From positions 64,001-128,000 of IMG/VR virus record IMGVR_UViG_3300012344_000011: a DNA stretch of 64,000 nucleotides. One strand, written 5' to 3'. Positions 1 to 64,000 of this stretch are shown here, piece after piece. Position 1 is the first letter of the stretch. Every line of letters begins with the position of its first letter. Source of the DNA: a virus. Taxonomy: Duplodnaviria; Caudoviricetes. The notes beneath the pieces are model-generated. The model ran no database searches. It saw only the letters and a list, made by a program, of their open reading frames with translations, and was not told the origin of the DNA. Made by a program: the position numbers and the translations under genes.

Positions 1-260
1 CTTGTATTTGTCAAAGGCTTGCTTCCTGCATAAACTGGGAACTCACTTTTGCCTACCCGCAAAGAAACATTTGCTGCGGTGTTTGCATAACTAAAAGTAA
101 TTGAAATTTGAACACCGTCCAAAGGTGCGACTTCCTTGTCAAACGTACATACTTTGATAGAAGCATTTCCCTCTGTAGCACAGCTACCAGTATAAACGCC
201 AATACCTTGAGCATCTAATTTTCCTTTTGTTACTACTAATGAATTTGACACACTAGCCAT
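1..260 (-). CDS. Tail fibre-like protein, N-terminus (runs off the window)
   Basis: ATG at 260 with AAGGAGGTG SD overlapping the upstream gene end. MASVSNSLVVTKGKLDAQGIGVYTGSCATEGNASIKVV...ISITFSYANTAA resembles tail fibre repeat segments; sits at the end of the tail module. Confidence 0.55.
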   Translation of the reverse strand, partial: MASVSNSLVVTKGKLDAQGIGVYTGSCATEGNASIKVCTFDKEVAPLDGVQISITFSYANTAANVSLRVGKSEFPVYAGSKPLTNT

Positions 261-1125
261 TAGCAAACACCTCCTTTTCTAATGATTCTACTGGGATATT
301 ATCAACAACACAAGAGAATTGTGTAACATCCGATAAAGCACTTTTCAAAAAGCTAAATACTCCAGTTGCATTAGAACTATTTGACATATTCCCATCAATA
401 TTATTTCAAGAAAGTGTATATAATAAAGAAATACTATATTTATTCAAAAAATCTGTTACTTCTTCTTTTATTGATTGACCGTTCCGCAAAAGAGTACATA
501 CTATAGTGATAGTACCATCATCATCTTTGACAAAGCTTCCTTCGTTGCAAACAATATCCACACTATATATACCTTGCGGCACAGTCGCAATATTTATTGT
601 ATTTGTAGCAACTAATTCTTTATAGTCTTTTGAATTATAAATATTGCATAAAATAGAGTCAACATCTGCGGTATAAGAAAAATTCAATGTTCCGTCCTCT
701 TGAAGTAAATTTCCTAAGTCTTCGTTCAGTCTAAAAGATGTTCCATTCTTTATACCAAAAATAACAACATAATAACTGACTGAATCTGTCGCTAACTGTC
801 CATCTTTATATAATTTGATAGAAACAGTTTTCTTTTCTTCTCCTTGACTTAAACTTAACACATATACTGGTTTTTCTATTTTTACAGAGAAGCCTTCTGG
901 TGTTTGCTCAAGAATAGAAGCACTTTTTAAACTTTTCACAAGAGCTGTATAACCATTCTTAGTTTCTGTCAAACTCGTTTGTATATCTTCTAATTGAGAA
1001 TTTAATTCAGCGATAATTTTATTTTGAGAATTAACAGTTGCTTCTAAATCTTGTTTTATAGATGCGCCAGCGATCGGCCGCACTTCACCATTAAGATTGA
1101 TATAAGAAATCTCTCCTGTCGCCAA
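253..1125 (-). CDS. Tail-associated structural protein (TGA at 406 read as Trp)
   Basis: The frame stays open past the TGA at 406 (YTLS-W-NNIDGNMS...) to a TAG at 253 that overlaps the next ATG. Confidence 0.65.
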
Positions 1126-1144
1126 AATATCACTCTCCTTTACA

Positions 1145-1181
1145 AAAAAATAAAGGCGGCTAGGAATAAACCTAACCGCCT
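1145..1181 (-). terminator. Rho-independent terminator
   Basis: AGGCGGTTAGG...CCTAGCCGCCT hairpin followed by a T-run on the minus strand. Confidence 0.6.
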
Positions 1182-1251
1182 ATCTCATTTTAATCATATT
1201 CCTAATTATATTATAAAAAAGAAATAATATAATTATACAAAATTGTCAAAA

Positions 1252-4200
1252 CTATATTCTTCTAGTTGCTTTCGCCGCAGTAATAGACATTTGCTGATTG
1301 ACCGCAAGTGGCAAAGAAATAGTTTTTATTTCATACTTTCCAATAATCCCAGATACAGGTTCTCTAATTTCTACCAAAGTATTTGGCTTTAGATAGAAAA
1401 TAGGTTTAGCAAGAGACATATTTATTTGTTCTTGATAATCTGTATGCGTCATCAGATTATATCTCAAAGTATCATAAGCACCCTTGCTTCCACCGCCAGT
1501 TGAGAAATGAGAATAAATATCACTATTAACTCTTAATGGACTACTATAGCCGTTCGCTTTTAGTAATTCTTCTTCCTCTTGGATGCGGATTCTTTCATCT
1601 TCGTCAACGCTATTTGATACAAAAACAAAACCGAAATCAGGAGGATCTTGCGCAAATAAACAGTTCACTTCATCATCTTTTACAACGATTCTACGGCAGC
1701 CTATATTAGACACACTATATTCCCCCCATTTACTGGTAGACGCATCAAGTATATCTAAGAAATAAGAACCTACAATTCTATTATCAACATATCCTGTGTT
1801 AATAATAAGAGTATCATTTTCATTTTCTGTTTTTCCTTGCGATAAAACCGCACCATCTTTATCTTCTGCAACAAGCTCTACACTTTCTCCATCAATATTT
1901 TTATAAGAAATAACGCTAGAACTTAGACTATTTAGTACAACTTGATCATTAGAATAATAATCATCACTTGTTTTGGTTGCTGTCTTAAAAATTTGTTTCT
2001 TGAGATCATAAATCACAGGCCAATTTGCTAACAGCTCTGCGTAATATTGACTTTGTTCATTACCAACAAAACCACTCTGTAATCCTTCAAGAATGATTTC
2101 TGTTCTTCAATCTTTTGGAATATAGGCATCTAATTCAGTTTGTTGGACTATTGGATTAGCTTCATCTACTGGGAGCTGTTCCATAAGTTTTTTATATGGA
2201 CCTGTGTACCAAGTTGAGTTACAGTTCATAGAAGCTCTGTTTTCATTAGTAGTCTGCTTCATAATTGGAGCAATATTGTCTTTTAAGAAATCAATATAAT
2301 CATATCCGCCCTTCTTATTATCCCCGTCTCCATTATGATAATAATAATGTGTTCATTCAACATCAACAAATTGTTTTTTATTCATGTCCCAGATATAAAA
2401 TTCAGGTTGTTGAACAAAGTAAGTATCTTGAATATAATAAAAATTTGTTCCAGGAACTATTTCAATATTTTCTGCTACACCTATTTTTTCTAACATTTTA
2501 TATCTATCGTATAGCATAGCTAAAAGTAAATCTCTTTGCTGGATAAGACACTCTTTTATTTTTTGTCTTTCTGTCTTAGCTGCTCCAGCTTCATAAAATT
2601 TATCAATATATTTATTTATATATTCAATATATTTTCTAAGTTTTGATAGTGTTTCTTTTACCAAATTAGAAAAATTTCTGTATCCGTCTAAAGTAATTTG
2701 ATGGGTAGGAACAATATAAATATGATCAAAACTGTCTAAACATTTAGATAAATCAACTTGATTCCAATATATGTCTCCAATAGAAGAGGTGAAAGAAGAC
2801 TCATATTCACTATATTTCTTTTTATCAATAATATATAAAACAACTTTATAAGACTCTTTTAGTTCTTGACTCAAAGAAGTATTCTCAATTTGACCAGTTA
2901 ATTTATTAATAAAAGATTCTTCCCACGTAGGGCTTCCATTGAAAAACCTTATTGGATTGCTTATATTGTTTTTATAAAGTTCTAAGAAGAAAGCCTTTAT
3001 TGTTTCTACCAATAAGGTTTCTTTTGAAGCATAAGGATTATCTATAAAAGTATCAATATCACTTCTAATAGATTTTAGTTCACTAGAGCTTGCGGGAGTG
3101 AGGCTATCATATATTGTAGTATTATCTTCTACTGTTATTGATTCTTTGATAGCTCCATCTGCATTTCTAAAGTCAGCAGAAGAGCTTGCTTTTCTTGTTA
3201 CCTTAAGTTCTTTATTAACATCAAGCCTGCCATAGATAACACCAATGTCTCCAACGATTGGAAGTGTTTCAGTGCTTGTTAAGATTTGCGGCGCAGCTAA
3301 AGTATAATTATTAGTAACCGTATCTTTATAAACAAGTATATTTGAATACCCTTTTTCATTTAGTCGCGGTTTATTATCAATTGCAAAATGATAAATAATA
3401 TTGCCGCCATTATTACCACTCTTACCAATTATAACATAATCATTTTTTATATTCTGATATTGAGGAGAGACTGAAAAACTAGTTATATTAGAAGAATCAC
3501 TAAATAAATAAACAACGTCTCCACCAACAGGATCATAAGAATAATCTTCGTCTGAAAAATTTTTTGTCCATTCATAAGTAGACTTAGAAGTATTCAAATA
3601 ATTTTTTATTTCTTGAAAATGAAAAACACCAAACTCATCATAGAAATATTCATAGTTACCTAGCCACTGCTTCAAGGTATCTAGTAATTGCGTGACAGTG
3701 CTACCTGCGTCTAAAGTAAGTTCTTTATCATAAACAAAATCTTCATAAACATATCCTACGTCATATCCACTTTTGAAGCATCTTCCACCATATCTTCCTG
3801 GATTGACTGTCGCTAAATCATCTTGGCGCCGCACTTCATATTGTCTCTCAACTTGATTATTGATAATTACGTCTTGCCAAATTATCCATAAAGGAGTAGA
3901 ATCGCTTCATTTCAAGGCTCGTCTAGCTTTTTCAGGAACGTCATCAACCAAAATATTTGAATATTGTTCACCACCGAAATGATTCACCGCCTCTTGGATA
4001 ATTTGTCTAACAGGAACTTTCTTTTCAACTTGTTGTCCTTTTACAATATCTAGAGTTTGATCAAATCTTGTTGTAGCAGGTAGCATTCCTCCAATAGTAC
4101 CATCTAATAATGAAATTTTATCTTTCAATTTTATAGAAATACTTAGTGCACCAGTGCTAGCAGCTGACATAGAAAATTCAGTTATAATCATTACCCCTTG

Positions 4201-4536
4201 CGGAAACCATAAGATAGGATAATCTTTATAGTTGCCAGTATCGTTCTTTACACCAATTTCTAGGAAAATTTTTTTCCCAATAGAATAGTCAGCTTTTGTT
4301 GTATACATATCATACTCAAAGCCATTTACAGTACAATTCAAAGAACAACTAACGCGGGCAGCGGATGAGCCGTCTTTTGATAACGACCCACCCGTAATAA
4401 CGCCTTCTAAATTTTTTATTTTCTTTTCTGTCTGAAAATCTAATAAAGTAATTTTTACATATCTCTCTTGGAGAAAAATTTTATCAATTTCTTTCAAGAA
4501 ATCTTTATCTTGTAAATATGGATAATGTACTATCAT
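1252..4536 (-). CDS. Tail tip / baseplate hub-like protein (~1,094 aa, 3 TGA=Trp)
   Basis: ORF pieces 3907-4665, 2353-3834 and 1252-2016 share one frame and are separated only by TGA (3907, 2353, 2107). AGGAGG SD before the ATG at 4536. C-terminal PIFYLKPNTLVEIRE...GKYEIKTISLPL is hub-like. Confidence 0.7.
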
Positions 4537-7500
4537 TTCCATTCCCCTCCTTGTAAATTCCAAGAGAAACAAGATTGTTATAGTTACAATCTGCAATTTC
4601 ATACATTGTTGCAGAGAACTCATATAATCTTCTGCTAAGCCGCGCTTCCGCGGATAGAGAAACATTGTTTAAGATAACGACTAGGTTACCCTCAGTTCCA
4701 CTTCTAAATAGTTTAGGTTGACCATCATTTAGCCAAGCTAAAACCTGCTCTCTAAATTCTCTTTCAATTGCCCATCTATCTTCCATAGGAACAACATTAT
4801 AGTCAAGATGTTTAGCAGCGTCGTCAAGTGAAATATAAGGATAATGCGGCGAGTGGTCCTCTTTTGTGCAATTGTTTATTTTTGAAATTAGTGTTTTGCA
4901 GTATCCTTCTCCTAGTAAATCACTAATAGATAAGAATTTATTTGATAAGTTATCGTCAAAAGAAATTAGTCCAGTAATACCAATTTGTTTATATTTTAGA
5001 GTTCCATTTTTAGTAAACACTGGATATTTACCACCAATTGTTTCAACCATTGATCGTCCGACTTTACTTGTAAAGTTGTTTATCTTGAAGTTATAACTTA
5101 GTTTCAAAATTCTATTTCCTCTAAGCAAAGTAGCATTATAAAAATTATTTGAAACATTATTTATCTGCTTTACTTCGCCCGCTTCTTGCGCTCCAGAAGA
5201 AAGTTGAACAGCATATGTATAATCAATACCACTTTTTAGAATAGGATCAAAGAAATAATAGTCTTGATTTCCATCCTCTTTCTTAGGAACAATAGATCTT
5301 TTGTTCACTTTCAACCATGTGCTATAATTATCTTCAGAGCTTGCTTTGAAAACATCAAAGCTAATAGTTTTATTCTCATCTATCAAATTAGAACCATTGA
5401 TAGAAACTCTTAAAGTATTGTAGCCATATTCTTCTTCAACTTCATCTATTGAAAATCCATTAACGAATAATTCATTGAAACCAGCATTGTTTGACGGATG
5501 ATAATAATCATTGATATGAATTTGATCTACTTGTTCACCAGAGTACCCATTCTTTGTTGTGTATCTCCAACGAACAGAACAATCTGAATTAGGAAGTCCG
5601 TCTTTTGTAAAATCAAAATACTGCATTAGTCCATTGACTTTATATCCAGACAAAAGATTGTCTTTAGGATTTTTATCAGCGTCACCCGCAAGAACAACTT
5701 TATTATTTTTCAATATATCAATAGTAAAACTTTCTACATAATCATCAACTTCATTTTCGTTGATGGTCTTTCCAGTGAGAATGTCATAGAAAGTTAGTTT
5801 GCCACCAATGAAACTATTTATTTTAGGTCCAAAACCATCTGAAGGAAAGCTAGTAATTACGCGGCAAGGTGGAATTGGTTTGATAAGTGTAGCACTTGAC
5901 CATTCACTAAAATTATCTCTACTTGAAACCAAATATTTATTCAATTCTTCTATATCTGTTAGAGTTGAAAATTGATCATTTGTAAGAACAGTCGCGTCAA
6001 ATCTTAATTGAATTTTATAAAGCTTATGTTGGAATTGCTTATCGACAATTTTATTTACTGGTAAAGTAACAGTGCCAATATAAGTATTTTCATCAAAGCT
6101 AGTGTTCTCCCAGGGAACAAGAAGAACCTTCGCTCCATCCACAAGAACAGACTCGTTGGTTAGTTGATCAACAACAGACATTTGAATATACTTGATATTT
6201 TTTATTTTATCATCATTATATTCTGGCATAGTATATTCAATCACAGCATCTTCATTCCATATATTAGACTTTTGATATGTCTCAACTAAAGGAGGATATA
6301 ACTTATCGTGTTCTGCTGCATTATTATTTTCCCAAACAGCATAAAGAACTAAATCTTCATTTTTTGTATATTCTTTTGCACCGTCAGCATATTTATAGAA
6401 TGTTCCTTCTCCATATAGATTTGTTGTCCATCCTAAGAAAGTATACCCAAGTCTCTTGGGAATTTCTTTATCTTTATTAAAAATTGTATAGGTTTCATTT
6501 CTGTTCTTGAGATCAACTAGTGTTGTAAGACCATATCCACCATTTAGTATATATGTGATAGTGTTTACTTGTTTTTCCCAAATTGGGTAAAAGATTATAT
6601 TTTTATTAGTACCTTCGTCAAGTTGAATTTTTTGGCTACTATCTAGTGGAATCAAAAACTTCTTATCAGTATTGTCACTCTCTCTCAAATTATTAGTAAT
6701 CCAACCTGTGAAAACATAGCCCTCTTTTGTTGCCCAATCTTCGGGGAGAGTTGTTCTTATTGCATAAACAGTGCCAGTGTGTTTTTTGTCAGTTACAGAC
6801 TTTGCGGAGCTGCTTCTATTTTCTCTATAAGTAATATTGAATCCAACGTGTTCAAGTATTAGAGGAATTTCTTGTAAGAAAGCACTATAGTTTTCTGTCT
6901 CAGGCTGAGATGCAATTATTGTAATTTCTTTAGAATCTGTAGAAGTTGAGCCTGCTGGATGTGGATTATTCCATATACATCTAATCTCATTTAGATTATA
7001 AGTATTTTGCGTAGATCCAAGAACTTTTTCAATAGAGATATTTTCTTTGTCATTATTCTCTTCTGTGTCATCATTCTTGGCTGCAAAAGTTAGTTTATCA
7101 ATGTCTCCTACATATGTAAAAAAGAAAGTTTCTTCACACGGATTATTACTACAAGGAATAACCCACCTACTTTGATTTAGAGTTAGTGAAGGCTGTTTCT
7201 TTACAACATTTACACGGTAAACAATTGACTTGTGAGTTGGATCGTTGTCAGGAATATCATTTCTACTTATATAGTTACCATTTGGGTCTTCAGGAATTTT
7301 AATTTTTAAGTAGTGATTGTCTCCAAGTTTTCTTCCAAGTATATAAAATTTCTTTTCGTTAGTAATACCTCCAAGTTTATATTCTATATACTTGTCTTGC
7401 GATCAAGTGGTTTCTCCTTTTTCATTTATTTCTTTTGTAACGAGTCCTATCCGATCTATTTTAACAGGAGAATCTAAAAGATATTTGAAACTTACCCAAT

Positions 7501-9244
7501 TTTCTTCAGTACCTAAACTAATCGGAACAGTTAGTCTATTTTTATCATCTAAACGTCCGCTTGTTTCATCTGTATTATCAATACGAAAGTTTGGATCTTT
7601 AATTCCAGTATATTTTGCAACTAACTTAATATTTGATTCTGTAAAGAAATATTCATCTACATCTCAGCATAAGCAAGGTTTTCCAGCAATACTGGCTTTC
7701 TTTGATACACAAACTTCACTATCACCATTTTTATAATAGAAACCATTGAACTTATATCCCTTTTTATAAACATCATCAAATGTAATAGCTTGTCCATTAG
7801 CTTGGATCTCTGTATCTTTGCCACCAAAGCACCAGGTGCTATCTCCATTAGGAGGATTTTTTTGTAAATTCAAAAGTTCTTCAGGCTTTACGTTTGAATA
7901 AGTCTCAGGAAGTTTATATCCTTTGAGTCCATAAAAGAGAGTGCACTTACGATCATTCTTTTGTTCATCATATAATGGAGTACCATTATCTTTATAAAAA
8001 GAAATAGTAATTTTTATTGGTTCAAATAATGCGGAGAAAGTAAGTTCTGTAGAACCAACTTTTCCAGGCTCATTACATTTTTTTAACTCTTCACTAAAAG
8101 TTCCAAAGCCTTTTAGTGCAATAGATTTGTTTGTAGCATTAGGATCAAACCACCAAGGATCAAAAAAATTCCTCTTTATTTCTGGTTTGACATTTGTCCA
8201 GCCTTCTCCATTTTCAAGTTTTTCCGCAAGAAAACCCTCACCTTTACTATAAACATTATTATAAAAATTCTTTGCTATCGTTTTATCATATGGGGGAGTA
8301 AAAGGAAGACGAGGATCTATTTCTTTTTTCTTACCTTCTGGTGCGTGAGCAGGAGCAACATCAGTAAACATACCTGCTCCATAAGAATAGACTCTTCAAC
8401 CAACTAAATTATGTCCAGGTTTTCTATAAATATTTCCTCTACAAATATAGATATTATTTTCAGGATGGTCTTTATTTGTGTCCCAATATGAGTCTTGAAC
8501 AGGATATTCTTTGTTTGCAGTTAAATTTTCCCAGCTTGACGTTTCTTTTACACGATAATCAATGATGCCAGAAGATTTTGTATTATATTTTAGTCCAAAA
8601 GTCCAGTTGAAATCTATATTATCTATTTTTTCTTCTTTTTGTGCACCGTAATAAACTTCCATCCCAGTTCAATCTATGTGCAATAATAAAACACCAAGTT
8701 CAGAATAATCTTTTAATGCTTCTTCTGTTCAGCCTTCGTGATACTTGTTCTTAATAGTATTAACTACTCTAGAATATTCTCTCTGATAAAAGCCATCAAC
8801 AATATTCCACCCACTATAACTATTTGCACCAATATAATCTCCACTCCAAGGAACATCACCTTTTACTGAATCAAAAATTTCAGTACCTCTTCTATCATTA
8901 TACCGATGAAATAATTTATCTTCATAGTCTGGATCATAAGATAATACTTCATTTAGCATTCCAGTATCCGCTTGAGAATAAAATTTATTATATCTATAAA
9001 TTCTTAAATTGACGGATATTTTTTTCTTAGATAAATAGGTACAATTCCAAGTAACTTTTATCTTTATAAGATCATCTTTATCTTTTTCTGTTTCTGAAGA
9101 TAATACTCATTTATATTCCGGACTCGCATTTGGTTGTCGTTTGCAGCCAATTATAATGCTATTATCTTTGGAAAGGGTATAATGACCCTTTCCAATATCA
9201 TCAAGTATTCTTTCTTTTGGATCTAACTCTGTTTGATCTGCCAA
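4505..9244 (-). CDS. Large tail protein with InlB-B/Flg_new-like repeats (~1,579 aa, 6 TGA=Trp)
   Basis: TTG start at 9244 after AAGGAGGT. One frame through TGA at 9107, 8729, 8669, 8396, 7664 and 7403. Repeats ITYILNGG..PKRLGYTFLGW..LYAVW and KEGYVFTGW..FYPIW. Confidence 0.7.
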
Positions 9245-9258
9245 TTCAATACCTCCTT

Positions 9259-12200
9259 TTAACTCTCTGTTTTCACTAAATTGATCAATTTAGTAATTTG
9301 TTCTTTTGTCAAACTGCTAAAAAGACTATCCATTTTAGATAACAGTTCAACATCAAAAACAAAATGATAATTTTCAACTGTAAATTTTATTTGATTCTGT
9401 TCAATATCAATTCCAGTCCAGGTAGGAGGAATTGGTGAAAGTTGATCTATTATTTTGTTGGTGTTGAATAGAGAAAGCTTTATTTCTTTGCCACTCAATA
9501 AGTGTAAAGCATTTTCTTCATTCTTCCCACCAGTAATATAAGTTGTGCCTTCATTTCCAAATATTTTTCCAATAGCAACTTGATCTGAATCAATCTCAAT
9601 ACCATTGCCATAAAAATAATTGAATGCAGAAATTGGTCCAATTTTACTCAAAGTCTTTTTCTGTGAGGCACCACTTGTATAAAAGCGTCCTTTTTCATCT
9701 AGACCAACTTTTATATATTCTTTACTTGCACTATATTCAGAAAATTCGCTTAAAAGAATTTCTTTAGTTCCAGTTATTTTTGAATAATCAAAACCTCTTA
9801 AATATTTTACATAAGTTAGTTCTTCACTATCTAGCTTTTCTAAATCAATTACAGGAATAACTGTTTTATTTTTTAAGTCCTCATACTTATAAATCTTTAA
9901 GCTTGGAATTTTATTTCCATTCAAAAAAGTTTCTGTAATAGGTTCTGCTTGAATCGTTCCAAGAGAACCATAAGTGCAGCATAGAGTGTCTGCATCTTGC
10001 GGGACTGACGTATAAGAATTTCCAGGCATGTCTATAACTATTTTTAAAAGAGTATCATTCAAAGGTTTAAAATAATAATCAGTAATTATGTATTGCGGGT
10101 TTGCTGAAAATTTTAAAGATTCAACCGTTGCCGCATTATCATAAAAAACAAAATTCCAATTATAACCTGCATTAGCATAATTTTGTGTGCTAAACTCAAC
10201 TGTTTCAATACCGCCTGCTGCGACTTGACAAATTTGAGAATTTTTTACTACTTGATTATTTACTACACAGTAGCCAACAACAGAGAAGCTCTTTGTTGGA
10301 CTAGTATTTGTAATAATCATTCTCTGTCCGCCAAAAGATATTTTGTATTGTAAACCATTATCTTTATTGGCGTAGAGTATAGATTTTCTAAAATCACCAT
10401 ACTGACCAACTTCTTGATAGTTCAATATTTCTGAAAGTATTTCTGGTAAAATAGTATCTCTATAGATTTTTCCTTTTATGCAATAAGCACATTTATATTT
10501 ATAAGAATAATTTTCTGAGAAGAGTGGCTGAATATAAAGTCCTATAGTCTTATCTTTTGGAATTGTTTTTCCACCACTAAAAACAATTTGATTGATTGGA
10601 CCATCTGATAGCTTGTAAACTTTTGATGTAACTAAAAGCTCAGAAGGCTCTTTTTCAGTTGGTTCGGTCATCAAAGAAAATTCAAAATTTATATCACTAA
10701 TCAGAGAAGAAATAGTAAGCGGTTGAGAAATAGTAAGTTCCGTTGTTTCATCTGACAAACTAAACTTGTATAATAAAATTTGTTTATTATTATTATTTGC
10801 TTCCCAAGTTTTTGGTGTATTACTTTCAGCATAACCTATTTTACAATCAAAGAAGTTATCTGTATTTTCTGCTTTTATTGTAGAAACAAGGCTAGAACCA
10901 TCTTCACTCGTTTCAGAATAAGTTACATTCTCAGTACCTTCAATAGTATAGTTTGATAAAGTAACTTCACCAGTTAGATGATTCAATGAAATTGTTGGAG
11001 AAGGAGCAGTTCATTGTTCACTTTCTGCTTTGATAATTTTTGCACCATCTTCGCCAAAAGAATTTATAGTATCATTTTTTATAACAAAATTCTTGTTGGT
11101 ATAATATGGTACATAATTATTTTCAGAGCCTTTCTTGATTCTATAAACAACAAAAACTCTATTACTTTCACCTTTGTCATTTCCATTTTCATCTGTATCA
11201 TTTGGCTCATAAAGTTTATTAATATCAAAGTTACCATAAGCAACTTTCTTAACACCATCAGAGGTTTTCATATAAGTGCCGCAATATAAACCATCCATAT
11301 CATCAGCATCAATACTATCAGTATATTGAACAATCGAGAAAAGAGATTTATTATTTGGGTCAAGCTTCAATTCTAAACTATCTCCAATAGCAATAGGATC
11401 ATAGCCATCTGCGGTTCTATGATTAATCGTACTAAGATATTTTGCATCAATTGGTTGTCCTTTGATATGAATATAAGGATTATTTGAACTCAAGATAATG
11501 CCGCAATCTTCATTTGCTATTGACATTCTTTTCTTATTGTCAGAGAATCGTGAATCAGAATCTTCTTTAAGATGTAATACACCAGAAGTTGTATTGTATA
11601 ATAAATTCTCACCTATATGCCAATTTGCAATAGTGCTAGTTCCATTTGGAATCAACTCAATTTTAGCACCATCACGAGTACCAAGAATTGTATTGCCAGT
11701 TTTAGCATCCATAAAAATTGATTGCTTACCTTTACTGAAACCCATCAAGCCAATTTTATCTTCTTTTTCTGAATCACTTGATAAAGTTCCCATAACCAAA
11801 CCAGTAAAAGTATTCGTTACATCATCTTTTTTACCAGCACCTATTTGCGGCGATAGTATATATCCACCATCTTCATTAATATCTATTCCAACTCCATCTC
11901 AACCATTGATAGAAGCTAAAGAATAAACATTAGAAGTGAAACAAATTGGAACAACAAGCTCCGCAATTTGTTCATTTTTATCATCTAAGATTTTTATACT
12001 GATATTATTATTTGAATAATTAGCATCAAAAATTTCGTTAGGAATAACGTATATTTCTGATATAACCTCTTCATTATTTTCTTCTTTGAAAAACTGTGAT
12101 AATACTCCAATATCAGCTAAACCTAAGTTATATTGCTCAGTTTTTTCTATGAAATAGAAAGCACAATTCTTAATCAATACATCGTGCTCGTTTAATAGTT

Positions 12201-15200
12201 CTAATAAAGACTTTTCTTTTTCATCATCTTTTTTTAACTGACTTTTTATATTTTCTATCTTTGCTCGATAATAATCTAACTGTTGTTTTACAATAGGATA
12301 ATTATTCTCATTATCGTTATTCTCTTCTACTATTCCATTAAATTTTTCAAAAAGTTCTGTGCAAAGAAAATAACTTTTTATTTTTTCTATAACAACTTTT
12401 TCTCCATAAGCAAGTTCATCCTTACCAATGTTGACAGCTAACAGAGAAGTCTGTCCATTATTGATATATTTTCTTAGTTGATCTATACTATCAACACTTG
12501 CCCTGTTATAAGAAATACCTAATTTACCTATATATTCAGAGCTTTCTTTATAGCTTGTCATCGTAGTAGAAAATTGATTTCTAATATTCTGTAATATATT
12601 ATTTATTTTTTCAATTTCATTATATTCTGTCTCAATTTCATTTATCAAATCATTATATTGATTGTATATATCTGAAACAGAAATGTTTGACCATTTGAAA
12701 GCATTTTGTAAATAGAACTCTTGATATATCTTCTGAAGAAGGTCTCTTACAGTAGAAATCAAATCAGAAATATTTTTCTTTGAAGACAATAATTCTTTGA
12801 ATTGTTCATTTATTCTTTCACAATTTTGACTATCATCTTTCGCGATAATATTCTTGATACTGTTAATAAAATTATTGGCATTCTCTGCAATGTTGTCTAA
12901 TTGAAGTTTTGTCCCGCCTTGTTTGCTATTTTTTGTAAAAGATATAGTAAAGTTTGGTCTTAAATAGCTTCCAGATTCTATTGGACCACTTTCAACGCTC
13001 CAAATAATTTTACTATTATTGAATAAATTTTTATTCATTTTTAGCGCAACTCCAATAGAACTGTTGAATTGCGGGTTAGCATTGTCCGCATCATAAATAA
13101 TATAATTTAGTGTTTTAGAATTTACTAAATTGATTGGAGTACTCGAATAATTATAACCAAGGGAATATTTCAAAACAGGAATATTATAATAATTATAATA
13201 TTTCTTTCCATCAAATTTTATTTCACCTTTTACTGTTTGATAATTATAGAAAGCTCCACTTGCATTGTTCTTTGTAATTGCACCGGTTTCTTTCTTAATA
13301 TCAAATTCTTTTACAGTTTGCGGCGAACCTTTTCCAAGAAAAGACCAAGTTTTAGAAAAATTCTCTGAAATGGGCTGAGTGTTTTGATATAAAGACATTT
13401 TTAGTGAAGTAAAATCAATAGAAGCATTTACATATAAACCATTGTTATCTTTTATATTCCATATGTCGCCATCTTCTTGTTCGATGAAGCATAATTTGTT
13501 ATCATCTTCAGGAGAAAAGATTGGACTAATTTTTGCAACAAAGTTTGTTCCATTTGTGCCAGGCTCACCAACTTTGCCAAAATAAAAATTAGTATCAGCT
13601 TTATAAATACTATCTTTGTAAACTACTGTTGCAGTAATAACATTGTCAGTAGCTTCCATGTCATATTTTTCTTCAATTTGAAGAGGAAGAATTTTTCCAT
13701 AGAATCTATTTTCATTTATGTTGTAGTCTGGTTTTTTGATCAAGCTTTTTCCTTGCGGCAGCTCCCAATAGTAAGTGACATCATCTAGAGACATTGGCTC
13801 ATTAGTAGTAGGATCTCTAAATTCAATTTCAAGATTCTTTATTTCGAGTGGAGTCTTTTTCTTATCACTCGCGGGAGACATACCATTTTCATCATATTGA
13901 AAAACTTGATTTCCATTCTTAATAAAGACATAAGAATTTATTGATAGATTTGCCAAATTATTTGTTAGTGTAATTGAAGCAGAACCCCGCAAGCTATCAT
14001 TCCTATAAACTTGACAACAATATTCTACATTTTCAGGTTTGACTTTTAAAATATTTCCATTTACACCTTTTATAAAACTAATTCCTTCTACCTGAGAAAT
14101 TAGTCTTGCATAATCTGCTCTAATAAGACTTTTATCTGAAACAGTTGTAGCTGCATCTAATTTAACTTTTTGTTCATTTTCTAGCTCTTCTTTTGTTTTT
14201 TCTAAGAGACAATATTCACCATTATCGTCTCTCTTGGACCACACAAAACTAAATTCTGTGTCAGAGACATTATCTTCAAAAGAAGAGTCTTTGTCATTAA
14301 TATAACAAGTCAGTATTGGAGAACCATTACTTATATAGAAATTAGTGCCTTGACTACTTTTAATAGTAATATTATAACTATTAAAATTATTATAAACATT
14401 TATTGTATTAGCAATAGCTTTATTTTCATCGCAGACACAAACACACTTAATAGTATTTGTATTACTCTTACAATCATCAATGTTTAGAATAATTGTTTTT
14501 TCTTCTTGATTAATTTTTCTATAACCAGAGCCAAGCCGCCCATTATAATCTACACTCTTGGAATTTATAGATACATCATTGATTCCCCAAATATATTGAT
14601 TACAATTAGTTTCTTTATGATCTTTGAAAACATTTGCGGTCAATGTAATTTTATCATCTATTTTTTCAAAGGAATTTCCATTAGGAGAAGTAATTGAAAC
14701 ACAATATCCATCTTGATCAGAAGTCATCTTTGATAAAGCATATAATTCTAAATTATTGAATTTGACATATCCATAATCATCTTTTGTATCTTTTGTTACA
14801 AATCCAGAAGTATAAAGTAAAATACTTTGAATATAATTGAACTTAACACCTTCAAAATTAAAAATTGCATATTGAGAAGAGCCATTATAGAATTTCATTG
14901 GATTACCAAGCATCTTTTCAGTGTTTAGAATATATGAAACATTAGATGTATTTTCTCCAATAGAGACATTCATAGTAATGATAATACCATAATCACCACT
15001 TGCGTTTGTTGCTAGATTTGTTAAGAAATTTGCTTTTATCAAAATAGAATCTGCATCATTCAAATTGTTTGTAAAAGACTTTTCATCTACGTCTACCCAA
15101 ATAGGATTAGTATCTTCTTCGTCTCTATCTTTTTTATAACAAAAATTATAATTAGAAACTTTGTTACAATATAAAATTGAAGGGAAAGCAGTATAACTTC

Positions 15201-15573
15201 TATTGTCTGCGTCACTTCAAGTTTCTTTATTTATAATTATATTTCCACCAACTTTAGTATAATTTGATAGAATATTTGCGTTTGTTCGCTCTTCTTCTTG
15301 ATCAAGAGGTGCAATCTCAGCTAAACCGAGGATATATTTTACATTATCAAAATTACCTTGCGGGACTTGCACATAAACAAGATCGCCAATATTATATTTT
15401 TCAGAATTATTACTATAAGCTGCGATTTGTCCGCCATTATAAGAAGCTGTATATTGATTGTCGCTTTGAACAGAAACAATTGATGCTTTGACCGTTTTAT
15501 CACTGTTTGTGCCAGAGCTGTTTTCGCTAATAATTGACATAGCTTTTAATAGTGCTCCTGTATAATCTGCCAT
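9259..15573 (-). CDS. Large tail tip / host-specificity protein (~2,104 aa, 3 TGA=Trp)
   Basis: Four ORF pieces in one frame joined at TGA 15217, 11899 and 11011 (e.g. SING-W-DGVGIDINEDGGYILSPQIGAGKK). Directly follows the tape measure gene. Confidence 0.72.
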
Positions 15574-15660
15574 TAAATCACCCCTTTTATCTCCTATAAT
15601 TTTTTATATTTCTCTATATAATTAAAAAACAAATTATACTAATTACTGTCTTTCGCCCAA

Positions 15661-15692
15661 TAAAAAAGGAGGACTCATAAGAGTCCTCCTAG
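15661..15692 (-). terminator. Rho-independent terminator after tape measure gene
   Basis: AGGAGGACTC-TTAT-GAGTCCTCCT hairpin plus T-run. Confidence 0.75.
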
Positions 15693-15695
15693 ATT

Positions 15696-18600
15696 TTAAT
15701 AGTTGCGGTGTGCTGATTGATAAGCCATATCTGCGATATTAAGTAGAGCGTTTTCAATTTCAATAGAAGAAGTGACATTGGGGAAGTCAGCTTTTATTTC
15801 AACTCTTTGCTCAATAGTATCGCCACCATTTGCTGCAAATAATTTGCTGTAGTCAGTAATATTATTACCTAGAATATTCTGCATTTGCCGCACTTGACTT
15901 ACTATATCTAATAAGTTCTTAGTGTCAGTTGCGTTAAGAACAAGTTCTTTTTGGTGAAGAATTGCTAAACGACCTTCTTTTTCATCAATGCCGCCATTCC
16001 AAGAGCCAGTGTAACCGCCAGAGTCATATCTCTTAAATCTTGTATAATAATCAGTATCGTGCTTTCAATTATTCATTTTTATGAAGTATCTTACCAAGTC
16101 AACAAAACCAGAATAATTACCCCACCATTCTGCGGAAGCAACACCAGCTAACCTATTTTCATAATCAGGATCATCATCATCATTACCATATGACGAATAG
16201 TTGCCCGCATTAACAATTGAACCTGCAATTGCTTCTGCCCATTCATAGTTAGATAATGAAGCAAGATCTTTATCACTAGACCATACTCTACCAGAAGCAT
16301 AATTCTTGATTTCGCCAGGCATTTTATCTAAGCCACTTACAGAATTTAGCGCATCATTCGCAGTTTGAGATAATGTTTTGAACTCATTATTCAAATTATT
16401 GACAATTGTTGAGGCTTTGTTGAACTGCGTCTGTAGCTGTTTAACAATTTCTTGAGCAGCCTTGGCCATCTCACTAGTGATTTCTATGCAAACTTCGTCA
16501 ATGCTTTTCTTAAGAGAAATCAAATCAGCTTCAAATTTTGGTGATTCAAAACTTAGATTGTTTATTTTACTCTGTAAAGAGAAGATGGAAGCTTCAATAG
16601 CTTTGACCTGTTGACTGCTAATATTTGCATTACCACCAAGATCACCATAGATTGTATCTAATGTTTCCTTCATTTTAGTAGAATAATCAGTTAGGCTATT
16701 TTCTAAGGCATTTAACAAATCTCCACTATATTTGTTATATTCATCTAATACACCTGTAGTACTTTGTTTGACCTGTCCCGCAAGATCGGTCATCTTAGTT
16801 GTTACTTCACCAATTTTAGTATTTGTATCATTTGCAAATAGCTGGAATCTTGAATCAATTTCATTGATAGTTTCAGTAGAATCAGTTTGCATTTGTTTAT
16901 AAATACCAGTAAGTGATTCTGCATTTTCATTGGAAATTGTTTCTGTAGACTGAGCAACCTGTTGTAAAATTTCTAAACTATAAGTTTTTATGTTTTCAGA
17001 TTGACCAGCACTATACTCTCCAAGAGAAGCCATAACTTCTTGGATGCGGGCTTTGCGCTCTTCCGCATCAAGATTTGCATCTGTCCATATTTCAATAATT
17101 TTATCTCTTGCATTGGTAATTTCAGAAATTGTATTATTCTCTGAATCAAGGAGAGCTTGCTTAGCGATGTTATATGCATTAATTTGTGCATCTAATAAAT
17201 CTTGTTGCTTTTGAGCTACATCTGATTCATCTGCTGTATAAACATAACTATAGTTGCCACTAGCATCTCTTTGTAATCGCATTTTTGTTTTCGCAGATTG
17301 AGCATCTTGTAAAGCAATTTGTTTCTCTAGAACGCTTAGTTGTGCATTAGCATAATCTATGTCGGCTTGCGTTAACTTATCTTTTTCTCTTAGATAATCT
17401 AATTGATCGTTCATTTGAGCAGAGATTTGTTGCTGAATGCCAGTATTTTTCTGCGCCGCATCATTCAACATCTTTTGATAAGAGAACTGCAACTTTTGAA
17501 TGTTATAAGCTTTATTCATATCATCTAAATGAGCTTCTTCATTGCGTTGCCGCATTTCCCACTGACTCTGCATCCAATCTACATCACCACCAAGAAGAGA
17601 ATTGGCAAATTCATTAGCAGCTTTGTTAGCTTGAATTTCAAGCCTTTCAGATATTTTTTCCAAGAGAGATTGTTCAGTATCCATCTGCTCAGATTGGAGA
17701 TCTGTAATTTTATCTTTTGCATCTTGTAGTGCCTCTTCGTTCTCTTGACTCCAATGAATATTAGCTTGTTTTGTTTCTTCTAATTTATCAACTATAGATT
17801 GCCAATAATTGATTCCAGAAGATAAAGCATCTAGTTGTCCGTTGTATGCGGAAACGGCCAAATCATTAGCTGACAATTGATAATCATAACCTTTTTCACC
17901 GTAGAAAAGAGAAATTTGTTCAGATAGACTATCTATAGAATCAATCAATCTATCATAAGAATCAAAGCGTCTTGAAATAATATCTTCCGCAGTATCTATT
18001 GCATCAGAAATTACTTCGTTTAAACTCTCAAAACTGTTTATAATAGATTCTGATACAGTCTGAACTCTATCCATTGCATCTTTAAGATTATCATATGCGG
18101 CTTGCGCGGTAACCTCAGAATATTCATCTGTACCTTGCTTGGCAATTGCTTCTTGCATTTGTTTTTGCGCTTCTTCAAGTTGCTGCAAAGCTATTAGCTG
18201 TGGAGAACTATAAGAAGCAGATTTATACTCTGCATTATCTTTTTCTTGCGCAGCAACAGAACCAATCGCTCGCATAACCGCATCTACGAAATCATTATAC
18301 CCAGCAAAATCTCGTAGAACGTATTCTTTGTCTCTATCAGGGTTTGCAGTTAAGATACTTTTTACAGCTGCGTCATAAAGAGCTTGCGCTTCATCTTTTT
18401 TACCTTCTTTTAATAAGTCAACCATTGTGTGGAAGTTACCTTTATCAAAGACAGGACCTATGTCTCCGCCGCCAATAGTGCTCCAATCTACATTTGGATC
18501 TTCTCTTGGACCTAATTGATTATAGATTTGATTTGCACCAGATTGCTCAAGAGCACTATCGAGTAATTTATCACGAGAAACTTGTTTATCAAGGCCAAGC

Positions 18601-21600
18601 ATTTTCTTTACATCATCTTCTGTAATGTTAGAGAATGTTTTTGTCTTACCGTTTCAATCTGTCATTTTTGCAGTAACACCAATAAGGTCTTTTATTGTGC
18701 CAGAAGCAGATTCTATTGCTGGTGTAAATCTTGTTGAGAGATTAGCTCCATTGTTTAAGAATTCAAATACTTTTTGATTAAACTCTCTAGAGTCTTTTAT
18801 GGCATTGATCCATTCGTTTAGCATATCAGACAATGTATCAAATATTTTGTCATTTGTATCTTGAATATTGTCTACACCTTCACGAATTTCTTTCTCATAA
18901 CCTTCTTGTTTATCAAGAAGATCTTGATAATTTTCCCAAGCTTCTTTGGCTTTATCCATATTATCTTTTGCATCAGACAAAGCATCATCAAATTCAGTTG
19001 TATCTTCATCATCTTTATGCTCGTTATAGGTGTCAACAGCGTCATTATAAGCCGCAACAAAAGCATCATAAATATCTTTTGCATTAATTATATTACCATC
19101 AATATCATATTGAAGTTCAATACCAACCATATCTGCATAGCCACGAATAGTTTTATTACCATACTCGTCTTCAGCTTGATTCTTTTGGATCTCTATTTGT
19201 TCTTTGGCGAGGTCAACTTCTTGTTGCTTTAACTTTAAATACTCTTCATAACTTTTCTTTAGTTTTTCAAGATTTTTTACTTTCTTTGAACCATATAATT
19301 CATCATCATATTCAGAAAGTACGTCTTGTTTTGCGGTGAGACGAGAAATTTTATTTTCTATCGGCTTAAATGGATCTCATTTACCTTTTTCAGCCTTTTT
19401 AGGTTTAGCAGCTTTTTTAGAACCGCCACCTCCGCCGCCGCCGCCACCTCCGCCGCCACCTTTATTAGATGAACCAACAGAACCGTTACCTGTGAATTTT
19501 ATGCCGCCAGTGCCTTCACCAGTTTTAATCGCAGCTACTTTTATTGTTTCGTCAGGTACGGGTTCTTGTCTTGAGGTTACTTCTTCTTCAATATCATATG
19601 TGTCTGGATCAGATCCCGTCTTTTTAACTGTTTGATGCTTGTACGTAACTGTTTTGGTCTGTGGGAGGTGTGTATCTACTTCTTCAACCTCTGCTTCCAT
19701 ACCAACAGATGCAAGGAGGGCATTCATTTGATCAACACTCATACCTGTTGCTAAAGCTAGTTGATTTAATGAGTTTACCCAATTATTATACGCTTCTTGT
19801 GATTCAAATGCGCTTGAAACATCGTCTCCCGCTTGCAAACCAGCGGCAGCTATTTGATTAAATCCATCTATAACAGTTTGTTTATTTGAATCAAAATTTT
19901 GTAATGCAGTGTTCATTTCTGATAGACCTGGGTCTAATTGAATATCATCGTTTACTTTAAGACTTTCTTTAACGGAAGCAGCTATAGTTGAAGATTTTTC
20001 TAAATTTCCAACGACATCTTTTCCAACAGCAAATCCAAGTTGATTGATAGCTTCTTCAGACCCATCTGCGGCTTCTTGCAATAATTCCATATTTTTAGCA
20101 GAATCAAAGAATTCTTTTGATAAATCTAAATCTTCAGATGTACCAACCAACTTAGCAATAGTTTTTTCTAATTGTTTCGTTACTTTAACATAATCTAAAT
20201 CATATTTATTACTTTTTTTGAGAATATCGCTTCATTCTTCTCAGTTTTTAGATAATTCTTCAACGCCTTGATTCATACGCTGGTTTTGAATCGCCAGGTT
20301 CCTCGCAGAAGTTGCATCTAAATCATAGGCTTCTGCTAGAGCTTCGGCTTGCTCTACTACTTCATCATAGTTTAATTCATATTTTTCTGATTCAGATTTT
20401 GTAATTGTTTCGAGCTGCTTATTATATTCTTGTTCAGTTGCTGCTTTTTGTTCTTCTGTTTCATCACCAGCGTCTGCTTCACGCTTTGCTGCTTTTAATT
20501 CATTGAAAGAATTGGCTTCAGAAATTTTATCTGTTGCATCAGCAAATCCTCTGACATTTTCTGTTCCATTTTGTAAGGCAGCTATAAATTCATCTATTGT
20601 AGGATAAGTTTCAATCATTTTTGCTTGGAACCCATCAATATTGTTCACATAAGCTTGAAGCGCTGCCATTTTATCGTCAGCAGTTCCAGTCTCAGTATCT
20701 TTAAAACTTGAAATTTTAGAACTTAAGTCTTCAGCATATGGCTTTGATAAATCAACCATTTTAGAAGCAATAAGTTTATCCTTCATATAATCTGAAGAAT
20801 AACCATCTTCTACAAGAGTTCTTTTACCATCTTCACCAATTTCATAGAATTCACCGTCAACGTATTCAATAGCATCGTCTAATTCTGCAAATTTTTCTTT
20901 TAAAACTTCATCTGAATAAGCATCAACTTCTTTCTCTGCTTCTTTGCGATACTCTCCTCCTTCTACCATCTTCTTAGCAACTGCACTTTGCACAATTTCT
21001 TGCCCAGTCGTACCAATGTTAGTATAATTTTTATCATTACTCATCATTGAACCAACTTGAGCTTTTTGAATATTTTTTATTTGATTGTCTGTAGAAATGT
21101 AGTTTGCCCCAATTTTTTGTAGATCGGAAAGGTCTTGACTAGAAAGCTCAGAATACATTTTGTTAAGTTTTTCTTTTGATATATCATAAGTTTTAGAACT
21201 ATTCGCTTCTTTAAAAGCTTCAAGAGCTTCCTCGGTAGAAGTAAAACCTGTTTTTGACTCAGCAATAAATTTAGAAAAATCTTTAGTTATTTCATCTGCC
21301 GCTCTTTTATCTGATTGCTTTGAATTTGATTCTCCATATCCGTGATTTACTGAGTCGTATAATGAATTAGAAATTTCATCGCCTTGCACTTTTGCTTTGC
21401 TCTCTAAGACTTTTATTTGTTCAAAAGCTACAGCGGCCTGAGCTTTCTGAAAATTATCGTTTGCTTTATTTGAAGCATATTTTTGAGCAGCAGTTGTGAT
21501 TGATAACTCACCATTTTCGCCTGTTTCAAAAATTTCACCATCAAAATCTTCTAACAAATTTTTATAGTTATTATAAAAATCTCATGCATTCTTATTAGCT

Positions 21601-24600
21601 TTCTGAATCGCTTCAGAAAATTCTTCAGTACCTTTCGTTAACCCCTTAAAGGTGTCTTTACTATTTTTTAATGTATCAATTGAAGATTTCAAGTTTTCTA
21701 CTTGAGTTTTGGCGTCGTCAAGAGTAGCTGAATAGTCAGAAAGATTACTTTTTGCTTTATCTAAGGCATCTGAATTTTTATTCAAAGCAGCATTTGTAGA
21801 TTCTATATTTTTAGCAATCGCAACGACTACGCCCGCAACAAGTGCAATAGCAGCAGCAGCAATGGCTATTTCTGGTAAAATGCCAAGTAGCACTGCTCCA
21901 AAATTAGAAAAAGCTGCTGTTAAAACACTTATCGTTGTTCCAGCCGCACTACCGCCTGCTGCAATATTTCTCAAAGCAGTCCCTGTTGTAGTAACTGCTG
22001 CTGATACTCCGCCATTTGCTTTACTAACAGCTTGGACGCTCTTTACATAAAGTCAATTTGCTACAGTTGCAGCTCCAGTGATAGCGACATCAGCCGCTTT
22101 TGCATCTCGTAAAGCTTTAAAAGCATCAATAACAATGGGAAAGATCATAGATATAGCCATTAACGTTGGAAGAATTGCATCCCCAATATTTCCTTCTTGG
22201 ATAGAAGAAATTGCTTCACCTATTGTGTCAAAAGCAAAAGCTAAAGAAATTGCATGTCCAACAGCTCTTGACAAAGAGTTTATCATAGACTCAAGCTTCA
22301 TTCTTTCAACTTCAGCAGCAGACCTTGCTGTTGCTTGTTCTATTTCTTGCCAAGCTATACCAGCTTTTTCAGCAGCCTGCATGAACGCTGTTGTTAAAGC
22401 TTCGCTATTAGAAATTTCAGATTTTATCTTTGACATTATCTGTAAGTCTTCTGCATCTAATTGTTGCTTTTGTTTTATTTTTTGAACAATTGTCGCGAAG
22501 CCACCTGAGATTTTTTCTAATTGTGCATTTTGCATTTTTAGATTGTTTGCATTTTTTGACGAATTATAAGCTTCTTTAACAGCTTTAGCAATTTTCTTTC
22601 TTGCAGCCAACTCTTCTTCCGCAAATGCAAGAGCAGTTTTATTTCTATTAAGCTCATCTTTATTTTGAATTGACGCAATTTTATTTTCATGAATTTGAGT
22701 TGCTTTTGCTTGTAATGCCGCATCAATTTTATCTGTATTCTGTCCTTTCGATCTAGCATCTTTCCTTTGCTGCTTAAGAACATTGGCTTCTTCGACAAGA
22801 AGCTGTCCTTCATTGATTAGAGTATCACGCTTATCTGTTAAAACCTTTCTATTATCTTTTAAATCTTTAACCTTTTTTTCTTTTCTGCTAACACTAGAAG
22901 CTTCTGCTCCAACAGTTTGTGCAACGATTTTCCCGCCACGCTCTTTTTCTGCGGCTTTTACTCTTTGTTCTTCAATCTTAATAGCTTCTTTATTTTCTTT
23001 GATTTGATTTTGAATTGCATCTGTTATATCGCCCTCTGCCACTTCAAGTTGACGAACACTTTCATATCTTTTTTGCTCTAATTGATATAGTTCATTTGCC
23101 ATTTCTCTTGCACGGGTTTGAGATTTCTCTGAAAGATTTGAATATACAGGAGCAACTCCAGACATAAACCTAGATGTTAAGCTGTTATTTATTTCGTCTA
23201 TATTCTTAAAGCCAAGCATATCTGTAACAGCATTTAATCTTTTGGCGCTACTTGAATATGTTATAATACTAGAAATTGAATTTGCAATAGAAGAAATTTG
23301 AGAACTAATTTGTGAACTAAAAACTCTAAAGAAACTTGCTCCAAGAATCTTTATGACACCATCTAATCCACCAGCTGCTTCAATCAATGCATTCAAACCA
23401 TTCACAAGTTTTGTAACATCCTCAAGAACTGGTTCAACAGCATCTTGATTAAAAAGAGTCGTCATTACTTGTTCACCAGCAGCTTGCAAAGTTTTCATAC
23501 GACCTTCAATACCAGATGCAAACTCTTCTTGCATAGCATCCATCATACCATCTGCACCCTGTGTAGCTTCTAAAGCTTTATCATAATACTCTTGATTATT
23601 CATCAAAGCGGCAAAACGATTATATTGGAATTTACCAGCAACTTTTTCACCTACAGCAACCTTTTGAGTTTCACTTAAACCTTTCCAAGTATCTTGCAAG
23701 TCATGAAGAATCGCATCAAAACCACGGAATTCACCCTGTGCATCTCTTACTTGAACTCCAATAGAACTCAATGCTTGAGCATATTCACCCTCAGCAATAC
23801 CATCATCTGTTTTTCCGCTAGTCTTAATGTCTGCGAAACGTTGCATAATGGTTTTCATACCATTACCAATCTCTTCGGCACTCTGACGAGTAACAGATTG
23901 AATAGTGGCAACAGATGCAAGGAACGTATCTTCAGTCGCTCCAACAGCAGAGGCAACAGATGCAGAACGCTGAGCTGCGGTCATTAGCTCACTGACATTA
24001 GAAGCAGTACTATTTGCTACATTTGCTAACTTATCTAGAGATTGGCTCATTTCATCAATTGAGAGTCCAAAAGCATTACGATATGCAGTAATTTGGTCTG
24101 AAGTTGTAGCACTATCTTGCTCAGAAACATTCGCTAATTTAATTGCTAAATCAGCCTGTAATTTTGAGTCAGAAAGAGAGAAGCCTTCTTGCGTGAAAAC
24201 TTTAATTGCATTTGTATAATCAACAGTCGTCGTCGCAAGTCCTTGAGCAGCTTTGTTCGCGTACTGGGCTAATTCTCGCATATTTTTCGCAGATGCTTGT
24301 GAAACCATCTGGATTTGCGTTAAGGATTCATCTAGTTTTTCCATATATCGAACTGCACCAGAAATACTACTAACTACTTCCTGAAAGATTCCAGCAGTAA
24401 TGCCCCAACGAACAGTGTTTGAAAAAGTTGTAAAGACTTTTGACATAGTGGAATTTACAGTAACAGCATTTTTATTAATTGACATTAAGCTATTTGCTAG
24501 TGCAGCATTTGCTCTTTGTCCTTGTTCACCCATTTTTGATCATCTTGCTGCAATACCCTGTAAATTAGTGTCAGTCATTTTTAATGATGTATTCAACTTA

Positions 24601-24836
24601 GTCAAGTCTAAAGAATTTATTTTTGGGTTAAAAGCTTTCTTTAAAGCTACTTCAAGTTGATTGATTTCTTTAATTGACTGTTTTATTTCAGCTGGTTGCA
24701 AGCCAGTTATTTTAGTAGCATTATTTGCGGTTAGAGTCGTTTTTAATTTAGTTAACTCATTTCGTAGTTGAGTAACACCACTTGCATCTAGAGTCGTTTT
24801 AATATTGTATACGATCTCATTAGAATATTTGGAAAT
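15696..24836 (-). CDS. Tail tape measure protein (~3,046 aa, 8 TGA=Trp, probable ATT start)
   Basis: TP901-type TMP core (LDESLTQIQMVS...IGNGMKTIMQR...VAGKFQYNRFAALM), long Ala/Glu/Lys coiled-coils and C-terminal GGYTGSW..GRLAILHQKELVLN. All seven ORF pieces share one frame, split only by TGA (24540, 22053, 21582, 20241, 20232, 19377, 18654, 16065). Confidence 0.88.
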
Positions 24837-24853
24837 AAGTCATCACCACCGAT

Positions 24854-25651
24854 CTAACAGAATTGCCAGTGATATCCACCAGCAGTTTTTTGTTCATTAA
24901 TACAACACTTAGAAACTCCTGCGCTTGATTTTAAGCCAATTGCTTTTGCAGCTTTGCACGCAGAAGAATAAACCATATTTGTTTCTATACATTTAACAGG
25001 CTTTGCTCAAGCACTATTTTGACTTAATTTTTCCTTATGCTCTTCAGAGAATTTTTTCCCATACATGGGATTATTTTCGCCACAATATTTTCCCATTTTA
25101 CTTTCAGACAACTTCTGTCTATGTTCTTGAGATAATTTCTTCCCCTTTAAAGATTTGCCAAGTTTACGTATTTGTTCTCTCTGATTTTCTCTTAAACCAG
25201 AATCTCACTGCATTTTTGTGGTAGAACCACTTGGAAGAATCTCTATATTATTAGATTCACATGCTTTCTGAACGGTAATTGGAGCACAACGAAATTTTTC
25301 ACAAACTGCTCTTTCAGATCCTAGCTCAATATAAGCTTGTGCCAGTTCCTGATACCTATATTTTAACCTTCCTTCTCCGCCGAGGGTCATATTATAGCCA
25401 TTGTTACAACTATCTAAAAGAGAAATTCAATAGCGTTCTTTCTTATTTAGCTCAGAATCATCGCAATGCTCTAATTCTTGAATTTCAAAATTTTCTTCGC
25501 CATATTTTCTCATGGCCTTGTAGAGATAGTATGGAACTCCATTTTTGGCGTTTCTTTTGTGCTCTTTAAATCTATGTTCTATAGTTCCCGCAGTTTGGCC
25601 AATATAAATTTTTCCTGTAAGAACATTTGTTATTTTATAGATACAGCCCAA
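24854..25651 (-). CDS. Free-standing GIY-YIG homing endonuclease with NUMOD3/NUMOD1-type C-terminus (3 TGA=Trp)
   Basis: CIYKITN..KIYIGQT, ERY-W-I, GYNMTLGG, NPMYGKK.SEEHKEKLS and AGGYHWQF. The frame is open through TGA at 25427, 25205 and 25007 to a TAG at 24854. Confidence 0.85.
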
Positions 25652-25699
25652 AATATCACCATCCTCTCCTTGTTATCCTTTAATATGCATATTACAAGA

Positions 25700-25742
25700 T
25701 AAAAAAAATACCTCTATGACTTTTTAAAATCATAGAGGTAAA
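25700..25742 (-). terminator. Terminator hairpin overlapping a putative late promoter
   Basis: TACCTCTATGA...TCATAGAGGTA hairpin plus T-run. Confidence 0.65.
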
Positions 25743-25764
25743 ATTATTATAAAATGTCCAAATG

Positions 25765-26244
25765 TTAGCCCGCATTATTCATGCCATATTTATCAGCTAC
25801 ATCCAATGCAGCTTGAATATCAACATCATTTTTTAGCATTTCTAATGATTGACCCATATTATCAGCAATGCTACTTGTAAACACTTGAAGAACGTCAACA
25901 ATGCCACGTGCGGAATTACGATAAGTCATAAAATCTTCCAACCAAATACGTCCTTCTTCTGCTAGCGCATTTAGTTCATCACCATAGTCTTTAATCATAG
26001 TATCTACAACATCATCTTCAAGCATTCTATCCCAAGCAACCATTGGTGAACCAGTGACTAGATCTTCGTCAATTTGCTCCCACATTTCAGGATATAATGC
26101 ACGTGCCGCAAATACATATAAGGATCTCACAAAGATAAATTGATTAACAAAGCCATCGTCTTCAGCCGCATCCATTGCATGACTAATAATATCATAACGC
26201 TCTTGGCTAGAGAGTTTATAAGCCTTTTCTTTATTAATATTCAT
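25765..26244 (-). CDS. Hypothetical protein, possible tail assembly chaperone
   Basis: AAGGAG SD before MNINKEK; acidic helical protein immediately upstream of the TMP locus. Confidence 0.55.
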   Translation of the reverse strand: MNINKEKAYKLSSQERYDIISHAMDAAEDDGFVNQFIFVRSLYVFAARALYPEMWEQIDEDLVTGSPMVAWDRMLEDDVVDTMIKDYGDELNALAEEGRIWLEDFMTYRNSARGIVDVLQVFTSSIADNMGQSLEMLKNDVDIQAALDVADKYGMNNAG

Positions 26245-26278
26245 TTTAACTCCTTTATAATCGTTCCGGAACAATTAT

Positions 26279-26307
26279 ATTATATATAAAAAACATTTGG
26301 CTGTCAA
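26279..26307 (-). promoter_or_regulatory. Sigma70-type promoter
   Basis: TTGACA-N17-TATAAT. Confidence 0.65.
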
Positions 26308-26315
26308 GAAAAATT

Positions 26316-27770
26316 TTAGACATTGTTAAACAAAGAAGCTAATTTTAAATTTATTTTAACTTCTGAAGCATAAACTTTTTCAATAGCAGGAATCGTTTTC
26401 GCAAGTCGATCTTCTATTACAATATCTTTTTTTCTAAGGTTGCTATTTCCAACAGAAAGCTTGACCTGCTCTCTTAAAGAATAAAAATCAGTCTTAATTC
26501 CATTGATTGACATATAGGTTTTAAAATCATTCGTCATTTTTTTCAACAAATCATACAAAGAATAAATTTTATTATTGACTATAATAAGAGCTGCAAAATC
26601 AAGTTCTGCACCGCTACCAGATAATGCGCGTAATGCAGCACTATATTTTCCATATTCAACCATTGTTCTTCAAGACTCTAAAGCTTTCCTATAAATAGAA
26701 GAGGCATTTCCTGTATCTCTTGCACCCCAAACTGCTTCCCAATGTCTCTTGGAAGAATCTGATTTTTTTCCTGCTAAAGAGAATGCATCAGCAATATATC
26801 TACCAATATTATATCTTGAATGTAAATTATTAATATATCCTTTACCAGACAAAACTTCTTCTCGTTGAGCTAATTTTATAGATGCACCAAATCTATAACT
26901 AATTTCATTTTGGGTCCAAGTAAGTTCAATGTCTTCTTTTGCATCGTGACCATATAATTCTTTACCTTTTTGTCCTGTTTGTTGTGCGCTTACTATACCA
27001 CCACTTGCGGAAAAAGCAGCGTCAATTGCTTTTTTTCCTTCTGTGTCAAATTTATCTCTTGCTAGATTGATAGCGTGAGCCGCAACTGGTTCATACATTA
27101 CACCCATAATAGCACTAAAACATCCTTGCACACTTTTTATTATACTATCAATTTCATCTTGTGAAGAGGGTTTCTCTCCTTTAGATATATTATCTAACTT
27201 ATTAATATTTTCTCTAAGTCTAGACACACTTTTTTTAACATTAACATCACTTATCTCAGATTCTAATCCAGAAATATAATAAGTATCTTTTTTAGTTTTT
27301 AGTATTTTTGAAATATTTGATGGAACGCCAGTATATGCTTCTTTTAATGCGGCTATAGTAATATCTTTACTAAATTTACCTAAAACATCAATTGAAGATT
27401 GTAAATTTTCTCTAATGGTTCTATTTATTTTTGCAGCTTGTTCAGGGATTTTTACTTCAATTTCTCCATCAGTCCTAAACCTAGAATTACCAAGACCTGC
27501 GCCAGTGTATAAACCAGTACTTTTATTGCCACCATCTTTAAAATTCAAATTATTAATTTGTTCTATAATACTAGAACCAACTTGACCATTGGTAGAAAAT
27601 GCTTCTAACAAACTTATTATTTTTTCATCCTTAATTCCAGTATTCTTATTATAAGCTCTAAACCTATTCAAAAATTCTTCTAGTATCTTTGTTTTAGCAG
27701 AATTTATGTCAAATATATAGGCATTTGGTCCATCATAATTTTTTAAACTCCAGTGTATATAAGTAGTCAC
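26316..27770 (-). CDS. Hypothetical protein (1 TGA=Trp)
   Basis: GTG start with GGAGGT SD; ORFs 26670-27770 and 26316-26663 are in frame via ALES-W-RTMVEYG. Confidence 0.65.
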
Positions 27771-27792
27771 GTTACCTCCTTTCCCCGCATAT

Positions 27793-27827
27793 AAAAAAAA
27801 GAGGAACTCACAAGAGTTCCTCTCCTT
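27793..27827 (-). terminator. Terminator after tail tube gene
   Basis: AGAGGAACTC-TTGT-GAGTTCCTCT hairpin plus T-run. Confidence 0.75.
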
Positions 27828-27842
27828 TCTTGGATAAAATTA

Positions 27843-29854
27843 TTAAGCTTGATTCCATCCACTAACTTTAGTCTCATCAGCACCAGCGCCTTCACGACCA
27901 TCTTCTGTTGTCTTAGCATCAGTATGTCCTGAAGCACTTGAAATAGTATCAATAATATCAATGGCATAGAGAACCTTACCAGACTCACCACGGACCTTAC
28001 CAAGAGTACAATCAATAGTAAAGTCAAATGTGGAGGGATCGCCAGTTGCAGCCATATTGAATGTAAAGTTACCCTGAATCTTACCTTTTGGAATAATGAA
28101 TGTCGCAGGGAAGTCTTTACCAGTACCTTCATCACGGAATAGGGTTTCAGCTTCAATATAGAAAGTACCACCAAAGTTTTCTGCATCAACAGTAAGAGTT
28201 GTTACAGGCATATCTGTTGTTGCATAGCAGTCAACTAAGCAAGTACGTCCATTATATTTGGCAATATCTTTAACATTAGCGGGAGCAAGAGTTATTACTA
28301 AACCATCGGTAGTATTAGCAGTAACATCATCAATTTCACCTTTACTAATATATTCAACAACGCCACTACCGTTATTATCTAAAATCATAGCATAAATTTG
28401 ATACTCTTCTGAAGTACCAATAGTTAAATCTCCGCCTTCTACTTTAGCAGAATCAGCTACATAGATCTCATATCCAGTAAAATCGTCTGCTTTAACAGTA
28501 ATTTTAGCACTTGTCACACCGCTATCTCCAGAAGTAACATCTACAGTGCCCTCAAGCGTTAGGTGAACCTTCTTAGCCTTCTTTTCTTGGTTAACAACAC
28601 CAGCGCCAGAAAGCATTGAGAAAGAAATTGGAGATAAAAGTGCTTCTGTAATTGTAAACGTTGCCGTTTTTTCACCTCGTTGTATTCCAATAAGTTCGTT
28701 ACTCTCATTGCGTTCTCTCATGAACTGCTGCACCTTTATTTATACGTGCAGATTAGACTATATCTTCATCCTGCTTTGCAGGAGTTTCGCACTTCGACCG
28801 CACTTGCGGCCTACGTCCCTGTGGACTAGTCGTTGAACCTTCTTTGTTTTAAACAATTCTCTCGTTGAGTTATTTTTTGTAAATTATTCAAATGATTATT
28901 AGATGGGTTTCCATCAATATGATCAATGACAAAGCCATCTAAATCAAAATCATTATGAAAAGTACAATAAACAAGTCTATGCACATAGTAATGTTTTTTA
29001 TTATTAAAACTTACTCTAACATATTTTTGGTTTTTATCTAAATATAACAACCTATTGGTTTTATTATTTTTTACTCTACCAAAAGATGAAACCGAGTACA
29101 TATTGTTCTCTTGGAAAACCATTCATTCTTCACCTTCTAAGTTTTCTAGGTGATACCTAGGAGGTCTTGGGTTATGCTTTTTTATAGCTTTATGTTCTGC
29201 GCAATTCTCTTGCGCATCAACCCATTTTAGGTTTTCTTTCTTATTATTCAATTTATTTTCATCTATATGATGAACATATGGTAAATTTTTTAGGTTTGGA
29301 ATAAAATATTCAGCAACAAGTCTATGAGCATAAACCATTTTAGATAATTTCCTTTTAGATGTTGAAACCTTATCTTGAATAGCTAATGCATACACTTTAT
29401 AACCTGTATTATCTATTTTTCCTTTTAAAAATCTAGATGTTTTTTTACTATATAATCTACCATCAGAATAAATCAAATAATCTGAATCTTCTTTTAATTG
29501 TTTAAAATCAAAGCTTGGCTGCTGATTGTCTTGCATAAAACCTCCTTTATTTCATACTCAATATAATATAACATAAAAAAGTCTTTTGTCAAGAGTTCCC
29601 AGCAATTCACGAAATTTTTCTATAGCGTATTACTACGCTACCTGAGCTAGTGTAAAACAATCCCAGGCAATTAGACGAGCATTACCACGCCCACCTTGCG
29701 CGTAGACTGTGGTAGTTGCGACTTCCATATTAGAAGCTGTTGCTGTATCAATATAAAGGCAAGGCTGATATGGCTCAAAGTGTTGAGAGCCAATGTCCAT
29801 CGCTGCTAAAGGACGAAAAGTAACATTAGCAATATCGCGTACACCAAATCGCAT
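27843..29854 (-). CDS. Major tail tube protein, spliced (exons ~29661-29854 and 27843-28677)
   Basis: MRFGVRDIANVTF...YAQGGRGNARLIAW joins GEKTATFTITEALLSP...FIIPKGKIQGNFTFNMAATGDPSTFDFTID. The joined length is 343 codons. Confidence 0.8.
28678..29660 (-). mobile_element. Group I intron in tail tube gene, carrying an HNH endonuclease
   Basis: Core elements GAATTGCTGGGAA, AATCAGCAGCCAAG, TTCAACGACTA (R) and AAGATATAGTCT (S); P1 pairing GCCUGGG/CUCAGGU. Exact junction uncertain by 1 nt. Confidence 0.85.
28826..29536 (-). CDS. Intron-encoded double HNH (NUMOD4/HNH_3-like) endonuclease (1 TGA=Trp)
   Basis: HRLVAEYFIPN..VHHIDENKLNN...NLKW, then LEGEE-W-MVF...VSSFGRVKN...HRLVY...IDHIDGNPSNN. A TTGACA element lies inside the intron at ~29587-29592. 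Confidence 0.85.
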
Positions 29855-29998
29855 ATTTTTTCCTCCTTAAAAGAAAATAAATTATAACTTATTTTTTAAG
29901 ATTTTTAATATTATAATATCCTTGTAATCAAACAGACACGCGCTATCCATTTGACTCTTATATATATAAACTAGATTAAGGCACATCTAGATTATAAA

Positions 29999-30748
29999 CT
30001 AATAAATGTTTGCAGACCAATCGTCAGGTTCTTCCATTTTTGAAACATCCATCATTGGAGTAGTAGAAACCTTCTGATATAAATCACTGCTAACTTTTTT
30101 CCAATAACGATTAAAAGCATTCTGTAATTGAAAAGGAGTATAATTATAAAGTATGTTTATATCCATATTCATTCCAATAGAAAGAATAGAAGTATAAGAA
30201 CCAAATAAAGTTGCTTTCTCTGACTCTTGCGGTCCAGATTTCATAGCCTGGATCTTTTCGTGAGCTTTCTGAAACTTTTTAGCCAACTCCGCAGCTTTAC
30301 CATTTACAGGATTATAATCTTTGCCACCTGAGCCAATTAAAAATAAATTCTTAATAACTTCTTTAAAAGCTTCAACATTGAATGGATTGATCATACCGAC
30401 CCGTTTATCTTCTTGTTTAAATTCAATATCCTCTTCAATATTTACTTCGTAATTAGGAAAAACTAAAATAAAAAATTTATCGATACTTTCTTTTAAAAAA
30501 CCATCTTGTCGCATCAAAGCAACATAAATCTGATAATCTGTATAATTATTCAAATCAGGATTACCTTCTTTGATTTTTTCAATATGTGATTCTGGTTTTC
30601 CAAGAAAGTTCGCAGCTAATAAAAAATCACTTTCTCCAAAAGCAACAATCTGTTTTATAGAAGGCTGAATTGCAATAATATTGCAAGCCTTAATAGGAAC
30701 AGGCTGTCCACTCAAATATAAAGCAATATCGTCTCCTTTTAACGCCAT
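29999..30748 (-). CDS. Putative tail assembly protein
   Basis: Intact ORF with GAGGTG SD, located between neck genes and the tail tube gene. Confidence 0.55.
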   Translation of the reverse strand: MALKGDDIALYLSGQPVPIKACNIIAIQPSIKQIVAFGESDFLLAANFLGKPESHIEKIKEGNPDLNNYTDYQIYVALMRQDGFLKESIDKFFILVFPNYEVNIEEDIEFKQEDKRVGMINPFNVEAFKEVIKNLFLIGSGGKDYNPVNGKAAELAKKFQKAHEKIQAMKSGPQESEKATLFGSYTSILSIGMNMDINILYNYTPFQLQNAFNRYWKKVSSDLYQKVSTTPMMDVSKMEEPDDWSANIY

Positions 30749-30759
30749 TTATCTCACCT

Positions 30760-31356
30760 CTATTGGGGAGTGTAAATGTCTTCAAATTTTTCTTCATCAT
30801 CAGAGCCATGTGTGGCAATGTATCTTAATATCATACCACCCCAGTTTTCATCAAGTACAACTTGTGAAGCGCCCATAAATTGAAGTGTTCCAATTCCACT
30901 TAGCCGACTTTCATTGAGAATACCATCAATGTATCCAGCAATTTGATGCGGCCGCAGCTTATAATCATCTAGCTCCCATTCATCAAGATGACATAGAATT
31001 GTAAAATTAATAGTACAATCACGATACTGCGCATTAGAAGTTGGAATAAAATCGTCAAATTCTAGGAGAATAGAAGATTTAATATATTCATGATTTCCAA
31101 ATTGAAATCTTGGAACAGTGCTAATATATTGTTCTTCTTTTAGTTTTTTAAGATTAAAATTATCAATAATCTTTTGATATTCAGGATTATCGCCTAAACA
31201 ATCAGGTTTATTAATAATCAATAATCTTTTTAACATATCGCTGTAAGGACGACTTTCAATAAACAGCTTCCTTAAAATTGTTTCAGTATCTTTCTCGCAA
31301 GAGAGGAAACTTGCTTTAAAATCTTTAGGAAGCATTCTACTTCTTATAGTTGGCAT
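30760..31356 (-). CDS. Putative tail terminator / neck protein
   Basis: Position in the module; LRPHQIAGYIDGILNESRLSGIGTLQF motif. Confidence 0.55.
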   Translation of the reverse strand: MPTIRSRMLPKDFKASFLSCEKDTETILRKLFIESRPYSDMLKRLLIINKPDCLGDNPEYQKIIDNFNLKKLKEEQYISTVPRFQFGNHEYIKSSILLEFDDFIPTSNAQYRDCTINFTILCHLDEWELDDYKLRPHQIAGYIDGILNESRLSGIGTLQFMGASQVVLDENWGGMILRYIATHGSDDEEKFEDIYTPQ

Positions 31357-31365
31357 AATCCCTCC

Positions 31366-32247
31366 TTACAAAGATAATATATTAATAGGAAGAGTAAATT
31401 TCTCTTCGCCTACAGAATAAACTAAGCTAAAAGAACCTGTGCGGCCAGTGATAATCTCAAGTCTACAAGTTCCATTTTCTTGCTTCAAAATTTCTGCGCA
31501 AGAAGGATCACTAATGGAATACTCTCCGCCCGCAATATCAATAGTGTAAGCTTGAATATCATATGGATATACATTAGTTTCTCCTTTGATATCATAGGTT
31601 GGAGGAGCAACTTCAATGATTTCTGGTATATCCTCTGTAATACTATCAAAATATTCATTTACTTCTAATTCAATTATGCCCGGAACAGTAATAGAATCTA
31701 CAACTTTTATTTGCCAATTATGTCCGTTAAGTTTGATTATAGTAAATCTATTAAAGTAGTCTAAGGTCTCTTGGGTTCTTTTTATATATACAGTACCAGA
31801 GTAGTTCAAATCATTCCAATTTACATTTTGCTTCAAATTTCATCTAATAGCAGTCTCTATTGGACCTTGAAAATAAACCCAATAGGCATTGTCATTGATA
31901 GTTAGCTGATATCGACAACGAATAATTTCTGCTCTTAGATAAGCAATCTCTGTTAGAATTGGTAAATATACCATCCAAGTCGTATCATCATCAATACATC
32001 GAAAGGTATCACCAGATTGCAAATTATATTTGAACTCTACTGATACATATTTTTTATCATAATCTGGTTTCAAATTATTTGTATTAATAAGACACTGACA
32101 ATGAGTGCCATTTTCTAATTCAATTTCTCTTGAATTATAATCATTTTTCAAAGCCGCTAAAAAAGAATTAAGTTTTTGTTTCTTTATACGACCAAGATTA
32201 TTTCCACCTGCATAGTCAATTCTTGTTTTCAAGGTAGCTAAAGACAT
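31366..32247 (-). CDS. Putative head-closure / neck protein (1 TGA=Trp)
   Basis: GAGGTG SD before MSLATLK; ORFs 31840 and 31366 are joined by ETAIR-W-NLKQNVNW. Confidence 0.65.
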
Positions 32248-32258
32248 TCTTATCACCT

Positions 32259-32570
32259 CTAAACAATTTCTTTTTGAATACTTTGCACTATTGAGCAGCA
32301 TTCAAAAATTGCTCTGCGGAATAATATAAATTCAATCTCATTCTTTGTACTATATAATCCTTGCAGTTTTGCAAGTAAAGTAAAATATTTTTCATTTTTA
32401 GGAAACAATGAAGCTAAGCCCGCGACCTCAATAAGAATCGTCTCTAATGGCTTTACCCAATCTTCCCCTTCTTCGTTTGCGGGAAGCAAGCGAAAAATTT
32501 GATTTGTTAATCTTCTTAAATTAGAGCATAATACCTCATTGTCTACATTATTATTATAAATCGTTTCCAT
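32259..32570 (-). CDS. Hypothetical neck-region protein
   Basis: Intact ORF, coupled directly to the upstream TAA. Confidence 0.6.
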   Translation of the reverse strand: METIYNNNVDNEVLCSNLRRLTNQIFRLLPANEEGEDWVKPLETILIEVAGLASLFPKNEKYFTLLAKLQGLYSTKNEIEFILFRRAIFECCSIVQSIQKEIV

Positions 32571-34138
32571 TTAGTTAACCTCCATTATTTTACTGAAGGT
32601 TGATTTAAAGCTACCGTCTTTACCAATCTCTCTGCGGCAATATAGCCTTTGTAAATGAAAACCTCTAGATTCATATTCTTTTTTCATAGCAACAAGTTGT
32701 TTGATGTGACTAGCTTGACTTGTAAATTTAAAATCTGCATTTGTTATCCTATAAGCTTTTTATCTTATAGCTCTTATGCTTCCTATTCGCATAAGGTCGG
32801 CATATCTTTTTACCCTTTTGGGGTATTCAGTCTCGTGGGATATTTATCTTTTTGGCTGTATTTTTCTAGATATTCAAAATATCTTTTCTTTTTCCTTGGT
32901 AAAGAAATATAATCATTATCATAAAAAATTTTACCTAAAGTAAAACTATCTTTTTTGTTATAAGTCATATAATAAGCATTATGTTTATGTCTTTCATCTA
33001 CATGAATATTCCTCAATGTAACAGAATAATTTTCACTTAAAAAAATATTTATATCTTCTAATAAAGATCTACTTGCACAGACTATATTCATTCTAACTCT
33101 TTTTTCTTTTTTAAGCTCATATAAACTACCATCACCATCAAAGAAACCTCTAATAAAATCTATTTTATACTCAAATGGTAAATCAGGTATTCTCTCTAAT
33201 TTGAAAGTTTTGTTACTCACAATACCATAAGATTCCATCGTTTTTCTAATTTTTTCAGAGGTAAAAGCTAATGAAACGTAAGGATGTCCATTCGTTGATA
33301 GATACTCATGAATTTCTCCTGCATATTGAAGTTCATTCTTTATCGTTTCAAGCAAATCTTTATCTTTTTTTTGTAAAGATAATATAACTCTATTTTGTGC
33401 ACCTCTGGTTGAAGGCAAATAACCATCAGCCGCATACATACCCAATAACCAAGCTCCATTATGACTTTCAAAATTATAGTTATCATTAATAGAGAATTTT
33501 CTCAAATCAGGTTTAAGTCTATTACCAACGGCTCTAGCTTCTGCGGCATTCCTGATATATACGTTATTTTCTTTTAGAATATTCTTTACTTTTTCTTCAC
33601 CAAAAGGTAGACTCAGTTCTTTTACGATTCTTGTTCTACCATATTTTTTATTTTCATATAAATCAATGATTTTGTCTTGTAGCTCTTTTGGAACTGTTAT
33701 TTTTGCCATAAAAGTTTTTCTCCTATGCTCTGCACGTGTCAATGCTTTTAAACAAAGACTTCCGTTCGGGTTAGCATCTCAGCTTTCCTGTTTTTACTGA
33801 AATTATATTTATTTATTTCTAAATAAAAGGACCAGACTCGATCCGCTATATTTTTGTCTAACATTATCAACTGTTGCTAGTTGATAACCAATCCACTCCG
33901 CAATCATATATTGACGAATAATCATCATTTCTTCTGTTGTTAAATCATCATCAAATTCACGACTGTCTAAGTCAACTTCTAATAGATTTTTATTCTTTGG
34001 AAATTCAAAGGATGGGAGTGCTGCTAATAGAATTTCATCTAGGATTTGTTTGGTATCTTCTTCTGTAAGTTCAAGATACATATCATCAGTGATTCCAGCT
34101 AGGAAGAAGTCCTCCATTTCATCAAAAGATGTAGCCAT
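32571..34138 (-). CDS. Head-tail adaptor-like protein, spliced (exons 33841-34138 and 32571-32737)
   Basis: RQKYSG-T|CA-DFKFTSQASHIKQL gives YSGSDFKFTSQA; 155 codons once joined. Confidence 0.78.
32738..33840 (-). mobile_element. Group I intron carrying a LAGLIDADG endonuclease
   Basis: 5' exon ends in U with P1 GGAU/GUCC; P10 GAGUCUG pairs with 3' exon CAGAUUU; P7 GCAUA/UAUGC; terminal G (AACAAATG). Confidence 0.88.
32810..33709 (-). CDS. Intron-encoded two-motif LAGLIDADG homing endonuclease
   Basis: AWLLGMYAADG and FIRGFFDGDGS motifs; AGGAG SD before MAKITVPK. Confidence 0.88.
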   Translation of the reverse strand: MAKITVPKELQDKIIDLYENKKYGRTRIVKELSLPFGEEKVKNILKENNVYIRNAAEARAVGNRLKPDLRKFSINDNYNFESHNGAWLLGMYAADGYLPSTRGAQNRVILSLQKKDKDLLETIKNELQYAGEIHEYLSTNGHPYVSLAFTSEKIRKTMESYGIVSNKTFKLERIPDLPFEYKIDFIRGFFDGDGSLYELKKEKRVRMNIVCASRSLLEDINIFLSENYSVTLRNIHVDERHKHNAYYMTYNKKDSFTLGKIFYDNDYISLPRKKKRYFEYLEKYSQKDKYPTRLNTPKG

Positions 34139-34154
34139 TACACACCTCCCTATA

Positions 34155-34712
34155 TTACTCTTCTACCCTACGAACCTTCCCCTGTTCTTTCTCTGTAGAA
34201 CCAACTCTGCGGCCAGTAGGTTTATTTTCTTTGACCTCTTGGTCATCTTGTTTTGACTGCTCAATTAAATTAATCATAGAAGTAATGTTTCTACCAGTAG
34301 CCTTTGTGATTGCGTCTCGTTTTGCTACGTCATTAAGTTTCATCTGAACAGCTTTAGATACGATCATATCTACAATACCTTCTGGGGCAAAATCTAAAGC
34401 ATCTTTAAGCGCGTCTAAAGAACCATAAATAAGAATCGCCTCAACATCTTTTTCTGTCCAATTATATTCATGAGCTAATAGATCATCACTGATACCAAAT
34501 TCTTTTGCTAGCTCCGCATTCTTAACACTAAGACATTCATCTAAAAGAACACCGCCGCCTTTAGTGTAATGTAATGCGCGTAGCTCAGCCGCACTAACTT
34601 TTACAATAGCTTGACCAGGAAGAACTCTACGTTTACCTTCATAAGAAATATACCCAACAGTATGATCAGTTAAGTTCTGAATCTCAATCAATTCATTATC
34701 ATCAACAGCCAT
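34155..34712 (-). CDS. Hypothetical virion-module protein
   Basis: Intact ORF with SD, directly downstream of the major capsid gene. Confidence 0.6.
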   Translation of the reverse strand: MAVDDNELIEIQNLTDHTVGYISYEGKRRVLPGQAIVKVSAAELRALHYTKGGGVLLDECLSVKNAELAKEFGISDDLLAHEYNWTEKDVEAILIYGSLDALKDALDFAPEGIVDMIVSKAVQMKLNDVAKRDAITKATGRNITSMINLIEQSKQDDQEVKENKPTGRRVGSTEKEQGKVRRVEE

Positions 34713-34772
34713 TTTTATCTCCTTTTATCTCTAAAAGGGAGGAACGTTATTGTTCCTCCCCATTATTTTTAA

Positions 34773-35870
34773 TTATTGCCAAGTAGACTCTGTATTACGA
34801 GTACTCTTCTTGAGGTTGCTATTCTTGTAAATACCAATCCAAACTAACTGACCAAGAGAAGCAATAGTACCAACGCCAACCTTAGTGTAAGTCTGAATCT
34901 CGCGGCTCCAGTCATCAGTCTGATTTTCTACTTCGCGAACCTGAGTCTGACCCTCAAAAACAATCTTAACAGGTTTTTCAGAACCAGTAGGAATTAGGTA
35001 AGCTAAGGAAGGATCAACAACCTTCTCTGCATTAGCATCGCCAATGCCATAAACTAGAGACTGATCAAGAATAATTACATTGTGGCCCTTATACTGACCA
35101 AGCCAGTTCTTATTCCAAAGCTCATTCTTCATTTCATTAGACATACGAGCATCAGAAGGAATCATCTTGTTAGCAAATTCCTGTGTGCAGTAAATGGTAG
35201 CCTTACCATATGTATCAACAATTGCAAGTAACTCGTCCATAGTCTCTTCATCAAAGCCAGCAAACGTAGCCTTGTTAGCCGCAGGCAAAGAAGAAACCAT
35301 AGAAGCTAGAGCCTTAATAATCTCCTGGTAAATTAGTTCATCAAGACCCTCTAACATTAGAGTTGTAAACTCAGAGAACTCCCAACGACCATCAAGGAAT
35401 TCCTCAAAGCCGATGCGGGCAGCGCCACCGATAGCACTCGTCTTAATATCAATCTCAGCACCATCAAGCATGAATGTCTCATAACGACCAGCTAAACCGA
35501 CCTTAGAAACGAAAGACTTAGCACGTCTCTTGGACATTTCAGTAACCTTGATACGATAATGGTAAGTATCACCCTGGGGAACAGTAACAGTATCAGCAAA
35601 CTGTTCGTACTGTGCTTCAACACGAGGAGGAAGAACTTCATCAATTGTCTGCTCAATAATAGCGAAAATTGTATTCTGATTCTCCTTATAAGCACGATAA
35701 TTAAACTTATCATTAACATGTGTTAATGCCTTGAACTGATCACGAAGAGCAGCATTTAATTTCTCACTAGAGTAATTCTCGCCGTTGTAAGAGAAGGCAA
35801 CGGGAGCATTTTTCTTTGCAGACATTGCCGCAACAGATAACTGCTTAGCAGTTTCAAAATCAAAACTCAT
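34773..35870 (-). CDS. Major capsid protein
   Basis: 365 aa, strongly biased codon usage, follows the protease/scaffold and decoration genes and precedes a hairpin terminator. IFAIIEQTIDEVLP..EQFAD is HK97-like. Confidence 0.8.
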   Translation of the reverse strand: MSFDFETAKQLSVAAMSAKKNAPVAFSYNGENYSSEKLNAALRDQFKALTHVNDKFNYRAYKENQNTIFAIIEQTIDEVLPPRVEAQYEQFADTVTVPQGDTYHYRIKVTEMSKRRAKSFVSKVGLAGRYETFMLDGAEIDIKTSAIGGAARIGFEEFLDGRWEFSEFTTLMLEGLDELIYQEIIKALASMVSSLPAANKATFAGFDEETMDELLAIVDTYGKATIYCTQEFANKMIPSDARMSNEMKNELWNKNWLGQYKGHNVIILDQSLVYGIGDANAEKVVDPSLAYLIPTGSEKPVKIVFEGQTQVREVENQTDDWSREIQTYTKVGVGTIASLGQLVWIGIYKNSNLKKSTRNTESTWQ

Positions 35871-35892
35871 TATTATTTCCCTTCCTTCCTAA

Positions 35893-36423
35893 TTAAGCTT
35901 CAACGACTTCTAGTTTTACGCCAGGCTCACCATCGGGCATGGTGTAAACTTTAATAACCTGTAAAGCAACGGGAGCAGTAGCGGCAGCAGCCTTCTTTAA
36001 TATACCACCCTCACCAACAGTAACATAATCACCAACAACGACAGGAAGCTCAGCCGCATTAGCAAAGCAGTTGGTTGTAAAAGTGTCACCAACAACGAGT
36101 TTGATAATGCGAGGAACCATTACGCCATCAACAAAACGGCTCTCCTCCATTGCGTAATCTTTATGAGCCTGCTTGCGCTCGTCATAAAGCTTCTCTTCAT
36201 TAAACACCATCCAAGCATTCTTAAGCTCTTTGGCAAGCTCAAGACAACCCTTAGCCGCATCACGAACAACAAACTGACCGTTCATTAAAGCACCGTCAGC
36301 AGACTCTCGAATAGTAGTCTTTGCCGCATCGCTTAAAGGTAAGTCACCACGCACTTGACCAGTACGAGGAGCAGATAGGAAATTAGGCTCTACATAGCCG
36401 TAGCCACTTCTAAAATTAGCCAT
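35893..36423 (-). CDS. Capsid decoration / minor head protein
   Basis: GYGYVEPNFLSAPRTGQ...YTMPDGEPGVKL; lies between scaffold and major capsid genes. Confidence 0.65.
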   Translation of the reverse strand: MANFRSGYGYVEPNFLSAPRTGQVRGDLPLSDAAKTTIRESADGALMNGQFVVRDAAKGCLELAKELKNAWMVFNEEKLYDERKQAHKDYAMEESRFVDGVMVPRIIKLVVGDTFTTNCFANAAELPVVVGDYVTVGEGGILKKAAAATAPVALQVIKVYTMPDGEPGVKLEVVEA

Positions 36424-36461
36424 TATAACTTATCCCCTTTCAAATATTCTAATCAATTTTC

Positions 36462-37886
36462 TTATTTTGTAGCGCGGAGTGCTTTAACAATAGCCGGCAC
36501 GTCCGTCATGTCAACTGCTGAGTCTAAAGAGAAAGTCGTAATAGGACTTGCTTCTTTTTCAGGCTCAGTCTCAGCCTCACCTGTAATCGTTGAAAAATCA
36601 ACATTCTTATTTACATAAAGTAAAGCTAACTTAGATTCAATTTCAGATAAAGAGTATTTAGACTTATTCTTAATAATTTCTGCTTTATCTTCATCACTAA
36701 GCATATGATATTTAGCAATCAAAGCATCTTTTTGCTCATTCTCAATACCAAGCTTAAAGCTACGTAAAGCTTCAAGTTCAGAATTTGCTTCAGCTAACTG
36801 TGCTTCAATTAAGCTATAATTATTTTTAAGTTCAGCAAACTGTGTTTCTAATTCTTCTAGACTATGATTTGCGGAAGGCTTCTTTTCATCATCGTCATCG
36901 TCAGAATTTTCTGGCTCTTCGTCAGAATCTTCTTCCTCTTCATCTTCCTTCTTGTCTAGAGCGAAACTGTCCCCAGAGTCACCAACATCACCAGCATCAG
37001 CTGCTTCGCTAGATTCACCAGCATCGCTAGTCTCGTCAGCTTCGTCCGCAACTTCAGCGTTTTCCTCTTCTGCCATAGGATTAACTTCAACTGGCTCGTC
37101 CGCAGGTTTCTCTTCAATTTCCAAGAGAGAACTATCAACATTGCTGTTACGCTTAATCTCTAATTCTGGATCCATCGTTATCCCTCCTTCACTATACTGT
37201 AAAGCTTCTTTTAATTCATTCATCATTGTAAATAATGTATTCATAAACAAGGAGTTATCACAAGAAAAATTCTTGCTAACATTCTTTTCTGTTACAGAAG
37301 CTCCTTCAAAGCAGGGTTCAACATCAGAACCTAATATACACAATTTACTAAACGTTGCATCATTAATTATAAAAAGTTCAACACCAGAATTATAATTTTC
37401 TGCCCATTCTCCATCTAAACTTTGTGAGTCTAATTCCATTGATTGCGGCATACCCTCTTCAAGGACCTTAGCAATCTCAGGAAATTGACCTGTCCAAAGA
37501 TAACCTTCTGTCATAAGATATTTTCTCTCTACCTCATTACCAAATCTATCGGTATCAGTGAAATCTTTGAACCAAACCTTAGCATTAGGAGCAACAAAAC
37601 CATATGGTTGTGTTTTGCAAGAAAATTTAATTTCTCCATCCTCAATAGTGATTACCTCACCATGATCTCCAAAGTCGTTTTTTTCTTTTATAAAAGCTGC
37701 GACAATAGGAGTCCCAGGGAGAGAATTTGCCATATTCTTAGCTACTTCCTCTGTGATATAAGAACCATTGCGATTCTCTCCCACATAGAGTACCTTGATC
37801 TCACATTGAGAAATTAATGGATTATAGGGTTGAATGTTAATAAATTGCGGTGCCGCAATAGTCTCAACAGACTGATTTCTTAACAT
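36462..37886 (-). CDS. Prohead protease / scaffold protein
   Basis: ENRNGSYI, DFGDHG, GYLWTG, QSMEL and LCILGSDVEPCFEGA, followed by an acidic linker and a coiled-coil. Confidence 0.8.
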   Translation of the reverse strand: MLRNQSVETIAAPQFINIQPYNPLISQCEIKVLYVGENRNGSYITEEVAKNMANSLPGTPIVAAFIKEKNDFGDHGEVITIEDGEIKFSCKTQPYGFVAPNAKVWFKDFTDTDRFGNEVERKYLMTEGYLWTGQFPEIAKVLEEGMPQSMELDSQSLDGEWAENYNSGVELFIINDATFSKLCILGSDVEPCFEGASVTEKNVSKNFSCDNSLFMNTLFTMMNELKEALQYSEGGITMDPELEIKRNSNVDSSLLEIEEKPADEPVEVNPMAEEENAEVADEADETSDAGESSEAADAGDVGDSGDSFALDKKEDEEEEDSDEEPENSDDDDDEKKPSANHSLEELETQFAELKNNYSLIEAQLAEANSELEALRSFKLGIENEQKDALIAKYHMLSDEDKAEIIKNKSKYSLSEIESKLALLYVNKNVDFSTITGEAETEPEKEASPITTFSLDSAVDMTDVPAIVKALRATK

Positions 37887-37902
37887 CTAATCTCACTTTC
37901 TT

Positions 37903-39492
37903 TTATCCACTACTCTCAATATTTCGTAGTGTTTTTTCAGACTTTTCATCATCTGGTTTTGGCGGTCGTCCTCCCTGATTGTCACTGGATGGCAAACCGG
38001 TCTTTTGCTTTTCATCATTATCATTAGTGGATGCCTTATTTCCACTCATGGTAGATGACATTTGCGGCGGAACAAATAAATCATTGAGATCCATTATTTG
38101 ATTCTCAAAAACGGCTGTTGCAAGAATGTCTGATTGAGAGTGTCCAAGAGCAACTTGAGGTAATAATTTGGAAAAACCAAGTTGTGTTTGTTCTTTGTAG
38201 ATTTTAGAGAGATCTTTATAATTGTAAATTGTTGTTGGTAACATACCAACACAATACTTTAGTCTTTTAGCATTCTTATTGAAAGGAGCTAAAAGTCTCT
38301 CAGTATAATCCGCAAACTGTGATAATAAATCATTCATTGTTGCTTCGTCATTTGCAATTGATTTATCTAACGCCGTCTGCCCATCTGTATTGAATTGCTT
38401 TTGGCTAACGCCAGCTTCATTATAAAGTGAGCGTTCAACTCTTTCAAGTTCATCAATAGACGAGGCATTACCTTTATCAGCTAAATCCGCAACATCAACA
38501 TCCGCAAACGTTGTCAAAACATCAAGTCCAATAGCATCACCAACCATATTTACTACGTTGTTATGTAATGCATTAGCTTCTGCCACATCGAAGATTAAAT
38601 CTCCATTTTTGTCAATTGGCATTTTCTGTATGATAAGTTTGAGAAGTTGTTGCTGCATTTTAACTTTGTCTAACTGCTTGGCTTCTTCCAAGTCTAAAAT
38701 TGCGGGAATAACTGAAATGAATAGCGGCGCGTCACTACCACTTAAGTTAAACTTCACAGTTTTTGACGGATCTAATAGAAACCAACCAGCTTCATCGCCA
38801 TTGAAATCTTTTTGCAAAGAACCATTCTTATAGGCGATATAAGCTTTTTGAAATTCTTTAGGGAAACTCTTCAAAACTTTTAATCTGTAGATGTTGTCCG
38901 TAAAGCAAGCATCAAAAAACTTAATATTAAACTCCACCGCCGCTATGCCGTTAACTTCATATCTTGAACGGCAGTAGTCGGCGGGTAGTTTCTGCAAATA
39001 AACGGCTGTTGGCTCATCAATAATATAGCCATAATAGCAGCCTTGTTTGATAACATCTAAAGCATATCTTCCAAAATTTCTCTTTAGTTTACAGTTATCT
39101 AAGTATGTACTAGCCTTCATCCATCCTTCAATGACTTTCTCATCTTTTACTCTTTCATCATACCTATGTGGGGTTATGAACCAGTCATATCTGTATAGAT
39201 AAGCCATGTAACGGCAAAGTCTTCCGTAGATACCACTTCTTAAAGCAAAGTATTCAGAAATACGTCTAAGCTCTGACACATTATTATTGTCAATTGCTCT
39301 TTCAATATCTTTTCTATCATATTTTCTCTTTCGTGTAGAACCTAGATAGTCGCTTACAATAGAAGAAGTAAGACTACCATTCAAAGACGATTGGCCTACC
39401 TTGATTTTGGAAAAATCAAGAGTGGCCTTCGTTGCTGTTGATTCGCTCTGAAGTCTAAAATCTCTTTGACTTCTATCTCTCAAAGTAGCCAA
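37903..39492 (-). CDS. Portal protein
   Basis: 529 aa between terminase and protease; C-terminal GGRPPKPDDEKSEKT typical of portal proteins. Confidence 0.8.
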   Translation of the reverse strand: MATLRDRSQRDFRLQSESTATKATLDFSKIKVGQSSLNGSLTSSIVSDYLGSTRKRKYDRKDIERAIDNNNVSELRRISEYFALRSGIYGRLCRYMAYLYRYDWFITPHRYDERVKDEKVIEGWMKASTYLDNCKLKRNFGRYALDVIKQGCYYGYIIDEPTAVYLQKLPADYCRSRYEVNGIAAVEFNIKFFDACFTDNIYRLKVLKSFPKEFQKAYIAYKNGSLQKDFNGDEAGWFLLDPSKTVKFNLSGSDAPLFISVIPAILDLEEAKQLDKVKMQQQLLKLIIQKMPIDKNGDLIFDVAEANALHNNVVNMVGDAIGLDVLTTFADVDVADLADKGNASSIDELERVERSLYNEAGVSQKQFNTDGQTALDKSIANDEATMNDLLSQFADYTERLLAPFNKNAKRLKYCVGMLPTTIYNYKDLSKIYKEQTQLGFSKLLPQVALGHSQSDILATAVFENQIMDLNDLFVPPQMSSTMSGNKASTNDNDEKQKTGLPSSDNQGGRPPKPDDEKSEKTLRNIESSG

Positions 39493-39501
39493 TGTCCCTC
39501 C

Positions 39502-39870
39502 TTAATAACTATTTATCAAGTTCATTAGATAATCATAACTTAGCTTATTCTCTTCTGTAAAAGGAATCGTAATAAGTTTTAAGTTATGGTCTAAACAGTA
39601 TTTTCTTTTTTTAGCATCATTATGCTGTTGACGATAAAGTCCTTTTGCCCCACCAAATTTGGGAATGGCCATATAATGTTGCCGTCCATTATATTCTATC
39701 AAGCAATCAAGATTTCCATCATCATCAAATAAAGCGAAGTCAAACCGCAAATGCTTACCATTCTCTGCGGTCAAGTCATCAAATATATATTCTTCTTCAA
39801 AAGGAATATTTCCATATTCTAAGTAAGAATGAATCTTTCTTTCGCCTTCACTAGACAGCAAATCAATCAC
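39502..39870 (-). CDS. PD-(D/E)XK / DUF559-like endonuclease
   Basis: LRFDFAL...LIEYNGRQHY...NDAKKRKYCLDHNLKLITIPF. Confidence 0.7.
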   Translation of the reverse strand: MIDLLSSEGERKIHSYLEYGNIPFEEEYIFDDLTAENGKHLRFDFALFDDDGNLDCLIEYNGRQHYMAIPKFGGAKGLYRQQHNDAKKRKYCLDHNLKLITIPFTEENKLSYDYLMNLINSY

Positions 39871-39957
39871 CTCCTTTAGAGAAGCAATAAACTTCTTTGT
39901 CTATTTGTATATAAAAATAGCAAAGATTGAATAATATTGTTTTGTCCATATTTTTTC

Positions 39958-42900
39958 CTAATTTTTAGATCCAATTTTAGTGAACAAAGTCATAGCACTC
40001 AAATCTCTACTTGCTCTTCCTTTTCCTTTGTCCTCTTGGAGCTTGCAATAATAAAGACCATAAATCAAAGCAGATACTTTATCGTGCTTGATTTTTGCGT
40101 TTGCGGGCTTGAGGATAATAGTTTGTCCCTCAGATTTATCAACCAAATTGGCAAGCTGTTCCCGCAATACATTAGTAAGAACAAAAGGCTTGAGGTATTC
40201 ATTTCTTTTTTCAATAGACATTTTTTGCCCACTACTTTGAGACATAAGTTTGTTTTTAGCAATACTATCATCAATTAAGAATTTTAGTTTACCATGCTGC
40301 ATCTGCGTTTGGCAATAAGAATACATTTCAGAGTTGAGAGTAGCGTTTGCCCGCATTAGATACATCGCATTATGAATAGTATCTGGCGTCTCAAAGTTTT
40401 TATATTTTCTTCTTCCTGTTTTAGGATCTGGATCATCGTTGATAACACCTCAGTTATATAAGACTTCTCCTGTTTGCGGATCTACTTGATCTGTTACTAA
40501 GAAGTCTACTAGACCTGTACCTAAGCCATTAGCGTCAACCACTGCTACTTTACAGCGGTACTGTTGGAAAATTTGTTTGATTCTAATTGCTTGTTGTCCA
40601 AAGTGTTCCGCATCAATTGTATAAATATTCACAATTTTTTTGATTGGTACGCCTGTCAAAGATGGCATTACTTTGATCACTAAAATTTCAGTCGTACAAT
40701 TGAAACGACCAACATCAACGCCCAAGAGGTAGTATATCTTAGGAGTGTTTTTACCCGAAGGAGTATATTCAGGTAAGTTGATAATGCGGTTGCGGTCAAA
40801 CACTTCTGTACTAAAGAATGCGGCTTCCACATCTCCTGCTCAATTAGAGTTATATTCTCTTTCAAATGTTGCTTCATTGAACGTCATATAATCCAATATT
40901 TCTATTGGTACTGACTATCTCTTACTTAATATTATATTAAGAAACCCTTTTCGAAGCACTTCTCACTAGTGCCCCTACTTCTGTAAACCAGAATAGTCGA
41001 TACAGCTTCAATTATTCTTCATATTTTTATAAATATGAAGAATAAAAGCTTGCCACGGGATTACCATATCATAAAGACTTAGGCTTCCCCGTTAGCTTAT
41101 TTTAGTAAATAAACCCCGCTGAGAAACGGAAAAAGTTTTTAGGGCGCGTTCTTCTTTCACCCTCAAGTTTGAGGTCGCTAACGAAAGAGCCAGAGATAAG
41201 CTTTTCCGCAACTGGGATTCTCCAGTCTCCACCAAAAACAAAAGCCTGATCTGGTCTAGCAACCATTTGACACAACATTTGAATTAGTCTATCATAAGCA
41301 TAAGTATTCTTATATCCCGCAGACGTAACAAAAGTTTGCGCTTGGTTCAAAATTTCATTTTCATCTACACTTCCGTCTGGAAGTCTTCTAGAAACATTAA
41401 GAGTAGGAATAATAACTTGCTGTAGCATATCTTGGTCTAATGTTGCAGCTTCTTCCATCACATATATTCTACGTAAATCGCCAATTTACGCACGTTTTTA
41501 ACTGCTGCATATCACTATGCAGATTAGACTATATCTTCTTATATTTATAATATAAGTTCCCTTTTTCCACTATCAGTGGCTTATAGTGTACGATTTTCAT
41601 CTAGTCGTTGAACCTTTTGCTATCCGCAACTTGGCTGCTGATTGTCTAATCTGTTTACTTTTTGAACTATCACGCTTACCATTTCTAGTTACGTTGTAGT
41701 GTAAACAGTCCTAAAGAGTTTCCAGCAATTAAGGGAATTTATTGAGCTGAGCTGATGGATAATGTTAACCCAGCTTGAAAACGACGTCCTCTTGTTTTAT
41801 CAGAGCACGCAACATTTTCTATTGTTGAACCATTTTTAAAAGTATAAATTACGCTATCTTTTGTTTGTCTTGTGCGGACGGTGCCCATTCCACGTGTATC
41901 CCAAATAACTTCTTTTGAGAAAGCTGGAATAAGTTTACAAATTTCTGAAATTTTGTCACTCAAAATTGATGCTGACTGTTCCTTCAGTTCTGTTATCGCA
42001 AAGGCTTTTTATCCTTTACTTCTTATACTTTTTTTCGTATAAGCTCGGCATATCTTTTCTTCCTATAAAGCAATAGGAGTCGCGGCCTCTTGGTAGGATT
42101 ATATCTTTTCACCTACTATGCTCTGCCCCTGACTGTAGTTCCTACAGCCTTCGGTTCGGGTTAGCGTCTCAGCCTTCCCGCTTAGTTCCGCGATTTATTT
42201 TTACTAAATTACTTTAGTAGAGGGCAAGTTTAGTATTTTGACATTCTTTATAATTCAAATATTTTTGATATTTTCTATCTAAATAAACAGTTGTATCACT
42301 ATAAATCAAATCTAAAAAAGCATTGATTTTTTCTTTATCTCCAGTTTGTATTCTATATGCTCCATCAGGTTTTTCATAATGAACTGGATATAATGAACAA
42401 TTTTCAAATAAACCAACTTGGTTTTTCAACCCTTTCAAAAAATCTTGACTACCTAAAATATTCATTCCTAGCTTATTTGCATACCAGAAAGAGCCATCTC
42501 CATCAAAGTATCCTCTAAGAAAAGGTGCTAAAAAATTATTTGGAACTTGTTCTTCATTAGGAAAATTTTAGAATAAGACTTCTACGTGATACACATCCTA
42601 GCTTTACTAAGTCTTGATTTATTGTTTTATTTTTGAATTGATAACGAAAACCACTAAGATTTTCTCTATGATATATTTTATTGTTTCTTCCAATAAAATT
42701 TTTGAATTTGACAAGATGAAAATAATCTTGCTCTTGTAGAGTTAGTTCAATACCATAGTCATAGTTTTTCCATTATGAATATATCCATCTGCTTCTAAGA
42801 ATCCAAGTCAATAAGCTTTTTCTTCATTATCAATTATCTTGAATTTATTTTCATCAAAAAACAATCTAAGCACTCCCTTCACTGTCTATATATTTTTACC

Positions 42901-43236
42901 CTCAGCAACAGTGAACAAGTGCGCACCTGGATACAAGATTGCTTTTATCATTAGCGACATGACAGAAAGAAATGACTTAGAATAAGCACGGCAGAAAACC
43001 GCATATGAATACTTGTGCCGCATTATCGCCCGCAATGTAAGTCTTTGAAAAAAGAAAAAGTGGAAAGTGTTGTCAGGATTGAGACTGCATAAATAATCTA
43101 TGAATCTGTCTGGGTATACTCTCCAATAGGCAATAGCATCTCTAAATTCATCTAAGTGTTGTAGAAGTAAATCTTCTGTAATCTCAATTTCATAATTGTC
43201 TGGATTTTGATTTTTCAGTAAATCTTTTAGCGCCAT
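39958..43236 (-). CDS. terL: Terminase large subunit, 4 exons (42898-43236, 41768-41984, 41159-41460, 39958-40884), 2 TGA=Trp
   Basis: Walker A-like FCRAYSKSF; VAEG|KEQSA; RGRRFQAG|LMEE (Walker B); LEG|TFNEATFEREYNSN-W-AG; nuclease motifs LGVDVGR, VVDANGLG and HDKVSA. Exons sum to 595 codons. Confidence 0.9.
40885..41158 (-). mobile_element. Group I intron 3 of terL (no ORF)
   Basis: Exon ends GAGGGU with P1 to GCCCU; TCGACTA / GAGATAGTC P7; terminal G. Confidence 0.88.
41461..41767 (-). mobile_element. Group I intron 2 of terL (no ORF)
   Basis: P1 GCUGGGU/GCUCAGC; AATTGCTGGAAA, AATCAGCAGCCAAG, TTCAACGACTA and AAGATATAGTCT core; terminal G; removal restores GLMEE. Confidence 0.9.
41985..42897 (-). 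mobile_element. Group I intron 1 of terL with a degenerate LAGLIDADG ORF
   Basis: Core GCTAACCCGAACC...GCAGAGCATAG...AAGATATGCCG...AACAGAACTG; removal restores AEGKEQ. Confidence 0.88.
42214..42873 (-). pseudogene. LAGLIDADG endonuclease with two frameshifts
   Basis: EEKAY-W(TGA)-LGFLEADG and FLRGYFDGDGS. One base is missing in an A-run (~42765-42769) and there is one extra base in a T-run (~42562-42565). Confidence 0.75.
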
Positions 43237-44462
43237 TATTCAATCTCACCTGCCAACCGCATCGCTTCTTCCTCAATTTCATTTTCAAGATAACGAGAAA
43301 ATTCTTCTGCCTCTTGATCTGTTAAGCAATTTGCTTCAGCTTCATCTGCTTGAGAAAGAATGAAGTCATCGTCTAAGAGATTGTCTTTTTGCTGCTGTTC
43401 TTGCTGTTGCTGCTCAAGCTTGTCGATATAAGATTCAATTAGATTACCAAGACCAAGCTCTTTCGTAACAAGATTGTAATTGTATTGCTTCATATCTTTG
43501 ATACAGAAATCAATTTTATCTTGCGGGTAGTCATCTGGATTAGGAATATTGGGAATAATGCCACCCTTCTTCTCAACCAAGAAAACCAGCTGTCCAATAG
43601 AATCGAAGTCTTTTTGTTGATTTTCTTTATTTTGTGCTTTGGTTAGATTAGCTGATTTCCGCAATGAATCATAGGTAGAAGAGAAAGATTTATATGCGTT
43701 AGTGTCTCCTACTGTTAATGCTTCATTCATTTTTAGATAGACTTGACAGATTTGCCGCACTACTGCTTTACTGTCTACATTGAGATCAAACGTTTGTTCG
43801 TAATCATGATACATCTGTTCCATTGACAACCACTGAGAAGGTTTATAATTATCACCCCATTTAGTCGCCATTTCAATTTTTTCATCTGCGGTCAAAGAGC
43901 TTAAAATTTCTTTTTCTCTTTCTTCTTTAGCTTTTTCCGCAGAAGTGTCTGAGAAAGTATATTCTTTTTCAGTATGATCTATACCTCTAGAGAGAGGGTT
44001 CAGAGTATTGAACTCTGCCTGAGAAATTTCTCCCGCGTCTAATTTCGTTTGAAGTTCCATAAATTCTTGTTGAGCTTCTTCTGAATTGACTGCGGCTTGT
44101 TTCTCAAGGCTTTTCTTAGTGCGCTCTTCTTCCAAGAGAGCAAGTTTGACTGTATCTGAGTAATTGTATTTTAGATATTGCGTCATATTCATCATCCGCA
44201 AATATCTGCCAAGGACTGATGCACTTCCAAAAGAAAGCGGATTTTTGTCATAGGCTTTTTGCGCTTCATCTTTCCAAACTTTTTCAATATAAGGAACATC
44301 AAATTTTTCTAAGATTCATTTGAAAGTTTCAGGCTCGTCATTTTTTATATACATGGTTAGGCAACTTTTGCAAACAGGAAAGCGTGTGTGTTCACGTGTC
44401 ATAAAGAAGTCTTTTTCAGGACGCTCTCTGCCGCATTGGTTGCAAACAATTCTTTCAGCCAT
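43236..44462 (-). CDS. Zn-finger protein, probable terminase small subunit (1 TGA=Trp)
   Basis: MAERIVCNQC...VCKSCLTM...TFK-W-ILEKFDVPYI; its stop overlaps the terL ATG. Confidence 0.6.
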
Positions 44463-45539
44463 TTATTCCTCCTTTGCTACTTGATTGCGGCAACACTTGC
44501 AAGCGGAATAATATCCATCTTTAGTTGTGTTTTTGCCAAAGAAGTAAGGATGCATTGGCTTGGATTTGCCGCACTTGCTACATTTTTTCCATTCTGTTGG
44601 GCGATGGGCAGAATAGTACCAAAGTACCCAGTCTTTGCGGGCTTGCTCTGCGATTAGTTTAGGAATGCGTTGACGCCAAATTGAAGAATAATATTGCTCA
44701 CTATGTTCAATGCCGTCCAGCCGCATCCTTTCTTGAATTTCTCTATTGGAAATGCCATCTGTCTTTCATAGGATTAGGTTGTAGTAGGGTGAGTCTTGCG
44801 GGAATAGCTTTGATATTAGATCTTCTAGTTCAATAAGCATTCACCGCACATCATTGGATAAGTGTTCATATGTGTCTTGTTTCAATTGAGAATAATTGCA
44901 GAGGAGATATGAAACGTGATCAGGCTCCAAGAGAGAAAGTTGAGAGTCAATAATAAGAGAACCATCTGGCCGCATCGTAATTTTTTCAGAGATCTCAGCG
45001 CAACGATCATTGAGGTTGACTGGTTTAGCGGTTGTAGAAGGCGTTCCCTTGAGGGATGCGCGAGTAAGGTATAGCTGTTGCCATTGTTCAACTATTTGTT
45101 TTTTGATTGAATATTTGCGGCTGCCCTTACTTTTATTTGCCATTGATGTAAGAGATTGAATGGTTGCGTACTGCTCTTTGAGTTGCGGGAAAGTCTCCAG
45201 TTCTTCTTTTGTAATTTTTTCTTTACGATCTAAGAGTTGGTTCTTATCATTGTTGATAAGAGAGTGAAGACCATCTTCACCATTCTCAAGAGCATCTATC
45301 ATTCCTTCGTATGAAGTTTGTCTTTTATTGATAGTAATTTCTCTATTCTTGGTAGTGATAGAATATTTAGTGTTACGTTCTTTTTTTGTTTGAGTTTTAT
45401 CAGATATAAAGAGAAGGTAATTTGATAAATATTCTAAGAGGTAAGGTGTAAGTTCTTCCTCTGGGGTTTTTGAAATGAAGTTTTCTACTTTTTTGACTCG
45501 CTCTTGCGGATCAGTGATTGAATAATTTAGATAAAACAT
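44463..45539 (-). CDS. HTH + C-terminal Zn-finger protein, putative transcription regulator (2 TGA=Trp)
   Basis: In frame through TGA at 44841 and 44766. KTDGISNREIQE...HSEQYYSSIWRQRIPK is HTH-like; KKCSKC...SACKCC. Confidence 0.6.
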
Positions 45540-45561
45540 TTATTCCTCCTTTACTACAATA

Positions 45562-45591
45562 AGTATAACACAACAGGTAGGAGGCTGTAAA
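45562..45591 (-). promoter_or_regulatory. Sigma70-type promoter of the HTH/Zn-finger-terminase operon
   Basis: TTTACA-N18-TATACT with an extended TG. Confidence 0.55.
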
Positions 45592-46218
45592 GAAAATTTA
45601 TAGACAAAAATAAAATTTTTTGTTATTTTAAAAAGTTATTGGAAATTTTTTATACTTTTATTTTTTGTCTTTCATAAGCTATGTTTTAAAATTGCTTTTG
45701 GAAATTTTTTGAAATTGTATAATCCATATGTTACATTTTGAAATTGCTTTTGGAAATTTTTTGTGCGTGGTAAAAGACATTTACAAAAAAATAAAAATTC
45801 TGTCCTGATACACACCCCCTCGGTATATAATATCATAGAGCACATATGCTTACAATCAAGAAATGCGATAATTAGCTTGCCATTGTATGTATCGTCTCGG
45901 AGAAATAATGGCAATCATCTAACACCCCCGTCTACAAGGTTTATGCAATAGTTACCTTTGCTTGGCAAGTACAGCACAGTCCAGTAATAAAACACCTCCG
46001 ACACCACTTGTATGTCCAAGAGAAAAGGGTAGATGTGCGGCAATAGCTCTAAGATGTAATGTGCAGTACATATGCTCTCTTTCTTTACATATTCATCTAT
46101 CGCCGCAAGCATAAAGTGTCCGGTCGCGTGCGGTGTACGCGACCGAGTTTGCCATTGACAAACTCGGAAAAATTTTTGTCTAAAAAATTTTTTCGGTGAG
46201 TGGCATTGATCGTCCCAT

Positions 46219-46357
46219 TACCGTTCACCGATTATTTGCTACCGTTCACCGATTACCGTTCACCGATTATTTGCTACCGCTCACCGATTACCGTTCACCG
46301 ATTATTTGCTACCGCTTACCGATTACCATTCACCGACAATTCACTACCGTTCACCGA
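46219..46357. repeat. Tandem array of about 8 TACCGTTCACCGA units
   Basis: The 13-mer alternates with T and TTATTTGC spacers, giving a 35-bp dimer period. Confidence 0.9.
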
Positions 46358-46609
46358 TTCGCTATTGACAACCAGCTATTGAACACACAATGTCACGCGC
46401 CGCCAAGCGTTTCTCTGTCGCTTACCAGCTGCCCTCCTTTGTCGCTTGCTGACTAGGTGAGTTGTGTGGGTTGTGTGGAGAGTGCTTGACTGTGCTTACC
46501 TTTAGTGGTATCATGTAGTTGAGTGCTTTATTGATGATGAATGCACGCTCATCTAAAGCGTCCAATGAGGGCGAAATATTATCGCACCCATGAGAAAGAT
46601 TGTCAAGAA

Positions 46610-46970
46610 AAATTTTGTGGAGATTATGTGTAGACTATGTGTATTTATTGTGTGCCTATTGTGTAGATTGTGTGTATTTATTGTGTAGACTATGTGTAGT
46701 TGTTATGTTTATTATGTGTAGAAACTATCCAATGAGGGCGAAATATTGTAACACGCACCAAGGAAAAAGTCAAGAGATTTTCTCAACTTTTTTATGTAGA
46801 TTCTATGCATTTATTGTGTTTGTTCTATGTACTTATTGTGTAGCTATTATGTTTATTCTATGTAGACTATGTGTAGTTATTATGTTTATTATGTGTAGCT
46901 ATTGTGAGTATTGTATGTGATTATTGTGTTTATTATGTGAAGTTATTATGTAGGTTATGTGTAGATATGT
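46610..46970. repeat. Low-complexity TTATGTGTAGA/TTATTGTGT repeat tracts
   Basis: Many degenerate copies lying between antisense promoter repeats. Confidence 0.8.
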
Positions 46971-47350
46971 AACGTGAGCTTGGTAAGTGGACGAAATATT
47001 GTAGCACACGCCAAGAAAAAAGTCAACAACAAATTAGAAAAAACAAAGAAAAACTTTTTGCATTTATTTTGTTTCTAAGGGTTGATCACTTTGCCCAAGT
47101 GTGATACCATTAGACTGATACTCTTTTTTGCTCCGCGCGGGAATTTATCTTTAGTTTTTGTATTAGAAAGAAGAAAAGACTAATTGTGATTTTTTGTGAA
47201 AGAAAAATATTTTTAAGATTTTTATTTGACTTTATGGTACAATGAAAGGTTAGCACAATTTTCAAGGGAATAGCAATTTGCCGCAATTATTTGTTGACTA
47301 AACAAAAAAATAGTAGTATAATTAAGCTTGAAAGATAAAGGGGTGAAGAA

Positions 47351-47800
47351 ATGGAAGAACCTATTGTTTATGTGCTTGTTGGTTGCCCTGCTTGCGGCAA
47401 GTCTACTTTTGCAAAAAGCTTTGATAATGATACTATCGTTATTTCATCTGATGCTATTCGTGAAGAACTCTATGGAGACGAAGCAATTCAAGGAAACGGC
47501 AACGAAGTTTTTGGCTTATACTATGATCGTGCAATTGCCGCTATTGAAGATGGCTACAATGTAATTCTTGACGCTACAAACGTAACGCGCAAAGCAAGAA
47601 AGAATATTTTCTCTACTTTTGGAAAGAGTAATATTGACTGTAAATTTGTTGCAATTTGTTTTGAAAAAGAGCTTGATGTTTTGCTAAAACAAAATGCAGG
47701 AAGAGCAAGAAAAGTTCCTAGAGAAGTAATTGAAAGAATGTATAATAATTATGTGCGCCCGGTAGAGCAAGAAGGGTTTGACAGAATAGTTTTTATGTAG
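47351..47800 (+). CDS. AAA_33 P-loop kinase (polynucleotide kinase-like)
   Basis: LVGCPACGKST, ISSDAIR, ILDATN and RKVPREVIERM; TTGACT...TATAAT promoter upstream. Confidence 0.85.
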   Translation: MEEPIVYVLVGCPACGKSTFAKSFDNDTIVISSDAIREELYGDEAIQGNGNEVFGLYYDRAIAAIEDGYNVILDATNVTRKARKNIFSTFGKSNIDCKFVAICFEKELDVLLKQNAGRARKVPREVIERMYNNYVRPVEQEGFDRIVFM

Positions 47801-47959
47801 TGAAATATTGTAACACTCTAGCCAAAATGCTTAGAGTTGGGCGAAATTATACCACGCACGCTAGAGAAAATCAAGAGAAAAGATAAAAAAGTTTTTTATT
47901 TTTTAGTATTGACACGTTATGCCTGATACTGTATCATGTACTTGTACCCAAGAGAAAGT

Positions 47960-48179
47960 TGTTTATTCTGCTTATGCGGCAATTGAAACTTGTTTTGAAG
48001 TACCTGAAAAGTATGAGTTTTACTTCAACAAAGATTCTATTGATTGGACAGACGAAGAATACAAACTTTGGAAAGAAACAGACTTTGATTGTTGGGTTGA
48101 AGATGCATTCTATGAGAATGCAAAAATCAAATCTGTTTTGCCCGAAGATTATGCTCTAGAAGAAGTCGTTGTTGAATAA
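47960..48179 (+). pseudogene. Acidic small gene, apparently lacking its RBS and start
   Basis: The leader GTACCCAAGAGAAAG runs straight into coding sequence, whereas the copy at 48736 continues GGAAAATG. Confidence 0.4.
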
Positions 48180-48264
48180 AAGATAAAAAGTTTTCAGAAA
48201 CCTCTTGCAAGAGCAATGGGTTTCTGTTATACTAAAGAAGTAATCAAGAGAAAGGAAATGACAA

Positions 48265-48453
48265 ATGATTAGAAAGATAAATTATTATGATACTTTGCTT
48301 GAACTGTTCCCTGACCACGAAGATGCTCTAGAGCTTTATTTCAAACTCACCTCAGGAAGCGACTTGGAAAAAGCAAATGATATTTGTTGGTACTATTGCG
48401 GAATGGACTTTTGGCAAGTGCTAGAAGAAGATAAAGTTTGTTTCAATGACTAA
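48265..48453 (+). CDS. Small hypothetical protein
   Basis: Promoter TTGCAA..TATACT and GAAAGG SD. Confidence 0.6.
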   Translation: MIRKINYYDTLLELFPDHEDALELYFKLTSGSDLEKANDICWYYCGMDFWQVLEEDKVCFND

Positions 48454-49152
48454 GCAAAACTAATTGTGTGGAAAATGTGCAGGAGAAAATTCTCTTGCAC
48501 CTGACCGCGCATTATGGTATTATGTAGGTGTCGAAAGGAGATAGGAAATTGAGAAATTGAAAAGACATAGAAACGGGGATTGTACTTAACCAAAGGGTAT
48601 TGCGAGAGAGCGTAGTCCGTCCTAAAAAATAAGAAGATTTTATGTAGACTATTGACGCTTCGCGCTATCTCTGCTACGCAGAAAAAACTTCTATTTTCCT
48701 ATTGCATTTGTCTATTGGATAATGTAAAATGTAACTGTACCCAAGAGAAAGGGAAAATGGATACTGTTATTTGTCCTAAGTGCGGCAAAGAAGTAAGAAT
48801 GAAAGCACGACATTATTTTAATGCCTAAGTTTTCTAAAAACTTTTAGAAGTTTTCCTTGCAAGAATAAAAAGTTTCTGTTATACTAACAGTATCAGAAAG
48901 AAAAGGGAAAAAATGAAACAAGGTTTTACGCTTCAAATTCTTGACAAGAGCGGTTGTGCTATTCGCCGCAAATGGTTCTTGACTGTTAGCGCGGCTAATG
49001 CTTGGCTAGATTGGCAATACCCGCACAGAGATGAGCTAGGATATTCAATTGAAATTTTCTATGACTAGAAAAATCAAAAAAAACTTTTAGAACCCCTTGC
49101 ACAAGCAAGGGGTTTTTGCTATACTAATAGTGTCAGGTAAGAGAAAGAGGAA

Positions 49153-49452
49153 ATGAAAATGACCAACGAAAAGCACGAAGTAACGAATACCCGCTTTGCG
49201 GACAATGCTAAAAGCACTTGGGAACTTGTTTGGGAAAATTTGCAATTACTTTGCTTAGGGTTGACTATTGCAGGGCAAATTCTTATTGGTGGTTCTTATG
49301 TAATTGGGCAAGGCATTTGGCTAGTTTCTAATGTAATTTGCTTGACCCGTGATTTTGTTCTTCGCCGCCCGATGGCTGACAAAGTAAAGAATGCAGTACT
49401 AACCGCAATTACACTAACACTAGTTATCAATTACTTTTTGGGGATTTTTTAA
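49153..49452 (+). CDS. Small membrane protein
   Basis: Two to three hydrophobic segments; own promoter, SD and terminator. Confidence 0.65.
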   Translation: MKMTNEKHEVTNTRFADNAKSTWELVWENLQLLCLGLTIAGQILIGGSYVIGQGIWLVSNVICLTRDFVLRRPMADKVKNAVLTAITLTLVINYFLGIF

Positions 49453-49659
49453 ATCCCCTCTTTTTCATTATCGTGTTTAACAAAGTAAGCGTGAATAGGC
49501 GAAAAATTATACACCCGCAACCGTAAAAAAGTCAAGAAGAATTTTTAAAAATTTTCAATTATTTTTTATTTCCTAAAATATTTTATGTTACAAAGATAGT
49601 TGTTGACAAAGAAAAATTATCTGTTATACTTAAAGAGTAATCCAAGAGAAAGAGAAAAG

Positions 49660-50118
49660 ATGAAAGCGATTTATTTTGATATGGACGGCACTATTTATGA
49701 CCTTTACAGTGTAAACAATTGGCTTTGTTTATTGGAAAATGAAAATGAAATTGCTTATTCATGCGGCAAACCGCTCTATGATATGGTTGCTCTTAATGCT
49801 CTATTGGAGGAATTTGTCTCTATGGGCGTTACTATTGGAGTCATTACTTGGAACGCAATGAATGGTAGTAAAGAGTTTGGCAAACGTACCCGCGCAATTA
49901 AGAAACAGTGGATTGAAAAGAATTTGCCTTGTGTTAGTGAATTTCATTGTATCAAATATGGCACACCAAAGCAAAGTGTATGCAAAGTAAAAAAGTCTAT
50001 TCTTATTGACGATAATGCGGAAGTACGCGCTGTTTGGAACGGTGAAACGATTGATGCAAACAAAAATATCATGAAAGAGTTAAAAAAACTTCTTGCACTC
50101 TTAAAAGAAACGTGCTAA
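49660..50118 (+). CDS. HAD-family phosphatase / 5'-nucleotidase-like protein
   Basis: YFDMDGT, VITW, K and ILIDDN motifs. Confidence 0.85.
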   Translation: MKAIYFDMDGTIYDLYSVNNWLCLLENENEIAYSCGKPLYDMVALNALLEEFVSMGVTIGVITWNAMNGSKEFGKRTRAIKKQWIEKNLPCVSEFHCIKYGTPKQSVCKVKKSILIDDNAEVRAVWNGETIDANKNIMKELKKLLALLKETC

Positions 50119-50157
50119 AATAACCTTGTTGGAAAGATAAGAGAAAGGAAACCAACA

Positions 50158-50340
50158 ATGCGTGACCCTGAAAGAATTGACAAGTTTTGCGAAGAGCTTG
50201 CGGTGCAATGGCACAAAGTACCTGATTGGCGTTTTGGGCAATTGATTAATAACGTTATCGGAACAATGGCAAAGAAAGATATTTTCTTTATTGAAGATGA
50301 TGAAATGATAAGTTTCTTTGAAGATTATTTCAAGGAATAA
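50158..50340 (+). CDS. Conserved small phage protein
   Basis: MRDPERID...W..VPDWRFGQL...FFIEDD. Confidence 0.75.
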   Translation: MRDPERIDKFCEELAVQWHKVPDWRFGQLINNVIGTMAKKDIFFIEDDEMISFFEDYFKE

Positions 50341-50494
50341 AAAGAGCGGGTATTGCTTAAGCAATATCCGCTTTATTTTTTCATAACTAACTAAAACACC
50401 AAGGCAGGGCGAAAAAATTATATCACACCTGAGAAGAAAAATCAAGCAAATTCTAAAAAATTTTTGAAAAATTTTTTGTTCCTGAAATAGATCG

Positions 50495-51650
50495 TGTTAC
50501 GAAAATATTTTTAGTAACACTGAGAAAGCTATTGACAAGGCTACTAAGATTTAGTATTATACATAATGTAAGTTAGCCAAGAGAAAGGAAAAAAGATATG
50601 GCTACTAAGAACGCACCTGTTGTAATGATTGAGGTTGACGGCGTAGAAGTACGCTTGACGAACGCGCTAATGATGGAATACGCAGTTGACGCCTTGCGCA
50701 AGGTTGACGCACCTGAAGCAGTGATTGAAAAGGCTACTATGCACCTTGCACAGTTGACCAAGGGAAAGAGTGGAGAAAAGAAAGAGACTGAAAAGCATAA
50801 GGAAAATGTAGCTCTTGCAAAGCGTATTCTTGCGGCTATGCCTGATAGTGAACCTGTTACGGGTGCTTGGATTGTGGAGAACGTGGAAGGCGTTGTTTCT
50901 TCGCAACGTTGTACTGCTATTATGAAAATTCTTGTTGAAAATGACCTGGTGGTGAAAATTCCTAAAGTGGAGGGTAGCCGCTTGGGTTATCAAAAAAAGT
51001 AAAAATTAAGTGAAAGCTTGCGGGCGGGGTAGCGAAAGCGCCCTGCCTGGGCGAAAAATTATACTACGCCCGCCGCAAAAAGTCAAGAGTTTTTTTTGAG
51101 AATTTTTATTTGTGTTTTTTTCCTGAAAAAATTTTTTCTAAAAGTTCTTGCTTTCTCTTGGGCGTTGTGGTAGAATGTAAGGATCGTCGATTGCGGCTGG
51201 TGTTACGATTTTAGGGATCGTAACATGTGAGGTTTCTGTGAAGGAGAAATTTTTTGAGAAAGTTCTTGCAATTAGATATGACCCATGGTATCATGTATCT
51301 AGAAACAAACAAGGACAACGCGCAGCCTCTCGCGGAAGCGGTTAGGGAAGTCTGTCATTTTTTTTATGTAGATTTTATGTTTTTTATGTGTACCTATTTG
51401 TGAATGTTTTGTGAAGATTCTTCATTCGTGGTTGACAAGCTACCCCTAGTTGGGCGAAAAATTATAATACGCGCCTTGAAAAAATGCAAGAACTATTTTT
51501 ACAAATTGAGAAATTCTTATTTTGCCCACATGTTACGTTTTCAACGATCGTAACAAGTGTTACGTTTTCAACGATCGTAACATGTTACAAAACATAGCAT
51601 ATTTTATATTACAAACTACGATCAGTGTTACGAAAAAACTTTTAGTAACA
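50495..51650. promoter_or_regulatory. Five TGTTAC-N13-GTAACA palindromic sites
   Basis: Copies at 50495, 51201, 51531, 51558 and 51626. Confidence 0.8.
50598..51002 (+). CDS. wHTH DNA-binding protein (paralogue 1)
   Basis: KENVALA..I...MP...PVTGAW...VSSQRCTAIMKILV....V.K......GY. Confidence 0.65.
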   Translation: MATKNAPVVMIEVDGVEVRLTNALMMEYAVDALRKVDAPEAVIEKATMHLAQLTKGKSGEKKETEKHKENVALAKRILAAMPDSEPVTGAWIVENVEGVVSSQRCTAIMKILVENDLVVKIPKVEGSRLGYQKK

Positions 51651-51724
51651 TTGAAAAAAGTATTGACACCAAAGCGCAAACGGCTATAATGAATAATATC
51701 AGTTAGCGAAGAGAAAGCAGAACC

Positions 51725-52426
51725 ATGAAACCCTATGTAGTAATTGACACGGAGACCGCGCCTGAGCCTTGGTTTGATAAAAACCATATGGACAAGACTT
51801 CACTTGTCTATGATTTGGGCTATATCATTACAGACGGGGAAACCGTCTTGTGCGAGCGTTCGTTTGTTATCGCGGAAACTTTCTATAATGACGCAATGAT
51901 GAATAGCGCATATTTTGCGGACAAGCTTCCGCAATATCGCACGGGACTTGGTAAAGAGTGGGAAGTTGTTTCATTCTTGACCGCTTGGGAAACCGTTAAA
52001 AACGACTGCAAAGAGTTTGGCGTAAAAGACGTTTACGCCTATAACGCAAGGTTTGACCGCAACGTTCTCAATCATACGATTGAAACCTATTCCAAAGGTT
52101 TTGTGAAGTTCTTTTTTCCCTATAAACTTCGCATTAAGGATATATGGACAATGGCGGGAAAAACAATTTGTGCAACAAAGAAGTTCGTTAAATATTGCGT
52201 TGAAAACGGTTATATGACGGACAAGGGAAACCCAAGCACGAACGCAGAAATTGTGTATCGCTATATAACGAAAGATAGCGAATTTATTGAGGCTCATACT
52301 GCCCTGCAAGATGCAATGATTGAAAATGAGATATTGAAGAAAGTTCGCAAGCGTCACCAAAAGACGGACACTAAGCCGAACGGTACGGGATGGCGCGCTG
52401 CAAGTACCATAAAAAAGAGCCTATAA
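51725..52426 (+). CDS. DEDDh 3'-5' exonuclease
   Basis: VVIDTET, AYNARFD and AHTALQDA motifs. Confidence 0.85.
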   Translation: MKPYVVIDTETAPEPWFDKNHMDKTSLVYDLGYIITDGETVLCERSFVIAETFYNDAMMNSAYFADKLPQYRTGLGKEWEVVSFLTAWETVKNDCKEFGVKDVYAYNARFDRNVLNHTIETYSKGFVKFFFPYKLRIKDIWTMAGKTICATKKFVKYCVENGYMTDKGNPSTNAEIVYRYITKDSEFIEAHTALQDAMIENEILKKVRKRHQKTDTKPNGTGWRAASTIKKSL

Positions 52427-52752
52427 GAAAATAGGGGTTGCTTCAAAAAGAAGCAACCCCCCGCCCAAGAGAAAAGAGGAAAATATGTTTTGCCTAAGTG
52501 ATATTTATAACCGTCTTGACCCCGCTTGGTTTGATAGTAAAGACGCGCTAATTGCGGAAATTGAAGCACTCAAGCAAGAGGGTTATTCAATGAGCGAATT
52601 TGAGATTTATGTACCTTGCTCAATAGAAAAATTCTTGAGTTTGTCGTAAAAAAGTCTTGCACCAAGTATCAACCTATGTTATCATGTTAGACAACAAGGG
52701 ATAAGAAAACACCACGAACGCGCTTTCCCTTGAGCGCAAGAAAGAGGAAATT

Positions 52753-53127
52753 ATGGCCATGAACACTGTAACCCGCATTGACGTTTTGACCGCTATCATT
52801 GCCAAGGATTGGGACTTTTTGAGCAGTGAAGACGCGCAAACCGTAGCAAGCAAGATGCTTGCAAGCCTTGAGAAAGCACGTGACAAGGCGGATAAAAAAG
52901 CGACAACCCCAAGTAAAGCGGCTTTGGAAAACGAAAAGCTTGCCCATGACGTTGCAATGATTATGCCTGAAAATGAGATAGTTTTGACCTCTTGGATTAT
53001 GGAACGTGTGAAGGGGATTGCGACCCCGCAAAAATGCACTAAGGTTATGGCGGTACTCATCGCAAAAAATCGCGTTGAAAAAATCGCGAAAGTGAAGGGT
53101 AAGTATGTAGGTTACAAATTGATTTAG
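52753..53127 (+). CDS. wHTH DNA-binding protein (paralogue 2)
   Basis: TVTR...PSKAALENEKLAHDVAMIMPE...LTSWIMERVKGIATPQKCT...YVGYKLI. Confidence 0.65.
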   Translation: MAMNTVTRIDVLTAIIAKDWDFLSSEDAQTVASKMLASLEKARDKADKKATTPSKAALENEKLAHDVAMIMPENEIVLTSWIMERVKGIATPQKCTKVMAVLIAKNRVEKIAKVKGKYVGYKLI

Positions 53128-53636
53128 TGTAACACTTACTCAATGAGTAATAGACTTCCTAGCAATAGGAAGTCTATTATTTTTTACAAAAAGTTGTTGA
53201 CAGTCTAAGAGTGAACTGGTAAAATTCCGCCCGCCTGTGGTCAAGTGCTCGTAGCAAGATAGAAAACGGCTTTCCAAGAGAAAGAGAAGAGAACAAGAAC
53301 ATTTGTTTCTATTGGAGAAATCCTGAAACACTATATAGCCTATTGGAGAAAGTGCGGCTAATAGCTTATACAAAATTCACGATCATCACTAATAATTCAC
53401 AATTGAAAAACAATACAAATAATTCACAATTGAAAATTTTTGAAAAAAGTTCTTGACACTCCTTATAGAGTAGTGGTAAAATCTCGCCCGCCCAGGATCA
53501 CATAACCCAGCGCGGGCGTGTTCATTATATCACACCCTTGTAAAAAAGTCAAGCAAATTTTTTCAACAACATAAAAAACACAAATCCCAAAAATATTAAG
53601 TTGTGTAGATTTTGTGTTTTTTGTGTAGATTTGTGG

Positions 53637-53941
53637 TTATCAACACAGTTATCAACAGTGTTAGTAACTTTATCAACAGGTGTTAGTAAAAAATTATCAA
53701 CAGTGTTGATAACTTATTTGAAACTATTGAGATTTTAATTGTGTTTTTTTGTGGTCTTTTGAGCGTAGCGATCAAAGGAGGGCGAAAATTATACCACACC
53801 CGCCAAGAAAAGTCAAGAGGTATTTTTAAAAATTCACAATTTCTTCACATTTTCTGTTTTCCACAATTTGTTGAAAACTTGTTGAAAACTTTTTCAACAG
53901 TGTTAGTAATTTTTTCAACAGCTGTTGAAAATTTATCAACA
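53637..53941. repeat. DnaA-box-like cluster 1 (TTWTCAACA/TTTTCCACA, about 12 copies, both orientations)
   Basis: Direct reading; most copies are one mismatch from TTWTNCACA. Confidence 0.7.
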
Positions 53942-53972
53942 AAAAAAAGCATCCCTATTTTTAGGGATGCTA
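53941..53972 (-). terminator. Terminator at the convergent strand switch
   Basis: AGCATCCCTA/TAGGGATGCT hairpin with an A-run on the plus strand. Confidence 0.7.
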
Positions 53973-53991
53973 GTAGTTCGGCAACTCTGTT

Positions 53992-54258
53992 TTATAGTTT
54001 TCTATGTGCGGCGGCTGTTAGTAGTTGTACTCCGCTCCATGTGAGTGCAACCTTGCGCCCGTTGATATGGTGAGCATCATACCCGCTAAACCTTGCGCGC
54101 TGTTTAGACGTTGCTTTTGCGTATGCAATAGCACGATGCGTTTTGTAACGCCTACCAAAAAGGGTAATTGTACTGCCCTCCTTGTAGGGGTTAAAACACC
54201 CTCTACGGGTGTAACCTGTTTCGTAGAATGCTACACCGTCAAGAATTGCAAATGGCAC
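53992..54258 (-). CDS. Small degenerate HNH-like protein
   Basis: YKTHRAIAYA...YDAHHING. Confidence 0.5.
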   Translation of the reverse strand: MPFAILDGVAFYETGYTRRGCFNPYKEGSTITLFGRRYKTHRAIAYAKATSKQRARFSGYDAHHINGRKVALTWSGVQLLTAAAHRKL

Positions 54259-54328
54259 CTAAAACACCCCCCTAGAATCGCTCCTGAATAGTATCAGGGC
54301 AGTTTTACCACGTGCCCGGGTGGGTTGA

Positions 54329-54715
54329 CTAAATCAGTTTATAGCCAACATACCCCTTTTGGAAGTTAGGCACTTTTTCCACGCGCCCCTTTTCTAGCAA
54401 CACGCGCATAATAGCGGTGCACTTTTGGGGGGTAGTAATGCCTTTAACATGTTCCATGACCCATGAAGTCAAAACAGGCTCACCCTCAGGCATGACCATG
54501 GCAACTTCATGAGCAAGTTGACTGTTTTCAATAGAAGCCTTGGACGGCTTTTTATCAGGCTTTTTGCTCAAAGAAACCAACATCTTTTGTGCAACTTCCA
54601 CGTATTCAGACGCGGGTAAAGCAGTAAGTTCGGCTAACATGTTTTCAGCTTCCAAAAGTTCAAAAGCTTTAACAGCCAACTCAATCATTGCAACGCGTGT
54701 AACAGTCTTTTTCAT
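54329..54715 (-). CDS. wHTH DNA-binding protein (paralogue 3)
   Basis: Closely similar to 52753-53127 (PSKASIENSQLAHEVAMVMPE..LTSWVMEHVKGITTPQKCT..YVGYKLI); GAAAGG SD before MKKTVTR. Confidence 0.7.
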   Translation of the reverse strand: MKKTVTRVAMIELAVKAFELLEAENMLAELTALPASEYVEVAQKMLVSLSKKPDKKPSKASIENSQLAHEVAMVMPEGEPVLTSWVMEHVKGITTPQKCTAIMRVLLEKGRVEKVPNFQKGYVGYKLI

Positions 54716-54876
54716 GGTAGAACCTTTCTCGCCCCTGTCAGGCGGCGGGGCTGATACGTGGTGTTTGCCTGACAACAACCATTATCCACGGCGCAATACT
54801 TTTTGCAACTCGCGTCTGACCTGGGGCTTTAGACAAAATGCCTGGTCAGAAGCTCAAAAAAAATTCTAAAAAAAAG

Positions 54877-55060
54877 TTTTCAACACAAGAAAAAAGTTCT
54901 CCATAATTTATTGAAAATTTGTTGAAAACATTATCAACAGCTTATCAACACGTTATTAACGCTGTTAACAATTTTCAACAGCTGTTGAAAAGTTTCAACA
55001 CTAGGGTAGAGTTACCAACACGTGTCGATAAGTTTTCCACAAGTTATCAACTTTTCAACA
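54877..55060. repeat. DnaA-box-like cluster 2 (about 12 copies)
   Basis: TTATCAACA, TTTTCAACA, TTTTCCACA and their reverse complements. Confidence 0.7.
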
Positions 55061-55452
55061 GTATAAGGCTCAGCGCTGGAATCTGGCGATTCCAGCGATT
55101 TTTGCGCTGCTGTCAACCAGATTTTTTGTATAGGCCTATAGGCGCGAATCTCTAGATCTTGAAATCCCAAAACAAATCCCTTCTGTCAAGTTTTTTTTTT
55201 TTTTTTAGATATTCAGAATAATTATACCACATTTTTGTCCAATAGTCAAGCAAAATATAAAGCTAACACCGCAAATCTTTATAAAAACTATACAATTGTG
55301 CGGCAAACTGTCAAGAAAATTTATAAAACAGCACAAAAATTACATAAAATAAATCTTTTTTATTCTTATTTGAGGATAATCCGCATAAAAAAAAAGACCT
55401 AGGGACACCACACCCTAGGTCATTAAGAAGAGAAAGGAAGGACGAAACCAGC

Positions 55453-55842
55453 TTATGCCTTAGGCTTACGCTTTTTAGACAAAGTGATTTCATACGTATC
55501 GTCACCAACTGTAAAACTAACAATACGTTCTACATTAGTAATTGTCACATTATCAGTATTATCAATATCCAAGAGACAAGAATAAAGAGATTGGATCAGC
55601 TCTCGTTTGACTTCATCGGGCTGACGTTTGCGGCTAGAAGGCTTTTTATTTACAATACCTTCTTGAGCAACTACAAGCTCTGCCGCATACTCATCTTCTT
55701 GCATATATCCATTTTCAAAAAGCCACTGATCAATGGCGGCTTTGGTGCTGCCCAGCGCATTACGCTTAGTTTTTAGCTCGTTATCAGGAATGTCAACCTT
55801 AGTACCTGTTTGGGAGTAGCTCTTTGGAAGTGTATACAGCAT
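55453..55842 (-). CDS. Hypothetical phage protein
   Basis: Intact ORF ending ITNVERIVSF..GDDTYEITLSKKRKPK; terminator at ~55387-55421. Confidence 0.65.
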   Translation of the reverse strand: MLYTLPKSYSQTGTKVDIPDNELKTKRNALGSTKAAIDQWLFENGYMQEDEYAAELVVAQEGIVNKKPSSRKRQPDEVKRELIQSLYSCLLDIDNTDNVTITNVERIVSFTVGDDTYEITLSKKRKPKA

Positions 55843-55918
55843 ATGTTATACTCTTTTCTATGTTGAAAGGTGGTGCGGCAGACCTGCCCGCTGCCGCTCG
55901 GGAGTTACTAAGTAACCT

Positions 55919-56290
55919 TTAGGCGATAACGTAAGCGTTAGCTCCTTTACCATTACCTTCGATCTTGATAGCAAGATCCTGCTTTACCAAACCACGCAAA
56001 CGAGCAGAAGCCTTCTGAGTAGATACACCCATTGCTTCACCTACAGCCTTAGCGGTGTAAGCTGCTCCATCCTGAGCCAGGAAAGAGAGGATAGCCTTGT
56101 CAAGCTCAATATCCTCAGGCTTAGGCGCTGCCTTGGTCTTAGACTTGGAGTGAGTCATTGCTTTACGCTCAAGCAAGAATGCCTTAGCATCTGCTACAGT
56201 GAAACCCGGGATTGCCTGCGGCTCACGTCCTTCCAGCAAATCAACGGTTGCCTGGAACTTCATTGCGAGGGTGATCGTCTTATCTGCCAT
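55919..56290 (-). CDS. wHTH DNA-binding protein (paralogue 4)
   Basis: ILSFL...YTAKAVGEAMGVSTQKASARLRGLVKQDLAIK. Confidence 0.7.
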   Translation of the reverse strand: MADKTITLAMKFQATVDLLEGREPQAIPGFTVADAKAFLLERKAMTHSKSKTKAAPKPEDIELDKAILSFLAQDGAAYTAKAVGEAMGVSTQKASARLRGLVKQDLAIKIEGNGKGANAYVIA

Positions 56291-57144
56291 ATCTGGCTCC
56301 TTTTCTGCGCATCTGCGCTGTCTCGTTTGGTTGGCTCAGCCCTTTGCCTTGCTCAACCGGGAGGACTTCCCAATCCGTCTTCCCTTTCTTATATTAATAT
56401 TATATCATATTTTCAAAGCTGTTGTCAACCAATTTCTTTAGGCTGGCTCAGCTCCAAGAGAGAAGTAAGTAAGGAAAGGAAATAACTCTTTATCTCTCTC
56501 AACCTTACCTTTATACTATATCATAAATGCGGGCCGGCTGTCAACTAATTCTCTAAGACGCCCGGCCGCAAAAGCTAAAACCGCATTTCAATATATAAAA
56601 ACTAAAATTCAAATTTCAGATTTGAAAATAAAAACTAAAATTCAAATTTGAAAATGAAAATTCAAAAATGAAAATTGAATTTCGGGAATGAAAATTGTAG
56701 TTAGGATTCCTAAAATTTCTTGACAAAAATGAATAATTTTTCAAAAATGTAAAAAAGTGGTATCAAAAAGCATATTTCACCTATTGTTTTGTTCCACCAA
56801 AAAGCATCTTTCACCTATCATTTTTTTTTGATACCCGAGATTTCGGGAAAATAGCTATTTTTAGCTCTTCTCCTGTCTCAGAGTTCATCACTACAGCCTG
56901 GATTTCGGATGCTTGTCCCTGTGAATTGCGGCACAGCTGACCCGGAAATCTGAAGAACGCCCGGCCGCATCCACAAAAATTTTTTGACAAAATTGAATAA
57001 TCCAAAGCGTACAATTTTCAAATAAGAAAAAAAACTTTTTTAGCTTCAAGCTACCTTTTACTTACCTCTTGGATAGCTAAAAAATATCGAACAAATGTAT
57101 GCTAAAAACATAACTTTAGCTCTCCTATTTTTCCATTATAGGCA

Positions 57145-57660
57145 TTTACACAGGAATCGCTTTTTACGCTCATTTCAGAGCTTCTTTTAGCTTGAAAAAA
57201 GCTTGATTTTAGCTTGCTTTTTTAAAGATGCTCACAATTTCCAGAGAATTTTTTTTAGCTTTTTACCCAAGCATAAAAGCTACCTTGACTAAGCGAGTTT
57301 TGCGTCAGCAAAACGAAGCGTAGTAGCATTGAGCGAACGGAACGCAGTGTAGCGAGCGATAATGCTACTAAGGAGCGCAGCGTTAGCGTAGCTCCAAGCG
57401 CACCCTTAATGCTTAGCATAATGTAGCTTTTAGCATAGTATAAAATAGCTTATCCAAGTTAGCTAAAAATAGCTGCTAAAAATTATGCTAAAAATCTATG
57501 CTAAAAGCTTAAAAGAAGCTCTGAAAATATCCTCTCATAGACATTTACACACAAGTCGCTTTTTACGCTCATTTCAGGCTTGATTTGCATATGAAAAAAG
57601 CATCATTTTTAGCTTGATTTTTCAAGGGGCGCCAAATTTCCAGAGAATTTTTTTATGCTT
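57145..57660. repeat. ~115-bp imperfect direct repeats flanking a nested-hairpin element (57290-57410)
   Basis: CATTTACACA..TCGCTTTTTACGCTCATTTCAG..AATTTCCAGAGAATTTTTT occurs at ~57145 and ~57542. Confidence 0.75.
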
Positions 57661-57954
57661 GGAGCCTGAGCGAGATTTCCCTGCTAAAAAGTGAACCCCT
57701 TGACAAGCTGTAAATATAGTCACTCTCACACCAAACTATAAAGTATGAAACAAGCTATTTGTTACCATCTTCCTTACGCCTATAAGCATTGATACAGAAG
57801 CCTACACATTCTCGCACAAAGGTTGGCACAGTAACACCCTTTTTACCTGCCCAGTACGACCACAGCTCTTTTAGCTCAGGTGTAACTGGTACGCTCACTC
57901 TTTCAGTATACTCTGTCGCCATAAAAATTTCCTTTCACAAAAATGAAAATCCCA

Positions 57955-58201
57955 ATTATCTATTTATAGAAGTATAAATTTATTATATACAACTATTATA
58001 CTATTATATAATTATTATACTACTATATATATAACTAATATACTATTATATAAATATACTAAAATAAAATTCTATATCTTATTATTTATTATATTTATAT
58101 TATTTATATTATTTCTCCCTTGATTATCAAGACAAGATTGTCTTGATTATCAAGACAAGATTCCCTTGATTATCAAGATAACCCTTATCTTGATTATCAA
58201 G
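57955..58201. other. Putative replication origin: four iterons plus an AT-rich tract
   Basis: CTTGATTATCAAG at 58119, 58142, 58165 and 58189 (23-24 bp period), next to ~150 bp of almost pure A/T and an HTH gene. Confidence 0.65.
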
Positions 58202-58535
58202 ACAACCCATTTTTTCCGTTACGAAAAAAGTTATACCAAGGCGTTCCTTCAACTTGCACTAAGTAACCTTTCTCAATAAGCTTCTTCACCGCATTCTTAT
58301 AAGCACTTTCACCCAAGCCAATATGCTCGCTTACATCAGCTTTACTTAATCCAAATTGATAACCATTAGCATTACATGCTATATACTGCCATAGCATATA
58401 AGCATTGCCACCTAAATCCCGCATAACCGCAAAACACAAATCATTGTTCTCTGAAAAGAATGGAGCTTCAACTCTGCTAGGAGAATGCACGTTGATACCA
58501 ATTTGATTGTTATATAATTTTACCATTGGTATCAC
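58197..58535 (-). CDS. wHTH protein, putative replication initiator
   Basis: AYMLWQYIACN...LSKADVSEHIGLGESAYKNAVKKLIEKGYL; ends TGA-TAA inside an iteron. Confidence 0.6.
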   Translation of the reverse strand: MIPMVKLYNNQIGINVHSPSRVEAPFFSENNDLCFAVMRDLGGNAYMLWQYIACNANGYQFGLSKADVSEHIGLGESAYKNAVKKLIEKGYLVQVEGTPWYNFFRNGKNGLS

Positions 58536-58972
58536 CTATCTAGAAAAAAATTTTTTTCTCCATAACTCACCGAAACTCAACCAAGTCCTTACCCCTGCTT
58601 ATAACTAACGCTATACACTACTCTACACCCATGCATTATCACCAACTTACAATGCAACCGCATTACCCACTTATATGCCGCAATATCTGCCAATCGCACC
58701 GTGCCGCACTCCTCAAGCTCTTCACCAGTATCAGCTACACATACCATATACATAAGCATTCTCCTCTAATCATACGATCGGCATAACTTCACGCCTGCGC
58801 CTTCTTCTTCCATTTTAGGGTTGTAGTACCAGCGGTTGAAACTGCTTATGCAACCGTTGCAGAGGTGCTTTTTGTGACCAAAGCAATAGAATATTTTCGG
58901 GTGTCGCAGGAAGTATGCCATCATGTTCAACTCCACACCTATCGCATCTGTAGACTCTCGTTTAATCACCAT

Positions 58973-59362
58973 CTAGATCAACTTAAAGTCATCATCATTA
59001 TAAGCAGGACGAGAAGTAATTTCACCCTTCCCCGCATACTCTTCTCTTGCTATTGGAGCTTTCCAATCAGGATATTCCCAACCAAAGTGCTCCCTCAACT
59101 CATCTTTATACTCACCCGCATCAACGATCCCACGATAATAATAATCAAGAACCGCCATTACGAACTCATCTTTCAACATAGCAGTAACGTTATCCCACTC
59201 AACTGCTACCCTCTCATAAGCATCGTCTTTCAAAACAGGAACATCTCCTTTAGGAAACTTTACAATTCCATCATCAGAAAACCACAGGTTCCGCAGCACA
59301 GTACCAACTACATCATCTAAGTCAATACCCAGGTCATAAAAATCAGCAAAATCAATTACCAT
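58973..59362 (-). CDS. Acidic hypothetical protein
   Basis: Intact ORF; GGAG SD before MVIDFADF. Confidence 0.55.
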   Translation of the reverse strand: MVIDFADFYDLGIDLDDVVGTVLRNLWFSDDGIVKFPKGDVPVLKDDAYERVAVEWDNVTAMLKDEFVMAVLDYYYRGIVDAGEYKDELREHFGWEYPDWKAPIAREEYAGKGEITSRPAYNDDDFKLI

Positions 59363-59760
59363 TGCTTCTCTCCGTTCACATAAGCGCACATATAATCATA
59401 ATAACCATCTGAACGCTCTCACCACACTTGAACTTCACAACCATAATACTCACTAGAAACTTCAGTATCATAATAATACTTATACTCGTCTAATGCTTCG
59501 CCGCACGCACAGTCATCATTCGCAATACAGGTAAGATACATATCGTTCCCTTTCCCTTTCCCTTTACAAGTATATTATACCATATTTTCCTACCTGCCGT
59601 CAACTAGTAATGATCACTATCCCTATAACCATCAATATCAAGGTTTACTTCGTGATACTCTTTCATGAGCATTTCCATTGCAACTACAAAACTCATTGCT
59701 ATCCACACAAGATTCATAATGCTCAAATTGTGACCTTCAAATAACTTCAATATTTACACA

Positions 59761-59991
59761 TTACTTACTTCTATATCTCTGAAAATCAGCCCAATTATCA
59801 TAGTCTTCTTTTACAATCTCATCTTTATAATCTGCAATGTCCCAGCTTTCATTCATCTTTTTATACCCATTTCCAACAGGCAAGTCTTCTGTTCCCTTCA
59901 ATTGCGATCGCCGCAATTTGCGGTTGAACAGCTTTTTCAATTCCTTATCTCCTGCACACTGGAATCCTTTGCGGTAGCTGCGGCTCATCAC
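59761..59991 (-). CDS. Basic conserved phage protein
   Basis: MSRSYRK...NRKLRR...YKK..ESWDIADY. Confidence 0.65.
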   Translation of the reverse strand: MMSRSYRKGFQCAGDKELKKLFNRKLRRSQLKGTEDLPVGNGYKKMNESWDIADYKDEIVKEDYDNWADFQRYRSK

Positions 59992-60035
59992 TATCTCCTT
60001 TCACTTGTCTCTTGGACTATATATTTTACAAAAAT

Positions 60036-60455
60036 TTAACAATCAAATGCAATACAAACCATTACTTCACCAGGCTTTACATACCAAAGACCATAGATCT
60101 CAAGCACAAACCGCATCTGATCAATCCAAGGCGCAAGCAAATTCTCACCTTCATAGTCAAGAGCTTCATCAGTCTTAGCCAGAGCTACAAGCTCACACCA
60201 ATCAAACCAAGAGTGCTTGTAAGTCCAATAGTCTCCCTCATAAAGATGATAAGCCTTAGACTCAACAGGCATATCCTCCCACATACCTCGGCAATCAAGT
60301 CCTTCAAGTACATCAAACAAATCATAATTGCGATCATTGTAAGGAGCATAACCAGTGCGATCTTCCATCTTACCATTCACCATAGCATAGATCTTCAACT
60401 CTTCCCAACCGGTCTCAGTCTTTGCAAAAATCTGAGTATGAATATCAACGCCCAT
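60036..60455 (-). CDS. Conserved hypothetical phage protein
   Basis: MGVDIH...RNYDLF..L...RG...HSWF...EL...IAFDC. Confidence 0.7.
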   Translation of the reverse strand: MGVDIHTQIFAKTETGWEELKIYAMVNGKMEDRTGYAPYNDRNYDLFDVLEGLDCRGMWEDMPVESKAYHLYEGDYWTYKHSWFDWCELVALAKTDEALDYEGENLLAPWIDQMRFVLEIYGLWYVKPGEVMVCIAFDC

Positions 60456-60610
60456 TATTCTACTTCCTTCCAACCCTTCTTATACTTTGATTTGCGGCTA
60501 TACTTAGTCTTTCCATGAATACCATACCCGCAAGCAAAACCATTCCATTTAGGTTTGCGGAAATCGAACATTTGTTCACTAGTAATTACATACTTTTTAC
60601 TCTTTGACAT
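60455..60610 (-). CDS. Small basic protein (51 aa)
   Basis: MSKSKKYVITSEQMFDFRKPKWNGFACGYGIHGKTKYSRKSKYKKGWKEVE; its TAA overlaps the next ATG. Confidence 0.55.
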   Translation of the reverse strand: MSKSKKYVITSEQMFDFRKPKWNGFACGYGIHGKTKYSRKSKYKKGWKEVE

Positions 60611-61045
60611 AACATACCAGCTTTCTCTCTTGGAAGATAATGTTCACAATGAAGCTTCACAGAAAAACAATCATCACATTCAGGCAGGTTATCAAACAAT
60701 TCAATATAATCGTCCAGCAATCCACAGACATCTTCATGAATACAAGTTTCACATTCCATACTTGTCCTCTTTTCTCTTCTCTATCATACTAATATTATAA
60801 CATATTTTTATACCTGCCGTCAAGCAAAAAAAATGGGAGCTAGCATTTAGAACACTAGCTCCCGGTTACCCTATAACATAATTTCAAATGGAGTAAACGA
60901 TAGTAAAAGGAAATATATAGGGCAAATTCAAATCTTTTATTTTATAGTCAAGAACTTGAAAACTTGACTAACAGAGAGGAAAAGTTGTGGGAGGTTGCCC
61001 GCCTCTTGCTTCAGGTCATAGGTAGCGTTCTGCCGCACTTATCTT

Positions 61046-61348
61046 TCACCAACTCTCAGTATAACCATAATGAGAAAGCAACTGACGAATATTGTCTGCT
61101 CCAACAGGATTCATACTATGAATATGAAAAACACTCATAGGAATATCATTACTTACAATATACTTTGCAATATCATACCCAGAAACAGTAGACCCAAGAT
61201 CATGATCAAAGTCAATCCCAAAGCTGGTTTCAGTTTTCCAGCATTCATCTATAAGACTTTTCATCTGTGCAGCAGTTCTTACAAGAATTGCTTTAAACCC
61301 AATAGGTACTTCTCTTTCATCGTCAAGATAAAACCAAAGCATTATCAT
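61046..61348 (-). CDS. Cyclic-phosphate-processing receiver-like domain protein
   Basis: FYLDDER.P, IDFDHDLG, GYDIAKYI and IHSMNPVG motifs. Confidence 0.75.
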   Translation of the reverse strand: MIMLWFYLDDEREVPIGFKAILVRTAAQMKSLIDECWKTETSFGIDFDHDLGSTVSGYDIAKYIVSNDIPMSVFHIHSMNPVGADNIRQLLSHYGYTESW

Positions 61349-61351
61349 ACC

Positions 61352-61615
61352 TCACTCATAGTCCCAGCATGCTTCTTGATGTTCTTCCTCTAGAATTGCA
61401 TCTGCTTCTGTTGGATAGAAGAACTCTTTGCGGTGAAACACCCAATCATAAGCAGGTTCAGCACCAGTAAGCCGCAACAGAGTCAACATATCTTGAACAG
61501 CAGGATCAAGGATGTTACCATAAGAATTAAGAATCTCACAGATACGCATCTTCGCGTATCCATTCTTAAAGTTGTCTGCAATTTCGACATAGCGCCGCAA
61601 CATATAATCAACCAT
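61352..61615 (-). CDS. Hypothetical protein
   Basis: AGGAG SD and own promoter; ends in TGA. Confidence 0.6.
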   Translation of the reverse strand: MVDYMLRRYVEIADNFKNGYAKMRICEILNSYGNILDPAVQDMLTLLRLTGAEPAYDWVFHRKEFFYPTEADAILEEEHQEACWDYE

Positions 61616-61707
61616 TCTTAACTCCTTTTCTCTTTCTCAACAATAATATTATACCATATTTATTGCCCTACTGTCAAGAAATTCTCTAAACTACTAGGAG
61701 GAAACTC

Positions 61708-63177
61708 CTAGTAGTTTACCTTTTCATTGATATAATCAATGATATCCCAACAACCATTCTCCTTCATATTGATGAAATCGAACACCTTGTTTCCAAGAGA
61801 AGTCAGAAGTACAACATCCTTGTCCTTGGGATCGCATACCTGAGTATGGTAGTTACCAAGATCAAATGAATAAACCTTGCTCTTACCATACTTAGCGCTA
61901 TAAGTCTTATAGGAATCAAAACCATTATGCAAATAATAGTAATCACTTCCCATAATCTGCATATCACTGATAATGAAGATGCGGGAATAGCTCTTCTTAA
62001 GAAGAGCAAAAGCCGTTCCAATGACAGTGCCATAGCCGCATCCATCATTCTTAGCAAATGCTTCGATCATCTCAAAAACATTTTCAGAAGTATAGCCAAT
62101 TGCCCACTCTGCATTAGTGCCAAACTTGACAACATCAACCTTACCAAGATTCTTCAAAGCCAATGCTACTGCAAACACAGCTCCAGCTTCCTTGATACTG
62201 ATGACACTGTTCTTACTGATAGGATCTTCCATAGACCCGGACACATCAAGTAAAACAGCACTGTTACCATCAAAAGAAGGAACATTATCTATCGAAACAG
62301 AGAAAGCATATCCCAAAGACTTCGTAATCTCCTCATCACAGAGACCACTCTTTACTAGAGTCTTATAGCAAGTATAAATCTGATAAGGGAAAACCAAAGA
62401 CTTCTTGATGGCTTCTGCGTTACATAGCTGATCGCAAAGAACCTTAGTATAAGGAATCTTAACGATCTTTGGCAAGAACTCCATAGTCTGTAAAATATTG
62501 CGCACATTCCGCAAAAGAGCTAAATATCCCAACTTCTCTTCTGCCAAAAGTTCACACCAAGCATAACCCTTTTCTTCTTCACTCTTGGATACACTGATAC
62601 GCTGCTCCCAAGTTTCACACTTAGGTAGCACACCATTCTTATAAGCACAAATAGCAGAAGAAGTAGCATGGCAAATATTAATGCAATCAAACATATTATA
62701 TACCTTACCACTCAACTTATACTTATCAATGCTGTACGCTCCAAGAGAAGAAAGATAATCACCGCAGCCTCTTACAAGCGCGTGGCTACGCTTCTGACCC
62801 AAGGCATCGACAGCCGCAAAAATCTCTGCGACATCATCTGCACGATGACAAAAATTCTTATAGAACTGACGCTTGCGGTCGAAGCTCTTATCATTGAGCC
62901 ACGCAGCCGTCATCTGCGAAATAGAACGCATACCAAGTTCATTGCGGGCATACACAGTTGCCTTCGCAATAAACTCATAACCATATGCCTTTGCCATCTT
63001 AGCAGTTAGATCAAAATAACGAACCATCTGCTTTTCCGCAGGCTCATAGTAACGATCTTCTACCATACAACTACAAAGACAATTGAACCATTCCTCGGTG
63101 AGATCCTTTACAAAAACTTCGCCGCCTTCATAGGAAACAACATTAGAATACTTAGCTTCGTTACGATTAAAATTCAT
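61708..63177 (-). CDS. rsr: Ro60-related TROVE + vWA RNA-binding protein
   Basis: N-terminal YEGGEVF, YARNELGMRS, TWEQRIS, LGYLALLRNVRNI and VFPYQIY; MIDAS motif DVSGSM and IIISDMQ. Confidence 0.9.
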   Translation of the reverse strand: MNFNRNEAKYSNVVSYEGGEVFVKDLTEEWFNCLCSCMVEDRYYEPAEKQMVRYFDLTAKMAKAYGYEFIAKATVYARNELGMRSISQMTAAWLNDKSFDRKRQFYKNFCHRADDVAEIFAAVDALGQKRSHALVRGCGDYLSSLGAYSIDKYKLSGKVYNMFDCINICHATSSAICAYKNGVLPKCETWEQRISVSKSEEEKGYAWCELLAEEKLGYLALLRNVRNILQTMEFLPKIVKIPYTKVLCDQLCNAEAIKKSLVFPYQIYTCYKTLVKSGLCDEEITKSLGYAFSVSIDNVPSFDGNSAVLLDVSGSMEDPISKNSVISIKEAGAVFAVALALKNLGKVDVVKFGTNAEWAIGYTSENVFEMIEAFAKNDGCGYGTVIGTAFALLKKSYSRIFIISDMQIMGSDYYYLHNGFDSYKTYSAKYGKSKVYSFDLGNYHTQVCDPKDKDVVLLTSLGNKVFDFINMKENGCWDIIDYINEKVNY

Positions 63178-63205
63178 ACTTTTTCTCCTTCAAAATAAAA
63201 AAAAT

Positions 63206-63282
63206 GGAGCGGATATACTATATAAAAGACTACAATTAATAATTCATTCTCTAAGAAGTAAGCCTTTTATCCATCACGCTCC
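63206..63282 (-). ncRNA. Short Y-RNA-like unit 1 (also terminator-like)
   Basis: GGAGCG-TGATGG-ATAAAAGGC-TTACTTC-[variable]-GTCTTTTAT..ATCCGCTCC, followed by a T-run. Confidence 0.75.
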
Positions 63283-63289
63283 AACCTAA

Positions 63290-63413
63290 CTCTTGGAAAT
63301 CATTAAGAGACGCTTGTGCTCTACCCATTGAGCTACCTGACACCGCAGGATTGGACTCGAACCAATAACCTTTTCTTTATAAATAGAAGTAAGTCTCTTA
63401 ACCATCACAAAAG
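63290..63413 (-). ncRNA. yrlA: YrlA-type tRNA-mimic Y RNA (unit 2)
   Basis: Same outer stem, enclosing T-arm ATTGG-TTCGAGT-CCAAT, loop-closed acceptor CCTG/CAGG, then D-arm TAGCTCAATGGGTAGAGC (circularly permuted order). Confidence 0.85.
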
Positions 63414-63423
63414 TTCCTTGCAT

Positions 63424-63501
63424 TAGCGGAAACCATATAAAAGACGTAAGTTTTGGGTCTAAATATAATTTTTAGAAGTAAGTCTTTTATCCATCACGCT
63501 A
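63424..63501 (-). ncRNA. Short Y-RNA-like unit 3
   Basis: TAGCG-TGATGG-ATAAAAGAC-TTACTTC-[variable]-GTCTTTTAT..TTCCGCTA. Confidence 0.75.
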
Positions 63502-63519
63502 TTGCTTTTACTTTTAGCT

Positions 63520-63622
63520 AATCTTGAAAATCACTAAAAGGCAATACGCTCTAACCCATTGAGCTACCCGCTGGAAAGGAGTCGAACCAATATCTTATTA
63601 GCCTTTCAACAATCACAAAATT
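63520..63622 (-). ncRNA. yrlA: YrlA-type tRNA-mimic Y RNA (unit 4)
   Basis: TTTTG-TGATTG..AAAGGC, GGTTCGACTCC T-loop, short acceptor, TAGCTCAATGGGTTAGAGC D-arm, GCCTTT..TTTTCAAGA. Confidence 0.8.
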
Positions 63623-63630
63623 ACTATATT

Positions 63631-63708
63631 TGCTGGAAATTATACAAAAGACTTGTTATTTGATCTCATACCATAATTTTAGAAGTAAATCTTTTGTCCG
63701 TCACAGCA
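63631..63708 (-). ncRNA. Short Y-RNA-like unit 5
   Basis: TGCTG-TGACGG-ACAAAAGAT-TTACTTC-[variable]-GTCTTTTGT..TTCCAGCA. Confidence 0.75.
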
Positions 63709-64000
63709 TATAAGTGACACCTGAATTCGTGGCAGGTGCGAATAGTTTTGATTTTGAGCAGACTATAAACTGCGGTTCCACGAAACCCGATATATAAAAT
63801 CAATTCCCTTGACCTTATACATATATTATAACATATTTATTGAACGGTTGTCAACAAATTTTTATTTATATATCTTATTATATGCTTTTAGTATATCTTG
63901 TTGCCCTATCCATGCATTTTTCCCATTAACAGATGATAAAAAATTAAAATGTAAATTTTGAAAACGTTGTTTTAAAATATCAACATCTATATTTGATTTA

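Follow-up and report, generated by a model that had tools for sequence, protein, structure and literature searches.

Translation of TGA as tryptophan in large gut phages is already published. The 'Agate' phages in which it was reported have genomes of ~127-154 kb, come from animal and human guts and are predicted to infect Firmicutes (Borges et al., bioRxiv 10.1101/2021.08.26.457843). A second reference system is phAss-1 (136 kb; OQ749652), a gut phage of the proposed Phassvirus group (Babkin et al. 2023, PMC10607447).

The phage studied here (~140 kb, G+C 34%) originates from gut or rumen. The window, a stretch of 64,000 nucleotides (positions 64,001 to 128,000 of IMG/VR record IMGVR_UViG_3300012344_000011), makes up the late (virion) arm of a large phage genome akin to phAss-1, Enterococcus EF1 and the 'Agate'-type large Firmicutes phages. 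The best named match of its major capsid protein is that of phAss-1 (45% identity over 96%), and megablast of positions 26000-46000 against named phages gave nothing beyond short intron and endonuclease matches. At 45-63% capsid identity the clade contains standard-code, TAG-recoded and TGA-recoded phages, which makes it a good system for studying how, and how often, phages switch code. From the alignments and the tRNA gene presented below, UGA in this phage is very probably translated as tryptophan, its meaning being supplied by the phage's own tRNA(UCA).

In-frame TGA codons and gene calling

Our gene calls place 34 in-frame TGA codons in 13 minus-strand genes of the region 253-45539 (Table 1), close to the ~33 counted in an earlier note that proposed reassignment of TGA to tryptophan across the virion module. 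One further TGA lies within a frameshifted, decayed LAGLIDADG ORF of the same strand and region. The five motifs quoted for individual codons occur exactly in the sequence (minus-strand TGA at 42808, 40840, 25427, 29123, 20241 and 20232). The claim that genes end at TAA or TAG also holds: all called genes do so, and among the 149 gene calls of the whole genome 107 stop at TAA and 42 at TAG.

Gene re-calling, one of the checks proposed for the reassignment, supports TGA as a sense codon. When TGA is read as sense, the calls in 253-45539 decrease from 52 to 30, their median length increases from 159 to 290 aa and their maximum from 1054 to 3001 aa, and coding density rises from 0.844 to 0.935. 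No such improvement is obtained in this region when TAG is taken as a sense codon (coding density 0.856). Table 11 breaks the virion arm into ~50 fragments, while the 30 genes obtained with table 4 include a tape measure of 3001 aa alongside tail proteins 1100-2100 aa long. Codon-usage scores are positive on either side of the TGAs, showing that the coding potential is unbroken. The tape measure is an unbroken ORF of 2735-3304 aa in five standard-code relatives and here spans 3001 codons with 8 TGAs.

The view that TGA splits otherwise continuous frames is correct, except that TerL is broken mainly by three introns, with just two TGAs adding to the interruption. The TerL exons were placed by tblastn of the uninterrupted 587-aa TerL of relatives. 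ORF 42886-43329 has an N-terminal extension with five TGAs that was rejected as noncoding, TerL exon 1 beginning at 43236. Both TGA-bearing LAGLIDADG copies have their TGA in the same KAY-W-LGF motif; the TGA-free LAGLIDADG paralogue at 32810-33742 has a TGG-coded W one column away.

Table 1. Features of the region 253-45539 of the window with their in-frame TGA codons (window coordinates)
Feature	Coordinates	Strand	Matches and remarks	In-frame TGA
Tail-region gene, 290 aa	253..1125	-	TAG end	1 (406-408)
Large tail-region protein	1252..4665	-	phrog_32343	3907, 2353, 2107
1579-aa tail or fibre protein	4505..9244	-	Listeria-Bacteroides repeat	9107, 8729, 8669, 8396, 7664, 7403
2104-aa tail protein	9259..15573	-		15217, 11899, 11011
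Tape-measure-like protein, 3001 aa	15696..24701	-		24540, 22053, 21582, 20241, 20232, 19377, 18654, 16065
GIY-YIG/NUMOD3 homing endonuclease	24854..25651	-	1 TGG	25427, 25205, 25007
484-aa virion-module gene	26316..27770	-		26670
HNH/NUMOD4 homing endonuclease	28826..29605	-		29123; 29558, 29552 near called start
Head/neck-region gene	31366..32301	-		31840
Major capsid protein	34773..35870	-	annotated so in Bacillus phage Kirov match; 6 TGG	0
Portal protein	37903..39492	-	phrog_2739, E 3.7e-85	0
TerL exon 4, nuclease half	39958..40884	-		40840, 40450
TerL intron 3, Group I	40892..41181	-	Rfam RF00028, 50.1 bits	
TerL exon 3	41159..41461 (approximate ends)	-	tblastn with relatives' TerL	
TerL intron 2, Group I	41505..41777	-	Rfam RF00028, 70.8 bits	
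TerL exon 2	41763..41996 (approximate ends)	-	tblastn with relatives' TerL	
TerL intron 1 with LAGLIDADG endonuclease ORF	intron ~41997-42894; ORF 42214..42885	-	ORF in three frames	42808
TerL exon 1	42895..43236	-	tblastn with relatives' TerL	
408-aa gene, function unknown	43236..44462	-	phrog_3314	44316
Gene with sigma-factor-annotated PHROG match	44463..45539	-	phrog_5767, E 1.4e-34	44841, 44766

Distribution of TGA and the code of the host

Genome-wide, TGA makes up 71 of the 487 Trp codons (~15%), the remaining 416 being TGG. Its share is higher in the late block (40/177) than elsewhere (31/310; p = 2.7e-4). The description of recoding across the virion module needs two qualifications: within the module TGA is missing from the capsid, portal and other head genes, and it is also found outside the window, in RecJ, a DNA methylase, RuvC and several endonucleases. 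The codons are concentrated in the tail, tape-measure, TerL, sigma-like and homing-endonuclease genes. They are absent from the genes for topoisomerase II, ligase, primase, the Sak4-like protein, both DNA polymerase parts and the NrdD-like protein, as well as from the capsid, portal, scaffold-region and endolysin-like genes. RecJ, whose TGA (residue 575) is inside its RecJ_OB and PHROG matches, belongs to the replication block together with a methylase and RuvC that also carry TGA. Within 253-45539, the sigma-like gene is the first of the minus-strand late block. Early/late gating by TGA is not clean.

A purine directly follows 50 of 57 in-frame TGAs (88%), compared to 259 of 416 TGG codons (p = 9e-5), and relatives show a bias in the same direction (p = 0.004). 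A following purine is a context that favours nonsense suppression, and the bias suggests competition with a host release factor. A search of bacterial genomes with the endolysin-like protein gave no match. The host would use the standard code, with RF2, for which the purine bias, the low share of TGA and the existence of standard-code relatives speak indirectly. In such a host early genes would be readable at once and TGA-bearing genes would give full-length protein only once the suppressor tRNA accumulates, so that infectious particles could not be completed early. A code switch of this kind in a standard-code host is the model published for such phages (Borges et al.). The phage tRNA(UCA) would be charged by the host TrpRS, since neither a TrpRS-family gene nor an RF-1 domain was found in the phage genome.

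A host that itself uses code 4 (Mycoplasma-like, without RF2), with the phage following it and no switch taking place during infection, would account for the TAA or TAG end of all called genes and for sense TGA in several modules rather than in late genes alone. This is nevertheless unlikely, given that TGA represents only 15% of Trp codons in a genome of 34% G+C, that it is missing from core replication and main head genes, and that the phage has its own tRNA(UCA). The purine bias after TGA, which points to release-factor competition, argues in the same direction. Furthermore, relatives sharing 48-63% capsid identity either terminate genes at TGA under the standard code (~18% of the long ORFs in standard-code relatives) or read TAG as sense. 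In this phage TGA may be the stop of at most four genes, all of which have a TAA or TAG 0-6 codons behind it.

Residue at TGA codons and the phage tRNA(UCA)

Residues opposite the window TGAs were tallied in 35 IMG/VR relatives, in phAss-1 and in additional stretches from ten relative records. A related-locus search started from the 2104-aa tail protein was negative; tail columns were compared using the tail regions of relatives identified via the capsid gene. In related phages with the standard code, W makes up 119 of 241 aligned residues. The tally further comprises TGA (41 times), L (17), Y (16), F (15), S (4) and G (1), with no C, which upholds the initial preference for Trp over Gly. At 9 of 25 sites, which all belong to conserved proteins, W outnumbers every other residue, and the other residues seen are aromatic or hydrophobic. 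A BLOSUM62 likelihood ranks W first, both with all residues (290 nats over Tyr) and with one vote per site (Tyr 17, Ser 41 and Gly 47 nats below). Reciprocally, TGAs located within matches in 11 TGA-recoded relatives face mostly W or TGA in this phage.

In TerL, W is found in 27 relatives and TGA in 5 at 40840, and W in 17 and TGA in 5 at 40450. Corresponding counts were obtained for the head/neck-region gene (31840: W in 23, TGA in 3, S in 1) and the 408-aa gene (44316: W in 13, TGA in 7, P in 6). W also faces TGA 26670 in the three of three relatives with a match, 3907 in 6 relatives and 11899 in 6, with TGA in 2 more, and both columns of the sigma-like gene hold W, Y or TGA. The tape-measure columns, where aligned, are variable or hydrophobic, and many tape-measure and tail columns are too variable to inform on the amino acid. 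The 290-aa gene product has no Pfam or PHROG match. At the structural level, a W of I-TevI (1LN0/1MK0) is opposite TGA 25427 and a W of DpnA is opposite a methylase TGA. The claim that TGA falls at family-conserved Trp positions is supported for TerL 40840 (W in 27/27 aligned standard-code homologues) and for the GIY-YIG codon 25427. It gains no support at the tape-measure and NUMOD4 sites because their columns are poorly conserved or unaligned; for TGA 29123 the I-HmuI alignment begins 7 residues downstream of the codon.

The earlier note had seen no tRNA(UCA) in the window, and a tRNA search there gave 0 tRNAs. The remaining genome has one at genome positions 51418-51514, in the distal end of the plus-strand replication block and 12.5 kb before the start of the window. 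It folds with 7/5 stems, a 3-bp D stem, a long variable arm (class II shape), G73 and a G1-C72 pair, and by shape alone it is closer to a Ser or Sec tRNA than to a Trp tRNA. Long-armed tRNA(UCA) of 96-97 nt are present in four TGA-recoded relative contigs, with an aberrant copy in a fifth; five relatives with the standard code, including four that are 100% complete, had none. Most members of the tRNA(UCA) family have A1-U72 and G73, as does bacterial tRNA-Trp, whose identity rules were reportedly worked out by Himeno in 1991 and Xue in 1993.

It is very improbable that TGA specifies Gly (code 25), Ser, Cys or selenocysteine. The tRNA does share its long variable arm, 3-bp D stem and G73 with bacterial tRNA-Ser, SerRS ignores the anticodon, and the score against Rfam tRNA-Sec (44.8 bits) comes near the 47-bit cut-off. 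The alignments oppose W to these residues by 119 to 4 (S), 1 (G) and 0 (C), with the per-site deficits for Ser and Gly given above, the D arm is not Sec-like, and the predominance of A1-U72 with G73 in the family points away from them. A Ser-inserting suppressor derived from tRNA-Ser or tRNA-Sec, considered on account of the class II shape, G73 and the tRNA-Ser-like T arm and anticodon stem, was dropped because of the tallies and of the tRNA-Trp-like bodies found in the wider tRNA family. Selenocysteine decoding was rejected on the lack of 8/5 stems and of a 6-bp D stem, the sub-cut-off Rfam score and the 0 Cys at TGA columns. That the TGAs arose through faulty assembly or sequencing, or belong to decaying pseudogenes, is hardly conceivable: the LAGLIDADG ORF of TerL intron 1 is truly frameshifted, but ~35 TGG-to-TGA errors without any in-frame TAA or TAG in ~15,000 codons are not credible, coding potential is intact, and relatives assembled independently have TGA at the same positions (e.g. 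the TerL 40840 column in 5 contigs).

The variable arm of tRNA(UCA) and comparison with known systems

If UGA is read as tryptophan by the phage tRNA(UCA), the variable arm of this tRNA offers a possible basis for its charging. The arm has an 8-bp stem and a 7-nt loop, GUCCAAA, that copies the U33-CCA-A37-A38 anticodon loop of ordinary tRNA-Trp. Among 67 distinct long-armed tRNA(UCA) sequences (a phage tRNA(UCA) sample picked regardless of the variable region, plus the tRNA of this phage), 34 have an N-U-CCA-N-N loop, and the stems that carry it are fully paired and of 29 different sequences. Such a loop is missing from the tRNA-Sec-like long arms of the same sample. A tRNA-pattern search of bacterial genomes gave at least 120 matches, mostly by chance; among the matches listed are a single decoy-type tRNA and seven tRNA-Sec genes of alphaproteobacteria. 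None of 12 near-complete records with the decoy-type arm has a TrpRS-family gene, compared to 2 of 8 near-complete short-armed records, a difference that is not significant.

These features raise the tentative idea, put forward from sequence comparison, that the variable arm might be a functional decoy anticodon arm showing the host TrpRS its CCA identity element while UCA reads UGA. Such an arm could bring about Trp insertion at stop codons in a standard-code host even though the phage supplies no synthetase. A literature search found no publication describing an extra CCA-bearing arm. If the hairpin does recruit TrpRS, it would be a new way to retain tRNA identity after an anticodon change, and the decoy hairpin could then be tried when designing orthogonal or portable suppressor tRNAs.

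The TGA recoding of this phage resembles code 25 of Absconditabacteria/Gracilibacteria and their phages in that TGA is a sense codon, but code 25 assigns it to Gly, which accounts here for only 1 of the 241 residues at TGA columns. With code 4 of Mycoplasmatales and their phages it has in common that UGA is Trp by means of a tRNA with a UCA anticodon. In code 4 organisms the reassignment extends over the whole genome, RF2 has disappeared and most Trp codons are TGA. In this phage TGA is confined to certain genes and amounts to 15% of the Trp codons, and its tRNA, which has an extra arm, is encoded by the phage.

'Agate' phages, judged from the published description, and this phage are alike in several respects: both are large phages with TGA as Trp in structural genes and intron endonucleases, core replication in the standard code, a phage suppressor tRNA, and close relatives with the standard code or TAG recoding. 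Their difference, on the same basis, is that the endolysin-like and main head genes are devoid of TGA here. The shape of the suppressor tRNA is not described in the parts of Borges et al. considered. PhAss-1 is similar in genome size, gut source, recoding of a stop in virion genes and possession of its own suppressor tRNAs. The two phages differ in the stop codon that was recruited: TAG is Gln in phAss-1 (code 15), with tRNA(CUA), while in the phage described here TGA would be Trp, with tRNA(UCA).

TGA as a sense codon in the late genes

With table 11 the minus strand of the window between 253 and 45539 reads as a row of fragments sharing one frame, which table 4 merges into genes of 290, 1137, 1579, 2104 and 3001 aa, among others. 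A simple codon-usage gene caller finds 52 genes there with table 11 (median 159 aa, density 0.844) vs 30 when TGA is sense (median 290 aa, density 0.935), and no improvement when TAG is sense. Positive codon-usage scores flank each TGA on both sides, and the tape-measure homologues of five standard-code relatives are uninterrupted ORFs of 2735-3304 aa. The TGA recoding that the earlier note had described for this virion module is confirmed: in-frame TGA, put there at about 33, number 34 in 13 genes, with one more at 42808 in a LAGLIDADG ORF itself broken into three frames, and the five motifs quoted are exact in the sequence. The 587-aa uninterrupted TerL of relatives maps onto four exons (window 39958-43236, minus strand), which together with the introns found (Table) means that TerL is broken by three introns as well as by two TGAs. 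A split TerL is also present in some relatives.

The whole genome has 71 in-frame TGA vs 416 TGG. In the late minus-strand block (tail, head, TerL) TGA represents 40 of 177 Trp codons vs 31 of 310 elsewhere (p = 2.7e-4). TGA-bearing genes outside the window include those for RecJ, RuvC, a DNA methylase and two endonucleases, one of LAGLIDADG type (three TGA, no TGG) and one of HNH type. No TGA occurs in the topoisomerase II, ligase, primase, Sak4-like, NrdD-like and both DNA polymerase genes, nor in the capsid, portal and endolysin-like genes. At most four genes may still stop at TGA (in two cases as a TGA-TAA tandem, in one as an ATGA start/stop overlap and in one with TAA three codons on); TGA is the stop of ~18% of long ORFs in standard-code relatives. 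The DNA polymerase is coded by two ORFs, between which lie an HNH endonuclease gene and another pair of ORFs; one of these has three TGA and no TGG. The arrangement looks like the invasion of the polymerase gene by an intron or endonuclease. The genome also carries an RNA-repair-like set coding a cREC_REC protein, an RNA-binding protein and an RNA ligase.

Table. Positions of features of the phage, in window or whole-record (genome) coordinates
Feature	Position	Strand	Remark
TerL exon 1	window 43236-42895	-	mapping of 587-aa TerL
TerL exon 2	window 41996-41763	-	mapping of 587-aa TerL
TerL exon 3	window 41461 to about 41159	-	mapping of 587-aa TerL
TerL exon 4	window 40884-39976	-	mapping of 587-aa TerL
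Group I intron in TerL	window 41505-41777	-	Rfam
Group I intron in TerL	window 40892-41181	-	Rfam
Decayed LAGLIDADG ORF in three frames	window 42214-42885	-	within first TerL intron
Possible surviving TGA stops	genome 24042, 15353, 55614; window 58197-58202		each with TAA or TAG close by
cREC_REC (cyclic-phosphate processing receiver)	window 60968-61615	-	three TGAs
phrog_850 "RNA-binding protein"	window 61708-63177	-	
RNA ligase	genome 4501-5778	-	
DNA polymerase, two ORFs	genome 36963-38267 and 40778-42760	+	
tRNA(UCA)	genome 51418-51514	+	97 nt
Terminator-like hairpin	genome 52537-52567		14 pairs, T runs either side
tRNA(CAU)	genome 6950-7035	-	86 nt; 4-bp variable hairpin with GAAA loop
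tRNA(CUU)	genome 130176-130248	-	Rfam match, missed by ARAGORN

Amino acid and context at TGA

TGA was masked as X, the proteins were aligned to relatives by tblastn and the subject codon under each X was read. The 25 sites with data give W 119, TGA 41, L 17, Y 16, F 15, M 11, S 4 and G 1. Glycine, which the earlier note had disfavoured, is aligned once; in a BLOSUM62-based likelihood Trp is best, 290 nats above Tyr, and with one vote per site it stands 17 nats above Tyr, 41 above Ser and 47 above Gly. The claim that TGA falls at family-conserved Trp positions is borne out at TerL site 40840 (W 27, TGA 5) and supported for the GIY-YIG endonuclease, where the solved structure of I-TevI has W opposite TGA 25427. 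The TGA sites of the tape measure, like those of the fibre, lie in variable columns that carry little information. Sites 31840 (W 23, TGA 3, S 1) and 11899 (W 6, TGA 2) are also nearly pure W, and the solved structure of DpnA has W opposite a TGA of the methylase, coded outside the window. Reciprocally, TGA of 11 TGA-recoded contigs are found mostly opposite W or TGA in the present phage. In RecJ, TGA is at residue 575, within both the RecJ_OB and PHROG matches, showing that it is read through. Judging from these alignments, TGA is almost certainly read as Trp.

A directly follows 51% and G 37% of the in-frame TGA codons. The purine share (50/57, 88%) exceeds that after TGG (259/416, 62%; p = 9e-5), T is avoided (9% vs 21% after TGG), and TGA-recoded relatives are biased in the same direction (p = 0.004). 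Nonsense suppression is reportedly best when a purine comes next. We therefore infer that the bias reflects selection under competition with release factor, which speaks for a host with the standard code.

The tRNA(UCA) and the mechanism of recoding

ARAGORN detects seven tRNAs in the genome, one of them a tRNA(UCA), and none within the window, in agreement with the earlier note. The tRNA(UCA) gene sits in the plus-strand replication block, 12.5 kb ahead of the start of the window and ~1 kb ahead of a strong bidirectional terminator-like hairpin that divides this block from the converging late block. No TrpRS-family or release-factor gene was found in the phage. The tRNA has 7/5 stems, a 3-bp D stem, G73 and an encoded CCA end; its Rfam tRNA-Sec score (44.8 bits) is under the cut-off of 47. 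The 8-bp stem of the variable arm carries a GUCCAAA loop, which duplicates the anticodon loop of tRNA-Trp. Long-armed tRNA(UCA) genes (96-97 nt) were also called by ARAGORN in four contigs of TGA-recoded relatives, a fifth having an aberrant copy; five standard-code relatives have none. The best explanation, and a very probable one with the Trp meaning included, is that a suppressor tRNA drives the code switch in a host of standard code.

An IMG/VR scan in which only the anticodon arm and T loop were fixed yielded 85 distinct tRNA(UCA) genes, 18 with a short variable region. A hairpin of 4 bp or more with a 7-nt N-U-CCA-N-N loop (GUCCAAA 14, CUCCAAA 14, GUCCAUA 3, UUCCAAC 3) is present in 34 of 67 distinct long-armed sequences (the sample and the present tRNA). 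These loops are borne by 29 different stems, the four loop-proximal pairs being intact in all, and most of the tRNA bodies are tRNA-Trp-like (A1-U72, G73, AGGGGC-type acceptor stems). The loops of ~20 tRNA-Sec-like genes in this sample are unrelated. The CCA-loop design is common in phage contigs of IMG/VR and rare among representative bacterial genomes; a literature search found no published description of it. The arm is possibly, though somewhat doubtfully, a decoy anticodon arm that would offer CCA to the host TrpRS. Note that, presumably by coincidence, GUCCAAAA also occurs in the variable loop of alphaproteobacterial tRNA-Sec genes (seven loci), giving false positives for this pattern.

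Relation to other recoded phages

The virus record (139,824 bp, 34% G+C), of which the window covers bases 64001-128000, is 96% complete according to CheckV. The best named relative of its capsid protein (34773-35870) is that of phAss-1 (OQ749652; 45% identity), followed by more distant matches in large Enterococcus, Brevibacillus, Geobacillus and Bacillus phages. The 35 related IMG/VR contigs (capsid identity 48-63%), several of 125-145 kb, sort into standard-code, TAG-recoded (with phAss-1) and TGA-recoded sets. The phAss-1 group is TAG-recoded (Babkin et al. 2023, PMC10607447). According to Borges et al. (bioRxiv 10.1101/2021.08.26.457843), TGA-recoded "Agate" phages are of ~127-154 kb with predicted Firmicutes hosts, have TGA in structural genes and an intron endonuclease while replication genes use the standard code, carry their own suppressor tRNAs and have standard-code relatives at >90% ANI; recoding is proposed to hold back late-gene translation. 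The purine context after TGA and the tRNA(UCA) shape are absent from the accessible text of Borges et al. and Babkin et al. The present phage fits their picture of recoded phages as a further member.
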